NCBI GenBank assembly: GCA_963675295.2
Contig: CAXXKJ010000002.1
Coordinates: 3,328,001 to 3,392,000 of the forward strand
Length of the DNA stretch: 64,000 bases
Origin: a bacterium
GTDB taxonomy: Bacteria > Electryoneota > Electryoneia > Electryoneales > Electryoneaceae
Reading direction: 5' to 3'
Of the stretch, positions 1 to 64,000 are shown one piece after another (positions within the stretch are counted from its first letter, which is position 1; each line of letters opens with the position of its first letter). The translations under genes and the position numbers were made by a program. The notes beneath the pieces are model-generated. The model had not been told where the DNA came from. It ran no database searches and was given only the letters and a program-made list of their open reading frames with translations.

Positions 1-1
1 T

Positions 2-637
2 ACGGTTTCATCAGCAACCAATGCTGATCTTACATATCCTTGGGCAAAAGAGGAGCTATTAAAACAACTGATTGTTCTAGAGGCCTACAACCGCGAATCG
101 AACGAACCAACAGGAATTTCCTACCCAAGTGCAGGACCATACACAGTGGATGATGAGAACTCTCTTTGGGCATATCAAAAACTCCATGAAATCTTGAAGT
201 TGGAAAAACTCGTTTCTGAACTATTCAGTGATGAGGAGGAACAACCAAGTATATTTGATGCGATTTTCGTGAAGAAAACAGGTGATAAACTTGTATACAC
301 TATCCGTACTGCGCACCAGTATCGTGAGAAATACTCAGAGCGAGGGAAAGATAAGGATGACTACGGTCCGTACCCGGACATGTTCATCGAATACATAGAG
401 GAAACATGGGCTCAAGAAGTGGAAAGGTGCGGATATACCTTCACGAAACTGGGACGGTTAGCAGATGATTTCCACACTGACCACGAACACGACCCCAGAT
501 TCAAGTGGAGTAAGGACACTGTAAAAAACTGGGCTATTGAAAGGGCACAACAAGGACTTCTGTTCATCGAGCCTTACGCTGTCAGGCCTGGTCAACCACG
601 TAGTATCGAAGATTGCAACTCAAAGGCAAACGAGTAG
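2..637 (+). CDS. Hypothetical protein, 5'-truncated by the window edge
   Basis: Frame is open from position 2 through the listed GTG at 146 to the stop at 637; no motif recognised. Confidence 0.55.
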   Translation, partial: TVSSATNADLTYPWAKEELLKQLIVLEAYNRESNEPTGISYPSAGPYTVDDENSLWAYQKLHEILKLEKLVSELFSDEEEQPSIFDAIFVKKTGDKLVYTIRTAHQYREKYSERGKDKDDYGPYPDMFIEYIEETWAQEVERCGYTFTKLGRLADDFHTDHEHDPRFKWSKDTVKNWAIERAQQGLLFIEPYAVRPGQPRSIEDCNSKANE

Positions 638-748
638 ATTTCAAACTTGGTCAACCTTTGTAAGCTAGCACGCATTTGTTGTTTTAGAGGATCCCACCGT
701 ATTCTACCGCTGCGTTCGATCCACGAGAAACCAAGCAGCGGAGACACC

Positions 749-949
749 ATGACTACCAACACTCGCCGATTGCTCACAGTCAAGCAAGCCGTAGATGCTG
801 GCCTCTACCCAAACGTGGGTGGCCTTCGATACCTGCTATTCAATGCAAAACAGAACGGCCTAGAACGTGCCGTTCGAAAGATCGGTCGAAGGACGCTCAT
901 TGATGAACAAGCATTTTTCGAATGGGTGGATTCACAACCTAAGGTTTAA
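749..949 (+). CDS. Small excisionase/AlpA-like HTH DNA-binding protein (66 aa)
   Basis: ATG at 749 with GGAG upstream; MTTNTRRLLTVKQAV...RKIGRRTLIDEQAFFEWV is typical of HTH_17/Xis-like proteins; lies upstream of a primase gene. Confidence 0.65.
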   Translation: MTTNTRRLLTVKQAVDAGLYPNVGGLRYLLFNAKQNGLERAVRKIGRRTLIDEQAFFEWVDSQPKV

Positions 950-1066
950 AGGCAATACATGTAGTTCAACTTTTACTACACATATTCACATGATAATTGC
1001 TACAGTTACTAGTCTTATTGAGTAAGTAATCTCTCCAAATTCTAGTATCTGGAAAGGATAGCTGGA

Positions 1067-1342
1067 ATGAGTGATCAAGTACCAGACCGGCTAGGTCCTA
1101 GCCTCCTAGCTGGATTCCGAACCGGCCACCAAGACAGGGTCGCCTTAGTCTTTGACAACCACAAGGGGATGGTTGCTTGGCATCTACGGCACTGTTTCTA
1201 CCGGGAAGGTATTTGGATCATGACGCACCGAGGAATCTGCGTCCACTTGAGTAAGGCTGAAGAATTCAGAGAATTGGTTGCCGTCCTCCAGAACCACTTG
1301 GACGCCACTCTTGAATCGGAGGTGAACCTGGAGCATGACTAA
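1067..1342 (+). CDS. Possible PC4/YdbC-like ssDNA-binding protein
   Basis: Pattern VALVFDNHKG..WHLR..F..EG.W.MTHRGI.V followed by a helix resembles the PC4 fold; overlaps the primase start. Confidence 0.4.
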   Translation: MSDQVPDRLGPSLLAGFRTGHQDRVALVFDNHKGMVAWHLRHCFYREGIWIMTHRGICVHLSKAEEFRELVAVLQNHLDATLESEVNLEHD

Positions 1343-3710
1343 CTCTCCACTCGAGACATTTGTGCGAGCACTCGAAGCACATAACCGTAAACCTAGACTG
1401 AAACCCGATGGCTCCGGAACGGCACTTTGCCCGGCCCATGACGACAAAAACCCTTCACTCTCCTTCCGAGCTGCCGATGATGGAACGCTCCTCGCCAAGT
1501 GCCACGCAGGCGACTCGTTTGAAGCCGTGCTCGCCTCCGTGGGTATGGATATGAAAGACGCGTTTCCAGCACACAAGCGAAACGGAAACGTCAGCGAGAT
1601 CATTCGAATCGTCTGGGAGTATGTCTACAGAGATCGAGATGGGGGTGTGCTGGCCACGAAACGAAAGTTTTCTAACGGGTCGTACATGTGGCTACGAGAT
1701 GGTAGCCCTGGGTTATCCGGTCTCAAGCTTACAATGTACAACCTGCATTTGCTCGCTCAACGTCCGGATGATGTGGTTTTTATCGTCGAAGGCGAAAAAG
1801 ACTGTGATACACTTACGGCAAGGGGATTTTTGGCTGTTTGTAGCCCAAACGGTGCTGACGATGCCAAGCGTGAAGAATGGCTGAACGAGATACGGTCGGT
1901 CTTGCGCGGACGGGACGTAGTCGTGTTGTGTGACAACGATAGTTCTGGCTTCGAATACCAGAAAAGGATCGCCTCCGCTCTTTACGGTGTTTCGAATTCA
2001 GTGCGCCTCGTTCCGCCATTTCCCCATGTCGGAGAAAAGGGTGATGTAACCGATTGGCTGCAACAGCAGCTGCTGGGTGGAGTTGCAATCGCTGACGCCA
2101 TCGAGATTTTGGACTCGATGTTTCGTCGAGCTGCTGATTTTAATCCTGAGGTTGAACCAACCTGGAGTCTCAGCAAATCAAGTGACAGAAGTGACAAAAC
2201 CCTCCACCAACTCGAAGACCATGAACAGTGGTCTGAACCAGTACCTCTCGATGCGTTCGATCTGCCTCAGTGGCACAGTAACCTGATCCCGGAACCTGTG
2301 GGAACTCTCGTAAGCGAGCTCGCAATAAACACAGAAACCCCCATCGAGCTCGCTTCATTAACGGCACTCGCTGTGGTCTCGACCACCATCCAAGGCAAAT
2401 ACTCGTTGCATGTTGAAGGCGACTACCAAGAAGAACTGGCACTCTGGATCCTTGTGGCTCTTCCGCCTGCCGAGAGAAAAACTGTCGTTCTGAACGGTCT
2501 CATTTATCCGTTGGACATGTGGCAAGAAGACCAAGCAGACAAGCTTCAGTCCGGGATCAAGCGTTTAACCAGCTTGAGAGCGACAGCTGAAGCTTCGATC
2601 AGGAAAAATCGGCAGCATGTTGCCACGATAAAAGATCCTGAAAAACGAAAAATGGTTGCTGAAGAGATTGCTGATGAAGAAGCGAACCTACCAGAGATCC
2701 CGAGATTACCACGCTTGACAACCTGCGATTTCACACCAGAAAAACTCGGTCCTCTCATGGCAGAGAATCATGAGCGAATGGCTGTGTTCTCTGATGAGGC
2801 TGGGGTGTTCAGCAATCTAGCTGGCCGCTATGACAAGGGCCGTGTGAACCTGGACCTTGTGAATAAGGCGTACTACGGGAGCAGTTACCAGTCCGACAGA
2901 ATCAGCCGTGATCACGTTCAATTGCGTCATCCAGTTCTCTCAATCGGACTGACTGTCCAACCTGATGCTTTGCTATCTATGCCCGAGAAGGATCGTTTTC
3001 GTGGTCAGGGCCTTCTCGGTCGTTTTTTGTTGGCAGTCCCAGTCCCGAAGGTCGGAAGCCGCAAACATGACGTTAGCAATGGTATTCCTGAATCTGTCCG
3101 ATCTCGGTACACTGCCGCTTTGCTGACGCTGCTTGATGATGAAGGAGATTTGGACAAGAATGGACGTTATCGGAAACGTCAACTCACACTCTCTTCAGAC
3201 GCTCATGCAGTCTGGAAACAGTTCCAACGTGAACTTGAACCACGCATGGCAGAGGGTAGCGAGTTGGAAAATATGCGCGACTGGGGCGGGAAGTTGCCTG
3301 GCACTGTAGCCCGGATAGCGGCCATCTTTCACGCAATCAGGAATTCCAGTTCCACACCGCTACCGCCCGTCATCCAAGAAGCTGATATGCAGGCTGCCGT
3401 TTGCATGGGCCAGCTGCTGATCCCTCATGCCCAGAAGGCATTTGATCTCATGCACGCAGATCCCGTGCGTGAGGATGCACGGCGTCTTCACGACTGGATT
3501 ATGCGAAACAGAGTCACGTCGTTTACCGTCAGGGATGCTCAACGCTCAAACTCTAACCACTTCAAGCGTGTGAAGGACGTTCAACGCGCTCTCGAACTGT
3601 TGGATGAGTACGGCTACACTCAGAAGCTGGGTCCGGTTGAATCTGGCCCTTCTGGTGGTCGCCCAACTGTTCTCTACCAGACCAATCCTCTGATTCTTCC
3701 TTCCGAGTAG
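1335..3710 (+). CDS. Primase-helicase of an integrative element: Zn-binding domain, TOPRIM and DUF3987 (YfjI-like)
   Basis: CPAHDD..PSLS...CHAG zinc site; IVEGEKD and VLCDND TOPRIM motifs; ALPPAERKT, TPEKL, SDEA, GLLGRFL DUF3987 motifs; C-terminal GGRPT.Y winged helix. Confidence 0.85.
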   Translation: MTNSPLETFVRALEAHNRKPRLKPDGSGTALCPAHDDKNPSLSFRAADDGTLLAKCHAGDSFEAVLASVGMDMKDAFPAHKRNGNVSEIIRIVWEYVYRDRDGGVLATKRKFSNGSYMWLRDGSPGLSGLKLTMYNLHLLAQRPDDVVFIVEGEKDCDTLTARGFLAVCSPNGADDAKREEWLNEIRSVLRGRDVVVLCDNDSSGFEYQKRIASALYGVSNSVRLVPPFPHVGEKGDVTDWLQQQLLGGVAIADAIEILDSMFRRAADFNPEVEPTWSLSKSSDRSDKTLHQLEDHEQWSEPVPLDAFDLPQWHSNLIPEPVGTLVSELAINTETPIELASLTALAVVSTTIQGKYSLHVEGDYQEELALWILVALPPAERKTVVLNGLIYPLDMWQEDQADKLQSGIKRLTSLRATAEASIRKNRQHVATIKDPEKRKMVAEEIADEEANLPEIPRLPRLTTCDFTPEKLGPLMAENHERMAVFSDEAGVFSNLAGRYDKGRVNLDLVNKAYYGSSYQSDRISRDHVQLRHPVLSIGLTVQPDALLSMPEKDRFRGQGLLGRFLLAVPVPKVGSRKHDVSNGIPESVRSRYTAALLTLLDDEGDLDKNGRYRKRQLTLSSDAHAVWKQFQRELEPRMAEGSELENMRDWGGKLPGTVARIAAIFHAIRNSSSTPLPPVIQEADMQAAVCMGQLLIPHAQKAFDLMHADPVREDARRLHDWIMRNRVTSFTVRDAQRSNSNHFKRVKDVQRALELLDEYGYTQKLGPVESGPSGGRPTVLYQTNPLILPSE

Positions 3711-3732
3711 GTTTTGTCACTTCTGTCACTTG
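2179..3732. repeat. Perfect 23-bp inverted repeat pair (2179-2201 / 3710-3732) containing tandem AGTGACA units
   Basis: caagtgacagaagtgacaaaacc at 2179 and its exact reverse complement ggttttgtcacttctgtcacttg at 3710. Confidence 0.9.
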
Positions 3733-3905
3733 TTTTCCCGCAGTGTTCTCTCTCGATTGCCTACACTAGCTTATGCAGGCTCGCCTGAATGCTGGTTCCC
3801 GCTAAGCATTGCGATCAGGTGTGGTCAGTTGTCAGAACTGGATTGTAGCCACTCGAATCACTACTTTCATGTCCATCGTACCGAGTCGATTGAGGGACGG
3901 TCTCC

Positions 3906-6299
3906 ATGTTGGACAAGAAGTCCTTGAGTGAACGCGACATCTGCTCGAAGTACATCCTCCCCGCGATCCTTCAGGCCGGTTGGGATAGCGCTTCGCAGGT
4001 TCGAGAAGAGTTCACGTTCACTGCTGGCAAGATCATTGTCCGTGGAGACAAGGCAAAACGTGGTCCGACGAAGCGAGCAGACTACGTCCTTTACCACAAA
4101 CCCAACATCCCAATCGCTGTCATCGAAGCCAAGGACAACAACCACTCCCTCGGCGACGGGATGCAGCAGGCACTGGAATACGCCAGATCACTCGACGTTC
4201 CCTTCGTGTTCAGCTCCAACGGTGATGGTTTCCTATTCCATGACAAGACCAACTCGACCGGCACCATCGAGACCGAACTCACCTTGGACGAATTCCCCTC
4301 CCCACAGGAGTTGTGGAAACGCTATCGTGTTTTCAAGGAGCTTTCTGACGAGAACGAGGAGATCTATACCCACGAGTATTACTCCGATCCGGATGGAAAG
4401 ACTCCACGTTACTACCAGCATATCGCCATCAATCGCACCGTAGAGGCCGTAGCCAAGGGACAAAACCGCGCCCTGTTGGTCATGGCAACCGGCACAGGTA
4501 AAACGTTTGTAGCCTTCCAGATCATCTGGCGTTTGTGGAAATCGGGTGCAAAGAAGCGCATTCTCTTCCTCGCTGACCGTGACGTACTGATCAAACAGAC
4601 GCAGATCAATGACTTCAAGCCGTTCAAATCGGCAATGACGCGCATCCAGCACCGTCAGATCGATAAGTCCTATGAAATCTACCTGACGCTCTACCAATCA
4701 GTCACCGGCAATGAAGACAACATGAACATCTTCAAGCAGTTTTCGCCGGGATTCTTCGACCTGATTGTTGTTGACGAATGCCACCGTGGTAGCGTCGAAG
4801 TGGATTCGCAATGGCGAGCGGTTCTGGACTACTTCAGCGAAGCGACACACATCGGCCTGACAGCCACCCCCAAAGAAACCAAGACCGTCTCAAACATCGA
4901 TTACTTTGGCGAACCAGTCTACACCTACTCGTTGAAGGAAGGGATCGAGGACGGCTTCCTTGCCCCTTACAAAGTCATCCGTATCGATATCGACAAAGAT
5001 CTGGAAGGATGGCGTCCTGAGGAAGGCAAGCAGGACAAGTATGGGAAAACGATCAAGGACCGGATTTACAACCAGAAGGATTTCGACCGCAATATCGTGC
5101 TCGAGCAACGCACCGAGCTGGTTGCGGCACGTGTCACCGAATTCCTTCAGAAAACTGATCCATACAGCAAAACCATCATCTTCTGTGAGGACATCGACCA
5201 CGCTGAACGCATGCGTCAGATGCTGGTCAACATGAACCCGGAGGAAGTTCAGAAGAACGACAAGTACGTCATGCGCATCACAGGTGACAGCCCCGAAGGA
5301 AAAGCAGAGCTGGATAATTTTATCGATCCGGAACAACGCTACCCTGTGATTGCCACCACATCGAAGCTGATGTCTACTGGTGTCGATGCTCAGACCTGCA
5401 AACTGATCGTGCTCGATCAGACCATCAATTCCATGACCGAGTTCAAGCAGATCATCGGACGCGGTACTCGCATCAAGGAAGAATACAAGAAGCTGTTCTT
5501 CACCATCATGGACTTCAAAAAGGCGACCGAGTTGTTTGCTGATCCTGCCTTTGACGGTCCGCCAATTCAGATCTACGAACCCGGAGACGATGACTCTGTC
5601 GTCCCACCGGAACCTGACGATGACACTGAGTTGGATGAAGCTGAAGACGGACCCGGATTCGATGACTTTCCAGAGGATGAAGAGGGTGAAGAACCTGGAG
5701 AAGGTGAATACGAAGAAGCGGAGAAACGGAAGAAGAAGCTGAAGTACTACGTGGATGATGTGCCTGTTCAGGTTATCGGAGAACGGGTTCAGTATTACGG
5801 CCATGACGGCAAACTGATTACCGAGTCTCTCAAGGACTACACGAAAAAGCGCGTCTCCAAGGAATTCACCACACTGGATGACTTTCTGCAGAACTGGACC
5901 GAAGCGGAGAAAAAAGCCGCCATCCTGGACGAACTCGAGGAGCGCGGTGTTCTGCTGGAAGCCTTAGCCGAAGAAGTAGGGCGGGATTACGATCCCTTTG
6001 ATCTGATCTGCCATGTTGCCTTCGGACAGCCACCCTTGACACGTGCCGAACGGGCGAATAACGTTCGCAAGCGGAACTACTTCGGCAAGTTCAGCGACAC
6101 CGCTCGTGCTGTACTGGAAGCCCTTCTCGACAAGTACGCGGACGAAGGAATCGTGAACATCGAAGACATCAACGTACTTCGAGTTCAACCGCTGGATAGC
6201 CTTGGCACGCCTGTAGAATTGATTTCAGCATTCGGTTCTCGTGACGACTACCTGAGCGCCGTGCGGGAGTTGGAAGAAGAGTTGTATAAAGCTGCATGA
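3906..6299 (+). CDS. hsdR: Type I restriction enzyme R subunit (EcoAI/EcoEI-like)
   Basis: RADYVL..IEAK nuclease motif, MATGTGKT, DECHR, GLTATP, QIIGRGTR, EcoEI_R_C-like tail. Confidence 0.95.
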   Translation: MLDKKSLSERDICSKYILPAILQAGWDSASQVREEFTFTAGKIIVRGDKAKRGPTKRADYVLYHKPNIPIAVIEAKDNNHSLGDGMQQALEYARSLDVPFVFSSNGDGFLFHDKTNSTGTIETELTLDEFPSPQELWKRYRVFKELSDENEEIYTHEYYSDPDGKTPRYYQHIAINRTVEAVAKGQNRALLVMATGTGKTFVAFQIIWRLWKSGAKKRILFLADRDVLIKQTQINDFKPFKSAMTRIQHRQIDKSYEIYLTLYQSVTGNEDNMNIFKQFSPGFFDLIVVDECHRGSVEVDSQWRAVLDYFSEATHIGLTATPKETKTVSNIDYFGEPVYTYSLKEGIEDGFLAPYKVIRIDIDKDLEGWRPEEGKQDKYGKTIKDRIYNQKDFDRNIVLEQRTELVAARVTEFLQKTDPYSKTIIFCEDIDHAERMRQMLVNMNPEEVQKNDKYVMRITGDSPEGKAELDNFIDPEQRYPVIATTSKLMSTGVDAQTCKLIVLDQTINSMTEFKQIIGRGTRIKEEYKKLFFTIMDFKKATELFADPAFDGPPIQIYEPGDDDSVVPPEPDDDTELDEAEDGPGFDDFPEDEEGEEPGEGEYEEAEKRKKKLKYYVDDVPVQVIGERVQYYGHDGKLITESLKDYTKKRVSKEFTTLDDFLQNWTEAEKKAAILDELEERGVLLEALAEEVGRDYDPFDLICHVAFGQPPLTRAERANNVRKRNYFGKFSDTARAVLEALLDKYADEGIVNIEDINVLRVQPLDSLGTPVELISAFGSRDDYLSAVRELEEELYKAA

Positions 6300-6317
6300 C
6301 TTGAGGTTTGTATAAAG

Positions 6318-7220
6318 ATGGATTTCTCGAAAACAATTCAGAAATGGGGCTTTGGCATGGCTCCTATTTCTCTAAACATGCGCCGCAGATACGATGATGC
6401 AATCCAACACTTATCTGACATACTAAATAAGTCGATTACAATTGAGGAAGTGAATCCTGACCTGTTAAGTGAATTTAAAGGGATGGTCAACAGATGCATA
6501 CGCGAAGACCAATGGGATTGGTTTTCAGTTCATGCTGAGTTTGGTCATCCTCCCAAATCGCAGCTTAAGCGAATAATACCTTGCGTTATATCACTTCGCA
6601 AATCTTCTCTTTCCAACTCCTTAAGCGATTTCAATCAACAATTGCTCCTTCTCATCAACCAGGGGGTGCTGCAAATAATCCATGTTTATCAAGAGGATCT
6701 CAAGAATCAGATCTATTCGGAAGGAGCAGGTTGGATCTACGTACTTTCTCAAAGGGAAAACCCAAAGATTCTTAAGATTGGAAAGACTGATCGATCAGTT
6801 AGCCAGCGTGTTCGTGAGATAAACTCAGCCACGGGCGTTCTGATCCCCTGGGCTGCAAGACGAGTCTACCGTGTTAAAAACGCAAAAGCAGCTGAAGCAT
6901 CTATTCATCAGCTTCTATCGGAGTATCGTGTTAGATCCGACAGGGAGTTTTTTAACTTGGATTTCTTTGTTGCTGATGAGGTTATTACGAATTTTATCAT
7001 TTCAGAAAACATGTCAGATCGAGCACATGGAAAAGTAATATACTACAATAAAGATAAAGGTTACGGTTTTATAGAATGTGATAATTATAAGGATGTTTTT
7101 TTCCATTGTTCAGAAGTCTTAAAAGAAGATAAGAGGTTTATGGATCAAGGAAAAAACGTGTCTTTTCTTCTTGGAAAACGACCTCAAGGCCCTTGTGCTG
7201 TTGACATAAAGATAATTTGA
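6318..7220 (+). CDS. GIY-YIG (T5orf172-like) nuclease fused to a C-terminal cold-shock domain
   Basis: GWIYVL..LKIGKT.RSV.QRV.EINSATGV...E..IH..L..YRV..REFF; C-terminal GKV.YYN.DKGYGFI..DVFFH (RNP1/RNP2). AT-rich insert between hsdR and hsdM. Confidence 0.8.
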   Translation: MDFSKTIQKWGFGMAPISLNMRRRYDDAIQHLSDILNKSITIEEVNPDLLSEFKGMVNRCIREDQWDWFSVHAEFGHPPKSQLKRIIPCVISLRKSSLSNSLSDFNQQLLLLINQGVLQIIHVYQEDLKNQIYSEGAGWIYVLSQRENPKILKIGKTDRSVSQRVREINSATGVLIPWAARRVYRVKNAKAAEASIHQLLSEYRVRSDREFFNLDFFVADEVITNFIISENMSDRAHGKVIYYNKDKGYGFIECDNYKDVFFHCSEVLKEDKRFMDQGKNVSFLLGKRPQGPCAVDIKII

Positions 7221-7234
7221 AAGGCAAAGCTGAC

Positions 7235-8689
7235 ATGGCCGTAGGCACAACCATCAAGTCCATCCAGGACATCATGCGCAAGGACGTTGGCGTCGATGGT
7301 GACGCACAACGCATTTCCCAGCTCGGCTGGTTGCTTTTCCTAAAAATCTTCGATGACAGTGAAAGCGAGTGGGAGATTCTTGAAGAGGATTACCACTCCC
7401 CCCTGCCTGAACATCTGCGCTGGCGAAATTGGGCTGCGGACCAGGAAGGGATCACCGGTGACGAACTTCTGAACTTTGTCAATAACGATCTGTTTCCCGC
7501 GCTGAAGTCCCTTCCCATCGAGGCCAATGGCAGCAAACGCAAAAACGTCATTCGCAGTCTGTTCGAAGACGCTTACAACTACATGAAGAACGGTACCCTG
7601 CTCCGTCAGGTAATCAACCGGATCGAATCAGACATCGATTTCAACACCAGGCAAGACCGTCACCTCTTCGGTGAGATCTACGAGAAGATCCTCAAAGACC
7701 TGCAGAGCGCGGGCAATGCCGGCGAGTATTACACACCTCGTGCTGTAACCAAATTTATTGTGGATCGTGTCGATCCCAAACTGGATGAAACTGTGTTTGA
7801 CCCAGCTTGTGGGACAGGTGGCTTCCTCGCCAACACCATCGACCATAAGAAAGAGCGCTACGTCAATACCGCCGAAGATGAAGAGGTCATGCAGGCGTCT
7901 ATACACGGCGTAGAGAAGAAGCCGCTCCCGCATATGCTGTGTACGACCAACATGATGCTGCATGGCATTGATGTTCCCCATCAGATCAAGCGTGACAACA
8001 CTCTTGCTCGACCGTTGCGGGATTATACGGCAAAAGATCGCGTAGACGTAATCGTCACCAATCCACCCTTTGGTGGGATGGAAGAGGACGGCATCGAAGC
8101 CAACTTCCCAACCGCCTTCCGTACACGTGAAACTGCGGATCTGTTCCTTGTATTGATCATGCAGTTGCTTCACCCTGGTGGCCGTGCTGCCTTGGTTCTT
8201 CCCGATGGCACGCTGTTCGGCGAAGGTGTGAAGACCCGGATCAAGGAAAAGCTGCTTCAGGAATGCAACCTGCACACGATTGTTCGCTTGCCCAATGGTG
8301 TTTTCAATCCGTACACCGGCATCAAGACCAACCTGTTGTTCTTCACCAAAGGGGAACCGACGAAGGAAGTCTGGTACTACGAACACCCCTACCCACCTGG
8401 GTATAAATCATACAATAAGACCAAGCCTATTCGCTTCGAAGATTTCAAGCCTGAACAGGAATGGTGGGACAAACGCGAGGAAAGTGAATTCGCATGGCGT
8501 GTGCCGGTGGAAGACATCATTTCCAACGGTTATAACCTTGACATCAAGAATCCGAACAGCATCGATGACGGTCCCGGTGATCCGGACACATTGCTGAAGC
8601 AGTTCCAGGAGATTCAGGGTCAAGTCGATGAGACGCGCAATGCGCTGAAGCAGGAACTGGTGTCTGCCTTGGGAGGTGACAAGGCATGA
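7235..8689 (+). CDS. hsdM: Type I R-M methyltransferase subunit (m6A)
   Basis: GEYYTPR, DPACGTGGFL, NPPF; probable start ATG 7235. Confidence 0.95.
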   Translation: MAVGTTIKSIQDIMRKDVGVDGDAQRISQLGWLLFLKIFDDSESEWEILEEDYHSPLPEHLRWRNWAADQEGITGDELLNFVNNDLFPALKSLPIEANGSKRKNVIRSLFEDAYNYMKNGTLLRQVINRIESDIDFNTRQDRHLFGEIYEKILKDLQSAGNAGEYYTPRAVTKFIVDRVDPKLDETVFDPACGTGGFLANTIDHKKERYVNTAEDEEVMQASIHGVEKKPLPHMLCTTNMMLHGIDVPHQIKRDNTLARPLRDYTAKDRVDVIVTNPPFGGMEEDGIEANFPTAFRTRETADLFLVLIMQLLHPGGRAALVLPDGTLFGEGVKTRIKEKLLQECNLHTIVRLPNGVFNPYTGIKTNLLFFTKGEPTKEVWYYEHPYPPGYKSYNKTKPIRFEDFKPEQEWWDKREESEFAWRVPVEDIISNGYNLDIKNPNSIDDGPGDPDTLLKQFQEIQGQVDETRNALKQELVSALGGDKA

Positions 8690-10452
8690 CGACAGACACC
8701 TTCCTGAAGAACTTTTGTCATTGGGTAGACGCTCCCAACGGTATTCCCAAACTCCGGGAACTCGTTTTACTACTTGGCATTCAGGGAAAACTGGTTGAAC
8801 CGATCGATGATGAACCAATGAATTTTGCGAACTCAGATGGAGATATCGCTGAACACTGCAAACAGGTGGGTATTAGGGTACAAAAAAGGGTGATTGAGGT
8901 TGATGAACAGGATGAACCATGGAAACTTCCACAGCAATGGTCATGGCAGCGGTTGGGGAATATCTCGATTTATAATGGAAGACAGAATCTATCACCTGAA
9001 CAACTCGACGGAAATATGTGGTCACTCGAACTTGAGGATATTGAAAAAAGTAGTTCACGTCTTTTAGCCAAAAAATTTGTTAGAGAAAGGCGACCTAAAA
9101 GTACAAGGACCACATTCGTTAAGGGGGATGTGTTGTATGGAAAATTACGCCCTTATTTGGATAAAGTGCTAATAGCAGACGATGACGGTTATGCGACTAC
9201 TGAAATTGCTCCCATAGTTGTCTTAGATGGCCTTAATCCTTATTACCTACGGTGGGTTTTAAAATCGCGCTATTTCATACAGCATGTGAATTCACTGACC
9301 TACGGAATAAACTTACCACGGCTGAATACTACCGACGCGAGAAATGTCGCTATCCCAGTTCCGCCTACTGCGGAACAACAAATTATCGTAGATATGATCG
9401 ATGAGCTGATGGCGCTGTGTGATGAGCTGGAACAGCGGCAGCAGAAGCGGGCTTCGGTACGGTCGAAGCTGAACAAGGCGTCCCTGCACAGCCTGACCAC
9501 CGCCACGGACGATGACGCTTTCCAGACAGCCTGGGCACGGATCCGTCACAATTTCGACACCCTCTACACCACCCCCGAATCCGTCCAAGACCTACGCCAG
9601 TCCATCCTCCAACTCGCCGTCCAAGGCAAACTGGTCCCCCAAGATCCAAGTGATTCTGGCATCTCACACATAATGGAAAGGGTCAAATCAAAGCAAGAAG
9701 TTCTTTTGAAAGAAAAGAAAATAAAGCGTCCCAAATCCACTCCGCGTATTTTGAAAGAGAATATTCCATACGAAACTCCTAAAGATTGGAAGTGGATACG
9801 AATAGGAGATTTTTGTGAATTGATTAATGGTGATAGAAGCAAAAACTATCCTAATAAAGAAGAGTACGTTTCCAATGGTGTTGCATGGATTAATACTGGA
9901 CATATTGACCCTGATGGAACTTTATCAATCGAAAGAATGAACTACATATCAGAAGAAAAATATAATAGCTTGAATGGTGGATTCATTGAGCATAATGATC
10001 TTGTTTACTGCTTAAGAGGTGCAACTATTGGCAAGACAGCATTTGTAACCCCGTTTACAAAAGGGGCAATAGCATCTTCGCTTGTAATAATAAGATCATA
10101 TTTACCTGAACTTATAAAATACTTGTATTTATATCTGATTAGTCCCATTGGAAAGAAACAAATTCTGAAATATGACAACGGATCTGCTCAACCAAATTTA
10201 TCTGCAAATAGCGTCAGGCTGTTTCTTGTACCCTTACCACCGATTGAGGAGCAGCGTCGAATAGCTGAAAAAGTTAGTCACCTAATGGAGATGTGCAATC
10301 AGCTTGAAGCAGTAGTTTCCAAATCCCAATCTCAAGCTGAAAAGTTGATGGCAGCAATTGTCCACAACCTGACCAACGGGTCCGACTCGACACCTAGCGA
10401 ATCCACCAAACCGTCCAAATCCAACCCTGATCAAATGACGTTGGGAGTTTGA
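8686..10452 (+). CDS. hsdS: Type I R-M specificity subunit
   Basis: Two TRDs with conserved PVPPTAEQ / PLPPIEEQRRI segments and repeated L.LA.QGKLV; overlaps hsdM stop (ATGA). Confidence 0.93.
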   Translation: MTTDTFLKNFCHWVDAPNGIPKLRELVLLLGIQGKLVEPIDDEPMNFANSDGDIAEHCKQVGIRVQKRVIEVDEQDEPWKLPQQWSWQRLGNISIYNGRQNLSPEQLDGNMWSLELEDIEKSSSRLLAKKFVRERRPKSTRTTFVKGDVLYGKLRPYLDKVLIADDDGYATTEIAPIVVLDGLNPYYLRWVLKSRYFIQHVNSLTYGINLPRLNTTDARNVAIPVPPTAEQQIIVDMIDELMALCDELEQRQQKRASVRSKLNKASLHSLTTATDDDAFQTAWARIRHNFDTLYTTPESVQDLRQSILQLAVQGKLVPQDPSDSGISHIMERVKSKQEVLLKEKKIKRPKSTPRILKENIPYETPKDWKWIRIGDFCELINGDRSKNYPNKEEYVSNGVAWINTGHIDPDGTLSIERMNYISEEKYNSLNGGFIEHNDLVYCLRGATIGKTAFVTPFTKGAIASSLVIIRSYLPELIKYLYLYLISPIGKKQILKYDNGSAQPNLSANSVRLFLVPLPPIEEQRRIAEKVSHLMEMCNQLEAVVSKSQSQAEKLMAAIVHNLTNGSDSTPSESTKPSKSNPDQMTLGV

Positions 10453-10748
10453 TGAATCACCAACCCCAACAGAAAGTCAACCAGTTCTTCGAATCTGCAG
10501 ACCCTTCCATCCATACCATGCGTCTGCAGCGTGCAATTATGGACCAGCTGGATCTGATGCAGACTCTGTCCCCCGAGCAACTCGACCGCCTCAATGTCTC
10601 CTGTGAACGCTTCACCATCTGGCTCGAGTACTTGCTTGCGGAAGTTGAAGATCAGGGCACCCCTTCAGAAGAACAGCTAGCGCAACTGATCAACCAGCTG
10701 AAGGCATACGTGCAAGCACAGAAGCTCCTTTCCAACAGACCAGATTGA
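10452..10748 (+). CDS. Small helical hypothetical protein
   Basis: Abuts the hsdS stop (TGATG) with GGAG upstream. Confidence 0.55.
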   Translation: MNHQPQQKVNQFFESADPSIHTMRLQRAIMDQLDLMQTLSPEQLDRLNVSCERFTIWLEYLLAEVEDQGTPSEEQLAQLINQLKAYVQAQKLLSNRPD

Positions 10749-10829
10749 TATATTCCGCGTGTACAGCTCCTGCTCGTTCCTTGCATAAAACCGAAGTCTG
10801 AGCCATTTCACCTGGAACCTGAGACGGCC

Positions 10830-11774
10830 GTGGGAAAACGTCAGCACTACATCCCCCAAAGCTACCTGGATCTCTTCACTGACCCGCGCACGCCCGAAGG
10901 TCATGATCCGCATCTTTGGGTATTCACCCGCAAGCAGAACGAGATCAAAAAGCGCGCCCCCAAGAACACAGCTCAGAGTTCGCACCGTTACACCTTCGAA
11001 GAGAAAGACGGTACGAAGAATGAATCCTTGGAAGCGGGATTCTCTCAGCTTGAATCGATCGTTGCACCCATTCTGAAGCGAATATCTTCCACAGCCAAAA
11101 TCACGGAGAAGGATAAACCTGACATTGCTGGCTATATGGGTATGCTGTCTGCCAGATCGCCAGAGAATGAAGGGCGCGTGGTTGATGTACTAGAGAGAAT
11201 TCACAGGACACAAATGGCCATTCTTGCAGTCAATGATCCCAAAATGCGGGAAATACTTGAGAATTCAGGACTGGACAAAACACCTGAAGAAGTGGCCCGG
11301 GAAATCACAGAAGGAGGTTTGTTTAATGTAGAAATCCCTCGTGCCATGGCGCTGGGACCCATGATGCAAGCGAATGCAGATGTATTTACGAGTTCATTAC
11401 CACAGATGCACTGGAAGGTCCTGCGCAGTGAAATACCTGCTGGCATTTTAACATCCGATTACCCAGTCTGCATGTTCAGTCCCATAGCAGCTGATTCGGG
11501 ATGGCCACCAGGCTTAGCATACAAGGATATTGAAGTCACCTTCCCACTATCGCGAGATCTGATCCTGCTCATATCCAGAGAAGAAGTGGAGCCCGATGCG
11601 GAGTTGAATCCAGGGAAAACTCTGCTTTACAACTGGAGATCGTTCTTCTACGCGTCAGAGTTCTACGCTGCAAGCGAGGAAATCATCGTCGCATCATACA
11701 ATCTGCTTGTGGATGAAGTGCAGCGTGATCAACCCAGTGAGGTAGGCTCAAGGTACTTGAGAATTGACCGCTAA
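10830..11774 (+). CDS. DUF4238 domain protein (candidate anti-phage)
   Basis: N-terminal RQHYIPQSYL..F, E..FS.LE, LTSDYPV and FPLS..L.L motifs. Confidence 0.8.
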   Translation: MGKRQHYIPQSYLDLFTDPRTPEGHDPHLWVFTRKQNEIKKRAPKNTAQSSHRYTFEEKDGTKNESLEAGFSQLESIVAPILKRISSTAKITEKDKPDIAGYMGMLSARSPENEGRVVDVLERIHRTQMAILAVNDPKMREILENSGLDKTPEEVAREITEGGLFNVEIPRAMALGPMMQANADVFTSSLPQMHWKVLRSEIPAGILTSDYPVCMFSPIAADSGWPPGLAYKDIEVTFPLSRDLILLISREEVEPDAELNPGKTLLYNWRSFFYASEFYAASEEIIVASYNLLVDEVQRDQPSEVGSRYLRIDR

Positions 11775-12049
11775 TCGTTGCCACGAATCCAAGGCGTTCA
11801 TTTCTGCTTACCGTGTAACTCAATAGCCACGTGCGCCATGTAAAGCCTGATGCGGGTTCTGTCACCTGACTATCTTGCCGGGCTAAAATCTGCAATGAGT
11901 GTCTTAGGGCTGCTAGAGATGAGGGATTCTTCAAATATTGATCACTACATTCTGCACACACAAAACCAGTACGTCCGGATATAAGAATACAGACTTGGTC
12001 TGGTTTTTGCAACGTCCTTGAAACAACGCGCTTAACCACTGGTGCTCGC

Positions 12050-12517
12050 ATGAACAAGTACTTCAGCTACCTTCTGGGAAAAGAGGTGAGCGTACAGTAC
12101 GCTCATGGCAAGTTTTCTCTTTCAGTATTGGGCGACACTTCTGATTATCCTCGTGGCTTACCCGTAGCAAGGGTAAAACGGGTATCCGCTAGATACATTA
12201 TTTTGTGCTTCAGTGAACCGACGATAATTGATTCTATCACATTTAGAAAAGATGTTTATGTCAATAATTCCGCAATATCTTTAATATCCTTGGATGAATA
12301 TGTTGAATACACCGACATTGATTCTCTTGATGATGAAGTCTATAGAGATGAGGAATTTATAGAAGACCTAGAAGAAGATGAAAATTACAGCTATGATGAT
12401 GCAGATCGTTGGACAGTAGAGGACTGGGCCGATTTTTACGGGTATGATGGTCCACTTTATGACTCTTCTGGCAGACCTTTGGACCAAAGTGATATAGCAG
12501 AAGCTACAGGTAATTAG
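12050..12517 (+). CDS. Hypothetical protein with acidic C-terminus
   Basis: 155-aa ORF, AT-rich, no recognised family. Confidence 0.5.
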   Translation: MNKYFSYLLGKEVSVQYAHGKFSLSVLGDTSDYPRGLPVARVKRVSARYIILCFSEPTIIDSITFRKDVYVNNSAISLISLDEYVEYTDIDSLDDEVYRDEEFIEDLEEDENYSYDDADRWTVEDWADFYGYDGPLYDSSGRPLDQSDIAEATGN

Positions 12518-12538
12518 TAACTGTAGCAAATTGTGCAA

Positions 12539-13144
12539 TTAGTTTCCTGCTGAAGCTAGAAGATAAATGAAGACCGTGATTATCAGCACTAAATTGAAAA
12601 TTGAAATTGTCATTGTTGCAACATTCTTTTTTCCGACGCTTTCCAATCCCTCCGTCATTTTCTTCTCCTGGCCTGAAAGCTTTTCCTCCATATAGTTGCG
12701 AAACTTCGTCAGTTTAGACTCCACTCCTTCGTCGAATTCGTTCTGCTGTTTTTCGAGTTGCTCATCCATGTGAGTGCGGATTTTTGACAGTCGATCTTCA
12801 ACATCATCCACGACCTCTCTCTTCACCTTCTGTGTAGCCTGAGAGAGGTTGTCAAGTTTCGAATTTGTGCTGCTGCCTATCTGATCAAGATCGGTCAAGC
12901 GTCTCTCAAGATCGACTTCCTTCAGTCGCTTTATGATCTCATCGCTAGCCTTCGTGAAATCACCGGCACGTTGCAAGATTGTCTCAGAACTGCCGATGAC
13001 TTTCTCGATCATTTCTTGGGACGTACTTAGCTGAGACTGAGATTCAGACAACAACTGCGTTGCCTGCTTCATCCTTCTCAATTCCTCGACCATCGTCTCA
13101 AGGGCTTGCTCGGCTTCTAGAACTCGATCCGCTTCGATGTTCAT
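12539..13144 (-). CDS. Coiled-coil protein with C-terminal transmembrane anchor
   Basis: Heptad-rich helical sequence; hydrophobic tail TISIFNLVLIITVFIYLLA; starts 1 bp after the helicase stop. Confidence 0.75.
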   Translation of the reverse strand: MNIEADRVLEAEQALETMVEELRRMKQATQLLSESQSQLSTSQEMIEKVIGSSETILQRAGDFTKASDEIIKRLKEVDLERRLTDLDQIGSSTNSKLDNLSQATQKVKREVVDDVEDRLSKIRTHMDEQLEKQQNEFDEGVESKLTKFRNYMEEKLSGQEKKMTEGLESVGKKNVATMTISIFNLVLIITVFIYLLASAGN

Positions 13145-14780
13145 GTTAGTCTATCTCCCCTGGAATCAGTGGTCGAATCCTCTTTAGTGCATCTGCGATG
13201 AGCAAGGCAAGCATTGCTCTATGCACCTTCTGTGAAGCTGGCCACTGGTGTCTCTCGTCCCTGTATCGTTTCACAAGTTGTGCTGAACCGACAGCTCGAA
13301 GCGCTGCTTCTAATAGCTGTTCCTCCAAATGCTGTCGGTAAAGCACTGTTTCTCGCAGAACAAAAAATACGATGTCTTCTACGTCCAAAAGATCTTGAGA
13401 ATGTTGCAATTGTTGGAAAAGCAACCTGGCTTCTTGAATGACAGAACTATCATCTTCCGCTGGATTTCTCAACCGCGCGCAAACGGATATATAGCGCAGT
13501 GCAATATTCGAAGGATCCTCATCCAGCATGCGACGAGAAGTACCTACCAGCCGTTTCGCTTCATCAAGAGTCGTCACACGAGCAAGAAGCTCGGTTACAC
13601 TCTCCATCCCGATTTGGTGGAATGGTTTGTTGATCCAGGTTTTCAACGTTTCAGAAAATTCAGATTCCTGCAAATATGCCAGAATTGCTTCACGGAACTG
13701 TTGATCAGACTTGAAACCCCGACACAAACTGGCCATCGTGTTCAAAGCCTGTTTGCGTTTCGCCGCAATCTCGTCATAGACAAAATCTACCATTTGCCCA
13801 ATCGCGTACCACGCTGCAGATTCTGCATTTTCGAGCGGAACATTCGCTGTACCCTCGTCAGCATATTCTTTGAATTTGTAATTACTCAAAAAGCGATGAA
13901 GTCCATCTTTAATTTGGTCTGGCTTAACGTGACGAACTCTAGCAAGAAAACGCCTACTATGCCAGTTAATTGAATAATCCTCAACCAATCCCAAGGCGAC
14001 AAGTCGAAATAGAGCTTTTTCCTGTTGTCCTCTATTTCTTCCAAATGTAATTTCTACTTCATTTAATGTTGTTGCGGCATCTACCATTCCTTGAACTTCT
14101 GGCCATATTTTGTTTTTCCATAGGTTAAAAGCATCCTCTTTTTCTTGTTCGCGATCTGAATATGTATTTAGAAGAAACCACATTTGATCAATCAAATTGC
14201 CTCTACTCCCCCATTTTATAGCATTTAGCCTTTTCATAGCCTTAGCATGATCATACTCCGCAATAATCTCTTGAGCCTCATCCCAATTATCGTCATTATA
14301 AATGATAAAACATTTAGCAGATTGTGGCTCATTATTCCTTCCAGCACGACCTGCCTCTTGATAATAAGCCTCTACCGATGATGGTAGCCCATAGTGAATA
14401 GTATATCTCACATTATCTTTATCGATACCCATACCAAAAGATTTAGTTGCAACAAGTTCCTGAATATTATTATTTTTAAAGTCATCCTGAATTCTATTCT
14501 TGTATTGTATCCACTCAGAGTTACTTTTATCATTCCATTGTTTTGGTTTGGAACCCCCGTAAAAATTGCCATGCCCCATCATGTCTGATACATGAAGCAC
14601 ACCTTTTTTGCCACCGACATGTGGGCAAAAAATGATGCCACAGTTAGTATTCGATCCATTAGCTGAGAAGAAAGTTTGGGGATTACGGCGGAATTTTGCA
14701 GGAAGGCTTTCTCGTAGATGACGAAGGTCAACCTCTGCATTTGCGCTGTCTGTTTTTATTACATCGAAAATGAGCTCTTT

Positions 14781-15912
14781 TGCAAATTCCAAGATCAAAT
14801 GCACCGATCAGGTTTTGTGATTGAAGAGGACCTCTTTTGGTGTTCTGTATCCGAGTGATTTTCTGGGTCTGTTGTTGAGTTGCTGTTCGACCGAATGGAC
14901 GTCCAGATCGTGAAGTGACCGGAAGTCCAGCCCCTTCGGAAACCACTGCCGTACCATCCGGTTCATGTTCTCGTTGCGTGCCCGCTCCCACGAGCTGTAC
15001 GGATGCGCGAAATAGACCGTCACACCCAGCCGTTCAGCCAGCCATTCATGCCGCGCGAACTCACCGCCGTTATCCGCTGTCAGCGTGTGCAGGGGAAGCT
15101 TTCGCTGCTTCCAGTGGCGTTGAAACGCGGCGACGGAACGCGTGCTGAAGGTCTCGGCACGAAGGTCGGGCAGCAGCGCCAGCACGGTGTATTTGCTGCG
15201 TCGCTCGACGTGGCTGGCAATCGCTCCCTTGTGCCCCTTGCCGTGGATCGTGTCCGACTCCCAGTCGCCCGCACGGCCCAGTTTGTCAACGATCTCCGGA
15301 CGTTCTTCGATGCCCGTCCGGTTGCGGATCATGCCACGGAAGTCCTTGCGTGACCCACGTTTGCGATAGCCGCGACGCCCGTGATTCAGGCACAGGTGAA
15401 GCGTGCCGCCGTTGTCCTGGTCACGGCGGATCCAGCTGTAGATCGTCTGCGTGCTCACCTGCATCGACGGGTCGTCACGAAACTCCCGCCGCAGACGACC
15501 GGCCAACACATCCGGCGACCAGTACTCGCCGCGCAGATGCACTTCCAGGTACGCTCTCAGCGCCTCGTTTTCACTGATCCTGCTGTGTCCGGCACGGATC
15601 GCCGACCGTCGCTCAAACGCCTGCTGATGGGCGCTGGCGGGCAGGTAGTCGCCTGCTGAATCCCGGTTCCGCTGCAGCTCACGACTGATCGTCGTCCGGT
15701 GACGTCCAAGCTGTCTCGCGATCTCCGGGACACTCTCTCCCCGATGATGCTGACAGGCTATCATCTCACGCTCACGGAGCGTAAGTTGACCTTGTGGCAT
15801 TGCTGTTCCTCGTTCCGTTTTTGTGTTCTCTCAAACCCAAAATACAGAACAAGACGGCAGTGCCACTTCTCTTCAAAACCCGAGCCCTGTGCGATTGATT
15901 TTAGAATTTTGG
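14781..15912 (-). mobile_element. IS30-family insertion sequence (1132 bp)
   Basis: Imperfect 24-bp terminal IRs (tgcaaattccaagatcaaatgcac / ccaaaattctaaaatcaatcgcac, 17/24 matching); TTT target duplication at 14778-14780 and 15913-15915; GC visibly higher than flanks. Confidence 0.92.
14808..15800 (-). CDS. IS30-family transposase
   Basis: HTH IARQLGRHRTTISRELQRN; GDWESDT, TADNGGEF, ERARNENMN, LNNRPRKSLGYRTP. Confidence 0.95.
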   Translation of the reverse strand: MPQGQLTLREREMIACQHHRGESVPEIARQLGRHRTTISRELQRNRDSAGDYLPASAHQQAFERRSAIRAGHSRISENEALRAYLEVHLRGEYWSPDVLAGRLRREFRDDPSMQVSTQTIYSWIRRDQDNGGTLHLCLNHGRRGYRKRGSRKDFRGMIRNRTGIEERPEIVDKLGRAGDWESDTIHGKGHKGAIASHVERRSKYTVLALLPDLRAETFSTRSVAAFQRHWKQRKLPLHTLTADNGGEFARHEWLAERLGVTVYFAHPYSSWERARNENMNRMVRQWFPKGLDFRSLHDLDVHSVEQQLNNRPRKSLGYRTPKEVLFNHKT

Positions 15913-18104
15913 TTTGCGATCAAATGATTTCGGCAAAACAATCGATTCTTCTTCCCGTACTTCCATCTCAACTTGAACATCCGTCAATACGGCGAACGAG
16001 GCTGTCCCGGTGAGTCCAACAAGTGTGGGTGTATGGGAATCCCAAGAACAGTAGGTCCTTAGATTTCTGCACAAATGTAGGTAGGATGGCCTAAAATCAT
16101 GCCCCCATTCTGAGACACAATGAACTTCGTCAATGACAGCAAGCGAAATTACGACTCGTTTCGCCGCAGCTCGGACAATATTTCTGAAATCGTCCATTTG
16201 CATTCGTTCAGGCGCGATAAACATAAAATATCGCCTGTAGTTCTGCATTTCATTTGATTGCTCTTCTTTTTCATCCGCTTCCAGCAAACTGGAGACATGC
16301 CCAATTAAATCGATTGAAGCCCTGTGGAGATTATCGATCTGGTCCTTCATCAAGGCGAGCAGAGGGTCGATTACTAAAGCCATTCCTGGCAACAGTAATG
16401 CACTCAGCTGATATGTAAGCGACTTTCCCCCGCCTGTCGGCAACAGCACAATAGAGGGCAGTCCACTCAGAAGGCGTGAGACAACCCGCGCTTGGCCATC
16501 CCAAAAATCCTTTTTCCGGAATAATGCACGTAGGAAATAGCGAAGCGAGTCAAGTTGGCGGCTTTGGATTTCAGTTGGTGCCGGTTCCTCATCGTTACGA
16601 AGTGACTCATCCAGTCCAGCGAGGTCATAGGACGTAGGCCATGCATGAAGGAGTTGTCGATTGTCCCGACGTGAATAGGCGTCACGAATCTCGATCCATG
16701 GACCTTTGACCTGCCTCATCAACTCCAGCTGAGACTTTCCTCGCACTGACGTCAAAGCCTTGCTTCCTGAAAGGATAAAATCATATTGGCTTTCGACTTC
16801 TTGCACCACCTTTAGCGTTATTCCTTCGCCCAGCTTTTGTACAGGTTGTCCTTCACGCATAACCTGAATTTCGAAACGAGGAGGAGTTGGATACTTGGAG
16901 TTCAGCCGAAACAGATGAACCCACATACGTTGGAATACGATTAGAGCATCAACAAGGATTGGTTCATCGTCTTCCAAAACTAATAATCTGAGCTGTTCTG
17001 AATATGGAATTTGCTCGAAGCGAAGTGCGAGAATCAAACCTAGAAGCGATCGATGAATCAGGTGAGGTCGAATTATAGCATTCCAAGCAGTCTGATACTT
17101 AGGTGAGGAAAAAAGCTCTTGGGTTGGTAAATCCCGTAATAGGAAATCCTGGTCATCTTGTCCTAACTTGGCTTCCCATTCGTCAGCAAACCATTCACCG
17201 ATGTTCTCTCGAACTGTTTCTGCTTCAATTCGCAGCACCTGCCAGCCCGCTGCCCCAAGTGCGTTATCGCGTCGGTTATCTATTTCAATCTGATCTTGCT
17301 CGGCATGTTGACTACCATCAATCTCTATCACCCAGGACGAATGCGGCAGTATAAGTGCAAAATCAACCCGTTGCCCGATAAGGTCATCCTGCTCTTTACC
17401 AGTCAGATCTTCCAGTTTTATCTGCCGTTTCAGTAGTGAACTGGTGACTTGACCATAACGCTCAATGAATGCTGTGTAAAAAGCATCTTCTTCTTCGCTA
17501 ACGGTGTGATCAGTACTTGAAAGGTTCTCGTTGAGTATGACTGACTCAACGTTGAATGATAACAGCAGAATTTCTGTAGCGGCAGAAAGGAGTTCTCTTC
17601 CCTCAATATCTGATTTGATAAACTTATGTCCTACTATACGGTCGTTGGATGAAACGGAGAGTTCCTCAGTCTGAATTCCAGGACAATTGCCAAGCAATGC
17701 GCTTTCGAGAATGTGATCAACCCAGGTAGGAAGTCCTCGACTGACAAGCTTTGCCATCACGGCTGTGAGGGTCAGAATGGATTCGTCAACGCTTTCGACT
17801 AGTTCTTGATCAGGAGAACCGATGCTTGCGCAACCATGGTTTTTCAGGATTTGTTCAATCTGAGAGAGTAGTGCCTCCCGCCCATGATCTAGCGTATCCC
17901 AGATCGAAAGACGTCCGGCGGCTGAATACGTGATGGTCCGACCGTCGCTCATGTTTCCTTAGTTGTTGCCAAGCTATATCGTAAACTACAAAGGTAACCC
18001 GATGTTCATGTTCAGGTCAAGCATTTGGGAATTTCGTGTAACGCAAACTGCTATGCAAAATACTGATTGCTATAATATAATTATGCTGATATACAGATGG
18101 CAGT

Positions 18105-19727
18105 TTAACCAACATCAGCTAAACCATAATCCTCAGAGTTGTCATTTTCATCTTGATTACCGAAGTGAGGCATGTCTGGTATCTGATCTACTGCAGTAAT
18201 CTCCCCTATGTCTAAAGATCGGTAACTTAACCCGTATGCTACAGCCAATCTTTCATATGCAACGGGATCACCATCCGGAGTTTCCGTTACCGGCAAAGGT
18301 AACTCTTTAATACCATACGGATTACGTATATACTGCTTCTTGAACCAAAAGGATAACTCTCTAATTGATTCCCTATAGATCTTGTTTTGTCTACCACCGC
18401 CGATGAGTAATACTGGAAGAGAATTTACAGACCATTCATCTTCATTAGGTGCACGAAACCTTCTAGTGGCATATAATATTGCTTTATACATTATCGCGCA
18501 TTTTTTAACAAGTTTTTTATCAATACTCTCTAGTATTTCCAAAATGCTATGTGGAAATTGTTCTATCGCTACCTCTAATGGTAGTGGGTCGAAAGGATTA
18601 TATTCCCTATTTAGAGAACGCGCGGCTTCAGAGTCGTGCTTTTCAATTGCCTTCACTCTTTGTTTATTAAGTTCAGCAACTCCAAGTCTTTTAACGTCAG
18701 CCACTAGCAAACCATATTCATCGCTATTACCTTTTCTCCGATCATTTAAGATAAATGCACATGCATCTACAGTCGCTGCTCCATAATCAATCATGAAATG
18801 AAGTCCACTAGTCCTCAAATCTGACCTTGCATAACTCACAGCTCCGGCAGCAATCTCGGGAATTATCTCAAAATCACACGGCTCAGTTTCCGTGGATTCT
18901 GACACGCTATTTGTGCTTGCAGCGCCTCTTGCGAGTTCTTTTTGGGCATCCATTATTGTGATGCTATCAGTCTTAAATGACAGCCTCCAGGCGGCAATTC
19001 CAATAAGTCGAAAACGTCTACTTAGGTCGTTCTCACCAGTACAGGGTGAGGGAACCCCTAAATTGTAAGCCCAGAAGATCGACTCGTATGAAACAATTAG
19101 GTTTTGATGCTTCTCCAGGAACCATTGCCTAGTGTGTAGCAGCACAAGAGCTAAGTAGGCAGTTGCAATTGCGTCAGGAGGGTAGATTGGATCTAAGTTT
19201 TGCGCATTGAAGCCTAGGAGCCTGGTCTTGATTTCCAAGACATGAGTACTTCTCGAGATCTCAGAAAGGTCACAATTGCCGTCCTCGTCAACCCACAACG
19301 CCGTAGGTAGAAGCTGAGGCATTGATTGGTGCCCAAGCGATTCGAAGTTAACAGGATATGCCGGAGAGCCAGGCAAGTCTGGTGCACGTACTACAACTTT
19401 CGTGGCTGATGTTCCAAAGTCCAGACCAATTACTAGGTCTACCTCACCGCTAGCCGCCTCTGCGCCATACTGAAAATCTTGTTCAACAAGTTCATCTACC
19501 TCACCGCTAGCCGCCTCGGCACCATGCTGAAGACCTTTTTCAACAAGTTCATCTACCTCACCGCTAGCCGCCTCGGCACCATGCTGAAGACCTTTTTCAA
19601 CAAGTTCGTCTACCTCACTGTTAGCCTCCTCTGCGCCAGGCTGAAGATCTTGCTCAAAGAGTTCTTCTACCTCTATTCGTTGCTTCTTTTTACCGAACAG
19701 AGACGATAGCCAATCCGATATCTTCAC
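18105..19727 (-). CDS. Actin/Hsp70-fold ATPase with N-terminal acidic tandem repeats
   Basis: IGLDFGTSATKV, IPEIAAG, IDYGAATVD, LLIGGG, RLAVAYGL; overlaps the SNF2 gene end. Confidence 0.75.
   Translation of the reverse strand: MKISDWLSSLFGKKKQRIEVEELFEQDLQPGAEEANSEVDELVEKGLQHGAEAASGEVDELVEKGLQHGAEAASGEVDELVEQDFQYGAEAASGEVDLVIGLDFGTSATKVVVRAPDLPGSPAYPVNFESLGHQSMPQLLPTALWVDEDGNCDLSEISRSTHVLEIKTRLLGFNAQNLDPIYPPDAIATAYLALVLLHTRQWFLEKHQNLIVSYESIFWAYNLGVPSPCTGENDLSRRFRLIGIAAWRLSFKTDSITIMDAQKELARGAASTNSVSESTETEPCDFEIIPEIAAGAVSYARSDLRTSGLHFMIDYGAATVDACAFILNDRRKGNSDEYGLLVADVKRLGVAELNKQRVKAIEKHDSEAARSLNREYNPFDPLPLEVAIEQFPHSILEILESIDKKLVKKCAIMYKAILYATRRFRAPNEDEWSVNSLPVLLIGGGRQNKIYRESIRELSFWFKKQYIRNPYGIKELPLPVTETPDGDPVAYERLAVAYGLSYRSLDIGEITAVDQIPDMPHFGNQDENDNSEDYGLADVG
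19438..19673. repeat. 57-bp tandem repeat, about 4 copies (EVDELVEKGLQHGAEAASG)
   Basis: Units start with tctacctc at 19438, 19495, 19552, 19609 and 19666; the middle two are nearly identical. Confidence 0.92.
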
Positions 19728-22700
19728 TGTTTGACCTCATGTTTTTATGTTCATTGATTCGCATTCTCTGCTGTTCGACTCTGTTTTCCAGAGCTCGTAC
19801 CCTTCCTCGTGTCGCCTCAGCAAGTGCTAAGCGACCTTTGGCCTCATGGTTTTCCAGAATATCTTGGAGTTTTGTTACTTGATTTTCGAGATGTCTATCC
19901 AACATTTGTATTTGCAAGTCAGCTCGATCTTCATTCCTTTCTTTCAATCTAGCTTCAAATTCTTCATAATCATCCCACAGCTTTGCAAATAGAATATCAG
20001 ATGCCACTTGCTCAGCATGCCTGAAATTAATCTCGCTACTGACTTCCAGCCAATCTTTCCCTTCAGACACAATCATCGAAGCTAGAATTTCTGCGGCGTC
20101 GTCTTGTAGAACTTTATCTGGATAACGGAGGGAACAAGCTTTATAGGCTAACTTATCAACATTTTGTAGGGCGGAAAACGACCATTTTGCGATTGCTACC
20201 ATATAGACACCCGGTTCCACGATTTGCTTAACTTTCTCTTTTGAAAGAATCGCTGATATCGCCGGTGTTAGTTGTTCACCACCTTCTGACATCTCATCAT
20301 TAACCATTTTTACTAGTGGATGAAATTGAGATATCGTTTCTATCGCCCCTGTCAAATCATGAGTCACTCGATTATCAAATATATATTTATATGACTTACT
20401 TAAAGTACTTGTTAAACGCGTAGAATAACTCGAGCGCACTCTTCGTATATATTCTGTGAGCGCATACCTAGCTTCTTTAGACAAAGTAATGTTGTATATA
20501 CGTTTCGCTTGATCGATCAATTGAAATACACTACCAGGATACTTCATACTTAGGTGATCCGACACATATCTTCGAATATCCTCACCAAGAATCCATCTAT
20601 GTAAACTCTTGGCTTGGTGAATGCGATCGAGAATGTAGTCACCGTAGGCAATTAGGCTAGCCGCCTCGTTTTCTAGCTGCTCCTCCTCCCTTCTTATGTT
20701 TTCCAATGCCATCGCTGTTTGTTCTATCCTTGCATTCTGAGCTTCAGGGGATAGTTCCCCGGATAGCAGATCAATGGTTAGTATGCGAATCTTTTCCCCA
20801 AGGATCGCCTCAAAATCTCCAAGCGCTACACGCACTAGATCCAGCTTGTCGTAGAGCCGCGTGTAGATCCTTGCATCTATTGTGTTGTCGTACATGATAT
20901 TCCAGATCTGTATGCTATCTGCTTTTTGACCCAACCGATCGATTCGCCCGATTCGCTGTTCTAGTCGCATTGGATTCCAGGGTAGATCATAATTAATCAG
21001 AACTCGGCAGAATTGGATGTCCACACCCTCACCGCCTACTTCTGATGTAAGGAGAGTTGTTGATCCGGGCGCACCACGAAATCTTCCAATCACTGATTGT
21101 TTAGTCTCAGACTGTCCCCCCATTAGAAGAATAGTCTTGAAACCCTCTTCATCGAGGCGATTCTTCAGGTAGGTAAGCGTGGATCGAAAAGAAGAGAATA
21201 GTACTACTTTCTCATCTGGGTGATTCCTAAAAAACTTTTCCAGAAGTTGAGTTAGACGCTGGTACTTAGAATCATTTTCCCTTAGGTTTTCAATATCTAT
21301 AGCTTTGGTCTGCCGGATGATTGTTTGAACTAAGGGACCAATTTCAGTCTTCATACTCACATCTGGATCAGCAAGAATCGCTTCCTCGAGTTGTTCTCCT
21401 GAATTGCGCCATGAAGTTAGGGCTGCAGCCATACAGCTTGTCATCTGACGCTGTGGTTGTGACAGCAAGAAACGTTCATTCGCTTCACTTCGCATTGCGT
21501 ATTCGGTTACAATACTAGTGACCATATCGTAAACTTTTCCTTCAGGATCTCGCGCCATAGGAACCAGTTCTAGGAACGGTTGCCGTACTACTCTCCATTC
21601 CTTTACGTCTCGCTTTCTTGTTCTTGTTATTACATGTGCAAGTAAATTGATGGTTTCTAGTCTATATGCTAAATTACTTCGGGTTATGTGATCTAAAGAA
21701 AGTCGATTTTCTTTGAGATCCGTTTTAATGCTTGACAATTGTCTATTGTTTGCTAGAAGTTCATTAGTCATAGCTTCTGAAACTAGAAGCTTAAGTCTTT
21801 GAAGGTCAGGGTTTTGACTTAGTAGCATGTCCTTTGCTCGAACAAGGGGCGAATTCGCTTCCAATATCTGACCAAACTCTTGCTTTCTTGAAAATGTATC
21901 CGGATCCAAAAGCTTCAACAACGAATACAGATCTTCATTGCGGTTATGTATCGGAGTAGCGGTGAGTAAGACGGTAAACTCGCACACTGGTTTGAGTAGC
22001 TGTCCCAGTTCATTTGTGCGTGTTTCGGGGTTTCGGAGATGATGCGCTTCGTCTATGACGAGCAAGTCTGCAAGCCTATCATCGTTTTCATGTTCACGTA
22101 AGAATCGTGCCAACTGACCTGCTGCGCTAAGATCTTCAGAGTCTTCCCAGTCTTTGGGTGGCCTTAGACCCTGGAGACTACAGATAATGGCAAAGCCTGC
22201 ATCTTGCTCATCCGAATCGCTTAGAATTCGAAGTGTTTCCCTGGTGTCACATATTGCTGCGCGAATCCCGATTTTGGACGATAATTCTGTTTGCCACTTT
22301 TCGCAAAGCGCCGAGGGGCAAACCACGATTAATCGTCGCATGTCAAAACGACTGCGCAACTCAGTCCAAATAAGACCCGCCTCAATTGTCTTGCCAAGGC
22401 CGACTTCATCAGCCACAAGGATGCCATTCGACGGGGATTCCAAGATCTTAAGGACCGGTTTGAACTGGTACGCGTAGAAATCTGTATTTGTGGCTTCCAT
22501 GCTATAGATCACATCTGCCAACTTACCTGTGATTTTTGCATGTGTTAGTGTTTTTCGTAGATCAATAGGCCTACCAAGTTTTTGTTTACTTAGCATTTCC
22601 AACGGATTCAAACGTTCACTTGTGACCAGTTCAAGTTGGTTCTCAGGTTTCCATTGACGACCATCCGGGAATTGAACCAAGTGCATCGTGCGCCCTGAGC

Positions 22701-22776
22701 GATCTTGGGTTTTTCCTGTCAGGTAACCCGATTTTGTGGGATCGCTTCTCAAGCGAACGCGGTCGTTCTCAGTCAC
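19690..22776 (-). CDS. SNF2/RapA-like helicase (1028 aa)
   Basis: LVADEVGLGKTIEA, IDEAHHLRN, LLTATP, GEGVDIQF, WNPMRLEQRIGRIDRLGQ; C-terminal coiled coil. Confidence 0.9.
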   Translation of the reverse strand: MTENDRVRLRSDPTKSGYLTGKTQDRSGRTMHLVQFPDGRQWKPENQLELVTSERLNPLEMLSKQKLGRPIDLRKTLTHAKITGKLADVIYSMEATNTDFYAYQFKPVLKILESPSNGILVADEVGLGKTIEAGLIWTELRSRFDMRRLIVVCPSALCEKWQTELSSKIGIRAAICDTRETLRILSDSDEQDAGFAIICSLQGLRPPKDWEDSEDLSAAGQLARFLREHENDDRLADLLVIDEAHHLRNPETRTNELGQLLKPVCEFTVLLTATPIHNRNEDLYSLLKLLDPDTFSRKQEFGQILEANSPLVRAKDMLLSQNPDLQRLKLLVSEAMTNELLANNRQLSSIKTDLKENRLSLDHITRSNLAYRLETINLLAHVITRTRKRDVKEWRVVRQPFLELVPMARDPEGKVYDMVTSIVTEYAMRSEANERFLLSQPQRQMTSCMAAALTSWRNSGEQLEEAILADPDVSMKTEIGPLVQTIIRQTKAIDIENLRENDSKYQRLTQLLEKFFRNHPDEKVVLFSSFRSTLTYLKNRLDEEGFKTILLMGGQSETKQSVIGRFRGAPGSTTLLTSEVGGEGVDIQFCRVLINYDLPWNPMRLEQRIGRIDRLGQKADSIQIWNIMYDNTIDARIYTRLYDKLDLVRVALGDFEAILGEKIRILTIDLLSGELSPEAQNARIEQTAMALENIRREEEQLENEAASLIAYGDYILDRIHQAKSLHRWILGEDIRRYVSDHLSMKYPGSVFQLIDQAKRIYNITLSKEARYALTEYIRRVRSSYSTRLTSTLSKSYKYIFDNRVTHDLTGAIETISQFHPLVKMVNDEMSEGGEQLTPAISAILSKEKVKQIVEPGVYMVAIAKWSFSALQNVDKLAYKACSLRYPDKVLQDDAAEILASMIVSEGKDWLEVSSEINFRHAEQVASDILFAKLWDDYEEFEARLKERNEDRADLQIQMLDRHLENQVTKLQDILENHEAKGRLALAEATRGRVRALENRVEQQRMRINEHKNMRSNSEDIGLAIVSVR

Positions 22777-22904
22777 GTGCCATTCCCCCTGCTCTGTTTA
22801 TGTGCAGCAAAGATACGAATAAACCACCAGCATATATTAATGACCATGCGTTCTTGCAGCGAAAGATCACCTCAAAGCCGCAAAGATGGTGGGCTCTAGA
22901 GGTA

Positions 22905-22934
22905 TTGACATAACGCCATGTGACAATGTATGAT
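22905..22934 (+). promoter_or_regulatory. Sigma70-like promoter, probably leaderless, for the MerR gene
   Basis: TTGACA (22905-22910), 18-bp spacer, TATGAT (22929-22934), ATG 6 nt later at 22941 with no Shine-Dalgarno; TGACA is repeated in the spacer. Confidence 0.6.
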
Positions 22935-22940
22935 CTAATC

Positions 22941-23729
22941 ATGAACGAAAACAACTATACACTCCAAGAGCTCAGCGAGCAAACCGGCATCGGGGCGCGA
23001 ACCATTCGCAGCTACATCCATGAGCACAATCTGCTGCGTCCTGCGCACGGTCGTGGCCCGAACGCGTACTACGACCAGGACCATCTGGATCGGCTGCAGG
23101 CGATCAAGATGTTGCGCGGAATGAAAAACATCAGTCTTTCGGCTATCGGAAGGCTGTTGATGCAATTCGATGTCGGCGAAGTGTCCCTCGAAGATTTGGA
23201 ACAGATGGTGAAGCAGCAGGGGCTTGATTGGTATCTAGTGTCTGATGCGGTAGATGATGCAGCACCCGCATCTTTCAAGGAGTCTGCGGCAACCACTTCT
23301 ACTCGGTTTCCAAGAATCGAACCTTCTTCCGCTTTGGATTTCATCCGCGAATACAAGCGACGACAACAGGAACCCGATCCTCAAGAGGAAAATTCTGCCC
23401 CGAAGGACATCGAGCCGTTTCCCATCGCTTCCCTCGCACGTCCACGGCTTTCCAAGCCCTATCCGAGCACAGGGTCGACTCACGAAGAATCGCGCCCCTG
23501 GACCGGGTTGAATCCACCGGAAAAGCTGCTGAGGATCCTGAAAAAAGAGGTGAGCACTGCACAACCTCGATCAAGACGAAGGGAGGAATGGGTCCAGTTC
23601 GAGATCACCCCTGACATACGGCTCCAGGTGCGGGGTGATTTTGACATTCGACAGCAGGCAATCTTTGCCCAGATCGCAGATGCGATGCGGGAGATTTTAC
23701 TCGGAGGAACTCATGATGAAGACGAATGA
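22941..23729 (+). CDS. MerR-family HTH regulator with long disordered linker
   Basis: YTLQELSEQTGIGARTIRSYI..LL.P..GRG..AYY...HLDRL..IK; C-terminal W...EITPDIRLQV. Confidence 0.82.
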   Translation: MNENNYTLQELSEQTGIGARTIRSYIHEHNLLRPAHGRGPNAYYDQDHLDRLQAIKMLRGMKNISLSAIGRLLMQFDVGEVSLEDLEQMVKQQGLDWYLVSDAVDDAAPASFKESAATTSTRFPRIEPSSALDFIREYKRRQQEPDPQEENSAPKDIEPFPIASLARPRLSKPYPSTGSTHEESRPWTGLNPPEKLLRILKKEVSTAQPRSRRREEWVQFEITPDIRLQVRGDFDIRQQAIFAQIADAMREILLGGTHDEDE

Positions 23730-25764
23730 TACTGTAACCCTGAAAGCTGGACGGGATCGCATGCTCGTCCGTGGTGGCAGTTCAACCTATCGGTTCGTGT
23801 TGGCTGAATTGAAGGCACCGAAAATCGAGCTGGAGGACAATGAACGCCGTCCAATCAACCTGGCCATTGTGATCGATGCCAGCGGATCCATGAGCGGCGA
23901 ACCCATCGAAGCTGCGAAACGCGCGGCAGCTGGTATCGTCGAGCAAATGACAGATGGCGATTATTTGTCGGTCGTATCCTTTGATTCCGATGTCTACACT
24001 CACATCAGCCGGCTACAGATTAATGATCAAGCCCGGACACAGGCAAAGGGTGTGATTCGCCAGCTACGTGCCGGTTCCATGACCAACATGTCCGGTGGCT
24101 GGCTGCAGGGCGCTGAGCTTGCCGCTGAAGTTATGGAAGAACAAACCGGATTTGTCAATCGTGTGTTGCTGCTTTCGGACGGTCACGCCAATCAGGGCGA
24201 GTGTAATCCGACAGAGCTGCGGAAGATCGCATCCAACCTGTTCGAACGCGGCATCATTTCATCCTGTGTAGGCATCGGACATGGGTTCTCGACCACACAG
24301 CTCCGCGCAATCGCGGACCATGGCGGCGGTCGTCTGCACCACGCCGAGCGCCCCGAAGAAATCATCGAAACGGTGCTCGGCGAGTTCGGGGAAGTCCGTC
24401 AGATGTTCTCTGAATCCAACAACCTGACCTTGCTGCATCCGGAAGACGTGAAAGCCGAGGTGCTTGGGGATTACCCGACGGACACGAAAGACGATCGTCT
24501 GACTGTCCGAGTTGGCACTCTGCTTTCCGGTGCCAGCAGGGAAATCGCCATCAAATTCGTTGTGCCGGGAGGCGACGTCGGCCAGAAGATCAAGGTTTTC
24601 CTGCGGGGAACGTTCAAACGTCCCGGTGAAACGGACATGGTCCAGTTGGAACCTGTAGAGCTTGAATACACCGTTGCTTCGGACGATGATGTGAACACTG
24701 AGGTGCCAGATGAAAGGGTCGTGCTGCGAGTCGCTGAACTGTGGCAGGATTCTCTCGCACAGGAAAGCGTGGAGTTGAATCGACAGGGACGACGTCGCGA
24801 GGTCCGGTCGCGGTTGGAACGGAACCGAAGGGTCATGCACGATCTCACGCTGAACGTTGAGGATGCCGCCCCGCTGATGGCTGACATGGACGCGATGCTG
24901 GACACGTTCAGTGTGGAAATGGATGAAGTATCACGCAAACAGGTCGAACATGCGGCCTATTCGTCCTCCAGAGCGATGAAGGATGTACGGTCCAAGCCTT
25001 CACTCCCATTCTGGAAAGATGCACTCATGCGTGGCGATGGCCATGCTGAGCGCACCAATCCAGTTCAGTCCGAGACCTATCCACTCCATCTGGCTGACGG
25101 CGTGCTGTTCGCCGAAATCGGACCGGTTCGCGCGCTCATCGATACCGGTGCGCCTGTCAGCCTCGGCACGATGGACCATCTTGTGCTGAATGGCAGCCGC
25201 TATCGTTTGTCCTATAACTACCTGGGCACTGACATGCGCGGCATTCAGCGCTATGTGCCAACGCATGTGGATGCCTTGATCGGATGCGACATCCTGAAAG
25301 ACTTTACAGTGACCTTTGACCTTCCCGGTGGTGAACTCCGCCTGGATCCTGCATCGTCCGCGATGCACGGTTCGCCCCAGCCTATCGACCTGGTGCTCGG
25401 AATCGTGCCGGTGATGCAGGTGGTTGTGAATGGTGTTCAACGGTCCCTCGTCTTCGACAGCGGCGCTCACCTGTCCTATCTGGACCGACGTCTGGTTCAG
25501 GGTGTGCTGCCGGACGGAGAGATGGAAGACTTTTATCCTGGCGTCGGACGCTTCCGCACCGACCTATTCCCCGCCGATGTAGAGCTTTCCGGCATCTCCC
25601 GCACCTACCGCTTCGGTGTTCTGCCGGGTGTCCTCGCACCGCTTCTGAATATGACGGGTGCCGAGGGGATTCTGGGGAACTCAATTCTACGTGAGTTTCG
25701 TTTAAGTCTATGTTTAAAATACAGTAGAATGAAGATCAATACTCTCATGGATTCGAGGATCTAA
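23713..25764 (+). CDS. vWA (MIDAS) protein fused to two retropepsin-like aspartic protease domains
   Basis: PINLAIVIDASGSMSG, LLSDGHANQG; C-terminal ALIDTGA..DALIGCDIL and LVFDSGA..EGILGNSIL; GGAGG before ATG 23713; overlaps the MerR gene. Confidence 0.85.
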   Translation: MMKTNDTVTLKAGRDRMLVRGGSSTYRFVLAELKAPKIELEDNERRPINLAIVIDASGSMSGEPIEAAKRAAAGIVEQMTDGDYLSVVSFDSDVYTHISRLQINDQARTQAKGVIRQLRAGSMTNMSGGWLQGAELAAEVMEEQTGFVNRVLLLSDGHANQGECNPTELRKIASNLFERGIISSCVGIGHGFSTTQLRAIADHGGGRLHHAERPEEIIETVLGEFGEVRQMFSESNNLTLLHPEDVKAEVLGDYPTDTKDDRLTVRVGTLLSGASREIAIKFVVPGGDVGQKIKVFLRGTFKRPGETDMVQLEPVELEYTVASDDDVNTEVPDERVVLRVAELWQDSLAQESVELNRQGRRREVRSRLERNRRVMHDLTLNVEDAAPLMADMDAMLDTFSVEMDEVSRKQVEHAAYSSSRAMKDVRSKPSLPFWKDALMRGDGHAERTNPVQSETYPLHLADGVLFAEIGPVRALIDTGAPVSLGTMDHLVLNGSRYRLSYNYLGTDMRGIQRYVPTHVDALIGCDILKDFTVTFDLPGGELRLDPASSAMHGSPQPIDLVLGIVPVMQVVVNGVQRSLVFDSGAHLSYLDRRLVQGVLPDGEMEDFYPGVGRFRTDLFPADVELSGISRTYRFGVLPGVLAPLLNMTGAEGILGNSILREFRLSLCLKYSRMKINTLMDSRI

Positions 25765-25882
25765 AGACCATGCCAAAATACTCCTTTGGATAACGTTGGT
25801 GGACATTTCTTGCTATACCTTTAATAGCTGGCAACACCCGGACTCATTTGGGCCTGCAACCCCAGCTAAACGCGCAGGTATT

Positions 25883-26098
25883 GGGTCCCTTTATGCGAAT
25901 TACATGCATACACTAATGCTTGGACGGCCCAAAGCCAATGAAGCCTAGGGTCCTGGACGATATCCACGGCACATTCACGACGCACTGAGGGCAACAAGCA
26001 GCAACAAATCCCAAGCAACCGAAACTGGCGATTTGACAGAAATCTTTGATTCCTTTGTTGTTATGATTGTGACTTGTTGTGGATTGGGTCTTTTCGGG
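25883..26098 (+). repeat. att-arm-like sequence, copy 1 (internal island boundary)
   Basis: Colinear 216-bp similarity to 49331-49546 (gggtcccttt, gggcaacaa.cagcaacaaatccca, gttatga.ttgtg.cttgttgtg). Confidence 0.8.
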
Positions 26099-27058
26099 TA
26101 TGACACACCATAACCTCCGGTACACATTGGGTAGATTTCTAATGAGTAGCCAGGAGGTTTTTCATGCATCCCGAGGCCATAGTGGAACTGCGGTTTCACG
26201 CAAGAGTGTCAGCTATCTAGTACGCTAACATAATTGGAAATGCCGTTCGAGCGTTCAGAGATCTCAAGATCCCGAGATCAACATTCACGCGCTGGAGGAC
26301 GATTTCAAACGATAGGGAGTTGAAAGCCTTGGGCGCAAAAGGCCTATCGCCCATAGCCATCCTAAGAAGACCCCACAGAAGGTCATTGAACTGATCTTCC
26401 AAATACGAACCGAGTACAAGCTCGGTCCTAAGCGAATCAGCTGGTATATGGAACGATATAATGGAGTTCAGTGTTCAGCTTCAACTGTGTCCCGCACCTT
26501 GGTCAGGCACGGTATGAACTGCCTTCCCAAGTCAGCATCGCGTCAATCGATTCGTGCCAAACGCTACCAACAGACTTGCCTAGACATCTTATACAAGTGG
26601 ATGTAAAGTTTTTACATTGATGGTTTAGAGGGAAGGAAAGTATTAGTACACTGCGATCGATGACACAACCAGAATTGTGCGATTGAGTTCATTAACCATT
26701 TCGTCGATAAGTTCCCGTTCCGTATCCAAGCCATTCGCACTGGTCGTAACCATGAGTTTCAGGCCAGGTTTCATTGGCATGTTGAAGATTTGGGAATGCC
26801 AAAAATTTACATCAAGCCGAAATCTCCTCAGTTGAATGGCAAGGTCGAACGATCTCACCGTAACGATCAGGATAAGTTCTATCAGTTGCTGACTTACGCT
26901 GATAATGTGGATCTGAATGACAAACTAAGGGCGTGGGAACACCTCTACAAATTCTAAAGCCCGCACTACGCTTTTGAAGGCAAAAAACCATACGAAGTGT
27001 TGTGGGACAAACTATAATTCATACCTTAGTCATTGTACCGGAGGATATGGTGCGCTGA
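26099..27058 (+). mobile_element. Degenerate IS481-family element (transposase pseudogene); exact ends approximate
   Basis: Fragments HLIQVDVKF, TAIDDTTR, KFPFRIQAIRTGRNHEFQARFHWHVEDLG, YIKPKSPQLNGKVERSHR, with stops and frameshifts; 19-bp IR 26106-26124 / 27034-27052 (18/19). Confidence 0.85.
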
Positions 27059-27119
27059 AAATTCAGGATATTCCACCTACAATCCAATCAGTCTGTCGAT
27101 TGGTTCTCTCCGCATGAGA

Positions 27120-28490
27120 TCAAACTTTTTCATGCTGCGGCAACTCGTGCTTGAACACGAGGTCACAAAGATCTTTCCCGAGCTTATCCCGGACGGACCT
27201 TTTGGTCAAATCCTGGGCAACAAACAGCCTTGCCACAGTGACGGACTGTGAGCTGGATCCGCTAATATGGTGAGGATGGAGATGAAAGGTGGTGGGAGCG
27301 GTTTCATCACGTGATGGATACAGCAAGATGTTTTGCCGACTGCCGAACTGTGAAGCATACGCGTATAGCTGGTATTGATCGGATACGGCTTCTTCTCCCG
27401 GATTCACCAGCTTCCACTTCGTGTCAAGGACAGCGACAGGGCGGTCATTCCAACCTCCATTCCGATTTCGAAACAGTATATCTGGCTTGAGCTTGGTTTT
27501 GCCATGCTTTTTTTCGTCCCGGCTACTATAGACCAAGTATTCCCGCTGGCCATAGCCTTGCGAAATCACGCGGTAATCAGTAGGAGTTACTTTGCGGTAT
27601 AGCTGCGTTATATACCCTTCGAATACCTGATTCATATCAAACAGTAGGCTGAAGATACGTGAACCGCCAGAAACAGGTGCATTCAGAACCTGACGCAGAA
27701 GCTGAAGGCTGAAGTCGTGTACTGGCTTGAAACGATCATTTTGGCGGGTGAAGGTGACAGCAACTTCATCGGGTGATTGCAGGGCATTCTCCAGGCCACC
27801 CAACCACGGAACGCAGTTGTCCAAAATGCGATGGGTTTTCGAAAGACGGGAATACCGTCGCGCCAGCAAAACGCCGGTCCGCAGCACACGTGCCAACGGT
27901 GTTTCCGGCGAAAACTCACTGTAGCGTACGTAGAACCGTTCCGGGTGCAACAGATTGCGCGACGCTTGCCGCGCGGCGTACAACTTGCCCTTCCAGTGGA
28001 ATAGATTCTCTTCGCGCCGTACATACGCGCGTGGCGAACCCATGCGCAACTCGTCCAGCATAGCGGATGCGAAGATGAAGAGGATTGCTTCAAAAAGTGG
28101 TAAATTCTTCAAAGACTGGGGCGCCACCCCGCGATCACGGAACGATACCAACCCAGCACCACGCAGCATCTCGATGAGGTTACCACGTTCGAATTGCAGT
28201 GTGTCTGGTTGCAGCCCGGAATCGTTCGCACTCGCGGCAGTTTTAGGTAAAACTTCCAACGTAATATGGCCAAGCTGGATCACCCCAACGAACTGACGCG
28301 CCACAGCCCGATTGTGCAACCAGTGGAACAGAGTCAGCCCTTCACGACCGCCGGCATTCAATTCGTCCCATCGCCGCAGTTGGTCGTAGGCTACTTGCGG
28401 AAGGCGGATGCCACGTTCATCGGCATATGGACCGGAATCGTTGCCGCAAGGACGGATCCATTGGTATTCGCACAGGCTAAGCGTGATCAT
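27120..28490 (-). CDS. mcrC: McrC-family restriction nuclease subunit
   Basis: FVGVIQ..EVLPK, LLFDMNQVFEGY, KLKPDI, VLDTKWK, DQYQLYAYA, LLYP; overlaps the mcrB stop. Confidence 0.9.
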   Translation of the reverse strand: MITLSLCEYQWIRPCGNDSGPYADERGIRLPQVAYDQLRRWDELNAGGREGLTLFHWLHNRAVARQFVGVIQLGHITLEVLPKTAASANDSGLQPDTLQFERGNLIEMLRGAGLVSFRDRGVAPQSLKNLPLFEAILFIFASAMLDELRMGSPRAYVRREENLFHWKGKLYAARQASRNLLHPERFYVRYSEFSPETPLARVLRTGVLLARRYSRLSKTHRILDNCVPWLGGLENALQSPDEVAVTFTRQNDRFKPVHDFSLQLLRQVLNAPVSGGSRIFSLLFDMNQVFEGYITQLYRKVTPTDYRVISQGYGQREYLVYSSRDEKKHGKTKLKPDILFRNRNGGWNDRPVAVLDTKWKLVNPGEEAVSDQYQLYAYASQFGSRQNILLYPSRDETAPTTFHLHPHHISGSSSQSVTVARLFVAQDLTKRSVRDKLGKDLCDLVFKHELPQHEKV

Positions 28491-31400
28491 GATTCATTGC
28501 GCTCATTGTCTGACTGCACCAGGTAGCCAAAGAATGGCACAAGATCTTCTTCTGCGATTGCTTCGCTGACAAAATCTGAATCTAACTCCCAATCATCCTT
28601 ACCGTCATCAAAGTCGTTTTGGTTTCGAACGTCTGGCACGTCCTTCTGGACCAGCATGGGACGTTCCTTCGACTGTTGATCGCCATCCAGTTCAAGACCA
28701 AGAACCGCAGCGAACTGCTTCGGCTGTGCATGGAAGTGCTCACGCAATAACGGTATAACGTTGTCCACGAATACATCCCTCAGATCATGGTAGTTGCGCA
28801 CGTTCAGGAAGTAGGAATGGCCGATTTCGTGGTCACGATCCAACTGGTACCGGATCCGGTTGTTCAGTGATTCCAGGAGACGTGAAACCATCGAAGGCAG
28901 ATCGCCATCCACCTTGATCTGTGACCGCACCACCTCGGTACTTGGCATCAGCTCAAAGAACTTGAATCGACGTCGGAGCGCGGTATCGAGCAACGCAATC
29001 GAACGATCCGTGGTGTTCATCGTGCCAATGATGAAAAGGTTCGGCGGAACACCGAACGCGTTGTTGGAATAAGGCAGGGTGACGGTGACTTCTTCCTCTT
29101 GACCAAGACGTTTGTTCGGTTCGATCAGCGTGATCAGCTCCCCCATCACGGAACTGATGTTGGCGCGGTTAATCTCGTCGATAATCAGTACATACGGTTT
29201 TTCGGTCCCCGCGAAAGCAAGCGGTTGCTTGCGATTGAGACGAGTTTGTGCCAGTGTACGCTGTGCCTTCAACTGCTCCCTGCTAAAATCGGTTTGATCT
29301 GTTTGGGGTGGCGATTTTGCCAACCGTTCCATTTCACCTAAGATCAGGAGACAGTATGTTGCTTGGAAGTTTCCTTCTGTGCCCCGATGGGTACGGAGTA
29401 GATTTCGCATGGCTTCAATATTTGGATCGTCCCTGAACGATCCAACCGCATTTCTATATTTCCAGAACAGTCGCAGATATCCGGATGAAGACCTGAAGCT
29501 TCGCGGTCTAGTAAGTAGAGGTGTGCTACTCGTCTCATTGATATCGCTATCCTCTTCTTCGCCCTCTGGTTGTTCAATGCTCTCTAAGTCTCGAACGACA
29601 AGGAGTTCGTCTTCTGATGAACCAGCTTGGATCAAATACTTGTAACCACGGCGACTAGTGCCAGATAGCCCACGATCAGCCGCCGAAACCTCGGCGTATA
29701 GTCTTTCCCACAGTGCTTCGAAACCAACATCCTTATCCTTAACCAGACCATCATCACCTAGCAGTTCACCTGTTGCCAGCAATGCAATCCGTTTAAAAAT
29801 CCCATCATGAAGTTCATAGCTGATTGAACTTGTTGTCCCATCTCTTCTGAGATGAGGACGAATCCCCTCAACAAATTCTTCGTACCCAAAGCTCTGGTGG
29901 AAAGTCACAAACTCGATCCGACCCTGGGCCGCCAGATCTTTGTATTGGTCCCGACCCAAATCGAAACCGTTTTCCGATGCTTCAGCAATAACCTTAGCCT
30001 TTTTCATACCGAGGTGGGGTTGCTGGCATAGCAGTACCCCCATCCGCCGCGCCAGCCAAGTCTTTCCTGTTCCAGGCGGACCTTGGAAAATGACATTGTC
30101 AACGGTGTAAGGCATAGTTTCTCCGGCTTCGAACTGACCGAGAAGTTCATCCTCAGGAGGATTTTCTTCGTTTGGATCAACCGACTCACCATAGAGCATG
30201 GGCCGCAGCCAATAGGCATTGCGGAATCGATAAACTGGAGATGGTGATAGCCCCAGTTTCAATGGTTTCTGCTCCTCGAACGACTCATCCCAGAGGACGG
30301 AAATCCGCTCGGTCGGCGGCTCGCTATTATGTTGGTATGTCCCGCCTTCAATTCGTCCGAGACCTTTGATCGTAGCCGTACCATGTCGTGCCACAACCAG
30401 ATCACCATCACGCATCATCCGCATGTACCAGAAGCCAGTTGTACTGGCGGGCATTTTTCCGAGCGCCTTCTTAACAGTCTTACGGTACTCCTCTTCGGAG
30501 TCATACTTGGCAATGTCACCGATTGCCTCATTGCCGGATTCTGACCAACTCGCCCCAGCGAAAGAGTCTTTTAGGAACCACTCCCACATATCTTTGCCAC
30601 TTCTCTGGTCGTGTGTCACTACGAACAGGACCATGCGTTTGAGTTCTGGATTGGTAATTAGATCATCAACCAAGAGTGATTGAAACCTGGTTAGTCTGAA
30701 TTGACCGCCTTGCCCGAAGGTGATCAACGGGTGCTTGCAAAGAATTGGGTCCTGCTTCAAAATGTCACGGGAAACTTTTCCATCCAGAAGTTCTTCTACA
30801 TGAATCCTTATTTGCTCTTTTTCTTCATCTGCGATTCCTTCACCGTAGTACTTAACCTCTTGAGGGTCATCCATCCCGACAAACACTTCTCCAACTGTAG
30901 ATCCCTTGGCGACAATCCCGCCCTTCGGTCCAGTGATCCAGAAGTAGCATGGCTGGTTTTCACGGAATGCTTTCCTGTGAGGTGGCATTACGGACCAAGT
31001 AAATTCACGTAAGCCATCCTCTAGTGCTTCAGTTAACCTGAATTTCGATTCATTGGCTACGATAAACCAGGCATGAACGTCAGACGATTCAGAGTCATTT
31101 GCAACAGTTTTGTTCTTTGGTTCAGGTAGGAGTTTGGCTGCACGCCATAAAAGGCTGTCGAAAACCCATAAGTTCATATCAAGCTCTTCAGCCAATCCCT
31201 TCAACAGCTCGTTCATTCGCAGATAAAAAGAACCCATGCCTTCTTTGTATTTCCTCTTTGGAAAAAGATCCAGTTTCTTTAAGGCCTTCTCTGATGGACC
31301 ATTCCATACGCCATACTGATCAGGATGGCGAAGAAGCAACAACGCAGTAATTGTGTTATTGCTGATGCCAGGGATAGCATGTTCACCGCGCCCGAGTAAA

Positions 31401-31750
31401 TCGTTCAGCCGATCCTCTACTGGAATATCGTCTTTGATAAGATATCGTAGACCACGTTGAATTTCTTCCGTGCTTTTTGTCACACGATAATCAGCAGCCT
31501 GATCCATACCCCAATGTTGATTATTCTCAAATTTAAGAAAATCTAAAAATTCCGACCGTTCAATTTTATCTATCAACTCCGGGTCAAAAAAATGTTTATA
31601 ATTTTCACGAACACCCTCGAAGGCAACGCGAATTTTCCGATACTCTCTATCTTCTAAATTATCACCATTTTCCACTTTTTTCTGAATCTTACTGAGATCC
31701 TTGATCGCTTTTTCCCACTGTAAATCTTCTACCCATTCTGGTTTCAACAT
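28487..31750 (-). CDS. mcrB: McrB-family AAA+ GTPase with long multi-domain N-terminus (includes an EVE-like domain)
   Basis: GPPGTGKT, FVTFHQSFGYEEFVEG, IIDEINRANI, GTMNTTDRS, ALRRRF, IGHSYF. Confidence 0.9.
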   Translation of the reverse strand: MLKPEWVEDLQWEKAIKDLSKIQKKVENGDNLEDREYRKIRVAFEGVRENYKHFFDPELIDKIERSEFLDFLKFENNQHWGMDQAADYRVTKSTEEIQRGLRYLIKDDIPVEDRLNDLLGRGEHAIPGISNNTITALLLLRHPDQYGVWNGPSEKALKKLDLFPKRKYKEGMGSFYLRMNELLKGLAEELDMNLWVFDSLLWRAAKLLPEPKNKTVANDSESSDVHAWFIVANESKFRLTEALEDGLREFTWSVMPPHRKAFRENQPCYFWITGPKGGIVAKGSTVGEVFVGMDDPQEVKYYGEGIADEEKEQIRIHVEELLDGKVSRDILKQDPILCKHPLITFGQGGQFRLTRFQSLLVDDLITNPELKRMVLFVVTHDQRSGKDMWEWFLKDSFAGASWSESGNEAIGDIAKYDSEEEYRKTVKKALGKMPASTTGFWYMRMMRDGDLVVARHGTATIKGLGRIEGGTYQHNSEPPTERISVLWDESFEEQKPLKLGLSPSPVYRFRNAYWLRPMLYGESVDPNEENPPEDELLGQFEAGETMPYTVDNVIFQGPPGTGKTWLARRMGVLLCQQPHLGMKKAKVIAEASENGFDLGRDQYKDLAAQGRIEFVTFHQSFGYEEFVEGIRPHLRRDGTTSSISYELHDGIFKRIALLATGELLGDDGLVKDKDVGFEALWERLYAEVSAADRGLSGTSRRGYKYLIQAGSSEDELLVVRDLESIEQPEGEEEDSDINETSSTPLLTRPRSFRSSSGYLRLFWKYRNAVGSFRDDPNIEAMRNLLRTHRGTEGNFQATYCLLILGEMERLAKSPPQTDQTDFSREQLKAQRTLAQTRLNRKQPLAFAGTEKPYVLIIDEINRANISSVMGELITLIEPNKRLGQEEEVTVTLPYSNNAFGVPPNLFIIGTMNTTDRSIALLDTALRRRFKFFELMPSTEVVRSQIKVDGDLPSMVSRLLESLNNRIRYQLDRDHEIGHSYFLNVRNYHDLRDVFVDNVIPLLREHFHAQPKQFAAVLGLELDGDQQSKERPMLVQKDVPDVRNQNDFDDGKDDWELDSDFVSEAIAEEDLVPFFGYLVQSDNERNES

Positions 31751-31809
31751 GGCGACCTCGCTATCTTTATAAAAACTATAGTTCTATGCAATAAGTGTTT
31801 TTTTTTTTT

Positions 31810-34113
31810 CTAACTTGAACTATTAAGACGTTTGTAACTAATGGCAGAGTACACTATCCACCATAATCCTATTGACAAAAGAACTAATAATAATCTGTTT
31901 TCGTCTTCATATCCATAGTATTTAGCAACTGTGTCCGGAATCTCATTCACAATTCTCTCTGCTATGGCTGGGACAACTCCATCCTGGCTTTCAAGCTGAA
32001 GCGATCCTTCGAAACCCCAGCGGGAAAGCATTAAGCCTGAAATCAACTGAACGAATTCTGGAAGCTCTTTCAAACGAACAATCATTCCAGCGAGTACCAC
32101 CTGTGGAATAAGTACTACCGGTACAAGTGCAAGTGCAGAATTTTCTGAGGATGCAAGGGACGATATCATCAATCCAAGTGCAGTTCCTGTGAAGCAGACG
32201 GCAAACAGCATCAGGAAATGAGAAAACCATCCACCGGAGAAGTCAAGAACAGGAAAGACAAAAGCTAGGAGAACTCCTACCTGTAGAGCATCAATGACAG
32301 CAAGTACCACTAGTTTGGAGAGCAGGTAATTGCTGGTCAGAAGGAAAACACCCCGCTCTCGACGAAAAATTGCTCGTTCCTGTACAATCTCCCTGGCTGC
32401 GTTGGACGCTCCCAACCAGATCGCGGCAATGTTCAGCAGGAAGAGAGGTGTCGCAATGGGATAGGGTTGTTCTGCTGAAGAGTGTGTATCATAGAAAACA
32501 GCCGCAATAAGAGCGCCTATGATCGGCGCCTGGAGAAGAAGAATTAATGTTTGCAAACGATCGCGAAGCTTGATCTCTCCGTATCTCGCGATAAGATGTG
32601 TCAGCTGTGATAATCCGTGAACTGGTCTTGGCTCAGGATTTGTCGGCGATGTCCAGTTCTTACTGTGTTGACGTTTAGCCACGTAACTGTCGTGGAAACT
32701 GGATTGCTGATAAGTTTCTGCCCACTGGGTTGCGTTTCGTGTTTGCAACTTTGAAAAGATATCTTCCGGTGAATCAACTTCGAAGTATTCGGCAGCCTTG
32801 CTAGCAGGTCCAAAATACGCCAGATACCCGCTTTCAGTAAGCACAACTAACATGTCCAGCATTTCAAAATTACGCTTGGAGATGTTGTGCGTAGTCAGAA
32901 AAACCGTTTTTCCGCGGCGGGTCAATGACCTGAGCATAGTCATGACTTCCTTGTCACTCTGCGGATCGAGACCGCTGCAAGGTTCATCAAGAAAAAGCAC
33001 TGATGGCTGGGTGATCAATTCCTGGGCGCTGTTTACACGTTTTCGTTGACCACCCGAAATCCCTTTCTTTACAGGGCTACCTATCTCCGTGTCACGAATT
33101 GCCTCGAGTCCAAGGTCATGGATGACACGGTTTACTTCACGGCGACGCTCATCCACGTTCAGTTCCGGTAACCGCAAAGCGGCATTGTGGTTCAGGGAGG
33201 ATTCCACTGTTAACTCTGGATGGATGATATCATCCTGGGGCACATAACCGATGAATCCACGGAAACGGGCACTTTCCTTGTGTAGGTTGATTGCATTGAT
33301 GTGTACAGAACCGTAAGCTGGGCGAAGATAACCATTCATTGCCATCATCAAGGTGGTCTTTCCGGATCCGCTCGGTCCGATCAACCCAACAAACTCACCT
33401 GGATTCAACACCACTGAAATGTCATACAGAAGTGTCTTCTCGCCACCTCGCACTGGTACTTTCACGGACAGCTTGCTGACCTCGATGCGAGCTTCTCCTT
33501 CAGCAGCTTCCTCTTCAACAATCTCCTTTTGCCTCGGGAATAATACAACCGGGAGGCCTGCAATTAGGACCCGATTGTTTTCATCAATAATGCGTCGAGA
33601 TATACGTTCGCCATCTACAAACGTACCATTGCTACTTCCTAAGTCTTCCAGCCACCATGCGTTTTCCTTTTCGCCCTTGAGCTGGGCGTGATAGCGAGAT
33701 ACACGTGGGTGGGAAATGACAAAATCGTTGTCTGCGGATCGTCCTATAGTGAGTGTGGTTTTCTTTTCTTCTTTGATGATGAACGTCCAGGCACCAGTAA
33801 TTCCGGTGCGATGGCTAGATTCCAAGTCACTGTCAGCCACTTCTGCATCAAGTGGCTGGTTCACCCAATGTGACAGTAGATCGTTTGACCAATCAAGTTC
33901 AACGGATACTGAGATCCGAACAGGATCCCCGATACGTATCTGTTTTCTATTGATTCGTTCCTGCCCGACATATGTACCGTTGGAAGAGTTCAGATCTTCG
34001 AGCCACAAACCATCGAGAGTTTTCGTGATGCGGGCATGGTGGCTTGAAACGTGTGGATCTGTAAGTACCAGATCGTTATCTGAAGAACGTCCAATTGTGA
34101 ACACCTTCTGCAT
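31810..34113 (-). CDS. FHA-FHA-ABC(G-type) transporter, Rv1747-like
   Basis: Two FHA domains (IGRS.DND..VS..HA..LEDL.SSNGT.V); GPSGSGKT, ISGGQRKR, FLDEP; about six C-terminal TM helices. Confidence 0.92.
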   Translation of the reverse strand: MQKVFTIGRSSDNDLVLTDPHVSSHHARITKTLDGLWLEDLNSSNGTYVGQERINRKQIRIGDPVRISVSVELDWSNDLLSHWVNQPLDAEVADSDLESSHRTGITGAWTFIIKEEKKTTLTIGRSADNDFVISHPRVSRYHAQLKGEKENAWWLEDLGSSNGTFVDGERISRRIIDENNRVLIAGLPVVLFPRQKEIVEEEAAEGEARIEVSKLSVKVPVRGGEKTLLYDISVVLNPGEFVGLIGPSGSGKTTLMMAMNGYLRPAYGSVHINAINLHKESARFRGFIGYVPQDDIIHPELTVESSLNHNAALRLPELNVDERRREVNRVIHDLGLEAIRDTEIGSPVKKGISGGQRKRVNSAQELITQPSVLFLDEPCSGLDPQSDKEVMTMLRSLTRRGKTVFLTTHNISKRNFEMLDMLVVLTESGYLAYFGPASKAAEYFEVDSPEDIFSKLQTRNATQWAETYQQSSFHDSYVAKRQHSKNWTSPTNPEPRPVHGLSQLTHLIARYGEIKLRDRLQTLILLLQAPIIGALIAAVFYDTHSSAEQPYPIATPLFLLNIAAIWLGASNAAREIVQERAIFRRERGVFLLTSNYLLSKLVVLAVIDALQVGVLLAFVFPVLDFSGGWFSHFLMLFAVCFTGTALGLMISSLASSENSALALVPVVLIPQVVLAGMIVRLKELPEFVQLISGLMLSRWGFEGSLQLESQDGVVPAIAERIVNEIPDTVAKYYGYEDENRLLLVLLSIGLWWIVYSAISYKRLNSSS

Positions 34114-34121
34114 GCTGCTCC

Positions 34122-35006
34122 TCAGTAGCGTACGATTTCACCCCTGTCCTCGACGGGAACAGTAATCTTCAATTCACGGAACACAAGGTGTGCGGTACCC
34201 TCCACCCGCCACTCCCAGCCACGGTTTAGCACTCCGGATATGACGGACGAGCCCAGTTTCAACGAACCCACGCGCAGCTTCAGATCAGTATGGATTGGGC
34301 TTAGTGGGACAAGATGCAGCATTTCATGGGAGTGGATTTCACCAGTCATTGAATCGTTAATGAAAAGATCCAGATCCAGTGAATCGACGGTCAGGTCAGC
34401 GTCAAAAGGATTGATAAATCCAATCCTGACCGTCAATTCCTGTTCCTGCACTCCAAGTTTCCGTAGCCCGACCCGTTCTATTTCAATACCAGCTCGATCC
34501 ACTTGTTCACTGGCCCAGTCTCGTACCATCTGCTTAAACGGCAAGATCACGTCGAGCTCAAACTCTTGTTCAAGCTGGCCTATACCAGTACTCAACTCCA
34601 GCTTTACTGGTGCGGTGACGTTTACTGAATCCGCGCCAAGGACTGCCCGTTCCCAAACAGGCAGGTAGCTGTCGCGCAGAACCAGCGGAAGCGTTAAACG
34701 TATCGTATCGCGAGCTGCGATCTCTGTGTAACCAGTCCAGGTTCCTTTGCCGGCGAGTTCACCATCCAACAGCACGTCGTAATAAGCGCGTTCCAACGTA
34801 GCGCCAACACGATTGGGATTGTATAGAGCAATGCTGACCGCAAGAGAGGTTGAATCTTCGCCTATGGCATCTACTTCTACACGTTCGATTCCAGCGAACT
34901 GTGGTGGTTTGATCACACTGCAGGAGATCATTGTGACTGCCAATAAAACCCCTGCGAGGTTTTGAAACATTACTCCATTCTTAGTTGTCACCTCGCGCTG
35001 CTTCAT
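34122..35006 (-). CDS. LEA_2/WHy double-domain lipoprotein
   Basis: Lipobox-like MISC after a hydrophobic stretch; YNPN and INPF motifs in two beta-sandwich repeats. Confidence 0.7.
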   Translation of the reverse strand: MKQREVTTKNGVMFQNLAGVLLAVTMISCSVIKPPQFAGIERVEVDAIGEDSTSLAVSIALYNPNRVGATLERAYYDVLLDGELAGKGTWTGYTEIAARDTIRLTLPLVLRDSYLPVWERAVLGADSVNVTAPVKLELSTGIGQLEQEFELDVILPFKQMVRDWASEQVDRAGIEIERVGLRKLGVQEQELTVRIGFINPFDADLTVDSLDLDLFINDSMTGEIHSHEMLHLVPLSPIHTDLKLRVGSLKLGSSVISGVLNRGWEWRVEGTAHLVFRELKITVPVEDRGEIVRY

Positions 35007-35809
35007 TTGAGACGCTCCAGCGCTTCTTCGGCGGCAGCGTGCCGCTCACGGAAATAAGGATGGCTGGTCAGGTAGCTATCCATCCTTCGTAGAATGGCAT
35101 CAATCTCATCGGTGGGTTCGTCATAGATGCCTTGTTCTTTTTCTATGTCAATCATCTTGTCCATGAATCTCAGCATGCCTTCTGGATCATATCCGGCCTC
35201 GTGCATCAACCGCATGCCTACTGTATCCGCCTCAATTTCCTGGTCCCTGGAAAATGGGTACGTCACAACAGAGTACCCGATTTGCGTCAGCACACCTGCC
35301 TCGATACCCGCAATACGCTCTGCTGCTGCCGCATGCTGAATTCGATGCACACAATGTTTTTGGTCCACATGCGTCATTTCGTGCGCGATCACAGCTGCAA
35401 GTTCATCCTCGTCAAGTTCTAAATCTAACAACCCGGTGTATATCCAGACCCATCCACCGGCCGAAGCAAAAGCGTTGGTAGTGCTGTCCTCCTCAACCAG
35501 TTGAAATGAATAAGGTCGTAATGAACCTCGTTGCAGTACTGCTTCCAGGCGAGAACCAATTGATTGGATACGTCTCTCCCGCTTGCCATGCAGTAGGGTG
35601 AGGTCACTATTGATCTGTTCCGCTATCCGCTCGCCGAGCTCTTTCTCCTCGTCATCTGTCATATTTGTCGCAGGACGGAGCGTCGAGTCAGCAGCTTGGA
35701 CAATTGTCTTCGCAGTGTTAAACAGATCATCTAAGAGTTGGGCTTTTACTGGCTGCATGATCAACAGAATAAGTGCAGCGAAAAACACTACTAATCTAAA
35801 TATCCGCAC
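35003..35809 (-). CDS. Exported M48-family metallopeptidase
   Basis: Signal peptide; NAFA..GG.V.IYTGLL, AVIAHEMTH, FSRDQEIEAD, GYDP, SHP. Confidence 0.88.
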   Translation of the reverse strand: MRIFRLVVFFAALILLIMQPVKAQLLDDLFNTAKTIVQAADSTLRPATNMTDDEEKELGERIAEQINSDLTLLHGKRERRIQSIGSRLEAVLQRGSLRPYSFQLVEEDSTTNAFASAGGWVWIYTGLLDLELDEDELAAVIAHEMTHVDQKHCVHRIQHAAAAERIAGIEAGVLTQIGYSVVTYPFSRDQEIEADTVGMRLMHEAGYDPEGMLRFMDKMIDIEKEQGIYDEPTDEIDAILRRMDSYLTSHPYFRERHAAAEEALERLK

Positions 35810-35826
35810 TTCGACCTCCAGTTAAA

Positions 35827-37155
35827 CTATTGTTGTGAACAAAAACCGATTATTATACTTATAAAAGTAAATAGTAAAATTATTACAAATATTGCCGTTG
35901 CTCTACCATCAATATCCTTTTCCCTATCAACATTAAGATGGTCTCGTGCTGGAGGAAACTTCAAACTTACTGAGTGATTTAGATATTCTTTTGCTAATTC
36001 TCTTTCTTCTTGCGCCTCAAGTAGTCTTCCATACAAATAGGATGCCTGTTGTCCTCGTACTTTCAATAGCTTATGCACACCATTCATTATTTCCTTTTCA
36101 CTCTTATCTAGTAGCTGGCGACAAGGTTCTATAACATATTCTTTACTGAAATATTGTCTGTATTCTCCATTTTCCATTTCATCCACTAGTTCTCTTAGTC
36201 TTAACTGTACGGCATTTTCATATTCCTTTTGTTGACTCTCAAGAAGTGGTTCGGGCAGGTTACTACCTGAAAAACTGCTTTCATGAGCCGCTTCCTGGTA
36301 CGAAATAGTTTCTGATAAATCAGTGTCACTCAACAACTTGAAAAGTACGTCACAGTTTTGAATCCGTTGATCCAAATCGCGGGCTAGTGCATGATGGAGA
36401 ATCTCGACCAAAGATTCCGGGATATACGGATAAAACTCCCGTGGGTCAGGGATTGGATCTTCGAGGCAGGATTTCATGAACACAAACTCAGAGGTCTCGT
36501 CCTCATCGAAAGGCGCCCGTCCAGCGAGCATCACGTAAAGTGTCATACCGAGCGCGTAGATGTCAGCCCGATGATCGACCTGCTTACCGAGAATTTGTTC
36601 GGGTGCCATGTAAACTGGTGTGCCGAGGATGGTTCCTGTGCGCGTCAGCTTTGACTGGCCAGCTACCTTTGCGATCCCGAAATCGGTGACCTTAACAACG
36701 TTGTCCGTGGTGACGAGGACATTGGACGGCTTCAGATCACGATGCACCACGCCCTTGGCGTGTGCGTAATTGACTGCCTGCAGAAGCTGATTAAAAAGTC
36801 GGAGCGCTCGTTCGTGGGGGATCGGACCAACCTCTCGTCCGATCATTTGCTCGAGGTTACGACCCTCGACGTACTCCATAACCAACGCGATACCACCTTC
36901 AAACTGAATGAAATCGTGCACTTGGACGATATTCGGGTGGGTAAGTCTGGCCATGGTTTTGGCTTCACGAGCCATTCGTTCGCGCAACTCTGCAGCTCGC
37001 GCCGGCTGGTCAACCATAACTTTGAGGGCTGTCGGACGATCCAGCACCTCATGCTCAGCCAGATAGACCACACCCATTCCACCCCGTCCCAATTCTCGAA
37101 TTACTTTATAATTCGGAATGATCGGTAGCGGTATCTTGACTGCTTGTTTATCCAT
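35827..37155 (-). CDS. Ser/Thr protein kinase 6 (kinase + TPR/Sel1-like helix pair + C-terminal TM)
   Basis: GRGGMGVVY, HRDLKPSN, DFG, APE; hydrophobic C-terminus. Confidence 0.93.
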   Translation of the reverse strand: MDKQAVKIPLPIIPNYKVIRELGRGGMGVVYLAEHEVLDRPTALKVMVDQPARAAELRERMAREAKTMARLTHPNIVQVHDFIQFEGGIALVMEYVEGRNLEQMIGREVGPIPHERALRLFNQLLQAVNYAHAKGVVHRDLKPSNVLVTTDNVVKVTDFGIAKVAGQSKLTRTGTILGTPVYMAPEQILGKQVDHRADIYALGMTLYVMLAGRAPFDEDETSEFVFMKSCLEDPIPDPREFYPYIPESLVEILHHALARDLDQRIQNCDVLFKLLSDTDLSETISYQEAAHESSFSGSNLPEPLLESQQKEYENAVQLRLRELVDEMENGEYRQYFSKEYVIEPCRQLLDKSEKEIMNGVHKLLKVRGQQASYLYGRLLEAQEERELAKEYLNHSVSLKFPPARDHLNVDREKDIDGRATAIFVIILLFTFISIIIGFCSQQ

Positions 37156-37174
37156 CTATGTTACTCTGCATGAG

Positions 37175-38758
37175 TCAATCCAGTTTGGATTTACGTATAA
37201 GCCTAAAACCAACGTAAGGAAAATGAAAGCCTGGATAGAATTTTATTCTTGCCGCTGGCGAACATATTGCATGCCCATGCATATATGACCCTCCTCTCAC
37301 AGCCTTCACTCTGGATTTATCAGATCTAGCTTTCTTATCATCACCTTCTATCAATAGTTCATACCTCTTGTACCAATTATCACACCATTCCGCTACATTA
37401 CCTAACATATCATAAAGGCCCCATGGGTTAGGCTTTTTTGTACCAACATTATGTATTTTATTATCGCTGTTTGATTCATACCATGCATATAGATCCAATT
37501 TATCTTCTCTATCACCCCACCAATATCTTTGGTGATCTTTAGAAGCACGACATGCATACTCCCACTGAATTTCAGTTGGCAATGAATAGTAATATTCATC
37601 ATCTTCTAAATTAAGTTTATTTATAAAATCAATAATATCAAACCAAGTCACTTTTACAACAGGATAATCCTCATGATATATCTGTTCCTTATTTTTAGAA
37701 TTAAATGAATACCACATTTTATTAGTAACCAGTGTATTCATAATTTCAAATGCTGATACATAGGTTTCGTGACGAGGTTTTTCTGATTCTAAAGCATATT
37801 GATCTTCATCTGAGGAACCCATCATAAATTTTCCACCAGGTAGTGTAACGAAATTCATGTTCTCTAGTGGGCCCTCTTTCGTCACAAACCTATTATTACT
37901 GCTTACAGATATCAGATTATTCTTTTTTTCGGTTCTATCAATAATATTTACTAGATTATCACAGCTTTCGATCCTTGTTTCTATATTCCTATCTATTGTA
38001 GAGTAAATAATATCGACCATACGTTGAGGTATGTGCGGATAAAACTCTCTTGGATCGCGTATTGGATCCTCAAGACATGATTTCATTATCAGAAACTCGG
38101 ACGTTTCCTCATCATCGAATGGGGGTCTTCCAGCCAGCATCACATACAAAGTCATCCCCAACGCATAAATATCAGCCCGGTGATCGACCTCTTTCGCAAG
38201 AATCTGTTCTGGTGCCATGTAGATAGGCGAGCCAAGAACGGTTCCGGTTCGAGTCAGTTTTGAATCACCTACGGCTTTAGCAATACCGAAATCCGTCACC
38301 TTCACCCGGCCATCCTTGGCAACGAGGATGTTCGCCGGCTTAAGGTCCCTGTGTACTATGCCTTTCTCATGGGCGGCACCCACTGCACCAAGAATCTGCC
38401 TGAAAAGAGGCAACGCACGTTCATGGGGAATTGGGCCAACCTCTCGGCCAATCATCTCCTCCAGGGTACGGCCTTCCACGTATTCCATCACCAAGGCAAC
38501 ATTTTTACCATGATCGACTAGGTCAAAGATCCGAACGATGTTTTCGTGGTCGAGTGTCGCCATGACCCGTGCTTCGCGAAGAAAACGTTCGCGAATGGTC
38601 GCATCCCTCGCATACTGCTCGAGCATGAACTTGATGGCGACCTTACGCTGCAAAACCTCGTGTTCTGCCAGGTACACCACACCCATACCACCCCGACCGA
38701 TTTCCCTGATCAGGCGGTAATTCGGGATCACTGGGTACTGTCCATCAACCTCTATCAC
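37175..38758 (-). CDS. Ser/Thr protein kinase 5 (kinase + FGE-sulfatase/SUMF1 domain, no TM seen)
   Basis: Kinase motifs; FMMGS, LPTEIQWEYACRA, NPWGLYDMLGNVAEWC, RGGS, GFRL. Confidence 0.93.
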   Translation of the reverse strand: MIEVDGQYPVIPNYRLIREIGRGGMGVVYLAEHEVLQRKVAIKFMLEQYARDATIRERFLREARVMATLDHENIVRIFDLVDHGKNVALVMEYVEGRTLEEMIGREVGPIPHERALPLFRQILGAVGAAHEKGIVHRDLKPANILVAKDGRVKVTDFGIAKAVGDSKLTRTGTVLGSPIYMAPEQILAKEVDHRADIYALGMTLYVMLAGRPPFDDEETSEFLIMKSCLEDPIRDPREFYPHIPQRMVDIIYSTIDRNIETRIESCDNLVNIIDRTEKKNNLISVSSNNRFVTKEGPLENMNFVTLPGGKFMMGSSDEDQYALESEKPRHETYVSAFEIMNTLVTNKMWYSFNSKNKEQIYHEDYPVVKVTWFDIIDFINKLNLEDDEYYYSLPTEIQWEYACRASKDHQRYWWGDREDKLDLYAWYESNSDNKIHNVGTKKPNPWGLYDMLGNVAEWCDNWYKRYELLIEGDDKKARSDKSRVKAVRGGSYMHGHAICSPAARIKFYPGFHFPYVGFRLIRKSKLD

Positions 38759-38800
38759 TCTTACTCACTTTCAAACGGTTTCAGGAAACTCAAATACCGA

Positions 38801-38840
38801 GACAACGTTTGATGCTGAAGGATATAGGGCAAACGTTGTC
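38801..38840. other. 11-bp-stem hairpin at the end of kinase 4
   Basis: gacaacgtttg (38801-38811) / caaacgttgtc (38830-38840); no U-tract. Confidence 0.4.
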
Positions 38841-40179
38841 AAACACCACTAATTATTATTGCTAGTATAACAAGAATAACAATAGCTATAGTTATATACA
38901 TAATCTTGCTTTCTTCGGTGAAGACAAATTTTGCTTTTATATACTCTCTTGCATGACTAAACCCATCACTATACGAAATTTTATAATATTTTTGTGCTTG
39001 ATTTGGTAATCCTAACTTTTCCAATATTCTTGCTCTTAACCAAATGAATTCAGCGTCGCCTTCATTAATTTTATTGTCTATCTCTATAACTAAATCTAAA
39101 TATTCAAATGTTAACATAAAGTCAATTTCATTCATAAACTTTTGAGAAAATACGGCGGGATTCGCACTATGTATTTCATTATGTATTATATCTAATATCT
39201 CTCTGTAGACACTAAATCCACTATGATATTTTGTAGATTGCTTTGGAAATTGGTTTTTAAGTGATGTTCCTTTAGTCTTGCTATTTGATTTCTCCACGAT
39301 TAAATTCGAGTTGTCATCATATTCGTTATCTGGCTTATCAAGCATTATAGATATTCTATCACAATCACCATACCTTTTTCCTCTGTCTCTTTCCAACATT
39401 TTCATTGTTATTTTTACTAAACCTTTAGGTATATAGGGATAAAAATCGCGAGGATCAGGAATCGGATCCTCCAAACAGGCCTTCATGAAGGCAAATTCAG
39501 ATAGATCCTCATCATCAAATGGAGGCCTTCCAGCCAGCATCACGTAGAGCGTCATCCCCAGGGAGTAGATATCCGCCCGGTGATCGACTGCCCTACCGAG
39601 GATCTGTTCAGGTGGCATGTAGACCGGCGTTCCCAGCATGGTTCCGGTACGAGTCAGCTTGGACTGCCCAGCCACCTTAGCTATTCCAAAATCCGTCACC
39701 TTGATTTGATTGTCCTTTGTCACCAGGACATTGGATGGTTTCAGATCTCTGTGCACTATACCCCGCTTGTGAGCGTAGGTCACAGCGCCGAGGAGTTGTC
39801 TGAAAAGCGGCAGTGCACGTTCATACGGTATTGGCCCAACCTCTCTCCCGATCATCTGTTCAAGGTCGCGTCCCTCAACATATTCCAGCACGAGCGCGAT
39901 TCCGCCGGGGAACTGAAGATGATCCAGCACTTTTACGATATTCGGATGGTCCAGCTCTGACATCGTGCGAGCTTCACGAGCCATGCGTTCGCGAAGCTCG
40001 GAGTTCTTCGCAAACTGATCCAACATCACTTTGAGGGCGATCTGACGGTTCAGCACTTCGTGCTCCGCCAGATATACCGCCCCCATACCACCTCGGCCGA
40101 TTTCCCTGAGGATCCGATAATTCGGCACAATCGGCAGTGGGATTTGGATATCACCTTTCTGAGTTTGAGATTTGCTCAC
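38839..40179 (-). CDS. Ser/Thr protein kinase 4 (kinase + TPR/Sel1-like helix pair + C-terminal TM)
   Basis: GRGGMGAVY, HRDLKPSN, DFG, PPE; tail IMYITIAIVILVILAIII. Confidence 0.93.
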   Translation of the reverse strand: MSKSQTQKGDIQIPLPIVPNYRILREIGRGGMGAVYLAEHEVLNRQIALKVMLDQFAKNSELRERMAREARTMSELDHPNIVKVLDHLQFPGGIALVLEYVEGRDLEQMIGREVGPIPYERALPLFRQLLGAVTYAHKRGIVHRDLKPSNVLVTKDNQIKVTDFGIAKVAGQSKLTRTGTMLGTPVYMPPEQILGRAVDHRADIYSLGMTLYVMLAGRPPFDDEDLSEFAFMKACLEDPIPDPRDFYPYIPKGLVKITMKMLERDRGKRYGDCDRISIMLDKPDNEYDDNSNLIVEKSNSKTKGTSLKNQFPKQSTKYHSGFSVYREILDIIHNEIHSANPAVFSQKFMNEIDFMLTFEYLDLVIEIDNKINEGDAEFIWLRARILEKLGLPNQAQKYYKISYSDGFSHAREYIKAKFVFTEESKIMYITIAIVILVILAIIISGV

Positions 40180-40253
40180 TTCAGATTCCTTTAGTATCCA
40201 TCCATCAAAGATTCAGCTGACCCGTCTTTGCTTACGTGGGTGAAAGCTATGGA

Positions 40254-43013
40254 TCAACGGTTCATTGGCACTCGAACGAGTCGAAATCCCAAGTAGAATT
40301 TCTTTTCTGAAGGATCCTCAAATCGACGACTCGCTGATCGACAAGAACTTGCCATAAATGCCCAATACCCACCGCGTGTAGATCGATATTTGCCACTGAT
40401 GGATCCACGTGGATTCGATACCGGGCTTGATTTGTAGTATTGATCGCTGTAGTAGTCCTGGCACCATTCTTGAACGTTTCCATGCATGTCGTACAACCCC
40501 CATTTGTTGGGAAGTTTGCTCGCTATTGCATGTGTAGTGCCTTGGCTATTGCTGTTATACCATGCATATGCAGGTAACCTGGAATAATCTAGGTCATCGC
40601 CCCAGCTGAAGCGGCTTCCATCTTCTCCAGCCCGGCAAGCATACTCCCATTCCGCCTCTGTCGGTAGGCGATAGGTATAGCTTGGATCATATTTGTTGAG
40701 TTCTTGAATGAATTCCTGAACATCATACCATGATACTTTTTCTACAGGCAGTCTATTTCCTTTGAAATGAGATGGATTATTCCTCATTAGAGTAGCCCAC
40801 GTTTCTTGTGTGACTTCTGTGGACATAATTTCAAATGATGAAACATGCACTTGATGTCGAGGATATTCATCGTATTTTGAATCCTTTTCATTGGCTAATG
40901 CTCCCATCGTGAAGTTTCCTTCGGGAATCTGGATAAAGGTTATTCCTAGCTTGGGCATACGTATTTTTGATGGAACACGAATTTCTTCTGGTAAATTTCG
41001 TTCTGTCTTATCCTCGTGTTTCGACGTGAGGTCCGCAGTTTTGGATTCGATCGAAACACGAGCAACCCGGAATCCCCATAGTACTGCGCTAAAGCTGGGA
41101 TAACTTGCGTATCGAACACTAGGTGAACATGCCTCTCTCGTACTTGTCCAATTCCCACCCCTTACAACTCTATATAGACCATTCAGAGGACCACTTGGAT
41201 CAATCTCATTACCTTTGGAATAATAATCTACGTCATACCAGTCATGGACCCACTCCCCAACATTTCCATGCATATCATATAGACCCCACGGATTAGAGGG
41301 TTTTATTGAAACAGCGTGTGTACCTATTGAATTACTATTATCGTAATACCATTCATAGTAGCTTAAATCATTTCCTGCTGCGTCGTTTCCCCACCAGAAT
41401 ATGGATTCTGCATTACCAGTTCTGCACGCATATTCCCATTCAGCCTCAGTAGGAAGACGATAATGCATCTGCGGATCACGAATATTGAGCCAGTCGATAA
41501 ATGCTATTACATCATTCCAGCTTACACAGACGACTGGGTATTGATCGGATTGAAGAAATCCTGGATGATTCCAATTCACTTCTGAATCGATTGCCCATTC
41601 TGTGCCATTCCATGCATAGGAACCAGAATTCTTCTCAGCGTCAGTATCATAACCAGTTGCATCAACAAACTCACCGAATTGGGATACTGTTACTTCTGTC
41701 GACATTAGCTCAAAGGCTGAGACTGTTACCTTATGACGCGGATACGAATCTCTTTTTAGCCCAGTCTCAATGGGCAATGCACCCATTATGTAGCTACCAG
41801 CTGGGATCTGAACGAAAGTCATACCAGCAATTGGTCCTCGCGAACTGGAATCAGTTTCTAGTTCAATTGATTTATCATTGTCTTCGTTTATTATTTCTCT
41901 AGAATTAATATCACTGCTTAGATTGCCATTATAGTTGTGTATAACCATAATTATAAAAAACACTCCAATTATTGCAATAATGAAAAGAAATGTCTTGACT
42001 CTTTTTTCCGATTCTTGCTGAGATTCGATTTCCTTTTTCCTTTGATTCTCTTCTAGCTGTCGAACTTTTTCTTGCCTGCGTTTTTCCTCTTCCTCATACT
42101 GTTTTTTCGAATGTTCCATCTGTTTCTCGTACTCTTCCTGTTCCCTCCTCTCTTCTTCAGCAGCCTCCATTTCCACTTGGTTGGTAAGACGATCTATTTC
42201 CTTAAGCTCATCTACACTTTTTAGAGATACTTTAAATGAAGCACAGTCTAGAAGACGTTTTTTCAAATCTCGCTCAAGGGCAGAGAATACTACTTTCACA
42301 ACTGGTTCAGGGATATATGGGTAATATTCTCGTGGGTCCGGGATTGTATCCTCAAGACATGCCTTCATAAATGCGAATTCAGAAGTTTCTTCTTCGTTAA
42401 ATGGTGTCCAGCCTGCCAGCATGACGTATAGCGTCATTCCCAGGGAATAGATGTCTGTCTGGTGATTAATCGGTTTCCCAAGAATCTGCTCAGGCGCCAT
42501 GTAGAGCGGTGTGCCTAACATTGTACCAGTTTTAGTCAGTTTCGACTGGCCTGCGGCTTTGGCGATACCAAAATCCGTAACCTTGACGATATTATCTTTC
42601 GATACCAGGATGTTTGATGGTTTCAGATCTCGATGAATCACTCCCTTGTCATGGGCAAAACCCACAGCAGCCAAGATTTGTTCGAATAGTGGCAGGGCTC
42701 TTTCATAGGGGATCGGTCCCATCTCGCGCCCGATCATCTGTTCCAGAGTCCGGCCTTCTACATATTCCATTACGAGAGCCGAACCACCTTCAAACTGGAT
42801 GTAATCGTGGATCTTTACGATGTTCGGATGGTCAAGCTGGGCAAGGGTTTGAGCCTCACGCTCCATTCGATAGCGTAAGTCAGTATTTCGAGTGTAGAGA
42901 TCGAGCATCACCTTTAGAGCATACCGACGTTTCAGCACCTCATGCTCTGCAAGGTAAACGATTCCCATTCCACCGCGACCTAACTCTTCTAAGATCTTGT
43001 AGCCAGGTACCAA
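40254..43013 (-). CDS. Ser/Thr protein kinase 3 (kinase + coiled coil + TM + two FGE-sulfatase domains)
   Basis: Kinase motifs; E/K/Q-rich coil; TM FLFIIAIIGVFFIIMVI; two RLPTEAEWEYACR / GLYDMHGNV.EW units. Confidence 0.93.
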   Translation of the reverse strand: MVPGYKILEELGRGGMGIVYLAEHEVLKRRYALKVMLDLYTRNTDLRYRMEREAQTLAQLDHPNIVKIHDYIQFEGGSALVMEYVEGRTLEQMIGREMGPIPYERALPLFEQILAAVGFAHDKGVIHRDLKPSNILVSKDNIVKVTDFGIAKAAGQSKLTKTGTMLGTPLYMAPEQILGKPINHQTDIYSLGMTLYVMLAGWTPFNEEETSEFAFMKACLEDTIPDPREYYPYIPEPVVKVVFSALERDLKKRLLDCASFKVSLKSVDELKEIDRLTNQVEMEAAEEERREQEEYEKQMEHSKKQYEEEEKRRQEKVRQLEENQRKKEIESQQESEKRVKTFLFIIAIIGVFFIIMVIHNYNGNLSSDINSREIINEDNDKSIELETDSSSRGPIAGMTFVQIPAGSYIMGALPIETGLKRDSYPRHKVTVSAFELMSTEVTVSQFGEFVDATGYDTDAEKNSGSYAWNGTEWAIDSEVNWNHPGFLQSDQYPVVCVSWNDVIAFIDWLNIRDPQMHYRLPTEAEWEYACRTGNAESIFWWGNDAAGNDLSYYEWYYDNSNSIGTHAVSIKPSNPWGLYDMHGNVGEWVHDWYDVDYYSKGNEIDPSGPLNGLYRVVRGGNWTSTREACSPSVRYASYPSFSAVLWGFRVARVSIESKTADLTSKHEDKTERNLPEEIRVPSKIRMPKLGITFIQIPEGNFTMGALANEKDSKYDEYPRHQVHVSSFEIMSTEVTQETWATLMRNNPSHFKGNRLPVEKVSWYDVQEFIQELNKYDPSYTYRLPTEAEWEYACRAGEDGSRFSWGDDLDYSRLPAYAWYNSNSQGTTHAIASKLPNKWGLYDMHGNVQEWCQDYYSDQYYKSSPVSNPRGSISGKYRSTRGGYWAFMASSCRSASRRFEDPSEKKFYLGFRLVRVPMNR

Positions 43014-43077
43014 GTATCCAGACCCTCCAATTGATTGGACAAATCTATACTCAAGTTATTTCAAAGTTGCACAAGCT

Positions 43078-44187
43078 CTACCATAGAGATAAGAAAAAAA
43101 CGGGGACAGCGAACATTGCAATAATCGATACTACTATTGCTATTGCTAAAACAAGAGAAGTAAAGCTTTCACCAGAAGATGATTTCTCAAGCACGACATC
43201 GTATTCCTCACTTAAACCATGTTTTACATCTGACTTATTTTCAATCGATCCATAAGACGTGGTAATATATTCATTATCTTTATTTTCATTATTTATATCA
43301 TTTTTATTTAATATACTAACATTATACTCTTCATTCATTATAATATTATCATTCTTTTGCGTCTGGTATATTGCATAAATTATATCTATACATTTATTAT
43401 ATCTTAGCTTTATCGATCTTTCAAGTGCTTTATTGATTGCATGAATAAGATGATCCGGGATGTATGGATAAAACGTCCTTGGATCGGGAATCTCATCTTC
43501 CATGCAGGATTTCAATAGTACAAACTCCGATGTTTCATCTTCATCAAACGGCGCGCGTCCAGCCAGCATCACGTACAACGTCATTCCCAAGGCATAAATG
43601 TCCGCTCTGTGGTCCACAGCTTTACCGAGGATCTGTTCCGGCGCCATGTAAATGGGTGTTCCGAGGACAGTCCCTGTGCGCGTAAGCTTGGATGCTCCCG
43701 CCGCCTTGGCAATTCCGAAGTCCGTCACCTTGATCCGATTGTCTTTCGTGACCAGCACATTCGCTGGCTTCAGGTCACGGTGAATGATGCCTTGCTCATG
43801 CGCATACCCAACCGCATCCAACAATTGACGAAACAGGGGCAATGCCCGTTCGTGCGGAATTGGACCAACCTCGCGCCCAATCATTTGCTCGAGGCTGCGA
43901 CCATCAACGTACTCCATCACGAACGCGACATCATCCTCACGCTCAATCAGGTCGTGCACCTTGACTATGTTGGGATGATCCATTGTTGCCATCATGCGGG
44001 CTTCACGCAGAAATCTCTCGCGTACCGCTTCATCGCGGGCATGCTGTTCAAGAATAACTTTGATGGCTACTTGCCGATGTAGTCCCTTGTGATTTCCAAG
44101 GTAGACCACACCCATCCCGCCACGACCAATTTCTCGTTCGACCGTGTAGTTGGCAAACTCAGGTAGTCTTGTCGATGCAGGACTCAT
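43078..44187 (-). CDS. Ser/Thr protein kinase 2 (kinase + Asn-rich linker + C-terminal TM)
   Basis: GRGGMGVVY, HRDLKPAN, DFG, APE; overlaps the PP2C stop. Confidence 0.93.
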   Translation of the reverse strand: MSPASTRLPEFANYTVEREIGRGGMGVVYLGNHKGLHRQVAIKVILEQHARDEAVRERFLREARMMATMDHPNIVKVHDLIEREDDVAFVMEYVDGRSLEQMIGREVGPIPHERALPLFRQLLDAVGYAHEQGIIHRDLKPANVLVTKDNRIKVTDFGIAKAAGASKLTRTGTVLGTPIYMAPEQILGKAVDHRADIYALGMTLYVMLAGRAPFDEDETSEFVLLKSCMEDEIPDPRTFYPYIPDHLIHAINKALERSIKLRYNKCIDIIYAIYQTQKNDNIIMNEEYNVSILNKNDINNENKDNEYITTSYGSIENKSDVKHGLSEEYDVVLEKSSSGESFTSLVLAIAIVVSIIAMFAVPVFFLSLW

Positions 44188-45323
44188 TCTTCAGACACGC
44201 TCTCTCTTCCGGGCTCAGATTCGGAGATTAAAGATGAACGACCAGAGTCTACTATGGTAACGCTCACTGCAATTAATGGTGGATGGAACATGGTATCTTT
44301 AGGAAATGCTTGGTCAATACTCTGTCGCGGATCGATTTCTTCAACAGTCAGGTCATGGGTGGGTTGCGAAAAAAAGGATCTGAGGAATTTCCCGGGAACT
44401 GTGTTAAGTAAAAGTAATGCTGCGACTACTGCCGCCAGGAGAATGATCACGGTACCGCCGTATAAAGCCACCCTGGGCAAGTGTTTGACTGGGGGTACAT
44501 CTATTTGTCGCGTTTGACGGTCTGCTCCATCCGATCGGAGCAAAGGTTTTCGTGGCTTCGGACCAATATGGCAGTCAACAATTTGCACGGTGGCGTTGTC
44601 GTCTCCACTTCGCTCATTCGCAAGTTTTACCAATCTTTCAGCCAGCACCTGAGGTGTTTGATCGATAGATTGCTGTTCCATATCGATTGCAGGAATTGGA
44701 CCAGAGATCCCATCCGTACACAGGATGAAGCGGTCGCCTTTGCAAACATCTACAGTTTCAATCTCGGGTTCAATTTCCTCGCGTACACCCAACGCCCGGG
44801 TAATCACATTTTTCTGTGGATGGTCTTCTGCTTCCTTCTCTGTGATCAATCCCCGGCGTTGCATCTCGCTAACCATGGAATGATCCTGGGTCAGCTGTTC
44901 GATATGATCCAATCGAATTCGATATAGCCGGCTGTCGCCAATGTGTACACGCCAGGCGGTGGGCTTTTTTGTTGTACTTACGAGGAGCAGGACACACGTT
45001 GTGCCCATTCCTTCCAGTTCGGAGTTCTGATCAATTTCCTGTCGGATAGCGCGGTTCGCACTTGCAAGTGCCCGCTTCAGTACTTTGGGGGCGTTCCTAT
45101 CGACAGATTCCGTGACAACTTTGGCAATTGTCTCCACGGCCAGTCGGCTGGCACGTTTACCACCAACATGCCCACCCATGCCATCACATACGATGAAAAG
45201 TGAACCCAATTCCGTTTCAAAAAAGCCATAGTAGTCTTCATTTTCGCTACGAACGGTCCCCACATCGGTAAAATTCCCGAACTCAATCGGCGACCGTTTA
45301 CCGAACGTTAGCAGCGGGATCAT
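44184..45323 (-). CDS. PP2C/PrpC-family Ser/Thr phosphatase with TM helix
   Basis: DVG.VRSENED, VCDGMGGH.GG, HIGDSRLY, LCTDG, DDNATV; TM TVIILLAAVVAALLLL. Confidence 0.93.
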   Translation of the reverse strand: MIPLLTFGKRSPIEFGNFTDVGTVRSENEDYYGFFETELGSLFIVCDGMGGHVGGKRASRLAVETIAKVVTESVDRNAPKVLKRALASANRAIRQEIDQNSELEGMGTTCVLLLVSTTKKPTAWRVHIGDSRLYRIRLDHIEQLTQDHSMVSEMQRRGLITEKEAEDHPQKNVITRALGVREEIEPEIETVDVCKGDRFILCTDGISGPIPAIDMEQQSIDQTPQVLAERLVKLANERSGDDNATVQIVDCHIGPKPRKPLLRSDGADRQTRQIDVPPVKHLPRVALYGGTVIILLAAVVAALLLLNTVPGKFLRSFFSQPTHDLTVEEIDPRQSIDQAFPKDTMFHPPLIAVSVTIVDSGRSSLISESEPGRESVSEE

Positions 45324-46924
45324 TCTTGCACCCCTTGGAACTGAAGTTCACAGCGTCCCATCTGAATGCGGTCACCATTGTTCAGCAGGACGGTATGAAT
45401 TTGTTCTCCGTTCACTCTTGTGCCGTTTGTAGAATCGTTGTCTGTCAGTTGGAACTGCCCACCGACAAATCGCAGTGTAGCGTGATGTCCAGAAACCGTC
45501 GGTTCCTCAAGCACAATGCGATTGTCGTCCGCAGCCCCGATCGTCACTTCCGCAGCGGTCACATCAAACTCAGATCCCGCCTGCGAGCCGCTGCTGATGA
45601 GAAAGCTTCCACTTTTATATACCTGTAAGGCCGGTTGGCCAATGATCGTTTTCCGTGACATCGATTGCGCGGGAGCCTGACCTGCAACCGAAGTGTGAGA
45701 TGGGATTCCCGTGTCGCGGCTTGATCCTGCTTCAACTTGATCGGACTCGGGAACAGGTTCAGCTTTCAACTTGGCAGCTTCCGCTTCCTGCTGTTTTCGT
45801 TTTTCTTCCAGCCGATGCTCCTCTTCCTGGCGTCGGCGCTCTTCTTCAAGCAATCTTTGTTCTTCTTCCCGGCGTTTCGCCCGATTCCGGGAGCTGACTA
45901 GAGCAATGACTACAACGACAATAACCACAACAGCACCGCCAGCGGCGACAGGAATGAAGGGGAATTCAGAATCGCTCCTTCCTCCGTGTCCGTCATCCGC
46001 TGTCACACGCGTTGAAACTGCCATGGATAGTACTGTCTGACCTGCAAAATTGCCCCGACTGGCAGCAATTGTGTAGCTGTGGGACCGGCCATCTGCCAAC
46101 TCGGACGGCGGATTGAAGGATAGCAAATATTGGCTCTTCAGGTAATCCAGCGAAAGTACAAACTGTTCGCTAAGATCTTCGGATTCACGCGCGCGGTGAT
46201 ATTGTCCATTTGTACGGTCACTCATCGCCTCCAGATTCCGCAAGAATCGTTCATCGATGTTTGTAAATCCTACCGTAAAAATCGGAACATCATTTTCGTT
46301 CGCTTTTTCAATGCAATTATCCAGGGAGTAAGCATTCGCCATACTTTCGTTCTTTCCATCTGAAAGCACCAGAACTAGCCGTCGATCAGGAATTCCTGTG
46401 CTTTCATCAAGGAAGGTGAGACTTCGGTAAACTCCATAAAACAACTCTGTGGTCGCACCTCTGGCCTGGATGGTCCCCGTTCGCTCTTTCAAATACGAAC
46501 GGTTCATGGAAAAGTCGGATACGATTTCCACCTCATCGCCAAAGGTGATAATGGCTACCCGGTCCTGGGGACGTAGCTGATCGATGTATTCATTCACTGC
46601 TTCTTTAGCATCTGCCATTGGATCTCCGGACATGGACAGAGATGCATCAAGGCAAAGGACAACCGCTACACCCTGGTCGGACTCATAGAAGGACTGCACG
46701 CGCGGTGAAATCGATGAATACCCTTCCGGGATCACATTGAAATGTGTCGAATCCAATCCCAGCACTCCCTCTCGGTTCGCATCGAGGACCGTTACCGCAG
46801 CAATCACAGCCGAGGTATGGGTTGAATCGATCTCGTCCAGTCTGACAGTCCAAGGCTCGACCGCGTTGGCAGTAGTAGCTAGGAACAGGATCATCATGAT
46901 CATCGCAAGATGATTGCTTTTCAT
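45320..46924 (-). CDS. Signal peptide + vWA + TM + coiled coil + FHA protein
   Basis: LDASLSMSG MIDAS and LSDG; Val-rich TM; C-terminal FHA IGA..DN..VSGHHA..D.DSTNGT.VNG. Confidence 0.88.
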   Translation of the reverse strand: MKSNHLAMIMMILFLATTANAVEPWTVRLDEIDSTHTSAVIAAVTVLDANREGVLGLDSTHFNVIPEGYSSISPRVQSFYESDQGVAVVLCLDASLSMSGDPMADAKEAVNEYIDQLRPQDRVAIITFGDEVEIVSDFSMNRSYLKERTGTIQARGATTELFYGVYRSLTFLDESTGIPDRRLVLVLSDGKNESMANAYSLDNCIEKANENDVPIFTVGFTNIDERFLRNLEAMSDRTNGQYHRARESEDLSEQFVLSLDYLKSQYLLSFNPPSELADGRSHSYTIAASRGNFAGQTVLSMAVSTRVTADDGHGGRSDSEFPFIPVAAGGAVVVIVVVVIALVSSRNRAKRREEEQRLLEEERRRQEEEHRLEEKRKQQEAEAAKLKAEPVPESDQVEAGSSRDTGIPSHTSVAGQAPAQSMSRKTIIGQPALQVYKSGSFLISSGSQAGSEFDVTAAEVTIGAADDNRIVLEEPTVSGHHATLRFVGGQFQLTDNDSTNGTRVNGEQIHTVLLNNGDRIQMGRCELQFQGVQE

Positions 46925-47550
46925 GACGCCTCCACTGTGTCGATAAGACGTAATTTCAAGTGTGTCCGGCCGATCAAGATGTTGTCGCCGTCTTGCAACA
47001 CACGTGGGACATCTCCTACGTCTTCACCATTTACAAACGTACCGTTTGTCGAGAAGTTGTCACGCAGTTTTAAGACACCTCCTCGGTACAACAATTCAGC
47101 ATGAAAGCCCGAGACCATACCGTCTGGCAGCTGGATTTCCACGTCATTACCACTGCCGATACGAGTTTTCCCAACATGTAGCCGGTAGTCTTGGCCATTC
47201 GGATTCCAGTCAAAGCTCACCAACCAGCCGATCAACTTTCCTTGAACGCCCGCCTTCGCAGCACCGCGTTGTTCCTCGGAAGCACCTGCAGGTTCTGGTT
47301 CGAGAATAACCGTCTTTCTGGCACCACCACTACCACCAGGTCTTGCTGTCTTCTCGACCGGCGCATCGAGCACGGTCTTTCGCTGCCCCGTTGGTTTATC
47401 GGCTTGTGGCCCCTTTGACTTGTCGGGTGTGTGCTTCACCGGTTTATCAAGAACCGTTTTGGCGGACGGATCGGTTTTAGGACAAAACGGGCATTCATCA
47501 AGATCTGCACGGTATCGATGTCCGTTCGGGCAAACTTTTGTTGCTTCCAT
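46921..47550 (-). CDS. Zn-ribbon + Thr-repeat linker + FHA protein
   Basis: CPNGH..Y....CPFCP; repeated KTV(L/I); C-terminal FHA IGS..VSGFHA..STNGTFVNG. Confidence 0.88.
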   Translation of the reverse strand: MEATKVCPNGHRYRADLDECPFCPKTDPSAKTVLDKPVKHTPDKSKGPQADKPTGQRKTVLDAPVEKTARPGGSGGARKTVILEPEPAGASEEQRGAAKAGVQGKLIGWLVSFDWNPNGQDYRLHVGKTRIGSGNDVEIQLPDGMVSGFHAELLYRGGVLKLRDNFSTNGTFVNGEDVGDVPRVLQDGDNILIGRTHLKLRLIDTVEAS

Positions 47551-47568
47551 CAGCCAGCCACCCTTGCT

Positions 47569-48966
47569 TTAAGTTTTAAACTCTTTACCGTAGGTGTTAC
47601 GTACACGCTTTGATTTCTTGAAATATAACCACCAAATAGTAAAATATATGATTGCATGAAAAATTGATTTTATAGTCTCAAACTGATATTCATGAAAAAT
47701 ATTACTTGATCCTGATGTTATTATTAAAGTAAGTAAATCACTACTGACCCATAATATTAAATTTCCCTTTAAAAAGGTACGTGCAGTAGATCTGCCAGTT
47801 TGTTTTCCCCTCCAAACAATAATTCCTGTAAAGAATCCCCAAATATTCAATATTAACGTGGATAATATATCTATTGACATAACGATATCTAATAGAGGGT
47901 CGATGTCAAACAAATCACCGTAGATAGAAATTGACCATAACGTTGCAATTGGAGTTAAAATTGTTAATGAAACACAAAAGAGTAGCAACCAACCACCCAC
48001 ACCGCGAGGATTGTTATCTTCTTCAATTGATGAATTTTCGGTAGTATCGTTAGTTAAGGAATCCACTTCAGGTGGTCTATTCATTTGACTCGAATCGTGA
48101 TGATCTGATTCATATCGAGTAGATGGACGCACGAAATCAACCTGACCGTTTAGAAAACTCTTGAATTGACTAGAAGAGGCAAACCGTAGTCCCGGATCCT
48201 TTTCCGTTGCCAATCGAATCGCATCGACTACTTGGTCGGGAATGTGAGGGTAATACTCTCTTGGATCAGGTAGATCGTGCTTCACGATCCAATCCATGAT
48301 CTTGTATTCGCTGGAAGTTGTCGCGTCGAACGGCACGCGACCGGTAACCATCTCGTATAGGGTTATCCCGAGCGAATAAATGTCGCTCCGTTCTGTCGCC
48401 TCAATTCCTTTCACCTGCTCCGGCGACATGTACCAAAGTGTTCCAAGCTTGGTCCCGGTCCGGGTCAGCCCTTGCTGCCCGATGATTTTTGCGATGCCCA
48501 GGTCGGTAACCTTTACAACGTCACTAGGTGTGACAATGGCATTGGAAGGCTTTATGTCTCGGTGAATTATACCGCGGGAATGTAGGTAATCGAAGGCGTC
48601 AAGAAGCTGGAAAAAGATCGGCAGGGCACGTTCGGATACAATCGGTCCAACTTCGCGACCGATAATTTGATCGAGGCTGCGCCCCTCGATGAATTCCATC
48701 ACCAGCGCAAGACGATCTTCCGTTTCGATGTAATCAAGGAGTGTGACGATGTTGGGATGACTGAGTGAGGCTTGTAGTCGGGCTTCGCGGGAAAAGCGTT
48801 CCCGCAATTGAGGATCTCGACTGTGATGTTCGTGGAGGATTTTTACTGCGACGGTCCGATCAAGCCGAGTGTCAGTCGCTCTCCAGACAACTCCCATCCC
48901 GCCTTCGCCGATGATCTCATGTAACTCATAGTGCAGCAAGCGCACCGCAACCTCCCTGGCATCCAC
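47569..48966 (-). CDS. Ser/Thr protein kinase 1 (kinase + DUF2569-like 4-TM domain)
   Basis: GEGGMGVVW, HRDIKPSN, DLG, SPE; GVGGWLLLF...W.LYF.KSKRVRNT. Confidence 0.9.
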   Translation of the reverse strand: MDAREVAVRLLHYELHEIIGEGGMGVVWRATDTRLDRTVAVKILHEHHSRDPQLRERFSREARLQASLSHPNIVTLLDYIETEDRLALVMEFIEGRSLDQIIGREVGPIVSERALPIFFQLLDAFDYLHSRGIIHRDIKPSNAIVTPSDVVKVTDLGIAKIIGQQGLTRTGTKLGTLWYMSPEQVKGIEATERSDIYSLGITLYEMVTGRVPFDATTSSEYKIMDWIVKHDLPDPREYYPHIPDQVVDAIRLATEKDPGLRFASSSQFKSFLNGQVDFVRPSTRYESDHHDSSQMNRPPEVDSLTNDTTENSSIEEDNNPRGVGGWLLLFCVSLTILTPIATLWSISIYGDLFDIDPLLDIVMSIDILSTLILNIWGFFTGIIVWRGKQTGRSTARTFLKGNLILWVSSDLLTLIITSGSSNIFHEYQFETIKSIFHAIIYFTIWWLYFKKSKRVRNTYGKEFKT

Positions 48967-49330
48967 CGCGCACCTGAAATATTGTATCTGAACATCATGA
49001 TGCTAGTTATTAGAACAATGTATAAGTCCTGTTTTAAAATCCCCTTGTAGATAGATCGAGGTCAAAAGATGCGAACAAGGTAAGGCTTACGGTTGAGGAG
49101 TGTCAAACTCTTGTAGAGTAGTAGAAAACTAGAATCTCGATGATTCTTCGAGAATGTCAGTTCTCCGATATCCAAAAATCATTAAATAATGCATCTATTC
49201 CAGTTGAGCTCATTCTAGTTCAGACACCGATGAGGTTTATGCAGCGAACGAATACAATAACTTACCTTGCCTCATATAATCTGCGCTGCGGTCAAACAAC
49301 CTCCATACCCCACTATCGGATAGTCTGAAT

Positions 49331-49546
49331 GGGTCCCTTTCGGTTTGTCGAGCACCTACTGACACGAGTAACGACCCTTGGTCGCTCAAACCAAGGGTTA
49401 TTAGTGATTCCAATGGCACACTCACGGCACACTCAGGGCAACAAACAGCAACAAATCCCAAACAACCAAAGCGATTCACTTTGCAGAAACCATTGAATCC
49501 ATTACTGTTATGAATTGTGGCTTGTTGTGAATTTGGCCTTTATGGG
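49331..49546 (+). repeat. att-arm-like sequence, copy 2, with direct repeats ggcacactca (49415, 49426)
   Basis: Homologous to 25883-26098 and directly abuts the tRNA fragment; short direct repeats resemble integrase arm-binding sites. Confidence 0.8.
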
Positions 49547-49591
49547 ACTTTTAAGCCCAAGGCCGTGGGTTCGAGTCCCACCATCCTCACA
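49543..49591 (+). other. 3' fragment of a tRNA-Lys(TTT)-like gene: island att duplication
   Basis: Anticodon arm tggga-cttttaa-gccca (one mismatch), T-arm gtggg-ttcgagt-cccac, acceptor 3' strand catcctca; no 5' half upstream; GC rises to the right. Confidence 0.8.
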
Positions 49592-49596
49592 AGGAT

Positions 49597-49624
49597 ACGG
49601 CCATCCGTGATCACGGATGGCCGT
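49597..49624. terminator. Perfect 28-bp palindrome, probable tRNA/bidirectional terminator
   Basis: acggccatccgtga|tcacggatggccgt followed by ttgt. Confidence 0.7.
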
Positions 49625-49710
49625 TTGTGATGGTGAAAGGCATTATTCAGGCACGATGAGACGTCAGCGTAAGCATTCACACCCGTAGTCACGTTTCGAA
49701 GCAATCCCCA

Positions 49711-52700
49711 TCAGCGCAGCACAGTCATTCGTTGCGGTGAACTCTGGCCACCGTTCCATGTCAGTTGGGCGAAATAGGTGCCGGAGGCGTGTGTGGCGGC
49801 GTTCCAGACCATCGTTTGCGTGCCTGAGCTGGAAGCAGCCAGCGGGACCGTCGCGACACGTTGCCCGAGCACATTGCTGATGACGACGCGCAAGTTCGCG
49901 CCGGACCAGCCGCCGGGCACCATCACCTGAAGCGTAACCGACGGATTAGCCGGGTTCGGAAAAACGGGTAGCAGCGTGGGGACTCCGGGCATTGTCGCAG
50001 AGTCTATGGATTCCGAACCTCGCAGTGGTCCGTCTGGCACACTCACGTACCCGCCCGCGAAGGTGAACACCGCTCCGGCGCCATACAATTCCTGCCCGAT
50101 CTGGCCGGACAGCTGGGAGCCGTCACGCAGGTCCTCGAGCGGGATGTACAGGTTGGGATCGTTGTAGCCGATTTCCGGGCTGTCGTCAATCATGGCTTGG
50201 GGTATGTTTGGCGGCAACGAGTACCAGACCGGCTCATTCATCCGGTCGAGGATGCGTCCGAGCAACGTGGCAACATTCGGATCGAGCTGGTTTCCGGCGG
50301 TTTCGTACGCTTCCCGCAGGTAGCGGTAGACTTCGTGCTGTTCCTTCGCCGCGATATAATGGATCGTGTGCATCGCGTTGAAGCCGCCCATGACGGTATA
50401 ATCGGCCGCATACCCGAAATCGGATTCGTACAGCCACGCATGCCGCAACAAATTCCCCAGCGACAGGTTGAGCAGGTCAAGGTACTCCGGATCGTCGGTG
50501 ATGTCGTAGAGTTTCGCGCACGCCGCCGCCGAAGCCGCGGTCATATGCATCTCGTACGTCATGTCCATGCCGGTGCCGCGCAAGGCCTGAATCGACGCCT
50601 CAGCCTCATTGAGGTACAGATCGTTATCGCTGTGATACCACAGGGCGAGCATCAGCCACGCGTACGCACCGGCGACATCGGGTTCACTACCGCTGATCGG
50701 CTCCCAGGTTCCATACTCGAAGAACACCGGGAAGTGGTAATCGACATGGCGTGCGAAGGCGATCACCGCCGGCACGGAATCATACAGCAGGTCGCGCGCG
50801 GTCGGGTTTCCCAGCAGCATCAACCGGGCGAGATCGCAGTGCAGTTGGATGGTGTACCAGCTATCACCACCGGAAATCCCGGTGTTTGGCGCGTTGTTGA
50901 CAAAGGTCTGGTGCTCTTCGTTCCAGAAATACGGCAGCGTCGCGGTCAAAGTGGACGCCAGTTGCTCGCCGTCCGGATCATCGTTGTACTCGAGCCATGA
51001 GCTCAACGCAACCAGTACATCGAGCTGGGCAATCGCCTCGGCTGCTCCGGGACGATCGGCGCCGACATACGCCCGCAGCATCGGCTGTGTGCCGACCGTG
51101 GTCCAGCAATCGTCCGTATTCAGCAGGTTGTCGATGGCCACACCGGCTGTGTTCGCCCAATCATGCTGTTCCGGTCCCTGCCACCAGCTTTCGACCTGCA
51201 GTGCCCGGGCCACTCCGGATGAATACCGTGAGGCGACGTCGATTTCATCCGCCGGATAACCGGGCTGCAGCTCGAGATGTGAGCGCGCCAGAGTAACGGA
51301 CGGGCTGGACACCGGTCCATTGGCCAACGGAGGCCGGAAACCGAAGCCGTTCTCGTTGCCCCCCACTCCCTGCACTGGCAATTCGTCGGCAAGTTGGAAC
51401 CATTCATCCCAGACCGTGAGGTACTCAAAAAGTAGAGCGGTGCCCTGGATCACCTCGGTGTCTTCAATCAACACGGCCGGAGTCGCGTACGGCTGCTGCA
51501 CACTGTGAACGGCTACTGTTGTTGGTACCGGGTCCCCATTCTCCGCAAACTGTACCGGCCAGGTGGACGTGGTGAACTCGGCCCCATCCATACCGCTAGC
51601 CTCACATTCCCACGAGAACCAGCCGGGCACGGCGGTCACATAGAGCGTCGTCGTGGTCGATCCCCAGGCATGATCCTTTTCCCAGACCAGGTTGTAGGTC
51701 GACCATTCTTCAGAAACGGTGAAACTGGTCGCGCCGGTCAGCAGATCGAGCCCAAACCCGTTCAACGGCAGCATCAGGTGACGATCCTGCCCCTGCGATG
51801 TGAGATAGACAACGTCTCCGGTTTCCGTCTCATGCCAGTAAATCGTGTAGCTGCCTGAGATCAGCTCGGCGTGGGTTGCCGACCAGTCCACGAGGATGAC
51901 ATCGCCTTCGCTGGCGGGCTCAATGCCGACTAAGATGTGTTCCGGGTCGCCGTCGATGCCGTCCGGATCGTCCAACACGACGCGCACGTCATACACCTGA
52001 TCCGTGAGTTCGCCGGTGTTGAGACGGAAGGTGCCGTCGACACGGTTCATCAGGCCGTGGTTGGTCCAATCCGACTGACCGGTGGGGCTGGTGAACAGGT
52101 CGGCGGTGGCGTTCTGGTTATCGTCTCCGCTGAAGGTCATGCGTGCGGAAATCGCGTCAACAATCCCGACGGCACTCAATTCGCCGGGCACCAGTTCATC
52201 TCCGAGCGGGATTGCTTCGATGTCGTCCACCCACACCTGTCCGGACGCCAGCGCACGTTTGCGCAGATCCCAGTCAGCGTAATGAGCATTCGCGGGCGCC
52301 TGCAACTCGACCATCACCTCGTACCAGCCTGCATTGCTCACGGACTGATCCAGCCAGACATAGTGGTCCGGCGCGATGAAGCCGCTCAGGTGTCCACTTG
52401 CCTGGCCGGTGCCGAAACGGATGACCATCGCCCAGCGGTGGTCGTCGTCGGAGGGGTTGGTGTTGACGTTTTCCTGCCACACCCACATCGAGAAACGGTA
52501 GTGTCCGCCGGGTTCGACGGGGAACGCATTGCTCACCCACCACGCTTCGCCCTGTGTGCCGGACTGCGCTTTCAGGCTGCGGTCGCCAGTGCGCGCGCGA
52601 TCGTCGGGCCAGGTGAGCGCGTTGGACGGGCCTTCCCGATAGAAATAGTCAGGTGTCGAACCGGAACCGTCCTCGACGGAACCGTTCGGGAGGACGGACT

Positions 52701-52767
52701 GCGCCCATGCTTGGGGAGTCATGAGCGCGAGTCCGAACAGCAACGAAAGGGTAATCGCGCGGGACAT
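49711..52767 (-). CDS. Secreted CBM4/9-like + putative (alpha/alpha)-barrel glycosidase-like protein with T9SS-type CTD
   Basis: Signal peptide; NGSVE..W...VWVDDI CBM pattern; helical W/Y/E/D-rich core; FPNPANPS..NVLGQRV..SGTYF CTD. Confidence 0.7.
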   Translation of the reverse strand: MSRAITLSLLFGLALMTPQAWAQSVLPNGSVEDGSGSTPDYFYREGPSNALTWPDDRARTGDRSLKAQSGTQGEAWWVSNAFPVEPGGHYRFSMWVWQENVNTNPSDDDHRWAMVIRFGTGQASGHLSGFIAPDHYVWLDQSVSNAGWYEVMVELQAPANAHYADWDLRKRALASGQVWVDDIEAIPLGDELVPGELSAVGIVDAISARMTFSGDDNQNATADLFTSPTGQSDWTNHGLMNRVDGTFRLNTGELTDQVYDVRVVLDDPDGIDGDPEHILVGIEPASEGDVILVDWSATHAELISGSYTIYWHETETGDVVYLTSQGQDRHLMLPLNGFGLDLLTGATSFTVSEEWSTYNLVWEKDHAWGSTTTTLYVTAVPGWFSWECEASGMDGAEFTTSTWPVQFAENGDPVPTTVAVHSVQQPYATPAVLIEDTEVIQGTALLFEYLTVWDEWFQLADELPVQGVGGNENGFGFRPPLANGPVSSPSVTLARSHLELQPGYPADEIDVASRYSSGVARALQVESWWQGPEQHDWANTAGVAIDNLLNTDDCWTTVGTQPMLRAYVGADRPGAAEAIAQLDVLVALSSWLEYNDDPDGEQLASTLTATLPYFWNEEHQTFVNNAPNTGISGGDSWYTIQLHCDLARLMLLGNPTARDLLYDSVPAVIAFARHVDYHFPVFFEYGTWEPISGSEPDVAGAYAWLMLALWYHSDNDLYLNEAEASIQALRGTGMDMTYEMHMTAASAAACAKLYDITDDPEYLDLLNLSLGNLLRHAWLYESDFGYAADYTVMGGFNAMHTIHYIAAKEQHEVYRYLREAYETAGNQLDPNVATLLGRILDRMNEPVWYSLPPNIPQAMIDDSPEIGYNDPNLYIPLEDLRDGSQLSGQIGQELYGAGAVFTFAGGYVSVPDGPLRGSESIDSATMPGVPTLLPVFPNPANPSVTLQVMVPGGWSGANLRVVISNVLGQRVATVPLAASSSGTQTMVWNAATHASGTYFAQLTWNGGQSSPQRMTVLR

Positions 52768-52830
52768 GCTGTTTTCCTCCCTGACTGAAACGCGCCGGCA
52801 GTCCGGCGCGGGGGTGGTTAATCGTTGTGT

Positions 52831-52872
52831 GTCTTTGGTCTTTGGTCTGTGGTCTGTGGTCTTTAGTCAGTT
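52831..52872. repeat. Intergenic heptamer tandem repeat (gtct(t/g)tg, about 6 copies)
   Basis: gtctttg gtctttg gtctgtg gtctgtg gtcttta gtcagtt; a second heptamer run (ccgcagt) lies at about 52981-53001. Confidence 0.6.
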
Positions 52873-53249
52873 GCCGAGGTCCGTAGTTCGCAGTCCGCCG
52901 TCCACAAAATGGTGCCCGTGATTGTCCGCCGGTCTGTTTCGGCGGCTATCGCGGGTCATCATCCCGCCAGAGCCTGGCTCCCGCAGTCCGCAGTCCGCAG
53001 CCTATGTTGTGTGCACCGACCAGCTTGCTGGTCGGGATTTGCCGGTACTCGTCGACCACCGCAGCCCGCGACCGAGAACACCATGACACCCGACTTGGCA
53101 ACAGCACCATGCCAGGCCACACTCGCCCGGAAACGCCGTCACGCTTCATGTACCACGGACTCTAGTTTGTAGGTTTCTTTTTCAGTTTCGTCTTTTGCAT
53201 CTTTTGCGTCGGTTGCATCCGTTGCCTTGCCCATCGCCCACAGCCCCGT

Positions 53250-54284
53250 TCAGAACTGCACGCCGAGACTGTAGCGGAACACATTTTCCAGCCGCCCGAA
53301 GTCGGCGTAGGTGATGTCCGCGATGAATGCGACATTGCTGTGCAGACGATACCGCAGGCCGGCCCCGAGGGTCATGCCCTGCTCGCTGTCATCGAGGAAC
53401 AGGGTCTTGTAGCCGCCGCGCAGATACGCCCAATTGCGCATGTTGAGTTCGGCGCCAAGGTTGACGTACTCGTAGTTATTGTTCGGGTGCACGGCATCGA
53501 TCGCAGCGATCAGCTTGTATTCGGTACCGATATCCCACGGGTACGACAGCCCCGCCCGGAACGTCAGCGGCAACGACCACGTCTCGGTTTCCAGATTGCC
53601 CTGGATCTTGTCGTTATTTCCGGGATTGTTCGGATCGGTATCGTAGTAGATGCGGGTGTCACGGCCCGTCATCTGCATGTCACTGCCCCAGTTGCTGATC
53701 GACATGCCGAGCTTCAGCTTGTCGAACGGTGTGTCGAACAGCAGGCCCATGTCCAGCGCCACAGCGGACGCGTCCATGTGCCAGATGTACTGGCGCACGT
53801 ACTTCCCGGTGACACCGATACTCAGCTTGTCGGTCAGCATCGCGGCGAAGGACGCACCGAACGCCATGTCGCCAGCGTCGAAGTATTCACCCGTGCCGTC
53901 GGGCAGATCGACGGTACGAACCGCCATCTCGTCCATCGAGACCGTTGTCACGAACGCGCCGAACGCCATGTTGTTGCCCACCGGAATAACGCCGGAAACG
54001 TTGTCGAAGCTGATGTCGGCCAGCCACTCGGCGTGCACGAACATGGTTTCCGAATACGGCAGCCGTGCCATCCCGGCCGGGTTCCAGTAGATCGCGCTGG
54101 CGTCATTGGCGACCGCGACGAACGCGCCACCCATGGACGTTGCACGCGCTCCAACCCCGATCTCGAGGAATGTGGCGGCGGTGGTGCCGACCTTGGAGAC
54201 ATTGCTGACGAATTGTGCCTGTGCAATCGGAACGGCGAGCAGGACCGTCACCAGCACAGCGAGAATCAGGTACGTAGTTCTCAT
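53250..54284 (-). CDS. PorV/PorQ-family outer-membrane beta-barrel
   Basis: FLEIGVGARATSMGGAFVAVANDASAIYWNPAG; C-terminal Phe. Confidence 0.85.
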   Translation of the reverse strand: MRTTYLILAVLVTVLLAVPIAQAQFVSNVSKVGTTAATFLEIGVGARATSMGGAFVAVANDASAIYWNPAGMARLPYSETMFVHAEWLADISFDNVSGVIPVGNNMAFGAFVTTVSMDEMAVRTVDLPDGTGEYFDAGDMAFGASFAAMLTDKLSIGVTGKYVRQYIWHMDASAVALDMGLLFDTPFDKLKLGMSISNWGSDMQMTGRDTRIYYDTDPNNPGNNDKIQGNLETETWSLPLTFRAGLSYPWDIGTEYKLIAAIDAVHPNNNYEYVNLGAELNMRNWAYLRGGYKTLFLDDSEQGMTLGAGLRYRLHSNVAFIADITYADFGRLENVFRYSLGVQF

Positions 54285-54295
54285 GGTCCCCTCCC

Positions 54296-57200
54296 CTATT
54301 TGATCACCGCGAATTTGCCGATGTGTTCACCAACTCCCGGCGCATCCACGTGGTACAGGTAGATGCCGTACGCGATGTCCATCCCGTCCTTGCTGACCAG
54401 GTTCCACGATTCCGCGCCGTTTTCCATCGGCTCGTTGTGGTAGATCGTGTCAACGAGATACCCCGCCATCGTGTAAATGCGGATCGTGCATTCCTTCGGC
54501 AGGTGGATGAAGTCGATTTTGCGTGGACCACGGCCTGAGGTAAAGTTCACCCGCGGTTCCCACTCCGCCGCGACGACATACGGATTCGGCACCACCGCGA
54601 TCCGGTCGAGCTGTTCCTTCTCGAGGCCGCGGTCCAGCTGTCCGTCATGCACGGTGAAGCGGTACCTGTCATCCGGGCTGAACGGGACAGGTGCGATGTA
54701 GCCCTGCCGGTCACCGGCGGAAGGCTCGAGAATCGGCGTATCGCCAAGCACGATCGTCGTGTCGAACCCAACCACAGTCGTGTCGATTGATCCGTTGTTG
54801 ACCAGGAAATAGTGGCCAAGGCCAAGGATGATCCGGCTCGGTTCTTCATCGAAAGTGAGTTTCGGCAGCACCCAGAAATCGTGCCGCACATCCACCGAAT
54901 CCCCTTGCCCGGTCGCGACTCGTACCGTGTCAGGCAGGTAAACGAAGTCGCAGGGCTCATCGAGTGTCAGGTTCCAGACCTGGAAATTGACAGGCACTTC
55001 CTTGAATGAGCCGAGCGTGGAGATGCTGGTGTCGACGATCTCGTCGCTGAACCGCACCTCGTAGGAATACGGCAGCTTCATCGACAGCATCAGACCGTTC
55101 TTGTCGCGGTAGAAATCGATGTTGCTGTGGTAGTTTGTCCCGCCAGCGTTCACGTACCAGGCGGTATCCAGCTCGATAGTTTCCATCTCGGCGTAGTCAA
55201 CGAAGCGATTGAACGGCAGCACGCTGATGCCATCGATCAATTCGGGTTCAAAGAATGACACCGCCTGATGCCAGTACTGCAACGTGTCGGCGTCCGGATC
55301 TTGGGTGAAGTACCGTCCGCGCCGCAACTGGTCGCTGATCCAGAAGATCGGATCGCCTTCCAAGTACGGGCCGAAATAGCCGAACACACCGGACGGGCTC
55401 TCGTATTTCAGCACGTCGTTGTTGCCGGTGATGTCATACAGCTGGAATCCATCGACGAAGTTGAGGAAGCTGTTGCCAAATGCCGTCGCAGGTGTGAACC
55501 GGACCTCGTAGGTGTGTCCATCGAGCAGCGAATCCGGATTCAGAATTTCGACCTGAATCTCGGCGTTCGAACTACCGTTGGCGTGTTCGACACCGTTCTC
55601 CAGTTGCGGAGGCGTATACCCGGCCGCGGGCGCATTGGGCGTGACCGTTGCCGTATTGATATCCAACGTGACCTCGCCGCCGACATCGCCGATGATCGTG
55701 CTCGTGCATTCGGTTGGCGCAATTCCGATGATGTTACCGCTCGGATCAAGTTCCGGCACGAAGCGGACGCGGACACTGTCGGACCCGTCGGCAGCGACCA
55801 GCGTATCGATCAGCGTCTCGCCCTCGATGTAGCCGTAATCGTACGAGACGACCGCGTAGTAATACGGCATCCCGTTGGTGACGTCGGTATCGACGAATGA
55901 GTGGCGCAGACCAGTATCTTCGCCGAGATCGAATGTCGCGCCGTACACGTTGACGGGATGTGGGCCGTAGCGTCCATCATCCAGGTCAAACTGCACGAGT
56001 GGGTTGCGGAAGGTCGGATTGCCGTACGCGTCAGTCACGATCTTCGAATCGATGAAACTCGGGTCGGTGCTGCGGTAGATCCGGTACCCTTCGAAATCGT
56101 ATTCCTGCAGGAACCGGTCGTACGAATCTTCCGCGCGGGTATCCCAGTACAACGTGACCTTGTTGTCACCAGCGTTCGCGGTGATTGTCGGCTTGTACGG
56201 CGGCTGCGCGAAGTTGTAATTCGCGTTGTAGATCGCCTGCACCGTTTTCTTGTTACGGATCAGGTCGTCTTCGTTATTGCCGAACAGCAGCGCCATGCTG
56301 AACCGTTCGGTCTGGCCAACCGCCAGCGGGAACTTGCCGGAGGCGAACAGCATCCCGAGGTTGACGCCTTCCAGCTGCTCATCCGTCGGCGGTGTCAAGC
56401 GCCCGAGTACTTCCCAATTCTGTTCCTCGTCGATCAACTGGTAGGCGTGCAGCGCGAAAATGAGGAACGCCGTCAGGCCGATCTGGTCAGATTCATCCTT
56501 ATCCAGCGCGTCGAAATCGGGTTCGCCGGGAGTCGGTAGACCGTCACCCTCGCCCTCGTCCGGCATGATGTAGCTGGGGTCGTTGGGACCGACGCCATCG
56601 AGGCCGACATCATCGTTCAGCGGTTCTGTTGGATCCCATTCGCCGTTCTCGTTGACATCGAGGTACGGATCCCAGTCGCCATCGTTGTCGATACCGTCCG
56701 CGCGGGATTCGTCAACAATGCCGTCTTCGTCGTTGTCGATGCCGTCGGTTTCGTTGCCCGGCGATTCGAGGTAGGCAAATCCAGCGTACCCGACCGGTGC
56801 CCAGCCGAGATCGCCCTCGCCATCACCGTCCCATGCATACGCCAGGTCGATGTCCGTGAAATAGGAACCGGCGTCATCGGAGGAGTTGTCCGTCCCCCCG
56901 AGTCCCCAGTCGATCAGGAAGCCGAAGATGGCTTTGTCGTAGTCGGTTTTCCCGATGTTCTCAATGTCGTAGTGCCAGAAGATGCAGTCTTCCGCGAGCA
57001 CGTGATTCCACTGGAACGCGCGCACGCCGACGTTCAACCCCAACCCACGCCGCAACTCATCGTCTGGATCGGGGTAAAACTCGTACTCGCTGTCCTTGGC
57101 GTCATCCATCCGGAAGTAGGTTTCCAGGTCAGCGTTGAACACCCCGCGCCCGAAGTACCCGTTCCAGTATCCGTCCCATGCCGCGTCGCGGTCCGGCCAG

Positions 57201-57649
57201 GTCCACGGCCAAGTCGACTCGAGATCCGACATCGCCGGTTCATCCTGGTTCGGGTTGGCGTAGCCGGGTAGCGGTTCCCAACCCATCGCCTCTCCGGTGA
57301 CCGGATCGTAGTCAATATCCTCGCGATACTGCGCCGACATCGGATGAATCAGGTTGCCATTGACGTCGTACGTTTCCGCCATCACCAGCATCGCGACGCC
57401 GTCGATGTAACTGTGGTTCGTGCCTTTCGGCCACACTCCGGACGGCTGCGTCGGCCAGTTGGCGATCATCCCGTAGTTGAAGAACTGGGTCACGACCTGG
57501 TTGCCGTCCATGATGCCGCGTTTGCGGTGTTGACGGCTACCGTAGGGTCCTTCCGCGTAAGCCTGCCCCAGCAGACCGGCTGCGAGCACCAGCGCCAGGA
57601 TGGAGGCCGGCGTCGCCCAACGGCTGATTCTGCGAACTGCTGCGCTCAT
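54296..57649 (-). CDS. Large secreted protein with Ca-binding DxDxDG motifs, FN3-like domain and CTD-like tail
   Basis: DGIDNDEDG repeats; DFEGYRIYRS, YYYAVVSYD; VVPNPY...IRIYTMAG.LV...W.L..YGIYLYHV. Confidence 0.75.
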   Translation of the reverse strand: MSAAVRRISRWATPASILALVLAAGLLGQAYAEGPYGSRQHRKRGIMDGNQVVTQFFNYGMIANWPTQPSGVWPKGTNHSYIDGVAMLVMAETYDVNGNLIHPMSAQYREDIDYDPVTGEAMGWEPLPGYANPNQDEPAMSDLESTWPWTWPDRDAAWDGYWNGYFGRGVFNADLETYFRMDDAKDSEYEFYPDPDDELRRGLGLNVGVRAFQWNHVLAEDCIFWHYDIENIGKTDYDKAIFGFLIDWGLGGTDNSSDDAGSYFTDIDLAYAWDGDGEGDLGWAPVGYAGFAYLESPGNETDGIDNDEDGIVDESRADGIDNDGDWDPYLDVNENGEWDPTEPLNDDVGLDGVGPNDPSYIMPDEGEGDGLPTPGEPDFDALDKDESDQIGLTAFLIFALHAYQLIDEEQNWEVLGRLTPPTDEQLEGVNLGMLFASGKFPLAVGQTERFSMALLFGNNEDDLIRNKKTVQAIYNANYNFAQPPYKPTITANAGDNKVTLYWDTRAEDSYDRFLQEYDFEGYRIYRSTDPSFIDSKIVTDAYGNPTFRNPLVQFDLDDGRYGPHPVNVYGATFDLGEDTGLRHSFVDTDVTNGMPYYYAVVSYDYGYIEGETLIDTLVAADGSDSVRVRFVPELDPSGNIIGIAPTECTSTIIGDVGGEVTLDINTATVTPNAPAAGYTPPQLENGVEHANGSSNAEIQVEILNPDSLLDGHTYEVRFTPATAFGNSFLNFVDGFQLYDITGNNDVLKYESPSGVFGYFGPYLEGDPIFWISDQLRRGRYFTQDPDADTLQYWHQAVSFFEPELIDGISVLPFNRFVDYAEMETIELDTAWYVNAGGTNYHSNIDFYRDKNGLMLSMKLPYSYEVRFSDEIVDTSISTLGSFKEVPVNFQVWNLTLDEPCDFVYLPDTVRVATGQGDSVDVRHDFWVLPKLTFDEEPSRIILGLGHYFLVNNGSIDTTVVGFDTTIVLGDTPILEPSAGDRQGYIAPVPFSPDDRYRFTVHDGQLDRGLEKEQLDRIAVVPNPYVVAAEWEPRVNFTSGRGPRKIDFIHLPKECTIRIYTMAGYLVDTIYHNEPMENGAESWNLVSKDGMDIAYGIYLYHVDAPGVGEHIGKFAVIK

Positions 57650-57658
57650 GCCACCTCC

Positions 57659-60508
57659 TTAGAATGAAAGGCTCACGCCGAGTTTGACCTGACGGGGCGC
57701 GCTGTACCAATCGGTGCGCGTGAAGTAGTCATCCAGCGAGTTTACCCCGCGCACACTCACCGGCTGCGTCGATTCAATGGTGTAGGTCGCTCGTCCCGTA
57801 TCCGTGTACACGTCGTTCTCGTTCTTTGTGTCGAACACGTTATACACCGACAGGATCACGGCGGCCTGCATCCGGTCGTTGATCGGGAACTGTTTTACCG
57901 CCTTGAGGTCAACGCTGTGCCGGACCGGTTTGCGCGAATCGTTCTCTTCGCCTTCCGGCGCCAGCCACGGGTTCGAGGTGTACGGCAGGCCGCTGCCCAG
58001 GCGTCCGATCAATCCCACCTGCCAGCTGCCGGGCTCGCCGATGGTCAGGGTGCCGTTCAGGGTATGGGTCTGGTCCCAGTCCAGCGGACGCACCTTCTTT
58101 TCCACCTCGCGCGGCGGATCGGTCTGGTTGTCGTAGAACGCGTCCAGCGGATCGCTGCTGTTGCCTTCCGCGATCTGGTAGGTGTAATCGACACCGAACG
58201 AGAAGCCGTCGATCATGCGGCGGTTGAAGGATAGCGTCAACCCGCGCACATTTCCGTAATCCTTGTTGATGTACCGGGCGTACATCGTTTGATCGTACTG
58301 CGTTTGGAGTTCGACACCCAGCAGGTTGCGAATATCCTTGTAGAACCCGGTTACTTCCATCCCGAGGTCGGGCGTGATCGCCTGCCGGAAGCCGATTTCA
58401 TACATCACCGTCTTCTGCGGCTTCAGCTCGGCGTTTCCGATGATCGTTGACAGGTTGCCCGAAACGACTTCGAAATCCGGATTGTAGTACAGGTACTGGA
58501 ATGGCGGCACCTGAAAGAAGTGCCCGTAGCTGAAGTGGATTACTCCGGACTCAGTCAACGGGAAGGCGACACCGATTCGCGGGCTGAACTGCGTGTGCCC
58601 CTTCGCCTGGCGGTACTTGTAGTGCCAGTAGTTGTAGCTGCCGTCTTCGTTGGTCGGGTTCACCGGATCCAACCCGTCCACGTTCTGGCCCGTGTTGTAA
58701 TCGTAGATCGACAGCAGGTCATTGCCGGGGTCCTTCAGGTCGGTCGGCACCAGCGCGTCCGGGTGGAAGTAATCGAGACGCACGCCGAGATTCACCACCA
58801 TCGACTTGTATTCGATCTTGTCCTGCAGGTAGCTGGCGAAACTCAGCGGCCGGTGGCCCTTATCGTCGAACGGAAATCCGCCGAGCGGGCTATCCGCATC
58901 GCCACCGGGGTAGGTGTTGAAGTAGACTGACTGCCGTTCGATCACCTGGCGGTCGAGGTCATCATCCCAGATCAGCTTGAACTCGCGCAGTTCCATCTGA
59001 TACTGCGACAGGTCGAGGCCGAACTTGAACTGATTCAGACGGTCAAGTTGATGATTCAGGTCGAACTTGAGTCCGGCCTTCCGCGTTTTCCGCCAGTGGT
59101 TCCACATCCCCTGCCCGCCGGTGTAGAACGCGTAGTTCTGTGCGTCCTCCAGCCGGTCCGGGTTGACATACGCCGGATCAAAGGGATCTTCGTGGACATA
59201 GTAGCGGTGTTCGTTCTCGGTGTACGACAGGTTGAGGTTGTAGAACGTGCGCGAACCGAGCACATGGTTGATCCCGAGCACGTTGTTCCAGCCCTCGCTG
59301 AAGCGGTAGTACAAGCCGTCCGGATTGTACTTGAACAAGCGCGGATCTTCGAACGTTTCGTCGGAACGGCCGTCCAGGTTGCGGAACTCGATGTGGTCGC
59401 GCATGAACGAATACGTCAGCTTCAATTCCGGCGTCATGAACCAGCTCAGCTTCAGCTGGCCGCTGAGTTTGTCGAGCGGATTCAGGCTGACAAGCTCCTC
59501 GTCGCCGCTGGATTCGACGTACCACTCATCCGGGTTGGTGCTGGAGAAATCGCTGGAATCCGAGGGCACAAAAACCCGTTCGCCATAGAGATGTCCGTTG
59601 TCGGACAACATCCGGCCGGTGGCGAAAAAGGTCACCCTGTCATTGGTGAACGGGACCGGTCCATCGAGGCTCAGCTTGTAATCCTGCAGGTGGCCGGCGC
59701 TGAGATCGTCCATCCACGTCTCGCCCTGGTTCGGTCCGAGACCGATGTCGAGCGAGCGGGTGGAAACGTAGTCGCCGATGGCCATCTGCACCGAGCCTCC
59801 GTACTCCTTCCGGCTGCCATCCTTGGTCACCACGTTGACCACGCCGCTCATCGCCTGGCCGTATTCGGCGTTGAACGTACCGGCGATCACCTGGATTTCC
59901 TGGATCGCGGCGTTCTCAACCTGGTTGGACGTTTCCCGTCCAAACGGGTCGCCGGCGCTGTAAGGGTCGGAGATGATGACGCCGTCCACCATGTACACCA
60001 CTTCGCTCGACCGGCCGCCACGGAAGTGTCCATCGACAACACCGGCCTGCAGCTGGACGACATCGCCGAAGTTTTCCGCCGGGATCGCTTCGATCTCCTC
60101 CGATCCGACCGAGACTTCGGTTGAGGTGACGTCCATCCTGACCACCGGTTTTTCCGCGATCAGGGTCACCGCCTCAGCTTGGATGGCCTGCGACTGCAAC
60201 TCCACGTTGAGGGTCACCGTCCGGTCGATGGATACCTGCACGTTCGACAGTTCCAGCGTGTTGTAGCCGAGGTAACTGTAGCGAACGGTGTAGGTTCCGG
60301 GGGACACGTTGAGAATGATGTACTCACCGTCGAGATCGGTCGTACCTCCGCGGTACGTGTCGACCACGAGCACATTGGCTCCGATGATCGGTTCTCCAGT
60401 CTCGGCATCTATGACGGTACCGGCAATTTTGCCGGTGGTACCCGCGAACACGGACACCAGCGGTAACATTGCAACCAGTACCAGGATGGGGATGAGTTTT
60501 CGTTTCAT
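57659..60508 (-). CDS. TonB-dependent receptor
   Basis: GKIAGTVIDAETGEPIIGANV, RGGRSSE, GTFNAEYGQAMSGVVN.VTK, FSPRIG, PRQVKLGVSLSF. Confidence 0.92.
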   Translation of the reverse strand: MKRKLIPILVLVAMLPLVSVFAGTTGKIAGTVIDAETGEPIIGANVLVVDTYRGGTTDLDGEYIILNVSPGTYTVRYSYLGYNTLELSNVQVSIDRTVTLNVELQSQAIQAEAVTLIAEKPVVRMDVTSTEVSVGSEEIEAIPAENFGDVVQLQAGVVDGHFRGGRSSEVVYMVDGVIISDPYSAGDPFGRETSNQVENAAIQEIQVIAGTFNAEYGQAMSGVVNVVTKDGSRKEYGGSVQMAIGDYVSTRSLDIGLGPNQGETWMDDLSAGHLQDYKLSLDGPVPFTNDRVTFFATGRMLSDNGHLYGERVFVPSDSSDFSSTNPDEWYVESSGDEELVSLNPLDKLSGQLKLSWFMTPELKLTYSFMRDHIEFRNLDGRSDETFEDPRLFKYNPDGLYYRFSEGWNNVLGINHVLGSRTFYNLNLSYTENEHRYYVHEDPFDPAYVNPDRLEDAQNYAFYTGGQGMWNHWRKTRKAGLKFDLNHQLDRLNQFKFGLDLSQYQMELREFKLIWDDDLDRQVIERQSVYFNTYPGGDADSPLGGFPFDDKGHRPLSFASYLQDKIEYKSMVVNLGVRLDYFHPDALVPTDLKDPGNDLLSIYDYNTGQNVDGLDPVNPTNEDGSYNYWHYKYRQAKGHTQFSPRIGVAFPLTESGVIHFSYGHFFQVPPFQYLYYNPDFEVVSGNLSTIIGNAELKPQKTVMYEIGFRQAITPDLGMEVTGFYKDIRNLLGVELQTQYDQTMYARYINKDYGNVRGLTLSFNRRMIDGFSFGVDYTYQIAEGNSSDPLDAFYDNQTDPPREVEKKVRPLDWDQTHTLNGTLTIGEPGSWQVGLIGRLGSGLPYTSNPWLAPEGEENDSRKPVRHSVDLKAVKQFPINDRMQAAVILSVYNVFDTKNENDVYTDTGRATYTIESTQPVSVRGVNSLDDYFTRTDWYSAPRQVKLGVSLSF

Positions 60509-60536
60509 CGCAACCCCCTCGTTGGTCCAGCAACGG

Positions 60537-60572
60537 AAAAGCCCCGGGCGGGAACATCCATTCCCGCCCGGG
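60537..60572 (-). terminator. Intrinsic terminator/stabilising hairpin
   Basis: Stem cccgggcgggaa / ttcccgcccggg (60543-60572), followed on the minus strand by gctttt. Confidence 0.7.
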
Positions 60573-60592
60573 TTCAGCGTGCATGCAACAGC

Positions 60593-63061
60593 TTACTTGA
60601 TGTAGGTCATCTTGCGAATCTGGGCGCCTTCGGTCGTGTTCAACCGGTAGAAATAGACGCCGGACGCAGTCATGCCCAACTCATCCGCGTTCACCGCTAC
60701 CTGGTGCAGACCAGCCGTGAGGCGGTCATCCACCAGACGCGCGATGCGGCGGCCGAGCAGGTCGTAAATCTCGAGCTGCACCTTGCCGGGCGTCGGCAGG
60801 TTGAACTCGATCACCGACTGCGCGTTGAACGGATTCGGATAGTTCTGCGCGAGCTTGACCTCGCTCGGCAGGTTTGCCGGACCCTGGCCCACGGCGAACG
60901 GCGGTTCGTCGACGCCGGTATTCACAACATCCATCGGGAAAATGTGGAAGTTGTCATACCACACTTCACCCTGAACGAGGGAGTTGAAACGTGCGCGGAT
61001 GCTGGCGCCGGTCGCATCGCTCGGAGCCATCGCCACCGCGCGGTAGACGTTCCAGCCCGGCGTAATTTCACGCTGCTGGAAGTAGACGAACTGGTCGCCA
61101 CCCGTCAGGTTCCACGAATTCTCGATGTCACCGTTGTGGAAGAAGTAGCAGATGTTGGCACGATCCGCGATGTTTTCGTACATCACCGGGGATGGCCACA
61201 GGTTGTTGTCCATCGGAGCGATATCAGCGATCTTCACCGCCGCTTCAAACAGGTAGTACATGTCCGGTTCAACCGCAGCCGGCGTGCTGTAGAACACCAT
61301 CTCGTCGCCGAGATCGTCGTTCTCGATCAGCTTCGCGACATAGTCACCACTGTACGCGCCACTTTCCATCGAGTAATCCGCTACACCAACATCACCTTCG
61401 CTGGCCCAATGCATCCATCCGTTCGGCGTTTCGAAATCACTGCCGAACGCACCCGCGGTCCACGGATCGGACCCGAGATTGACGTCATCGAAGTAGACCG
61501 TACCGGTCGCGTCTGTACCCATCATCAATTCGATGTAGCACTGCGCCGGGGCTTCGGTGAGCAGCACCTGGCTGGTCGCTTCATGCCAGTCCATGCTCGC
61601 CGCAGACTGATCCGCCGCCACGAACACCGGATCGACGATATCGTTGCCACCGGCATCCTGGAAGTGGTACATCACGCCGATCATCTCATCCTGGTTCGCC
61701 GGATCGGTGTTCACGCCATCCGTCATCATCCAGGCGCTGAGGTCGTACAGCACGGCGTCCATGTTGTTCCAGAACGTCGTCGCCTGGTTCTCAGACATCC
61801 AGGAAGCCACGCCGGTGCCGGTCTTGGAGATCATCGCGGAACGGTTGCCCATGTGCGCTTCGGCGTCCGTCCACACCAGATCGCCGTTCATTTCGCCTTC
61901 AGCGTAGAAGAATGGGCTGTTGTCTTCCAGGTCACCGTTGACAAGCAGGTCCGCGTCGCCGTGATCCAGCTGCACGCAAGAGAAGTTGTCGAAGTAGACG
62001 GTACCTTCCACCGTCGAATTGAACCGTGCACGCATCGAGAAGCCGGTCGCCTCGACAGGGGATTTCGAGATGGTCCAGTACATCGACCAGCCATCACTCA
62101 TCGCAACCCGTTGATCGAAGTACATGAACTGGTCGCCACCGGTCAGGTTCCATCCTTCCCAGATGTTGCCCGTGTGGTAGAAGAAGCACAGGTTCGCACG
62201 ATCGCCGATGTTCTCACCGACCTGGCTGGTCTGGTAATACATCTCGTTCGTGTTCATGTCTTCGGTCTTGACCATCACGCTGATCAGGTACCAGTGCCCC
62301 GCGTAGACCGGAGTCGGCTCCGAGTAGAACACCATCTCGTCGCCGTCGCTGTCGCCTTCCATAAGCTTCGCGACATACTCACCGCTGTACGCGTCGTCGC
62401 TCCACACCTGTTCCGCGAAACCGTTGTCGCCGTCCGACCAGCTCATCCAGCCGGCGGGCTCTTCCATGCTACCGGCGAAGATGCCGGCGGTCCACGGATC
62501 CGAGCTCAGGTCGACCATGTCGTACCACGCGGTACCGGTCGCATCGCCACCCATCCAGCAGTAGATGATCACTTCCGCCGGTTCCTCGGTCAGCAGCACG
62601 TCCGCGGTCACTTCGTGCCAGTCCATCGTCGCGGCAGACTGGTCCGCATACAACGCGAGCGGGCTGACGATGTCGTTGCCGTCCCCATCCTTGAATGTGA
62701 ACGTCACCGCGACACGGTGGCCGTCATCACTCGGATTGACCGGTACGTTTGCGGTCTTGAAGTGCGCGGTCAGGGTGTAGAACACGGCGTCCACGTTGTT
62801 CCAGTACAGGTTGGCGTTGTTCGCGCTCATCCAGGACGCCGACGCACCCGCGTTCGGCTTGTCGATCTTCAGGGACTTGTTGCCCATGTAGGCTTCGGTC
62901 CAGTCCCAGATCAGGTCGCCACCGGTTTCGTTCTCATACCAGAACGCCGGCGACAGATCTTCGAGGTCACCATTTTCGATGAGGTTCTGCGCGACCGCTG
63001 CCGACGCTACCATCATCATCATGATGACCAACATCCAGACAACATGCTTTCTCAAAAACAT
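60593..63061 (-). CDS. Secreted protein with duplicated CBM4/9-like modules and T9SS type A sorting domain
   Basis: Two homologous ~350-aa halves (NGDLED.SP.F, DPWTAG.F, DEMVFYS.P, WNLTGGDQF.YF); AQNYPNPFN..SGVYFYRL; start 63061 with GGAGG upstream. Confidence 0.85.
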   Translation of the reverse strand: MFLRKHVVWMLVIMMMMVASAAVAQNLIENGDLEDLSPAFWYENETGGDLIWDWTEAYMGNKSLKIDKPNAGASASWMSANNANLYWNNVDAVFYTLTAHFKTANVPVNPSDDGHRVAVTFTFKDGDGNDIVSPLALYADQSAATMDWHEVTADVLLTEEPAEVIIYCWMGGDATGTAWYDMVDLSSDPWTAGIFAGSMEEPAGWMSWSDGDNGFAEQVWSDDAYSGEYVAKLMEGDSDGDEMVFYSEPTPVYAGHWYLISVMVKTEDMNTNEMYYQTSQVGENIGDRANLCFFYHTGNIWEGWNLTGGDQFMYFDQRVAMSDGWSMYWTISKSPVEATGFSMRARFNSTVEGTVYFDNFSCVQLDHGDADLLVNGDLEDNSPFFYAEGEMNGDLVWTDAEAHMGNRSAMISKTGTGVASWMSENQATTFWNNMDAVLYDLSAWMMTDGVNTDPANQDEMIGVMYHFQDAGGNDIVDPVFVAADQSAASMDWHEATSQVLLTEAPAQCYIELMMGTDATGTVYFDDVNLGSDPWTAGAFGSDFETPNGWMHWASEGDVGVADYSMESGAYSGDYVAKLIENDDLGDEMVFYSTPAAVEPDMYYLFEAAVKIADIAPMDNNLWPSPVMYENIADRANICYFFHNGDIENSWNLTGGDQFVYFQQREITPGWNVYRAVAMAPSDATGASIRARFNSLVQGEVWYDNFHIFPMDVVNTGVDEPPFAVGQGPANLPSEVKLAQNYPNPFNAQSVIEFNLPTPGKVQLEIYDLLGRRIARLVDDRLTAGLHQVAVNADELGMTASGVYFYRLNTTEGAQIRKMTYIK

Positions 63062-63125
63062 TGTCTCTTTCCTCCTGCTTGCCACCCTTTTCTCGGGGTC
63101 GTTTTTTTACATCCAACGGTTTGGT

Positions 63126-64000
63126 TCAGTTGGTTGAGTCCGTTTCGGATCTATCGTCAATCGTTAAACTCCACGTGTTCGCTGCGTTTGTCAGCGAGAT
63201 AACTTCGTCGCTCGGCGTGACAAATCGTGCGGCCTCACCCGTGCCTGCTTCTACGCGTCTTGCCAGCGCGGCCTGGCGAGCCTGCGGGATGCTCCGCAGT
63301 TCCTGCAACGCCAGCAGCCCTTCAATCGTCGATTCCGCGCCGGAATTACGGTTGATCTCGTGAGGGTTGTTGATGCCGTCGTATACGCGGCCGGTTGCCG
63401 GGTCGTATACCGCCGCACCCGCCGGATTCAGGCCCACCAGCCACCCGGCGGCAAGCCCGCAACCCACGGCGAACATTTCGTCACCCGTGATTTCGTACAG
63501 CGCGCGCTGGCAGGCTGCCAGCGAGTTTGCGCCATAGGCGATCTGTGAATACCAGCCGACATCGACGGTGTCACCGTCCTCGATCTTGAACTCGATCGGG
63601 CCGTTGTTCGCCAGCAGCATGCGTTGGAAGTTCGCAGCTTCGTCCCGGGCGGTTTCGATCCACTCCGGACGACTCATCGCCTGCCCGGCATAGGCCAACG
63701 CCTCCACCTGCTGCATTCCCCACTGGTGCCAGACATTACGCCAGCTCAGGTGCACGCGATACGGGAAGGCGTCACTGCCCGCGAACGTATTCTCATGGAT
63801 CCGTTCGGCGAGATGCACGATCAGCGAATCCTCGGCCGGCGATCTGGCAATTTTCCTGCGTTCGAGCAGCGCCAATGTGAACAGCGCGGCGATGTCGGAA
63901 CCAGCGTCGATTCCGATGGCGCTGCGGCGGTGGATGAACTCAATCGTGAGATTTTCGATCGTGGGTGCCACCGCGGTATCGATTTCGTGAACGAATTCCG
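63126..64000 (-). CDS. C-terminal part of an (alpha/alpha)-barrel glycoside hydrolase-like protein (5' end outside window)
   Basis: GWLVGLN....VYDPATGRVYDG......NRNSGAESTIE motif. Confidence 0.6.
   Translation of the reverse strand, partial: EFVHEIDTAVAPTIENLTIEFIHRRSAIGIDAGSDIAALFTLALLERRKIARSPAEDSLIVHLAERIHENTFAGSDAFPYRVHLSWRNVWHQWGMQQVEALAYAGQAMSRPEWIETARDEAANFQRMLLANNGPIEFKIEDGDTVDVGWYSQIAYGANSLAACQRALYEITGDEMFAVGCGLAAGWLVGLNPAGAAVYDPATGRVYDGINNPHEINRNSGAESTIEGLLALQELRSIPQARQAALARRVEAGTGEAARFVTPSDEVISLTNAANTWSLTIDDRSETDSTN

Follow-up and report, generated by a model that had tools for sequence, protein, structure and literature searches.

What does a compact block of genes for protein kinases, FHA-domain proteins and an ABC exporter do in a member of the Electryoneota? 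We followed up this question in a 64,000-nucleotide stretch of contig CAXXKJ010000002.1 (assembly GCA_963675295.2), here called the window, to which coordinates refer. The original prediction described the block as an envelope-surveillance circuit assembled from the domain types of the T6SS attack-sensing pathway but lacking a T6SS, situated on a defence island and acting through a phospho-gated exporter.

Gene content and organization

The block consists of 12 co-directional ORFs on the minus strand, running from 48966 to 31810, with start codons predicted as the first ATG, GTG or TTG of each ORF. A Pfam search recovered every domain type named in the original prediction at agreeing coordinates: Pkinase six times (E 2.5e-53 to 3.1e-59), FHA, VWA plus FHA, PP2C_2, Peptidase_M48, LEA_2 and FHA-FHA-ABC_tran-ABC2_membrane. 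The observation is thereby confirmed, while its interpretation is partly supported, as set out below. To the earlier domain list we add DUF2569 on the first kinase (K1), FGE domains on K3 (two) and K5 (one), and tail anchors on K2, K4 and K6. Junctions within the block are tight, as had been claimed, with overlaps of 4 bp and gaps of 8-80 bp. K1 is followed after 18 bp by the FHA gene; the FHA/hub, hub/PP2C and PP2C/K2 pairs each overlap by 4 bp; the successive gaps from K2 through the M48 gene are 64, 74, 80, 19 and 17 bp; and the M48 and LEA_2 genes overlap by 4 bp, with 8 bp between LEA_2 and the ABC gene. Because McrB lies only 59 bp past the ABC gene on the same strand, the transcription unit could exceed twelve genes. 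Other genomes contain this gene set in matching order, arguing that the arrangement is not due to chance. Genome-wide, six of seven Pkinase matches, all four FHA matches and the single PP2C_2 match fall in the block, and the signalling circuit is self-contained.

Six kinases with alike cores and different tails

K1 (47569..48966, 465 aa) is a Hanks Ser/Thr kinase with a multi-pass DUF2569 membrane domain (Pkinase E 3e-55, DUF2569 E 4.3e-11), in which HRD and the catalytic Lys are kept and DLG replaces DFG. K2 (43078..44187, 369 aa, Pkinase E 3.1e-59) is a tail-anchored Hanks kinase with a predicted TM helix at 345-363. K3 (40254..43013, 919 aa) combines a Hanks kinase (E 2.5e-53), a coiled coil, a predicted TM helix (341-359) and two predicted periplasmic FGE-sulfatase/C-type-lectin-like domains (FGE-sulfatase E 4.2e-105 in two stretches), and in the PDB it best matches, by sequence, the T. 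denticola variable protein, FGE/SUMF1, PorK/GldK (E 6.8e-23) and PvdO. K5 (37175..38758, 527 aa) is a soluble Hanks kinase (Pkinase E 9e-58), for which TM prediction gave no segment, with a C-terminal FGE-sulfatase-like domain (E 7.6e-45). K4 (38839..40179, 446 aa, Pkinase E 2.3e-55, TM 426-444) and K6 (35827..37155, 442 aa, Pkinase E 3.8e-57, TM 421-439) each carry a cytosolic helical tail and a C-terminal anchor; the K4 tail gave a weak TPR-like lead alone (Atlas score 0.83).

In all six kinases HRD, the catalytic Lys and D[FL]G are kept, as is a TRTGT activation loop, and all look catalytically competent. In the tree K1 is sister to a kinase-DUF975 protein of an orthologous operon in another genome of the phylum, G009 (62% identity, support 98/93), and K2-K6 form one clade (support 99/98, cores 62-73% identical). 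Between K4 and K6 the kinase core is 73% identical versus 19% for the tail. We read K2-K6, from tree and alignment, as a local expansion by duplication with tail swapping.

Adaptor, hub and phosphatase

The gene after K1 encodes a 209-aa adaptor (46921..47550) made of a zinc ribbon, a disordered linker and an FHA domain (E 1.4e-16). A CxxxH...CxxC pattern is visible at its N-terminus, and its linker contains two [RK]KTV[IL] motifs, at residues 57 and 78, as does that of the G009 adaptor. The hub (45320..46924, 534 aa) has a signal peptide, a periplasmic vWA domain (E 1.6e-16), a predicted TM helix (326-344), a coiled region and a cytosolic FHA domain (E 2.5e-18). This vWA-TM-FHA layout is found in 117 of the best 150 hub profile matches. 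In the hub alignment D93 and S95 of the D-x-S-x-S motif are invariant, together with D189, and RKT426IIG is invariant in 7/7 sequences. The candidate acceptor motif [RK][RK]T[VIM][IL] is thus conserved, at hub T426 in all seven and in two copies each in the adaptors here and in G009.

PDB matches of the hub FHA domain include the Rv1747 FHA chain 6cah. At the canonical phosphate-binding GR arginine, the FHA domains of adaptor and hub have GS or GA both here and in G009 (GS in the adaptor of this block), and loss of this arginine implies that phospho-threonine reading may be weak or absent there; copies in G016, also of this phylum, and in Bacteroidota retain GR. The PP2C phosphatase (44184..45323, 379 aa, PP2C_2 E 1.3e-17) has a C-terminal TM helix (291-309) and a short outside tail.

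Exporter and periplasmic proteins

The last gene encodes a 767-aa FHA-FHA-NBD-TMD half-transporter of ABCG/ABC-2 type (31810..34113; FHA E 5e-39 in two stretches, ABC_tran E 2.9e-30, ABC2_membrane E 5.9e-22), whose NBD is closest to those of Cdr1, Pdr5 and ABCG2. As originally proposed, this layout places it in the Rv1747 class and not with TagST, since it is not LolCDE-like. Its second FHA domain is fully canonical, with G124, R125, S139, R140, H142, N162 and G163 invariant in 12/12 relatives. The same invariance holds for the Walker A and signature residues and for the D376-E377 pair of Walker B; the first FHA domain varies at the GR arginine among relatives.

Preceding it are genes for a predicted secreted M48 zinc peptidase (35003..35809, 268 aa, Peptidase_M48 E 2.2e-28, signal-like segment 3-21) and a lipoprotein with two LEA_2/WHy-like beta-sandwich domains (34122..35006, 294 aa, LEA_2 E 5.7e-12). 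The HExxH motif of the peptidase and its third ligand Glu (H143, E144, H147, E191) are invariant in 6/6 orthologs. Lipoprotein status of the LEA_2 protein is supported by Cys29, which is invariant in 4/4 orthologs; its AlphaFold2 model consists of two beta-sandwiches (mean pLDDT 72.4), and a single domain matches Af_0446 structurally (PDB 3BUT, TMt 0.64).

A mobile island and its neighbours

A 50.9-kb tRNA-Lys integrative island, with a tyrosine integrase beside the tRNA gene and 43-bp direct repeats, carries the block as its last cargo. The repeat corresponds to the 3' end of tRNA-Lys(TTT) and has exactly two genomic copies, attR at the right border (49548..49590, plus strand) and one inside the tRNA gene (G000:C2:3326678-3326720). 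In G001, a genome of the same genus, the integration site is unoccupied. The GC content is about 42-51% in the island against about 60% in the flank, and island neighbours include McrBC, a DrmD-like SNF2 helicase (E 7.5e-250), a DpdF-like helicase, a type I RM system and DUF4238. The claimed defence-island location is borne out by these restriction and helicase-type defence genes and by the low GC. We conclude that the cassette is mobile and horizontally acquired; among the copies examined, only this one was shown to lie inside a bounded integrative defence island. To the right of attR, outside the island, is core DNA of 60% GC with a T9SS cargo gene and a PorV-like gene. These T9SS genes also adjoin the empty site in G001, so their adjacency is an accident of insertion.

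A thinly spread operon family

Orthologous operons were found in 3/79 genomes of the phylum (76/79 being without a found copy, and none of three same-genus genomes having one), in at least two of 301 sampled Bacteroidota and in Acidobacteriota. In G009 the order is kinase-DUF975, FHA, hub, PP2C, kinase-FGE, M48 and LEA_2, with the ABC gene beginning another contig. In G016 it is FHA, hub, PP2C, kinase-Sel1, kinase, M48, LEA_2, ZorA-like, ZorB-like, ZnR-DUF2569, FHA-FHA-ABC and kinase-Sel1. The Bacteroidota operon in G337 reads FHA, x-TM-FHA, PP2C, FHA, kinase, M48, LEA_2 and FHA-FHA-ABC, and two Acidobacteriota-type loci (L015 and L095, the latter a metagenome contig) have kinase, FHAx3-ABC, M48, hub, PP2C and FHA. 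These loci and that in G161 share with our block the hub architecture, the gene set and largely the gene order. In G161 the M48 peptidase is fused to FHA, and DUF2569 is fused to K1 here and free-standing beside the ABC gene in G016, which indicates that the parts are tied together. A Mailhella locus has no ABC and no M48 gene within its contig; the exporter is therefore not universal to hub-containing operons. Six is the largest kinase count seen, the other loci having one to three. Across the family the core genes are constant and the number and tails of the kinases variable, and the cassette is not unique, belonging to an operon family thinly spread over at least three phyla. Our literature search found no paper describing such a family (FHA, vWA-TM-FHA, PP2C, kinase, M48, optionally LEA_2, FHA-ABC).

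The linkage of the family to defence genes, a check suggested with the original prediction, is mixed at the five readable loci: this locus, G016 and G161 are defence-linked, while G337 and L095 are not. The G016 ortholog embeds ZorA2-like (E 1.4e-27) and full-length ZorB2-like (E 1e-70) genes, and the G161 ortholog has DUF4297 (E 2.2e-161) and HerA (E 5.7e-147) at a distance of 6.6 kb. In flanks of ~10-24 kb, G337 and L095 gave no PADLOC match save a weak ZorB3 in L095 (OmpA domain only), and their neighbours are ordinary (amidohydrolase, T9SS cargo, ECF sigma, FG-GAP protein); an ECF sigma factor adjoins the Acidobacteriota-type loci.

Relation to known systems

PpkA of the H1-T6SS threonine-phosphorylation pathway (TagQRST, PpkA, PppA, Fha1) carries a periplasmic vWA domain, and TagST is LolCDE-like. 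Likeness to this pathway holds at the level of domain types, both having a membrane kinase, a PP2C phosphatase, an FHA reader, a periplasmic FGE-like domain, a vWA domain, a lipoprotein and an ABC transporter, but not beyond. Here the FHA hub, and not a kinase, bears the vWA domain, the FGE domains occur as kinase fusions (in one case cytosolic), the exporter resembles ABCG proteins and has FHA domains of its own and an ABC2_membrane-type membrane domain, and the lipoprotein is a LEA_2 tandem beta-sandwich. The H1-T6SS pathway senses membrane damage, according to the account in PMC13713981. A T6SS-type pathway that has been orphaned, or rewired to another machine such as the adjacent T9SS, would explain the common domain types, the T9SS genes right of attR and the resemblance of the K3 FGE domains to PorK/GldK. 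We consider it very improbable and largely refuted: VipB/TssC, Hcp and VipA/TssB had no match in the genome (92.8% complete, two contigs), which upholds the predicted absence of a T6SS for the three core components searched; none of six homologous loci examined shows T6SS genes; and the T9SS genes lie in core DNA and adjoin the empty site in G001 as well.

A close layout is that of M. tuberculosis Rv1747/PknF, with two N-terminal FHA domains, NBD and ABC-2/ABCG-type membrane domain in one chain and a Hanks kinase in the same operon. PknF is described as a positive modulator of the transporter, with phospho-sites in a non-structured linker (PMC3138270, PMC8339232), and we presume comparable control via threonine phosphorylation here. 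The present block differs in having six kinases rather than one, in its PP2C, zinc-ribbon FHA adaptor, vWA-TM-FHA hub, periplasmic M48 and LEA_2 lipoprotein, and in its setting on a mobile island of a diderm relative of Bacteroidota. TerY-P (TerY-like vWA, PP2C and Ser/Thr kinase) is described as a stand-alone antiphage system, citing Gao et al. 2020, and as accompanying CoCoNuT McrBC systems in an accessory role (PMC10542128). Our block likewise encodes vWA, PP2C and Hanks kinases together and at a defence locus, next to a McrBC pair, but its vWA is exported, membrane-anchored and FHA-fused and matches no PADLOC model, its kinases have no OB-fold or zinc-ribbon tail, and it further includes FHA readers, M48, LEA_2 and an exporter. 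Judged by reading the sequence, the long N-terminal region of the adjacent McrB does not look coiled-coil. Surface or envelope sensing relayed via vWA, a kinase with its phosphatase and a variable output protein with FHA is also a feature of the Esr pathway (oral Actinomycetota) and of the MoxR-vWA conflict systems of Kaur et al. 2020 (PMC13622651, PMC7159879), and sensor diversification is expected in conflict systems. Our block is without MoxR ATPase, beta-propeller filament and Esx system, and its output would be not transcription or Esx secretion but an exporter tagged with FHA.

Immunity, physiology or envelope surveillance

Could the cassette itself be an anti-phage or anti-invader immune system, its kinase tails sensing invaders and its relay triggering a protective exporter and M48/LEA_2 output (surface remodelling, blocked entry or growth arrest)? 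The defence-rich island, the patchy distribution with an empty site in G001, the ZorAB-like pair within the G016 ortholog, DUF4297 and HerA near the G161 ortholog, the lineage-specific five-fold kinase expansion with swapped tails and the TerY-P precedent (PMC10542128) point this way. We nevertheless hold it to be a possibility with clearly less than even chances, given the ordinary G337 and L095 neighbourhoods, the lack of any PADLOC match for hub, adaptor, M48 and LEA_2 proteins, and the generic kinase-domain nature of the kinase matches (PD-T4-6, mad6, Stk2). Usual effectors such as a nuclease, NADase or pore are also absent from the block, a search of viral contigs found no relative, and five loci are too few for a statistic.

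Less probable again, and in our view doubtful, is that the cassette regulates ordinary physiology, in envelope biogenesis or stress adaptation, and rides the island by chance in this genome; it might, for example, control the export of lipids or glycolipids during desiccation, osmotic stress or nutrient stress. The non-defence neighbourhoods and adjoining ECF sigma factors would suit it, as would the LEA_2 family name, taken from late-embryogenesis-abundant proteins linked to water stress. Rv1747/PknF and the actinobacterial FhaA-PstP-PknB clusters, moreover, serve growth and envelope physiology, not immunity. Yet the cassette is accessory and mobile here and was not found in 76 of the 79 phylum genomes searched, and kinase tail turnover and an embedded ZorAB pair are unusual for housekeeping.

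The most economical reading of the gene set, motifs, predicted topology and conservation remains that of an envelope-surveillance circuit acting through a phospho-gated exporter. We favour, at somewhat better than even probability, a self-contained multi-input Ser/Thr phospho-relay around an inner-membrane hub, gating an Rv1747-like exporter with a periplasmic arm. The six Hanks kinases, alike in core and different in tail, would serve as parallel inputs through a multi-pass DUF2569 domain, tandem FGE/lectin-like domains in the periplasm, an FGE-like domain in the cytosol, helical tail-anchored regions and a bare tail anchor. Once stimulated, they would phosphorylate threonines in the linkers of adaptor and hub, and may phosphorylate one another. 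The exporter's two canonical FHA domains would read these phospho-threonines, leading to recruitment and the switching on of export, as for Rv1747/PknF, and the PP2C-TM phosphatase would reset the relay. The hub's metal-site vWA, the M48 peptidase and the LEA_2 protein may form the periplasmic arm, sensing envelope state or processing exported material. The gene set, motifs, predicted topology, conservation, mobility and self-containment are observed, and the kinase-substrate pairs, the FHA-dependent gating, any cargo and the trigger are inferred. As trigger we consider damage to the envelope, or an invader located there, the likeliest; the mixed neighbourhoods fit both conflict and physiology. 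For the organism, the cassette's role is probably to sense trouble at the cell envelope.

Composition of the operon

Twelve ORFs on the minus strand run from 48966 to 31810, every junction being a 4-bp overlap or a gap of at most 80 bp. Pfam and a hydropathy scan resolve them, in operon order, into a multi-pass kinase-DUF2569 protein (K1); a 209-aa adaptor made up of a zinc ribbon, a linker and an FHA domain; a 534-aa hub with a signal-peptide vWA region, a TM helix (residues 326-344) and an FHA domain; a PP2C-TM protein; a tail-anchored kinase (K2); a kinase with a TM helix (341-359) and two FGE-sulfatase domains (K3); a kinase with a helical tail and an anchor (K4); a soluble kinase-FGE protein (K5); another kinase with a helical tail and an anchor (K6); a secreted M48 peptidase; a LEA_2 lipoprotein; and a 767-aa exporter of layout FHA-FHA-ABC_tran-ABC2_membrane. 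Because these layouts and the ORF coordinates agree with it, the gene inventory of the original prediction is correct. An McrB-like gene on the same strand begins 59 bp downstream of the exporter gene, so the transcription unit may extend beyond twelve genes into this one; a simple terminator scan was at background (16 found versus 15.8 expected).

From their retained motifs, the operon proteins look functional. All six Hanks kinases (K1-K6) have the HRD motif, the catalytic lysine and a TRTGT activation loop, with DFG in five and DLG in K1. The HExxH motif and distal Glu of the M48 peptidase are invariant in six of six orthologs, as is the lipobox Cys of LEA_2 in four of four, and the hub retains the vWA metal-site residues D93, S95 and D189. 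Walker A, the signature residues, Walker B (D376-E377) and a canonical FHA2 are kept in 12/12 relatives of the exporter, whose NBD is closest to ABCG/PDR transporters, with Cdr1, Pdr5 and ABCG2 as the best solved relatives. The predicted LEA_2 model consists of two beta-sandwiches (pLDDT 72.4); a fold search with it recovered generic tandem beta-sandwiches (transglutaminase C-terminal domains, at low TM-score) and a LEA14-like single domain, and nothing informative on likeness to TagQ. A complex prediction that paired the vWA ectodomain and LEA_2 with M48 as partner did not return an answer (score 0.01) and speaks neither for nor against an interaction; an Atlas search with the K4 tail returned sub-threshold TPR leads alone (score 0.83).

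A self-contained circuit on a mobile island

Six of the seven Pkinase matches in the genome fall inside the operon, together with all four FHA matches and the single PP2C_2 match. The GC content of the block is ~42-51%, versus ~60% to its right. A 43-bp copy of the tRNA-Lys(TTT) 3' end lies at 49548-49590, and the tRNA-Lys(TTT) gene itself is found 1.3 kb left of the window beside a tyrosine integrase. Bounded by these 43-bp direct repeats, the complete integrative island measures 50.9 kb, comprising window positions 1-49590 and G000:C2:3326647-3328000 (L194:18647-19928) of the same genome. In G001, a genome of the same genus, the left flank (SecDF, purA and tRNA-Lys; 90-91% identity) joins the right flank (80% identity) directly, and the integration site is therefore empty there.

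The proposed location on a defence island was upheld by Pfam and PADLOC, as the cargo includes type I RM, McrBC and helicases. The type I RM genes (hsdR, hsdM and hsdS; 3906-10452) are interrupted between hsdR and hsdM by a gene (6318-7220) for a T5orf172 and cold-shock-domain protein. An IS30-like transposase gene (14808-15800) apparently interrupts a DpdF-like helicase (13146-17952), whose halves are a DEAD part with a DUF559 nuclease-like region (15901-17952) and a Helicase_C part (13146-14804). Overlapping genes at 18105-22776 encode a DrmD-like SNF2 helicase (E 7.5e-250) and a 540-aa protein that belongs to no known family; no other DISARM components were recognised near them. A MerR-family regulator followed by a second vWA protein (709 aa, encoded on the plus strand) occupies 22920-25764; apart from a weak mad1 HTH match, this pair matched none of the defence models. 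The McrB homolog (28487-31750; 1087 aa) carries a ~540-aa N-terminal extension of unknown family before AAA_5, which may be a modified-base reader module, and DUF3987 and DUF4238 genes are also present on the island. A CoCoNuT identity was rejected, since the long N-terminal region of this McrB does not look coiled-coil by eye and Pfam gave no CnuH helicase or CnuE, as was a MADS identity, because the similarity to mad1, mad3, mad6 and mad8 is of a generic HTH, ATPase or kinase kind.

A family of related operons

A word-based protein search recovered seven full-length relatives of the hub, and the near-uniqueness that this implied was overturned by an exhaustive profile search, which returned 2254 matches at E <= 1e-30. 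The vWA-TM-FHA layout at a length of up to 700 aa was found in 117 of the best 150 of these matches, so that the hub represents a sizeable protein family. We found no published description of this family or of the operon in the literature. The FHA-FHA-ABC exporter layout is itself very widespread, being present in 7460 of 8000 scored clusters. Among 79 species genomes of the phylum an exporter ortholog occurs with a hub only in the window's own genome and in two others, G009 and G016. Of 301 Bacteroidota genomes sampled, at least two, G337 and G161, have an operon of the family; three candidates were scored per genome in the exporter census of this sample, and its result (3/301) is a lower bound. 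LEA_2 profile matches occur in 15 of the 301 genomes, with M48 and ABC neighbours in G337 only. Relatives on plasmids were limited to distant FHA-ABC proteins (~30-34%) of Streptomyces, cyanobacteria and mycobacteria.

The hub lies beside a small FHA protein, PP2C and at least one Hanks kinase in the window, G009, G016, G337, G161, two Acidobacteriota-type loci (L015 and L095), a Mailhella locus (L023) and one further locus (L093). M48 and an FHA-tagged ABC-2 exporter join the cluster in the window, G016, G337, G161, L015 and L095, the two Acidobacteriota-type loci comprising kinase, FHAx3-ABC, M48, hub, PP2C and FHA genes; in G009 the ABC gene is at the start of another contig than the rest of the operon. 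Across the loci compared (window, G009, G016, Bacteroidota and Acidobacteriota-type) the family core is constant, namely hub, small FHA protein, PP2C, M48 and exporter; LEA_2 is confined to the window, G009, G016 and G337. Kinases number from one to six per locus and their tails vary (DUF2569, DUF975, FGE, Sel1, MORN or none). DUF2569 is fused to K1 in the window and free-standing beside the exporter gene in G016. In G161, M48 and FHA are fused in a single 359-aa protein (L191:11020-12099, G161:C2), which would tie the protease directly to phospho-threonine reading. Within its family the window copy stands out by its panel of six kinases and by lying on a defence island with defined borders. 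Six co-directional genes directly adjoin the G009 ortholog on its upstream side (L011:10077-19985, G009:C168); they encode proteins of 277, 663, 219, 478, 370 and 1298 aa, had no significant Pfam or PADLOC match (weak sub-threshold matches on two) and could be another uncharacterised system.

Kinase expansion

Phylogenetic reconstruction places K2-K6 in a single clade (ultrafast bootstrap/SH-aLRT 99/98), separate from all kinases of other loci, and joins K1 and the first G009 kinase as a sister pair (98/93). The cores of K2-K6 are 62-73% identical; the tails of K4 and K6 are 19% identical and those of the remaining members are unrelated. From one clade with similar cores and dissimilar tails we infer that these five kinase genes are local duplicates whose tails were later exchanged or diverged.

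The FGE domain of K3 resembles a Treponema DGR variable protein. A link to a DGR was dropped, as a blastn comparison of 13 kb around the reverse transcriptase with the FGE-coding DNA gave no template-repeat-like match, and no link between the reverse-transcriptase region and the kinase FGE domains was found. The genome's single reverse-transcriptase match (G000:C2:3515028-3515576, L218; 321-aa frame) is ~123 kb away, and a repeat of 105-bp period lies near it (L218:8203-8444).

Comparison with known systems

Among the closest known systems is Rv1747/PknF. Its exporter, like that of the window, is a single polypeptide in which two FHA domains at the N-terminus precede an NBD and a membrane domain of ABC-2/ABCG type. 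A Hanks kinase is encoded in the operon of that exporter, compared with six in the window, co-directional and with gaps of at most 80 bp. The exporter and kinases thus match the Rv1747/PknF kind in architecture, and by analogy phosphorylation of linker threonines by the kinases may activate transport, two studies of that pair providing precedent for FHA docking and phosphorylation switching on export (PMC3138270, PMC8339232).

The absence of a T6SS was borne out: TssC (PF05943), Hcp (PF05638) and TssB (PF05591) each had zero matches in the window's own genome (92.8% complete), and the same profiles gave matches in E. coli controls. Of the proposed likeness to the H1-T6SS phosphorylation pathway, profile searches and Pfam bear out the domain types but neither the apparatus, which is the output of that pathway, nor the kinase-borne vWA, as the periplasmic vWA of PpkA has its window counterpart only in the hub and in none of the six kinases. 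In that pathway the FGE-like TagR is a free periplasmic protein bound to the lipoprotein TagQ. The window FGE domains are fused to K3 (periplasmic) and K5 (cytosolic), and no TagR chain was among the PDB sequence matches of the K3 FGE. FGE-tailed kinases occur beside the hub in the window, G009 and probably L093, an arrangement that may echo the TagR-PpkA contact described in PMC13713981.

The vWA, PP2C and kinase triad of TerY-P is also present in the window, but the window vWA protein has a signal peptide and TM helix, and its kinase tails (DUF2569, FGE, helical or a bare anchor) differ from the C-terminal OB-fold or zinc ribbon of the TerY-P kinase. The hub matched no PADLOC model, although PADLOC-DB v2 itself may not include TerY-P models. 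Zorya has its ZorA/ZorB motor genes within the system, whereas none of the 12 window proteins matches ZorA or ZorB. On the defining features that were tested, the operon departs from the T6SS pathway, TerY-P and Zorya. Among the papers listed, literature searches found no report joining FHA, ABC transporter, M48, PP2C and threonine kinase in one operon, and none relevantly linking Zorya with FHA and kinase.

Defence or physiology

The expectation that homologous operons adjoin defence genes held in part across five neighbourhoods, with linkage in the window, G016 and G161 and none in G337 and L095. A defensive role is favoured by the window copy's place on a defence island, by the patchy, mobile nature of the operon and by DUF4297 and HerA genes 6.6 kb upstream in G161; the neighbours in G337 and L095, however, are ordinary, with no PADLOC match save a weak ZorB3 in L095 covering only the OmpA domain. 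Also in its favour, the G016 ortholog, alone among the copies, has a ZorA2-like gene (521 aa, E 1.4e-27) and a full-length ZorB2-like gene (241 aa, E 1e-70) embedded between its LEA_2 and DUF2569/exporter genes (L012:4368-6624, G016:C10), with no ZorE-type effector on that contig, and the TerY-P triad is reported to be antiphage in section 8 of PMC10542128. Against this, the non-kinase parts of the operon match no PADLOC model, a classical effector is absent from it, and no relatives, including those of the hub, were found on viral contigs. Five loci, with no random loci as control, are too small a set to separate defence from physiology.

In its most developed form, which we consider unlikely, the defence explanation would make the operon an envelope-based immunity of a new class. 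Its kinase receptors would be a germline-encoded panel, expanded and given new tails in the way that immune receptor families are, and would detect contact with a phage, predator or epibiont. Through FHA-phospho-threonine docking the signal would converge on the exporter and on a periplasmic protease, which together would reshape or close off the envelope, the Zorya-type ZorAB motors being an optional extra input.

Proposed mechanism and significance

The analysis shows what the operon is composed of, which motifs it retains, its predicted topology and conservation, its gene fusions, and that it is self-contained and mobile; the mechanism that follows is proposed. The kinases would act as parallel sensors and phosphorylate conserved [RK][RK]T[VIM][IL] sites of the hub and adaptor; the candidate acceptor T426 of the hub is invariant in 7/7 sequences, and the adaptor has two such sites in the window copy and in G009. 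Docking of the exporter's FHA domains on the phosphorylated sites would then switch on export, with Rv1747/PknF as precedent, and PP2C would reset the circuit. The vWA ectodomain, M48 and LEA_2 may form a periplasmic sensing or processing arm. In the window genome and G009, adaptor and hub have GS/GA at the position where an FHA domain canonically carries the phosphate-binding GR, which stands against a simple model; GR is kept in these domains in G016 and the Bacteroidota copies. FHA2 of the exporter is accordingly predicted to bind the phosphorylated sites, and the GS/GA-type domains to do so at best weakly.

It is rare for bacterial Hanks kinases to have a partner set that is both defined and closed. 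In this genome almost all parts of Ser/Thr signalling are gathered in one mobile package with an FHA-tagged exporter as the obvious output, and the operon is therefore a clean model for studying the gating of a transporter by phospho-threonine docking, the diversification of kinase sensor tails and whether relays of this kind have a part in immunity. The ZorAB pair of G016 and the M48-FHA fusion of G161 are concrete links of envelope sensing to phospho-signalling. If the operon does serve in defence, an exporter would join the outputs known for anti-phage systems.

What the first reader, a model, noticed from the sequence alone, without database searches (positions are those of the whole stretch)
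35827..48966. Polymorphic array of six paralogous Ser/Thr kinases: constant kinase domain, variable C-terminal modules
Seen: six co-oriented Hanks kinases, five of them consecutive (35827-44187). They share a private signature, (Q/E)(M/I)IGRE(V/M)GPI..ERAL..F, LT(R/K)TGT.LG and DPR.(F/Y)YP(Y/H)IP, and retain the core catalytic motifs (DLG, SPE and PPE variants in two copies). The tails differ: DUF2569-like 4-TM; bare TM anchor; coil-TM-2xFGE; TPR-like-TM (twice); soluble FGE. DNA differences between kinase domains look largely synonymous, so these are not fresh duplicates. Inference: a fixed signalling output joined to exchangeable sensors, the logic of polymorphic conflict loci or an immune-receptor repertoire. 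I do not recognise this as a named system.
Basis: partly seen in the sequence, partly recalled or inferred. Interest (0 to 1): 0.9.

Follow-up and report, generated by a model that had tools for sequence, protein, structure and literature searches.

The report
Six-kinase envelope signalling operon on island
A mobile genomic island in an uncultured bacterium carries one operon with six related protein kinases, their phosphatase and all of the cell's phosphothreonine-reader domains, most likely a membrane alarm circuit that switches on an exporter; it is an unusual expansion of a known kind of signalling module, not a new kind of system.

Summary
Six co-oriented, catalytically intact Hanks kinases lie on the minus strand, five of them in tandem (35827-44187), with similar kinase domains and unlike tails. 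They sit in one tight 12-gene operon (31810-48966) with Zn-ribbon-FHA, signal peptide-vWA-TM-FHA, membrane PP2C, periplasmic M48 protease, LEA_2 lipoprotein and an FHA-FHA-ABC exporter. This operon holds 6 of the genome's 7 kinases and all 4 of its FHA domains. It is the right-hand cargo of a ~50.9 kb low-GC island with an integrase, inserted at tRNA-Lys and bounded by a 43-bp repeat, which also carries type I R-M and McrBC.

Only 3 of 79 genomes of the phylum carry the cassette, and none of the three same-genus relatives searched does. The PP2C-to-M48 slot holds 5, 2 or 1 kinases with different tails.

The paralogues are old. Synonymous sites are saturated, and K2-K5 each have their own orthologue elsewhere. 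There is no recombination or DGR signature. The motif signature is not private.

Best reading: a self-contained Ser/Thr phospho-relay for the envelope. It recombines the domain toolkit of the T6SS threonine-phosphorylation pathway with an Rv1747/PknF-like FHA-gated exporter. It is a new variant of a known kind. A defence role is plausible but unshown.

The parts
47569..48966 (-). K1: Hanks kinase (DLG, SPE variants) + linker + DUF2569 multi-TM tail; first gene of the operon
   Evidence: Pfam Pkinase 3e-55, DUF2569 4.3e-11; TM segments 323-385; orthologue of G009 pre-FHA kinase (100/99)
46921..47550 (-). Zn-ribbon - disordered Thr-rich linker - FHA protein (209 aa)
   Evidence: Pfam FHA 1.4e-16; CPNGH..CPFCP ribbon, invariant T32 and T59 and a KTVI motif whose Val81 is invariant (Thr80 in 3 of 4 homologues)
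45320..46924 (-). Signal peptide - vWA (MIDAS DASLS intact) - TM - coiled linker - FHA (534 aa)
   Evidence: Pfam VWA 1.6e-16, FHA 2.5e-18; TM 326-344; MIDAS; family of at least 1050 representatives at E<=1e-30
44184..45323 (-). PP2C Ser/Thr phosphatase with one C-terminal TM
   Evidence: Pfam PP2C_2 1.3e-17; NCBIfam Stp1/IreP 243 bits over cut-off 230; TM 291-309
43078..44187 (-). K2: Hanks kinase + low-complexity linker + C-terminal TM anchor
   Evidence: orthologue P0004 with the same tail
40254..43013 (-). K3: Hanks kinase - charged coil - TM - two periplasmic FGE-sulfatase-like domains
   Evidence: Pfam FGE-sulfatase 4.2e-105, 2 stretches; TM 341-359; closest kinase P0006 (79-81% over the kinase domain) stops after the TM, no FGE
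38839..40179 (-). K4: Hanks kinase (PPE variant) + helical tail of no known family + C-terminal TM anchor
   Evidence: closest kinase P0021 (80-84% over the aligned part of the kinase domain) carries a soluble FGE tail instead
37175..38758 (-). K5: soluble Hanks kinase + FGE-sulfatase-like domain, no TM
   Evidence: Pfam FGE-sulfatase 7.6e-45; no TM; orthologue P0003 with the same architecture (56% full length)
35827..37155 (-). K6: Hanks kinase + helical bundle tail + C-terminal TM anchor
   Evidence: AF2 model helices plus TM
35003..35809 (-). M48 Zn-metalloprotease with N-terminal signal/TM (HEMTH intact), periplasmic
   Evidence: Pfam Peptidase_M48 2.2e-28; HExxH; N-terminal hydrophobic segment
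34122..35006 (-). LEA_2 (WHy) domain protein with lipoprotein-like N-terminus (…TMISC)
   Evidence: Pfam LEA_2 5.7e-12; N-terminus
31810..34113 (-). FHA-FHA-ABC(ATPase)-ABC2 membrane: half-transporter exporter of Rv1747 architecture; last conserved gene of the cassette
   Evidence: Pfam FHA x2 5e-39, ABC_tran 2.9e-30, ABC2_membrane 5.9e-22; Walker A and signature motif intact
49548..49590 (+). attR: 43-bp perfect copy of the 3' part of tRNA-Lys(ttt), which lies 1281 nt left of the window; right border of the ~50.9 kb island
   Evidence: (1 match, 0 expected)
27120..31750 (-). Context, not part of the conserved cassette: McrB-like AAA_5 GTPase with a 540-aa N-terminal extension of no Pfam family (28487-31750) and McrC (27120-28490), 59 nt downstream of the ABC gene
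   Evidence: absent at this position in G009 and G016, where a further kinase follows the ABC gene

Best explanation
Window 31810-48966 (minus strand) is one horizontally acquired operon. It encodes a self-contained Ser/Thr phospho-signalling system for the cell envelope.

Shown:
- Six active-looking Hanks kinases, one membrane PP2C and the only four FHA domains of the genome are co-transcribed-looking neighbours.
- The vWA domain, the M48 protease, the LEA_2 protein and K3's two FGE-like domains carry export signals or lie beyond a TM segment.
- The five tandem kinases are old paralogues.

Inferred mechanism:
- The kinases are held at the inner membrane by unlike tails: tail anchors, a DUF2569 4-TM domain, or a TM plus periplasmic lectin-fold FGE-like domains. 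One kinase (K5) is soluble.
- Different envelope or cytoplasmic cues activate them, and they autophosphorylate on the LTRTGT loop.
- They then phosphorylate threonines in the disordered linkers of the operon's own FHA proteins.
- Binding of phosphothreonine by FHA domains switches on the FHA-FHA-ABC exporter, as PknF does for Rv1747. It also assembles the vWA-TM-FHA and Zn-ribbon-FHA proteins at the membrane.
- The PP2C resets the system.

The domain set (kinase, periplasmic vWA, periplasmic FGE-like, lipoprotein, ABC, FHA, PP2C) is that of the Pseudomonas T6SS membrane-damage pathway, joined in different combinations. The likely output is envelope remodelling or export in response to an attack on the envelope.
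For: Operon:
- Gaps between the 12 genes are -4 to 80 nt, all on one strand.

Self-containment:
- 6 of the 7 Pkinase matches in the 4.8 Mb genome lie here.
- 4 of the 4 FHA matches lie here.

Intact motifs:
- Kinase catalytic residues are invariant in all six.
- MIDAS DxSxS, M48 HExxH, ABC Walker A and signature, and PP2C DGMGG are present.

Topology:
- Single TM segments and an N-terminal signal-like segment are found.

Conserved candidate phospho-acceptor threonines:
- T32 and T59 are invariant in the Zn-FHA linker across 4 homologues.
- In the KTVI motif Val81 is invariant and Thr80 is kept in 3 of 4.

Conserved cassette:
- G009 and G016 carry Zn-FHA, vWA-TM-FHA, PP2C, kinase(s), M48, LEA_2, FHA-FHA-ABC and a further kinase in the same order.
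- Identity to the window proteins is 25-56%.

Mobile origin:
- The island is low-GC (39.6-52.4% in 2.5 kb bins, host 58%).
- It runs from tRNA-Lys plus a Phage_integrase gene (E 3e-31) to a 43-bp repeat at 49548-49590.
- Only 3 of 79 genomes of the phylum carry the kinase clade.
- The same 3 of 79 carry the full-length vWA-TM-FHA protein.
- The three same-genus genomes have only the housekeeping kinase.

Age of the array:
- Synonymous sites are saturated.
- Orthologue pairs are K2-P0004 100/99, K3-P0006 100/99, K4-P0021 99/94 and K5-P0003 100/96.

Precedents read in papers:
- TagR's FGE-sulfatase domain is modelled (AlphaFold3, loop mutants abolish dueling) to bind the periplasmic domain of PpkA; the authors could not conclusively detect the complex (PMC13713981, passages).
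- That PpkA domain is a vWA domain (PMC3224232 and PMC1262709, passages).
- Rv1747 is a two-FHA ABC transporter in an operon with PknF and is positively regulated by it (PMC3138270 and PMC3908365, abstracts in the search listing).
- A vWA/kinase/phosphatase/FHA threat-sensing pathway exists in Actinobacteria (PMC13622651, passages).
Against: - No phosphorylation, binding or export was measured here. The substrate of the exporter is unknown.
- Five of the six tails are cytoplasmic or mere anchors. Input sensing through the tails is therefore conjecture.
- The cassette has no T6SS partner (no TssC in the genome) and no MoxR, so neither the TPP nor the Esr wiring applies literally.
- Island neighbours (type I R-M, McrBC) and the strong PADLOC PD-T4-6 kinase hits fit a phage-defence role as well as an envelope-stress role.
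- The vWA-TM-FHA architecture is widespread (1050 representatives at E<=1e-30). Its contexts elsewhere could not be inspected.
Confidence: 0.68

Rival explanations
1. An anti-phage defence system of the kinase type (TerY-P-like vWA/PP2C/kinase triad, PD-T4-6 or Stk2-like). Infection activates one of the kinases, and mass phosphorylation or exporter activity aborts infection. The paralogues widen the range of phage triggers.
For: - The operon is cargo of an integrase-bearing island packed with defence genes: type I R-M, T5orf172, DUF4238, SNF2 and DEAD helicases, and McrBC 59 nt downstream.
- The kinases hit PADLOC PD-T4-6 and mad6 models at up to 298 bits, and the PP2C hits candidate system PDC-M21C.
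- TerY-P triads are recurrently embedded in McrBC-type CoCoNuT operons, and TerY-P-like modules defend on their own (PMC11090510, passages).
- Distribution is patchy (3 of 79).
Against: - The PADLOC kinase models are generic. The same proteins hit the PknB-type NCBIfam model at about 300 bits.
- vWA-TM-FHA, Zn-FHA, M48 and LEA_2 hit no PADLOC model.
- The vWA is exported, unlike TerY.
- No window kinase carries the Zn-ribbon or OB tail of TerY-P.
- No nuclease, NADase or pore-forming effector is in the conserved cassette.
- McrBC adjacency is not conserved in G009 or G016.
Confidence: 0.22
2. One reading: a polymorphic conflict locus or immune-receptor-like repertoire. One constant signalling head is recombined with exchangeable sensor modules, and array size and tails turn over quickly between strains.
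For: - The PP2C-to-M48 slot holds 5 kinases in the window, 2 in G016 and 1 in G009, with different tails: TM, 2xFGE, helical, FGE / Sel1, none / FGE.
- Kinases closest to K3 and K4 carry other tails: P0006 lacks the FGE domains, and P0021 has FGE instead of helical plus TM.
- Heads are 75-87% identical against tails at 24-38% or not homologous.
- The wider clade carries FGE, SHOCT, Sel1, Zn-ribbon, PEGA, pentapeptide, RDD, WD40 and other tails.
Against: - Paralogues differ at 32-38% of nucleotides with saturated synonymous sites.
- Repeats between them are only the diverged kinase domains (60-79%).
- There are no orphan tail cassettes, no toxin or immunity genes, and no DGR. The only RT of the genome is about 123 kb beyond the window's right end, and there is no template copy of the FGE ends.
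- K2 and K5 keep the same tail as their orthologues.
- An exclusive K2-K6 clade is rejected, so the set is old and inherited.
- Diverse C-terminal domains are a general property of bacterial Hanks kinases (PMC1262709, passages).
- A second sample of the same study holds an identical locus.
Confidence: 0.15
3. Ordinary housekeeping growth, division or cell-wall signalling of the PknB/Stp type that merely happens to be duplicated.
For: - The best NCBIfam hits are PknB_PASTA_kin (below cut-off) and Stp1/IreP PP2C (above cut-off).
Against: - There are no PASTA domains.
- The genome has a separate conserved kinase (C2:4279094, about 38% identity) whose orthologue is the one found in 36 of the 38 other searched genomes that gave any match.
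- The cassette is absent from the three same-genus genomes searched and lies on a low-GC mobile island.
Confidence: 0.03

Closest known systems
Threonine phosphorylation pathway of the Pseudomonas aeruginosa H1-T6SS (PpkA, PppA, Fha1, TagQ, TagR, TagS/T)
   Same: It has the same domain toolkit: Hanks kinase, PP2C, FHA reader, periplasmic vWA, periplasmic FGE-sulfatase-like domain, lipoprotein and ABC transporter. It senses membrane damage (PMC13713981, PMC3224232 and PMC6082577, passages).
   Different: The domains are joined differently. Here FGE is fused to a kinase and vWA is fused to an FHA protein. There are six kinases instead of one. The ABC protein itself carries the FHA domains. No T6SS is present (no TssC). 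M48 and LEA_2 are added.
Rv1747 / PknF of Mycobacterium tuberculosis
   Same: It is an ABC exporter with two N-terminal FHA domains, encoded in an operon with a Hanks kinase that activates it through linker threonines (PMC3138270, PMC3908365 and PMC8339232, abstracts in the listing).
   Different: That system is a two-gene chromosomal operon in an actinobacterium. Here the pair is embedded in a 12-gene island-borne cassette with five extra kinases, a PP2C and two further FHA proteins.
TerY-P triad (vWA, PP2C, Ser/Thr kinase), alone or inside CoCoNuT-type McrBC operons
   Same: It is a vWA + PP2C + kinase gene triad associated with restriction systems, including McrBC. TerY-P-like modules defend against phage (PMC11090510, passages).
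   Different: The TerY vWA is cytoplasmic and the kinase carries a Zn-ribbon or OB fold. Here the vWA is exported and fused to FHA, and the kinases carry TM, FGE or helical tails. No PADLOC model matched the vWA protein.
Esr threat-sensing pathway of oral Actinobacteria (preprint, PMC13622651)
   Same: It uses a vWA protein, a kinase/phosphatase pair and an FHA output protein phosphorylated on a linker threonine. Some of its FHA outputs carry zinc fingers, and the sensing part is variable.
   Different: Esr needs MoxR and a surface beta-propeller sensor and is linked to Esx secretion. None of these is in this cassette.
Deinococcus radiodurans DRA0331-0334 operon (vWA, STPK, FHA, PP2C; bioRxiv 10.64898/2026.01.23.701218, abstract in the listing only)
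   Same: It has the same four domain families in one operon.
   Different: It has a single kinase, is linked by its authors to DNA-damage sensing, and has no ABC, M48 or LEA_2 genes. I did not read the body of the preprint.

Membership tests
T6SS threonine phosphorylation pathway (PpkA/PppA/Fha/TagQRST) | Hanks kinase whose own periplasmic domain is vWA | tested here: not met
   No kinase has a vWA domain. The vWA sits on the FHA protein 45320-46924.
T6SS threonine phosphorylation pathway (PpkA/PppA/Fha/TagQRST) | Genetic linkage to T6SS structural genes | tested here: not met
   There is no VipB/TssC match in the genome, which is 92.8% complete.
T6SS threonine phosphorylation pathway (PpkA/PppA/Fha/TagQRST) | PP2C phosphatase and FHA substrate in the same cluster; periplasmic FGE-like activator | tested here: met
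   PP2C and three FHA proteins are present. The FGE-like domains lie beyond K3's TM.
Rv1747/PknF-type FHA-gated ABC exporter | Two N-terminal FHA domains fused to an ABC ATPase and ABC-2 permease, with a Hanks kinase in the operon | tested here: met
   Two FHA stretches, ABC_tran and ABC2_membrane are found. Kinases lie upstream in the same strand run.
Rv1747/PknF-type FHA-gated ABC exporter | Kinase phosphorylates linker threonines and thereby activates transport | not testable with these tools
   This needs biochemistry.
TerY-P triad | TerY-like cytoplasmic vWA protein | tested here: not met
   The protein has a signal-like N-terminus and a TM at 326-344. It has no PADLOC hit. Its best NCBIfam domain is TIGR03436, not TerY.
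TerY-P triad | Kinase fused C-terminally to a Zn ribbon or OB fold | tested here: not met
   No such domain is found in K1-K6. Zn-ribbon tails do occur in database relatives such as P0010 and P0018.
Esr / MoxR-vWA ternary conflict systems | MoxR AAA+ ATPase paired with the vWA protein | tested here: not met
   No MoxR-like gene is in the operon. The only AAA_5 protein nearby is the McrB homologue.
DGR-diversified FGE/C-type-lectin variable proteins | Nearby reverse transcriptase and a template repeat matching the C-terminal FGE region | tested here: not met
   The single RVT_1 match lies at C2:3515028, about 123 kb beyond the window's right end. There is no second copy of the FGE ends in the genome or in the locus.
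Polymorphic toxin / conflict locus | Constant N-terminal part, variable C-terminal toxin, cognate immunity genes and orphan cassettes | tested here: not met
   There are no toxin or immunity domains. There are no near-identical repeats or orphan tails.
PD-T4-6 single-gene kinase defence | Match to the PADLOC PD-T4-6 models as a stand-alone kinase | tested here: inconclusive
   Hits reach 298 bits, but the models cover only the generic kinase domain and these genes are not stand-alone.
Catalytic formylglycine-generating enzyme | Pair of catalytic cysteines (CxxxxC after the RGG motif; motif recalled from memory, not from a call) | tested here: not met
   Each of the three FGE-like domains has a single Cys after RGG. 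This suggests a binding domain, not an enzyme.

The most novel reading that the evidence does not exclude
The cassette is a new class of mobile threat-sensing system. It would be a repertoire of membrane-tethered kinase paralogues, each tuned by its tail to a different insult (phage adsorption or injection, contact-dependent attack, epibionts, membrane-active compounds). All would converge through the operon's own FHA readers on an exporter and a periplasmic protease/vWA module that remodel the envelope. Bacteria would trade it on tRNA-integrated defence islands, and its kinase number would expand and contract with the local threat spectrum.
Probability: 0.2. Interest if true: 0.8.

Novelty: new variant of a known kind. 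Interest (0 to 1): 0.45.

Why it matters
Bacterial Ser/Thr kinase systems are usually scattered through a genome, and their substrates are hard to find. Here a mobile island delivers a closed circuit. It holds six of the host's seven kinases, a PP2C phosphatase (the genome was not searched for others) and every FHA reader the host has, next to a plausible output (an FHA-gated exporter).

That makes kinase-to-substrate wiring, signal integration by paralogous kinases and the role of non-catalytic FGE-like and vWA ectodomains directly testable in one transferable 17 kb piece of DNA.

If the output proves defensive, it would add a membrane-level, phosphorylation-based system to the catalogue of defence-island cargo. 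It would also link the T6SS damage-sensing pathway, Rv1747/PknF and the recent Esr pathway as variations on one theme.

Tried and rejected
DGR diversification of the FGE-like domains.
- Rejected. The only RVT_1 hit lies about 123 kb beyond the window's right end.
- No template-like copy of the FGE ends was found.

Binding of K3's periplasmic FGE region to the vWA ectodomain.
- Complex prediction gave no usable answer at first, then 'no answer', score 0.00.
- This is no evidence either way.

K6 tail fold.
- The single-sequence AF2 model has pLDDT 67.
- Foldseek against the PDB gave 0 matches at E<=0.001.
- Atlas TPR leads scored 0.82, below the useful range.
- So 'TPR-like' is left open.

Wider comparative genomics.
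- The genome-contig scan with the vWA-FHA alignment returned only the two loci already found.
- The metagenome scan with a 52-aa kinase segment returned 80 loci. By blastp only L016, L021 and L026 showed pieces of the cassette. The rest were generic kinase or PP2C neighbourhoods.
- A plasmid tblastn with the vWA-FHA protein found 25 records, none covering 80% or more. Two were inspected.
- The contigs behind P0003/P0122 (both listed with longest contig 12,698 bp, probably one contig, unverified), P0124, P0006, P0021 and P0004 could not be fetched. How many kinases those loci hold is therefore unknown.

Expression and population variation.
- No RNA holder was listed.
- The four runs belong to one study.
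- X1 carries the locus without differences. X4 carries identical short low-depth contigs. This gave no information on polymorphism.
- High depth over 40.6-42.0 kb in X4 comes from other organisms' FGE domains.

Promoter and terminator scan.
- Counts equal those of shuffles (38 against 33.5, 17 against 17.3). It was uninformative.

dN/dS for kinase against tail.
- This was not computable between paralogues, because dS is saturated in 12 of 15 pairs and the tails are not homologous.
- It was replaced by head-against-tail identity in orthologue pairs.

AU tests.
- Both groups were named after a tree had been seen, which weakens them.
- The second test (K1 lineage plus K2-K6 lineage as one clade) gave p 0.026, which is marginal.

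Supplementary files of papers were not opened. Those of PMC11090510 and PMC7159879 list operon contexts that might already include cassettes like this one.

No literature search found this exact gene set. The 5-term search 'FGE-sulfatase, Pkinase, FHA, vWA, PP2C' at 4 or more terms returned 0 papers. The search 'vWA, FHA, PP2C, kinase, conflict systems' at 4 or more terms returned 10 papers, and none of the 9 listed, by title and abstract, describes it.

Full report
WHAT IS THERE

All genes of the finding lie on the minus strand. In order of transcription they are:
- K1 (47569-48966)
- a Zn-ribbon-FHA protein (46921-47550)
- a signal peptide-vWA-TM-FHA protein (45320-46924)
- a PP2C phosphatase with a C-terminal TM (44184-45323)
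- five tandem kinases: K2 (43078-44187), K3 (40254-43013), K4 (38839-40179), K5 (37175-38758) and K6 (35827-37155)
- a periplasmic M48 metalloprotease (35003-35809)
- a LEA_2 protein with a lipoprotein-like N-terminus (34122-35006)
- an FHA-FHA-ABC-ABC2 half-transporter (31810-34113)

These assignments rest. Gaps between neighbours are -4 to 80 nt.

All six kinases match Pkinase end to end (E 2.5e-53 to 3.1e-59). All keep every catalytic residue.

The tails are:
- K1: DUF2569.
- K2: a bare TM anchor.
- K3: a charged coil, a TM and two FGE-sulfatase-like domains.
- K4 and K6: a helical region of no Pfam family plus a TM anchor.
- K5: a soluble FGE-like domain.

Each of the three FGE-like domains has one cysteine after the RGG motif. 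The catalytic enzyme has a pair; that motif is recalled, not from a call. They look like binding domains.

HOW ALIKE THE KINASES ARE

Kinase domains of K2-K6 are 64-76% identical in protein and 62-69% in DNA. K1 is 49-53% identical to the others in protein. Proportional synonymous difference is 0.73-0.86, saturated in 12 of 15 pairs. Non-synonymous difference is 0.16-0.36.

A SELF-CONTAINED CIRCUIT

The whole 4.8 Mb genome (92.8% complete) has 7 Pkinase matches, and 6 are here. It has 4 FHA matches, and all 4 are in this operon. The seventh kinase (C2:4279094) is the one whose orthologue appears in most relatives. No TssC was found. The phosphothreonine readers that these kinases can address are therefore the operon's own three FHA proteins.

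The Zn-FHA protein keeps its CPNGH...CPxCP ribbon across four homologues. In its disordered linker T32 and T59 are invariant. In the KTVI motif Val81 is invariant and Thr80 is kept in 3 of 4. This is the usual layout of an FHA protein that is also a kinase substrate.

A MOBILE ISLAND

The window from its start to about 49,000 has 40-52% GC, against 58% for the genome.
- A tRNA-Lys(ttt) gene lies 1281 nt left of the window.
- A 364-aa Phage_integrase gene follows it (E 3e-31).
- The last 43 nt of the tRNA are repeated perfectly at window 49548-49590.

The island is therefore about 50.9 kb, and the kinase operon is its right-hand end.

The rest of the island carries:
- DUF3987
- a type I R-M system with a T5orf172-CSD gene inside it
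- DUF4238
- a DEAD/DUF559 helicase gene interrupted by an IS30-type transposase
- an SNF2 helicase
- a MerR regulator with a second vWA protein
- McrBC, 59 nt downstream of the ABC gene

The six kinase genes are lower in GC (42-46%) than the core genes (47-52%).

DISTRIBUTION

- A search with the K2 kinase domain found clade members (49-56% identity) in only 3 of 79 genomes of the phylum: G000, G009 and G016. G009 is in the same family but another genus. G016 is in another family.
- The three same-genus genomes have only the roughly 38% housekeeping kinase.
- The full-length vWA-TM-FHA protein is found in the same 3 of 79. Ten of 79 have some vWA match.

The cassette order in the other two genomes is as follows.
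- G009, contig C168: kinase(DUF975) - Zn-FHA - vWA-TM-FHA - PP2C - kinase(FGE) - M48 - LEA_2, then the contig ends.
- G009, a second short contig: FHA-FHA-ABC - small ORF - kinase. Adjacency of the two contigs is inferred.
- G016: Zn-FHA (at the contig end) - vWA-TM-FHA - PP2C - kinase(Sel1) - kinase(no domain) - M48 - LEA_2 - MotA/ExbB-like (weak) - OmpA-like - Zn-ribbon-DUF2569 - FHA-FHA-ABC - kinase(Sel1).

Core proteins are 25-56% identical to the window's. The PP2C-to-M48 slot thus holds 5, 1 and 2 kinases. DUF2569 is a kinase tail in the window and a separate gene in G016.

DATABASE RELATIVES

With K2 as query, 162 proteins scored E<=1e-60 among 8000 scored candidates, and 120 were listed. 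Their precomputed Pfam tails include FGE-sulfatase, SHOCT, Sel1, Zn ribbons, PEGA, pentapeptide repeats, RDD and DUF975.

Of the 116 listed proteins that are not the window's own:
- 24 carry the IG[RK]E.GP. motif;
- 25 carry the DPR..[YF]P..P motif;
- 15 carry both;
- 3 carry all three motifs.

The word-indexed search with the vWA-TM-FHA protein found only 8 proteins at E<=1e-20. One of them, at 76% identity, is listed with the same longest-contig length (12,698 bp) as the K5 orthologue P0003.

The exhaustive profile search gave a different picture. It found 1050 representatives at E<=1e-30.
- 116 of the 122 similarly sized ones among the best 150 have a central TM-like segment.
- 60 of the 61 scanned have both VWA and FHA.

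That architecture is therefore a widespread, unnamed family. Its genomic contexts could not be inspected.

TREES

A careful tree of 43 kinase domains was built. Rows were chosen from the 74-row quick tree, leaving out three long-branch metagenome rows.
- K2-K6 together with P0003, P0004, P0006 and P0021 form one clade (100/99).
- Inside it each database protein pairs with one window kinase: K2-P0004 100/99, K3-P0006 100/99, K4-P0021 99/94 and K5-P0003 100/96.
- K6 has no partner in the data.
- K1 pairs with G009's pre-FHA kinase (100/99).
- The two kinases that follow the ABC gene in G009 and G016 pair with each other (100/66).
- An exclusive K2-K6 clade is rejected (p-AU 6e-86).
- K1's lineage and the K2-K6 lineage as one clade is marginally rejected (p 0.026).
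- Both groups were named after a tree had been seen.

There are therefore at least three positional kinase lineages. The five-fold expansion predates the split from the organisms that supplied the four database proteins.

Tail comparison of the pairs:
- P0003 has the same kinase+FGE architecture as K5 (56% over the full length).
- P0004 has the same linker+TM tail as K2.
- P0006 is 79-81% identical to K3 in the kinase domain but ends after the TM, without FGE domains.
- P0021 is 80-84% identical to K4 in the kinase domain but carries a soluble FGE tail.
- Heads are 75-87% identical. Tails are 24-38% identical or not homologous.

COMPARISON WITH KNOWN SYSTEMS

PADLOC and NCBIfam.
- PADLOC models match only the generic kinase domain (PD-T4-6, mad6, up to 298 bits) and the PP2C (candidate PDC-M21C).
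- vWA-TM-FHA, Zn-FHA, M48 and LEA_2 match nothing.
- NCBIfam places the PP2C in Stp1/IreP, above cut-off. The kinases score below cut-off for PknB-type.

T6SS threonine phosphorylation pathway. The Pseudomonas H1-T6SS pathway uses PpkA, PppA, Fha1, TagR, the lipoprotein TagQ and the TagS/T ABC transporter, and it responds to membrane damage (PMC13713981, PMC3224232, PMC1262709 and PMC6082577, passages).
- PpkA is a kinase with an extracellular vWA domain.
- PppA is a PP2C.
- TagR is periplasmic. Its residues 127-359 are FGE-sulfatase-like, and AlphaFold3 modelling and loop-mutant imaging point to their binding PpkA's periplasmic domain; the authors could not conclusively detect the complex.
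- The window's cassette holds the same domains in other combinations.

Rv1747/PknF. Rv1747 is a two-FHA ABC transporter in an operon with PknF, which activates it (PMC3138270, PMC3908365 and PMC8339232, abstracts in the listing).

TerY-P. vWA/PP2C/kinase triads are frequent inside McrBC-type CoCoNuT operons, and related modules defend against phage (PMC11090510, passages).

Esr. A 2026 preprint describes a pathway of vWA, MoxR, kinase, phosphatase and FHA output that senses epibionts (PMC13622651, passages).

Deinococcus. Another 2026 preprint describes a vWA-STPK-FHA-PP2C operon (abstract only).

Older observations. Kinase+DUF323(FGE) fusions were noted in 2005 (PMC1262709). FGE-like ('FGS') domains are recurrent binding modules of conflict systems and DGR targets (PMC7159879, passages).

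A DGR was looked for here and not found.

VERDICT

The most likely mechanism is a closed kinase/PP2C/FHA relay at the inner membrane. It gates an Rv1747-like exporter and assembles vWA- and Zn-ribbon-FHA proteins, with several differently tethered kinases as inputs.

This is a new variant of a known kind of system. It is notable for three things:
- its concentration of six kinases and all FHA domains in one mobile operon;
- the reshuffled TPP toolkit;
- its place in a defence island.

The 'polymorphic array' reading is only partly supported. Heads are constant, tails are variable, and array size differs between loci. But the paralogues are ancient and inherited, most tails are not ectodomains, and no exchange mechanism is visible.

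Whether the output is phage or competitor defence or general envelope-stress relief cannot be decided from sequence.

Noticed in passing
window 49548-49590; G000:C2:3326647-3327928 (L110:148-1429), just left of the window: The first roughly 49.5 kb of the window is a ~50.9 kb integrative island. It has tRNA-Lys(ttt) plus a Phage_integrase gene at the left and a perfect 43-bp copy of the tRNA 3' part at the right. GC is 40-52% against 58% for the host.
   Followed up: yes
window 3906-10452: A type I R-M system (HsdR 3906-6299, HsdM 7217-8689, HsdS 8686-10452) has a T5orf172 + cold-shock-domain gene (6318-7220) inserted between hsdR and hsdM.
   Followed up: partly
window 13146-17952: An IS30-type transposase gene (14808-15800: HTH_38 plus weak rve, 25.4 bits, below the 32.6-bit cut-off) lies between a DEAD/DUF559(REase-like) ORF (15901-17952) and a Helicase_C ORF (13146-14804). 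It looks like one helicase-nuclease gene split by the insertion.
   Followed up: no
window 27120-31750: The McrB homologue (1087 aa) has a 540-aa N-terminal extension with no Pfam match at E<=0.01. It is followed by McrC. The pair starts 59 nt after the ABC gene of the kinase operon, on the same strand.
   Followed up: partly
window 22920-25764: A MerR-family regulator overlaps the start of a second, 709-aa vWA protein on the plus strand, between the SNF2 helicase and McrC. It has no PADLOC match.
   Followed up: no
window 35827-48966: All six kinase genes have lower GC (42-46%) than the interleaved core genes (47-52%). This is unexplained; the cause could be composition of the tails or a different history.
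   Followed up: no
L011 (G016:C10) 3640-6624: The G016 version of the cassette has three extra genes between LEA_2 and the ABC gene: a MotA/ExbB-like protein (weak, 23.9 bits), an OmpA-like protein and a Zn-ribbon-DUF2569 protein. DUF2569 is thus a separate gene there and a kinase tail in the window.
   Followed up: partly
L096 (Treponema succinifaciens plasmid NC_015386.1) 7604-13503: An FHA gene and a vWA gene (21% identical to the window's vWA part) sit directly upstream of contractile-injection-system genes (tail sheath, tube, VgrG/Pvc8). This is another FHA+vWA pairing with an envelope-crossing machine.
   Followed up: no
window 38758 and 40179 (starts of K5 and K4): Database copies of K5 and K4 are 24 and 31 residues shorter (503 and 415 aa), presumably from a downstream start call. 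Judged from the translations (not tested here), such a start would remove part of the glycine-rich loop. The GTG starts used here keep it and align with the other kinases.
   Followed up: partly
L021 (metagenome contig) 5216-14918: A distant variant of the theme runs: kinase with a WG_beta_rep tail, Zn-FHA-like protein, a 533-aa protein with a C-terminal FHA but no detected vWA, PP2C, a second diverged kinase and a further FHA protein.
   Followed up: partly
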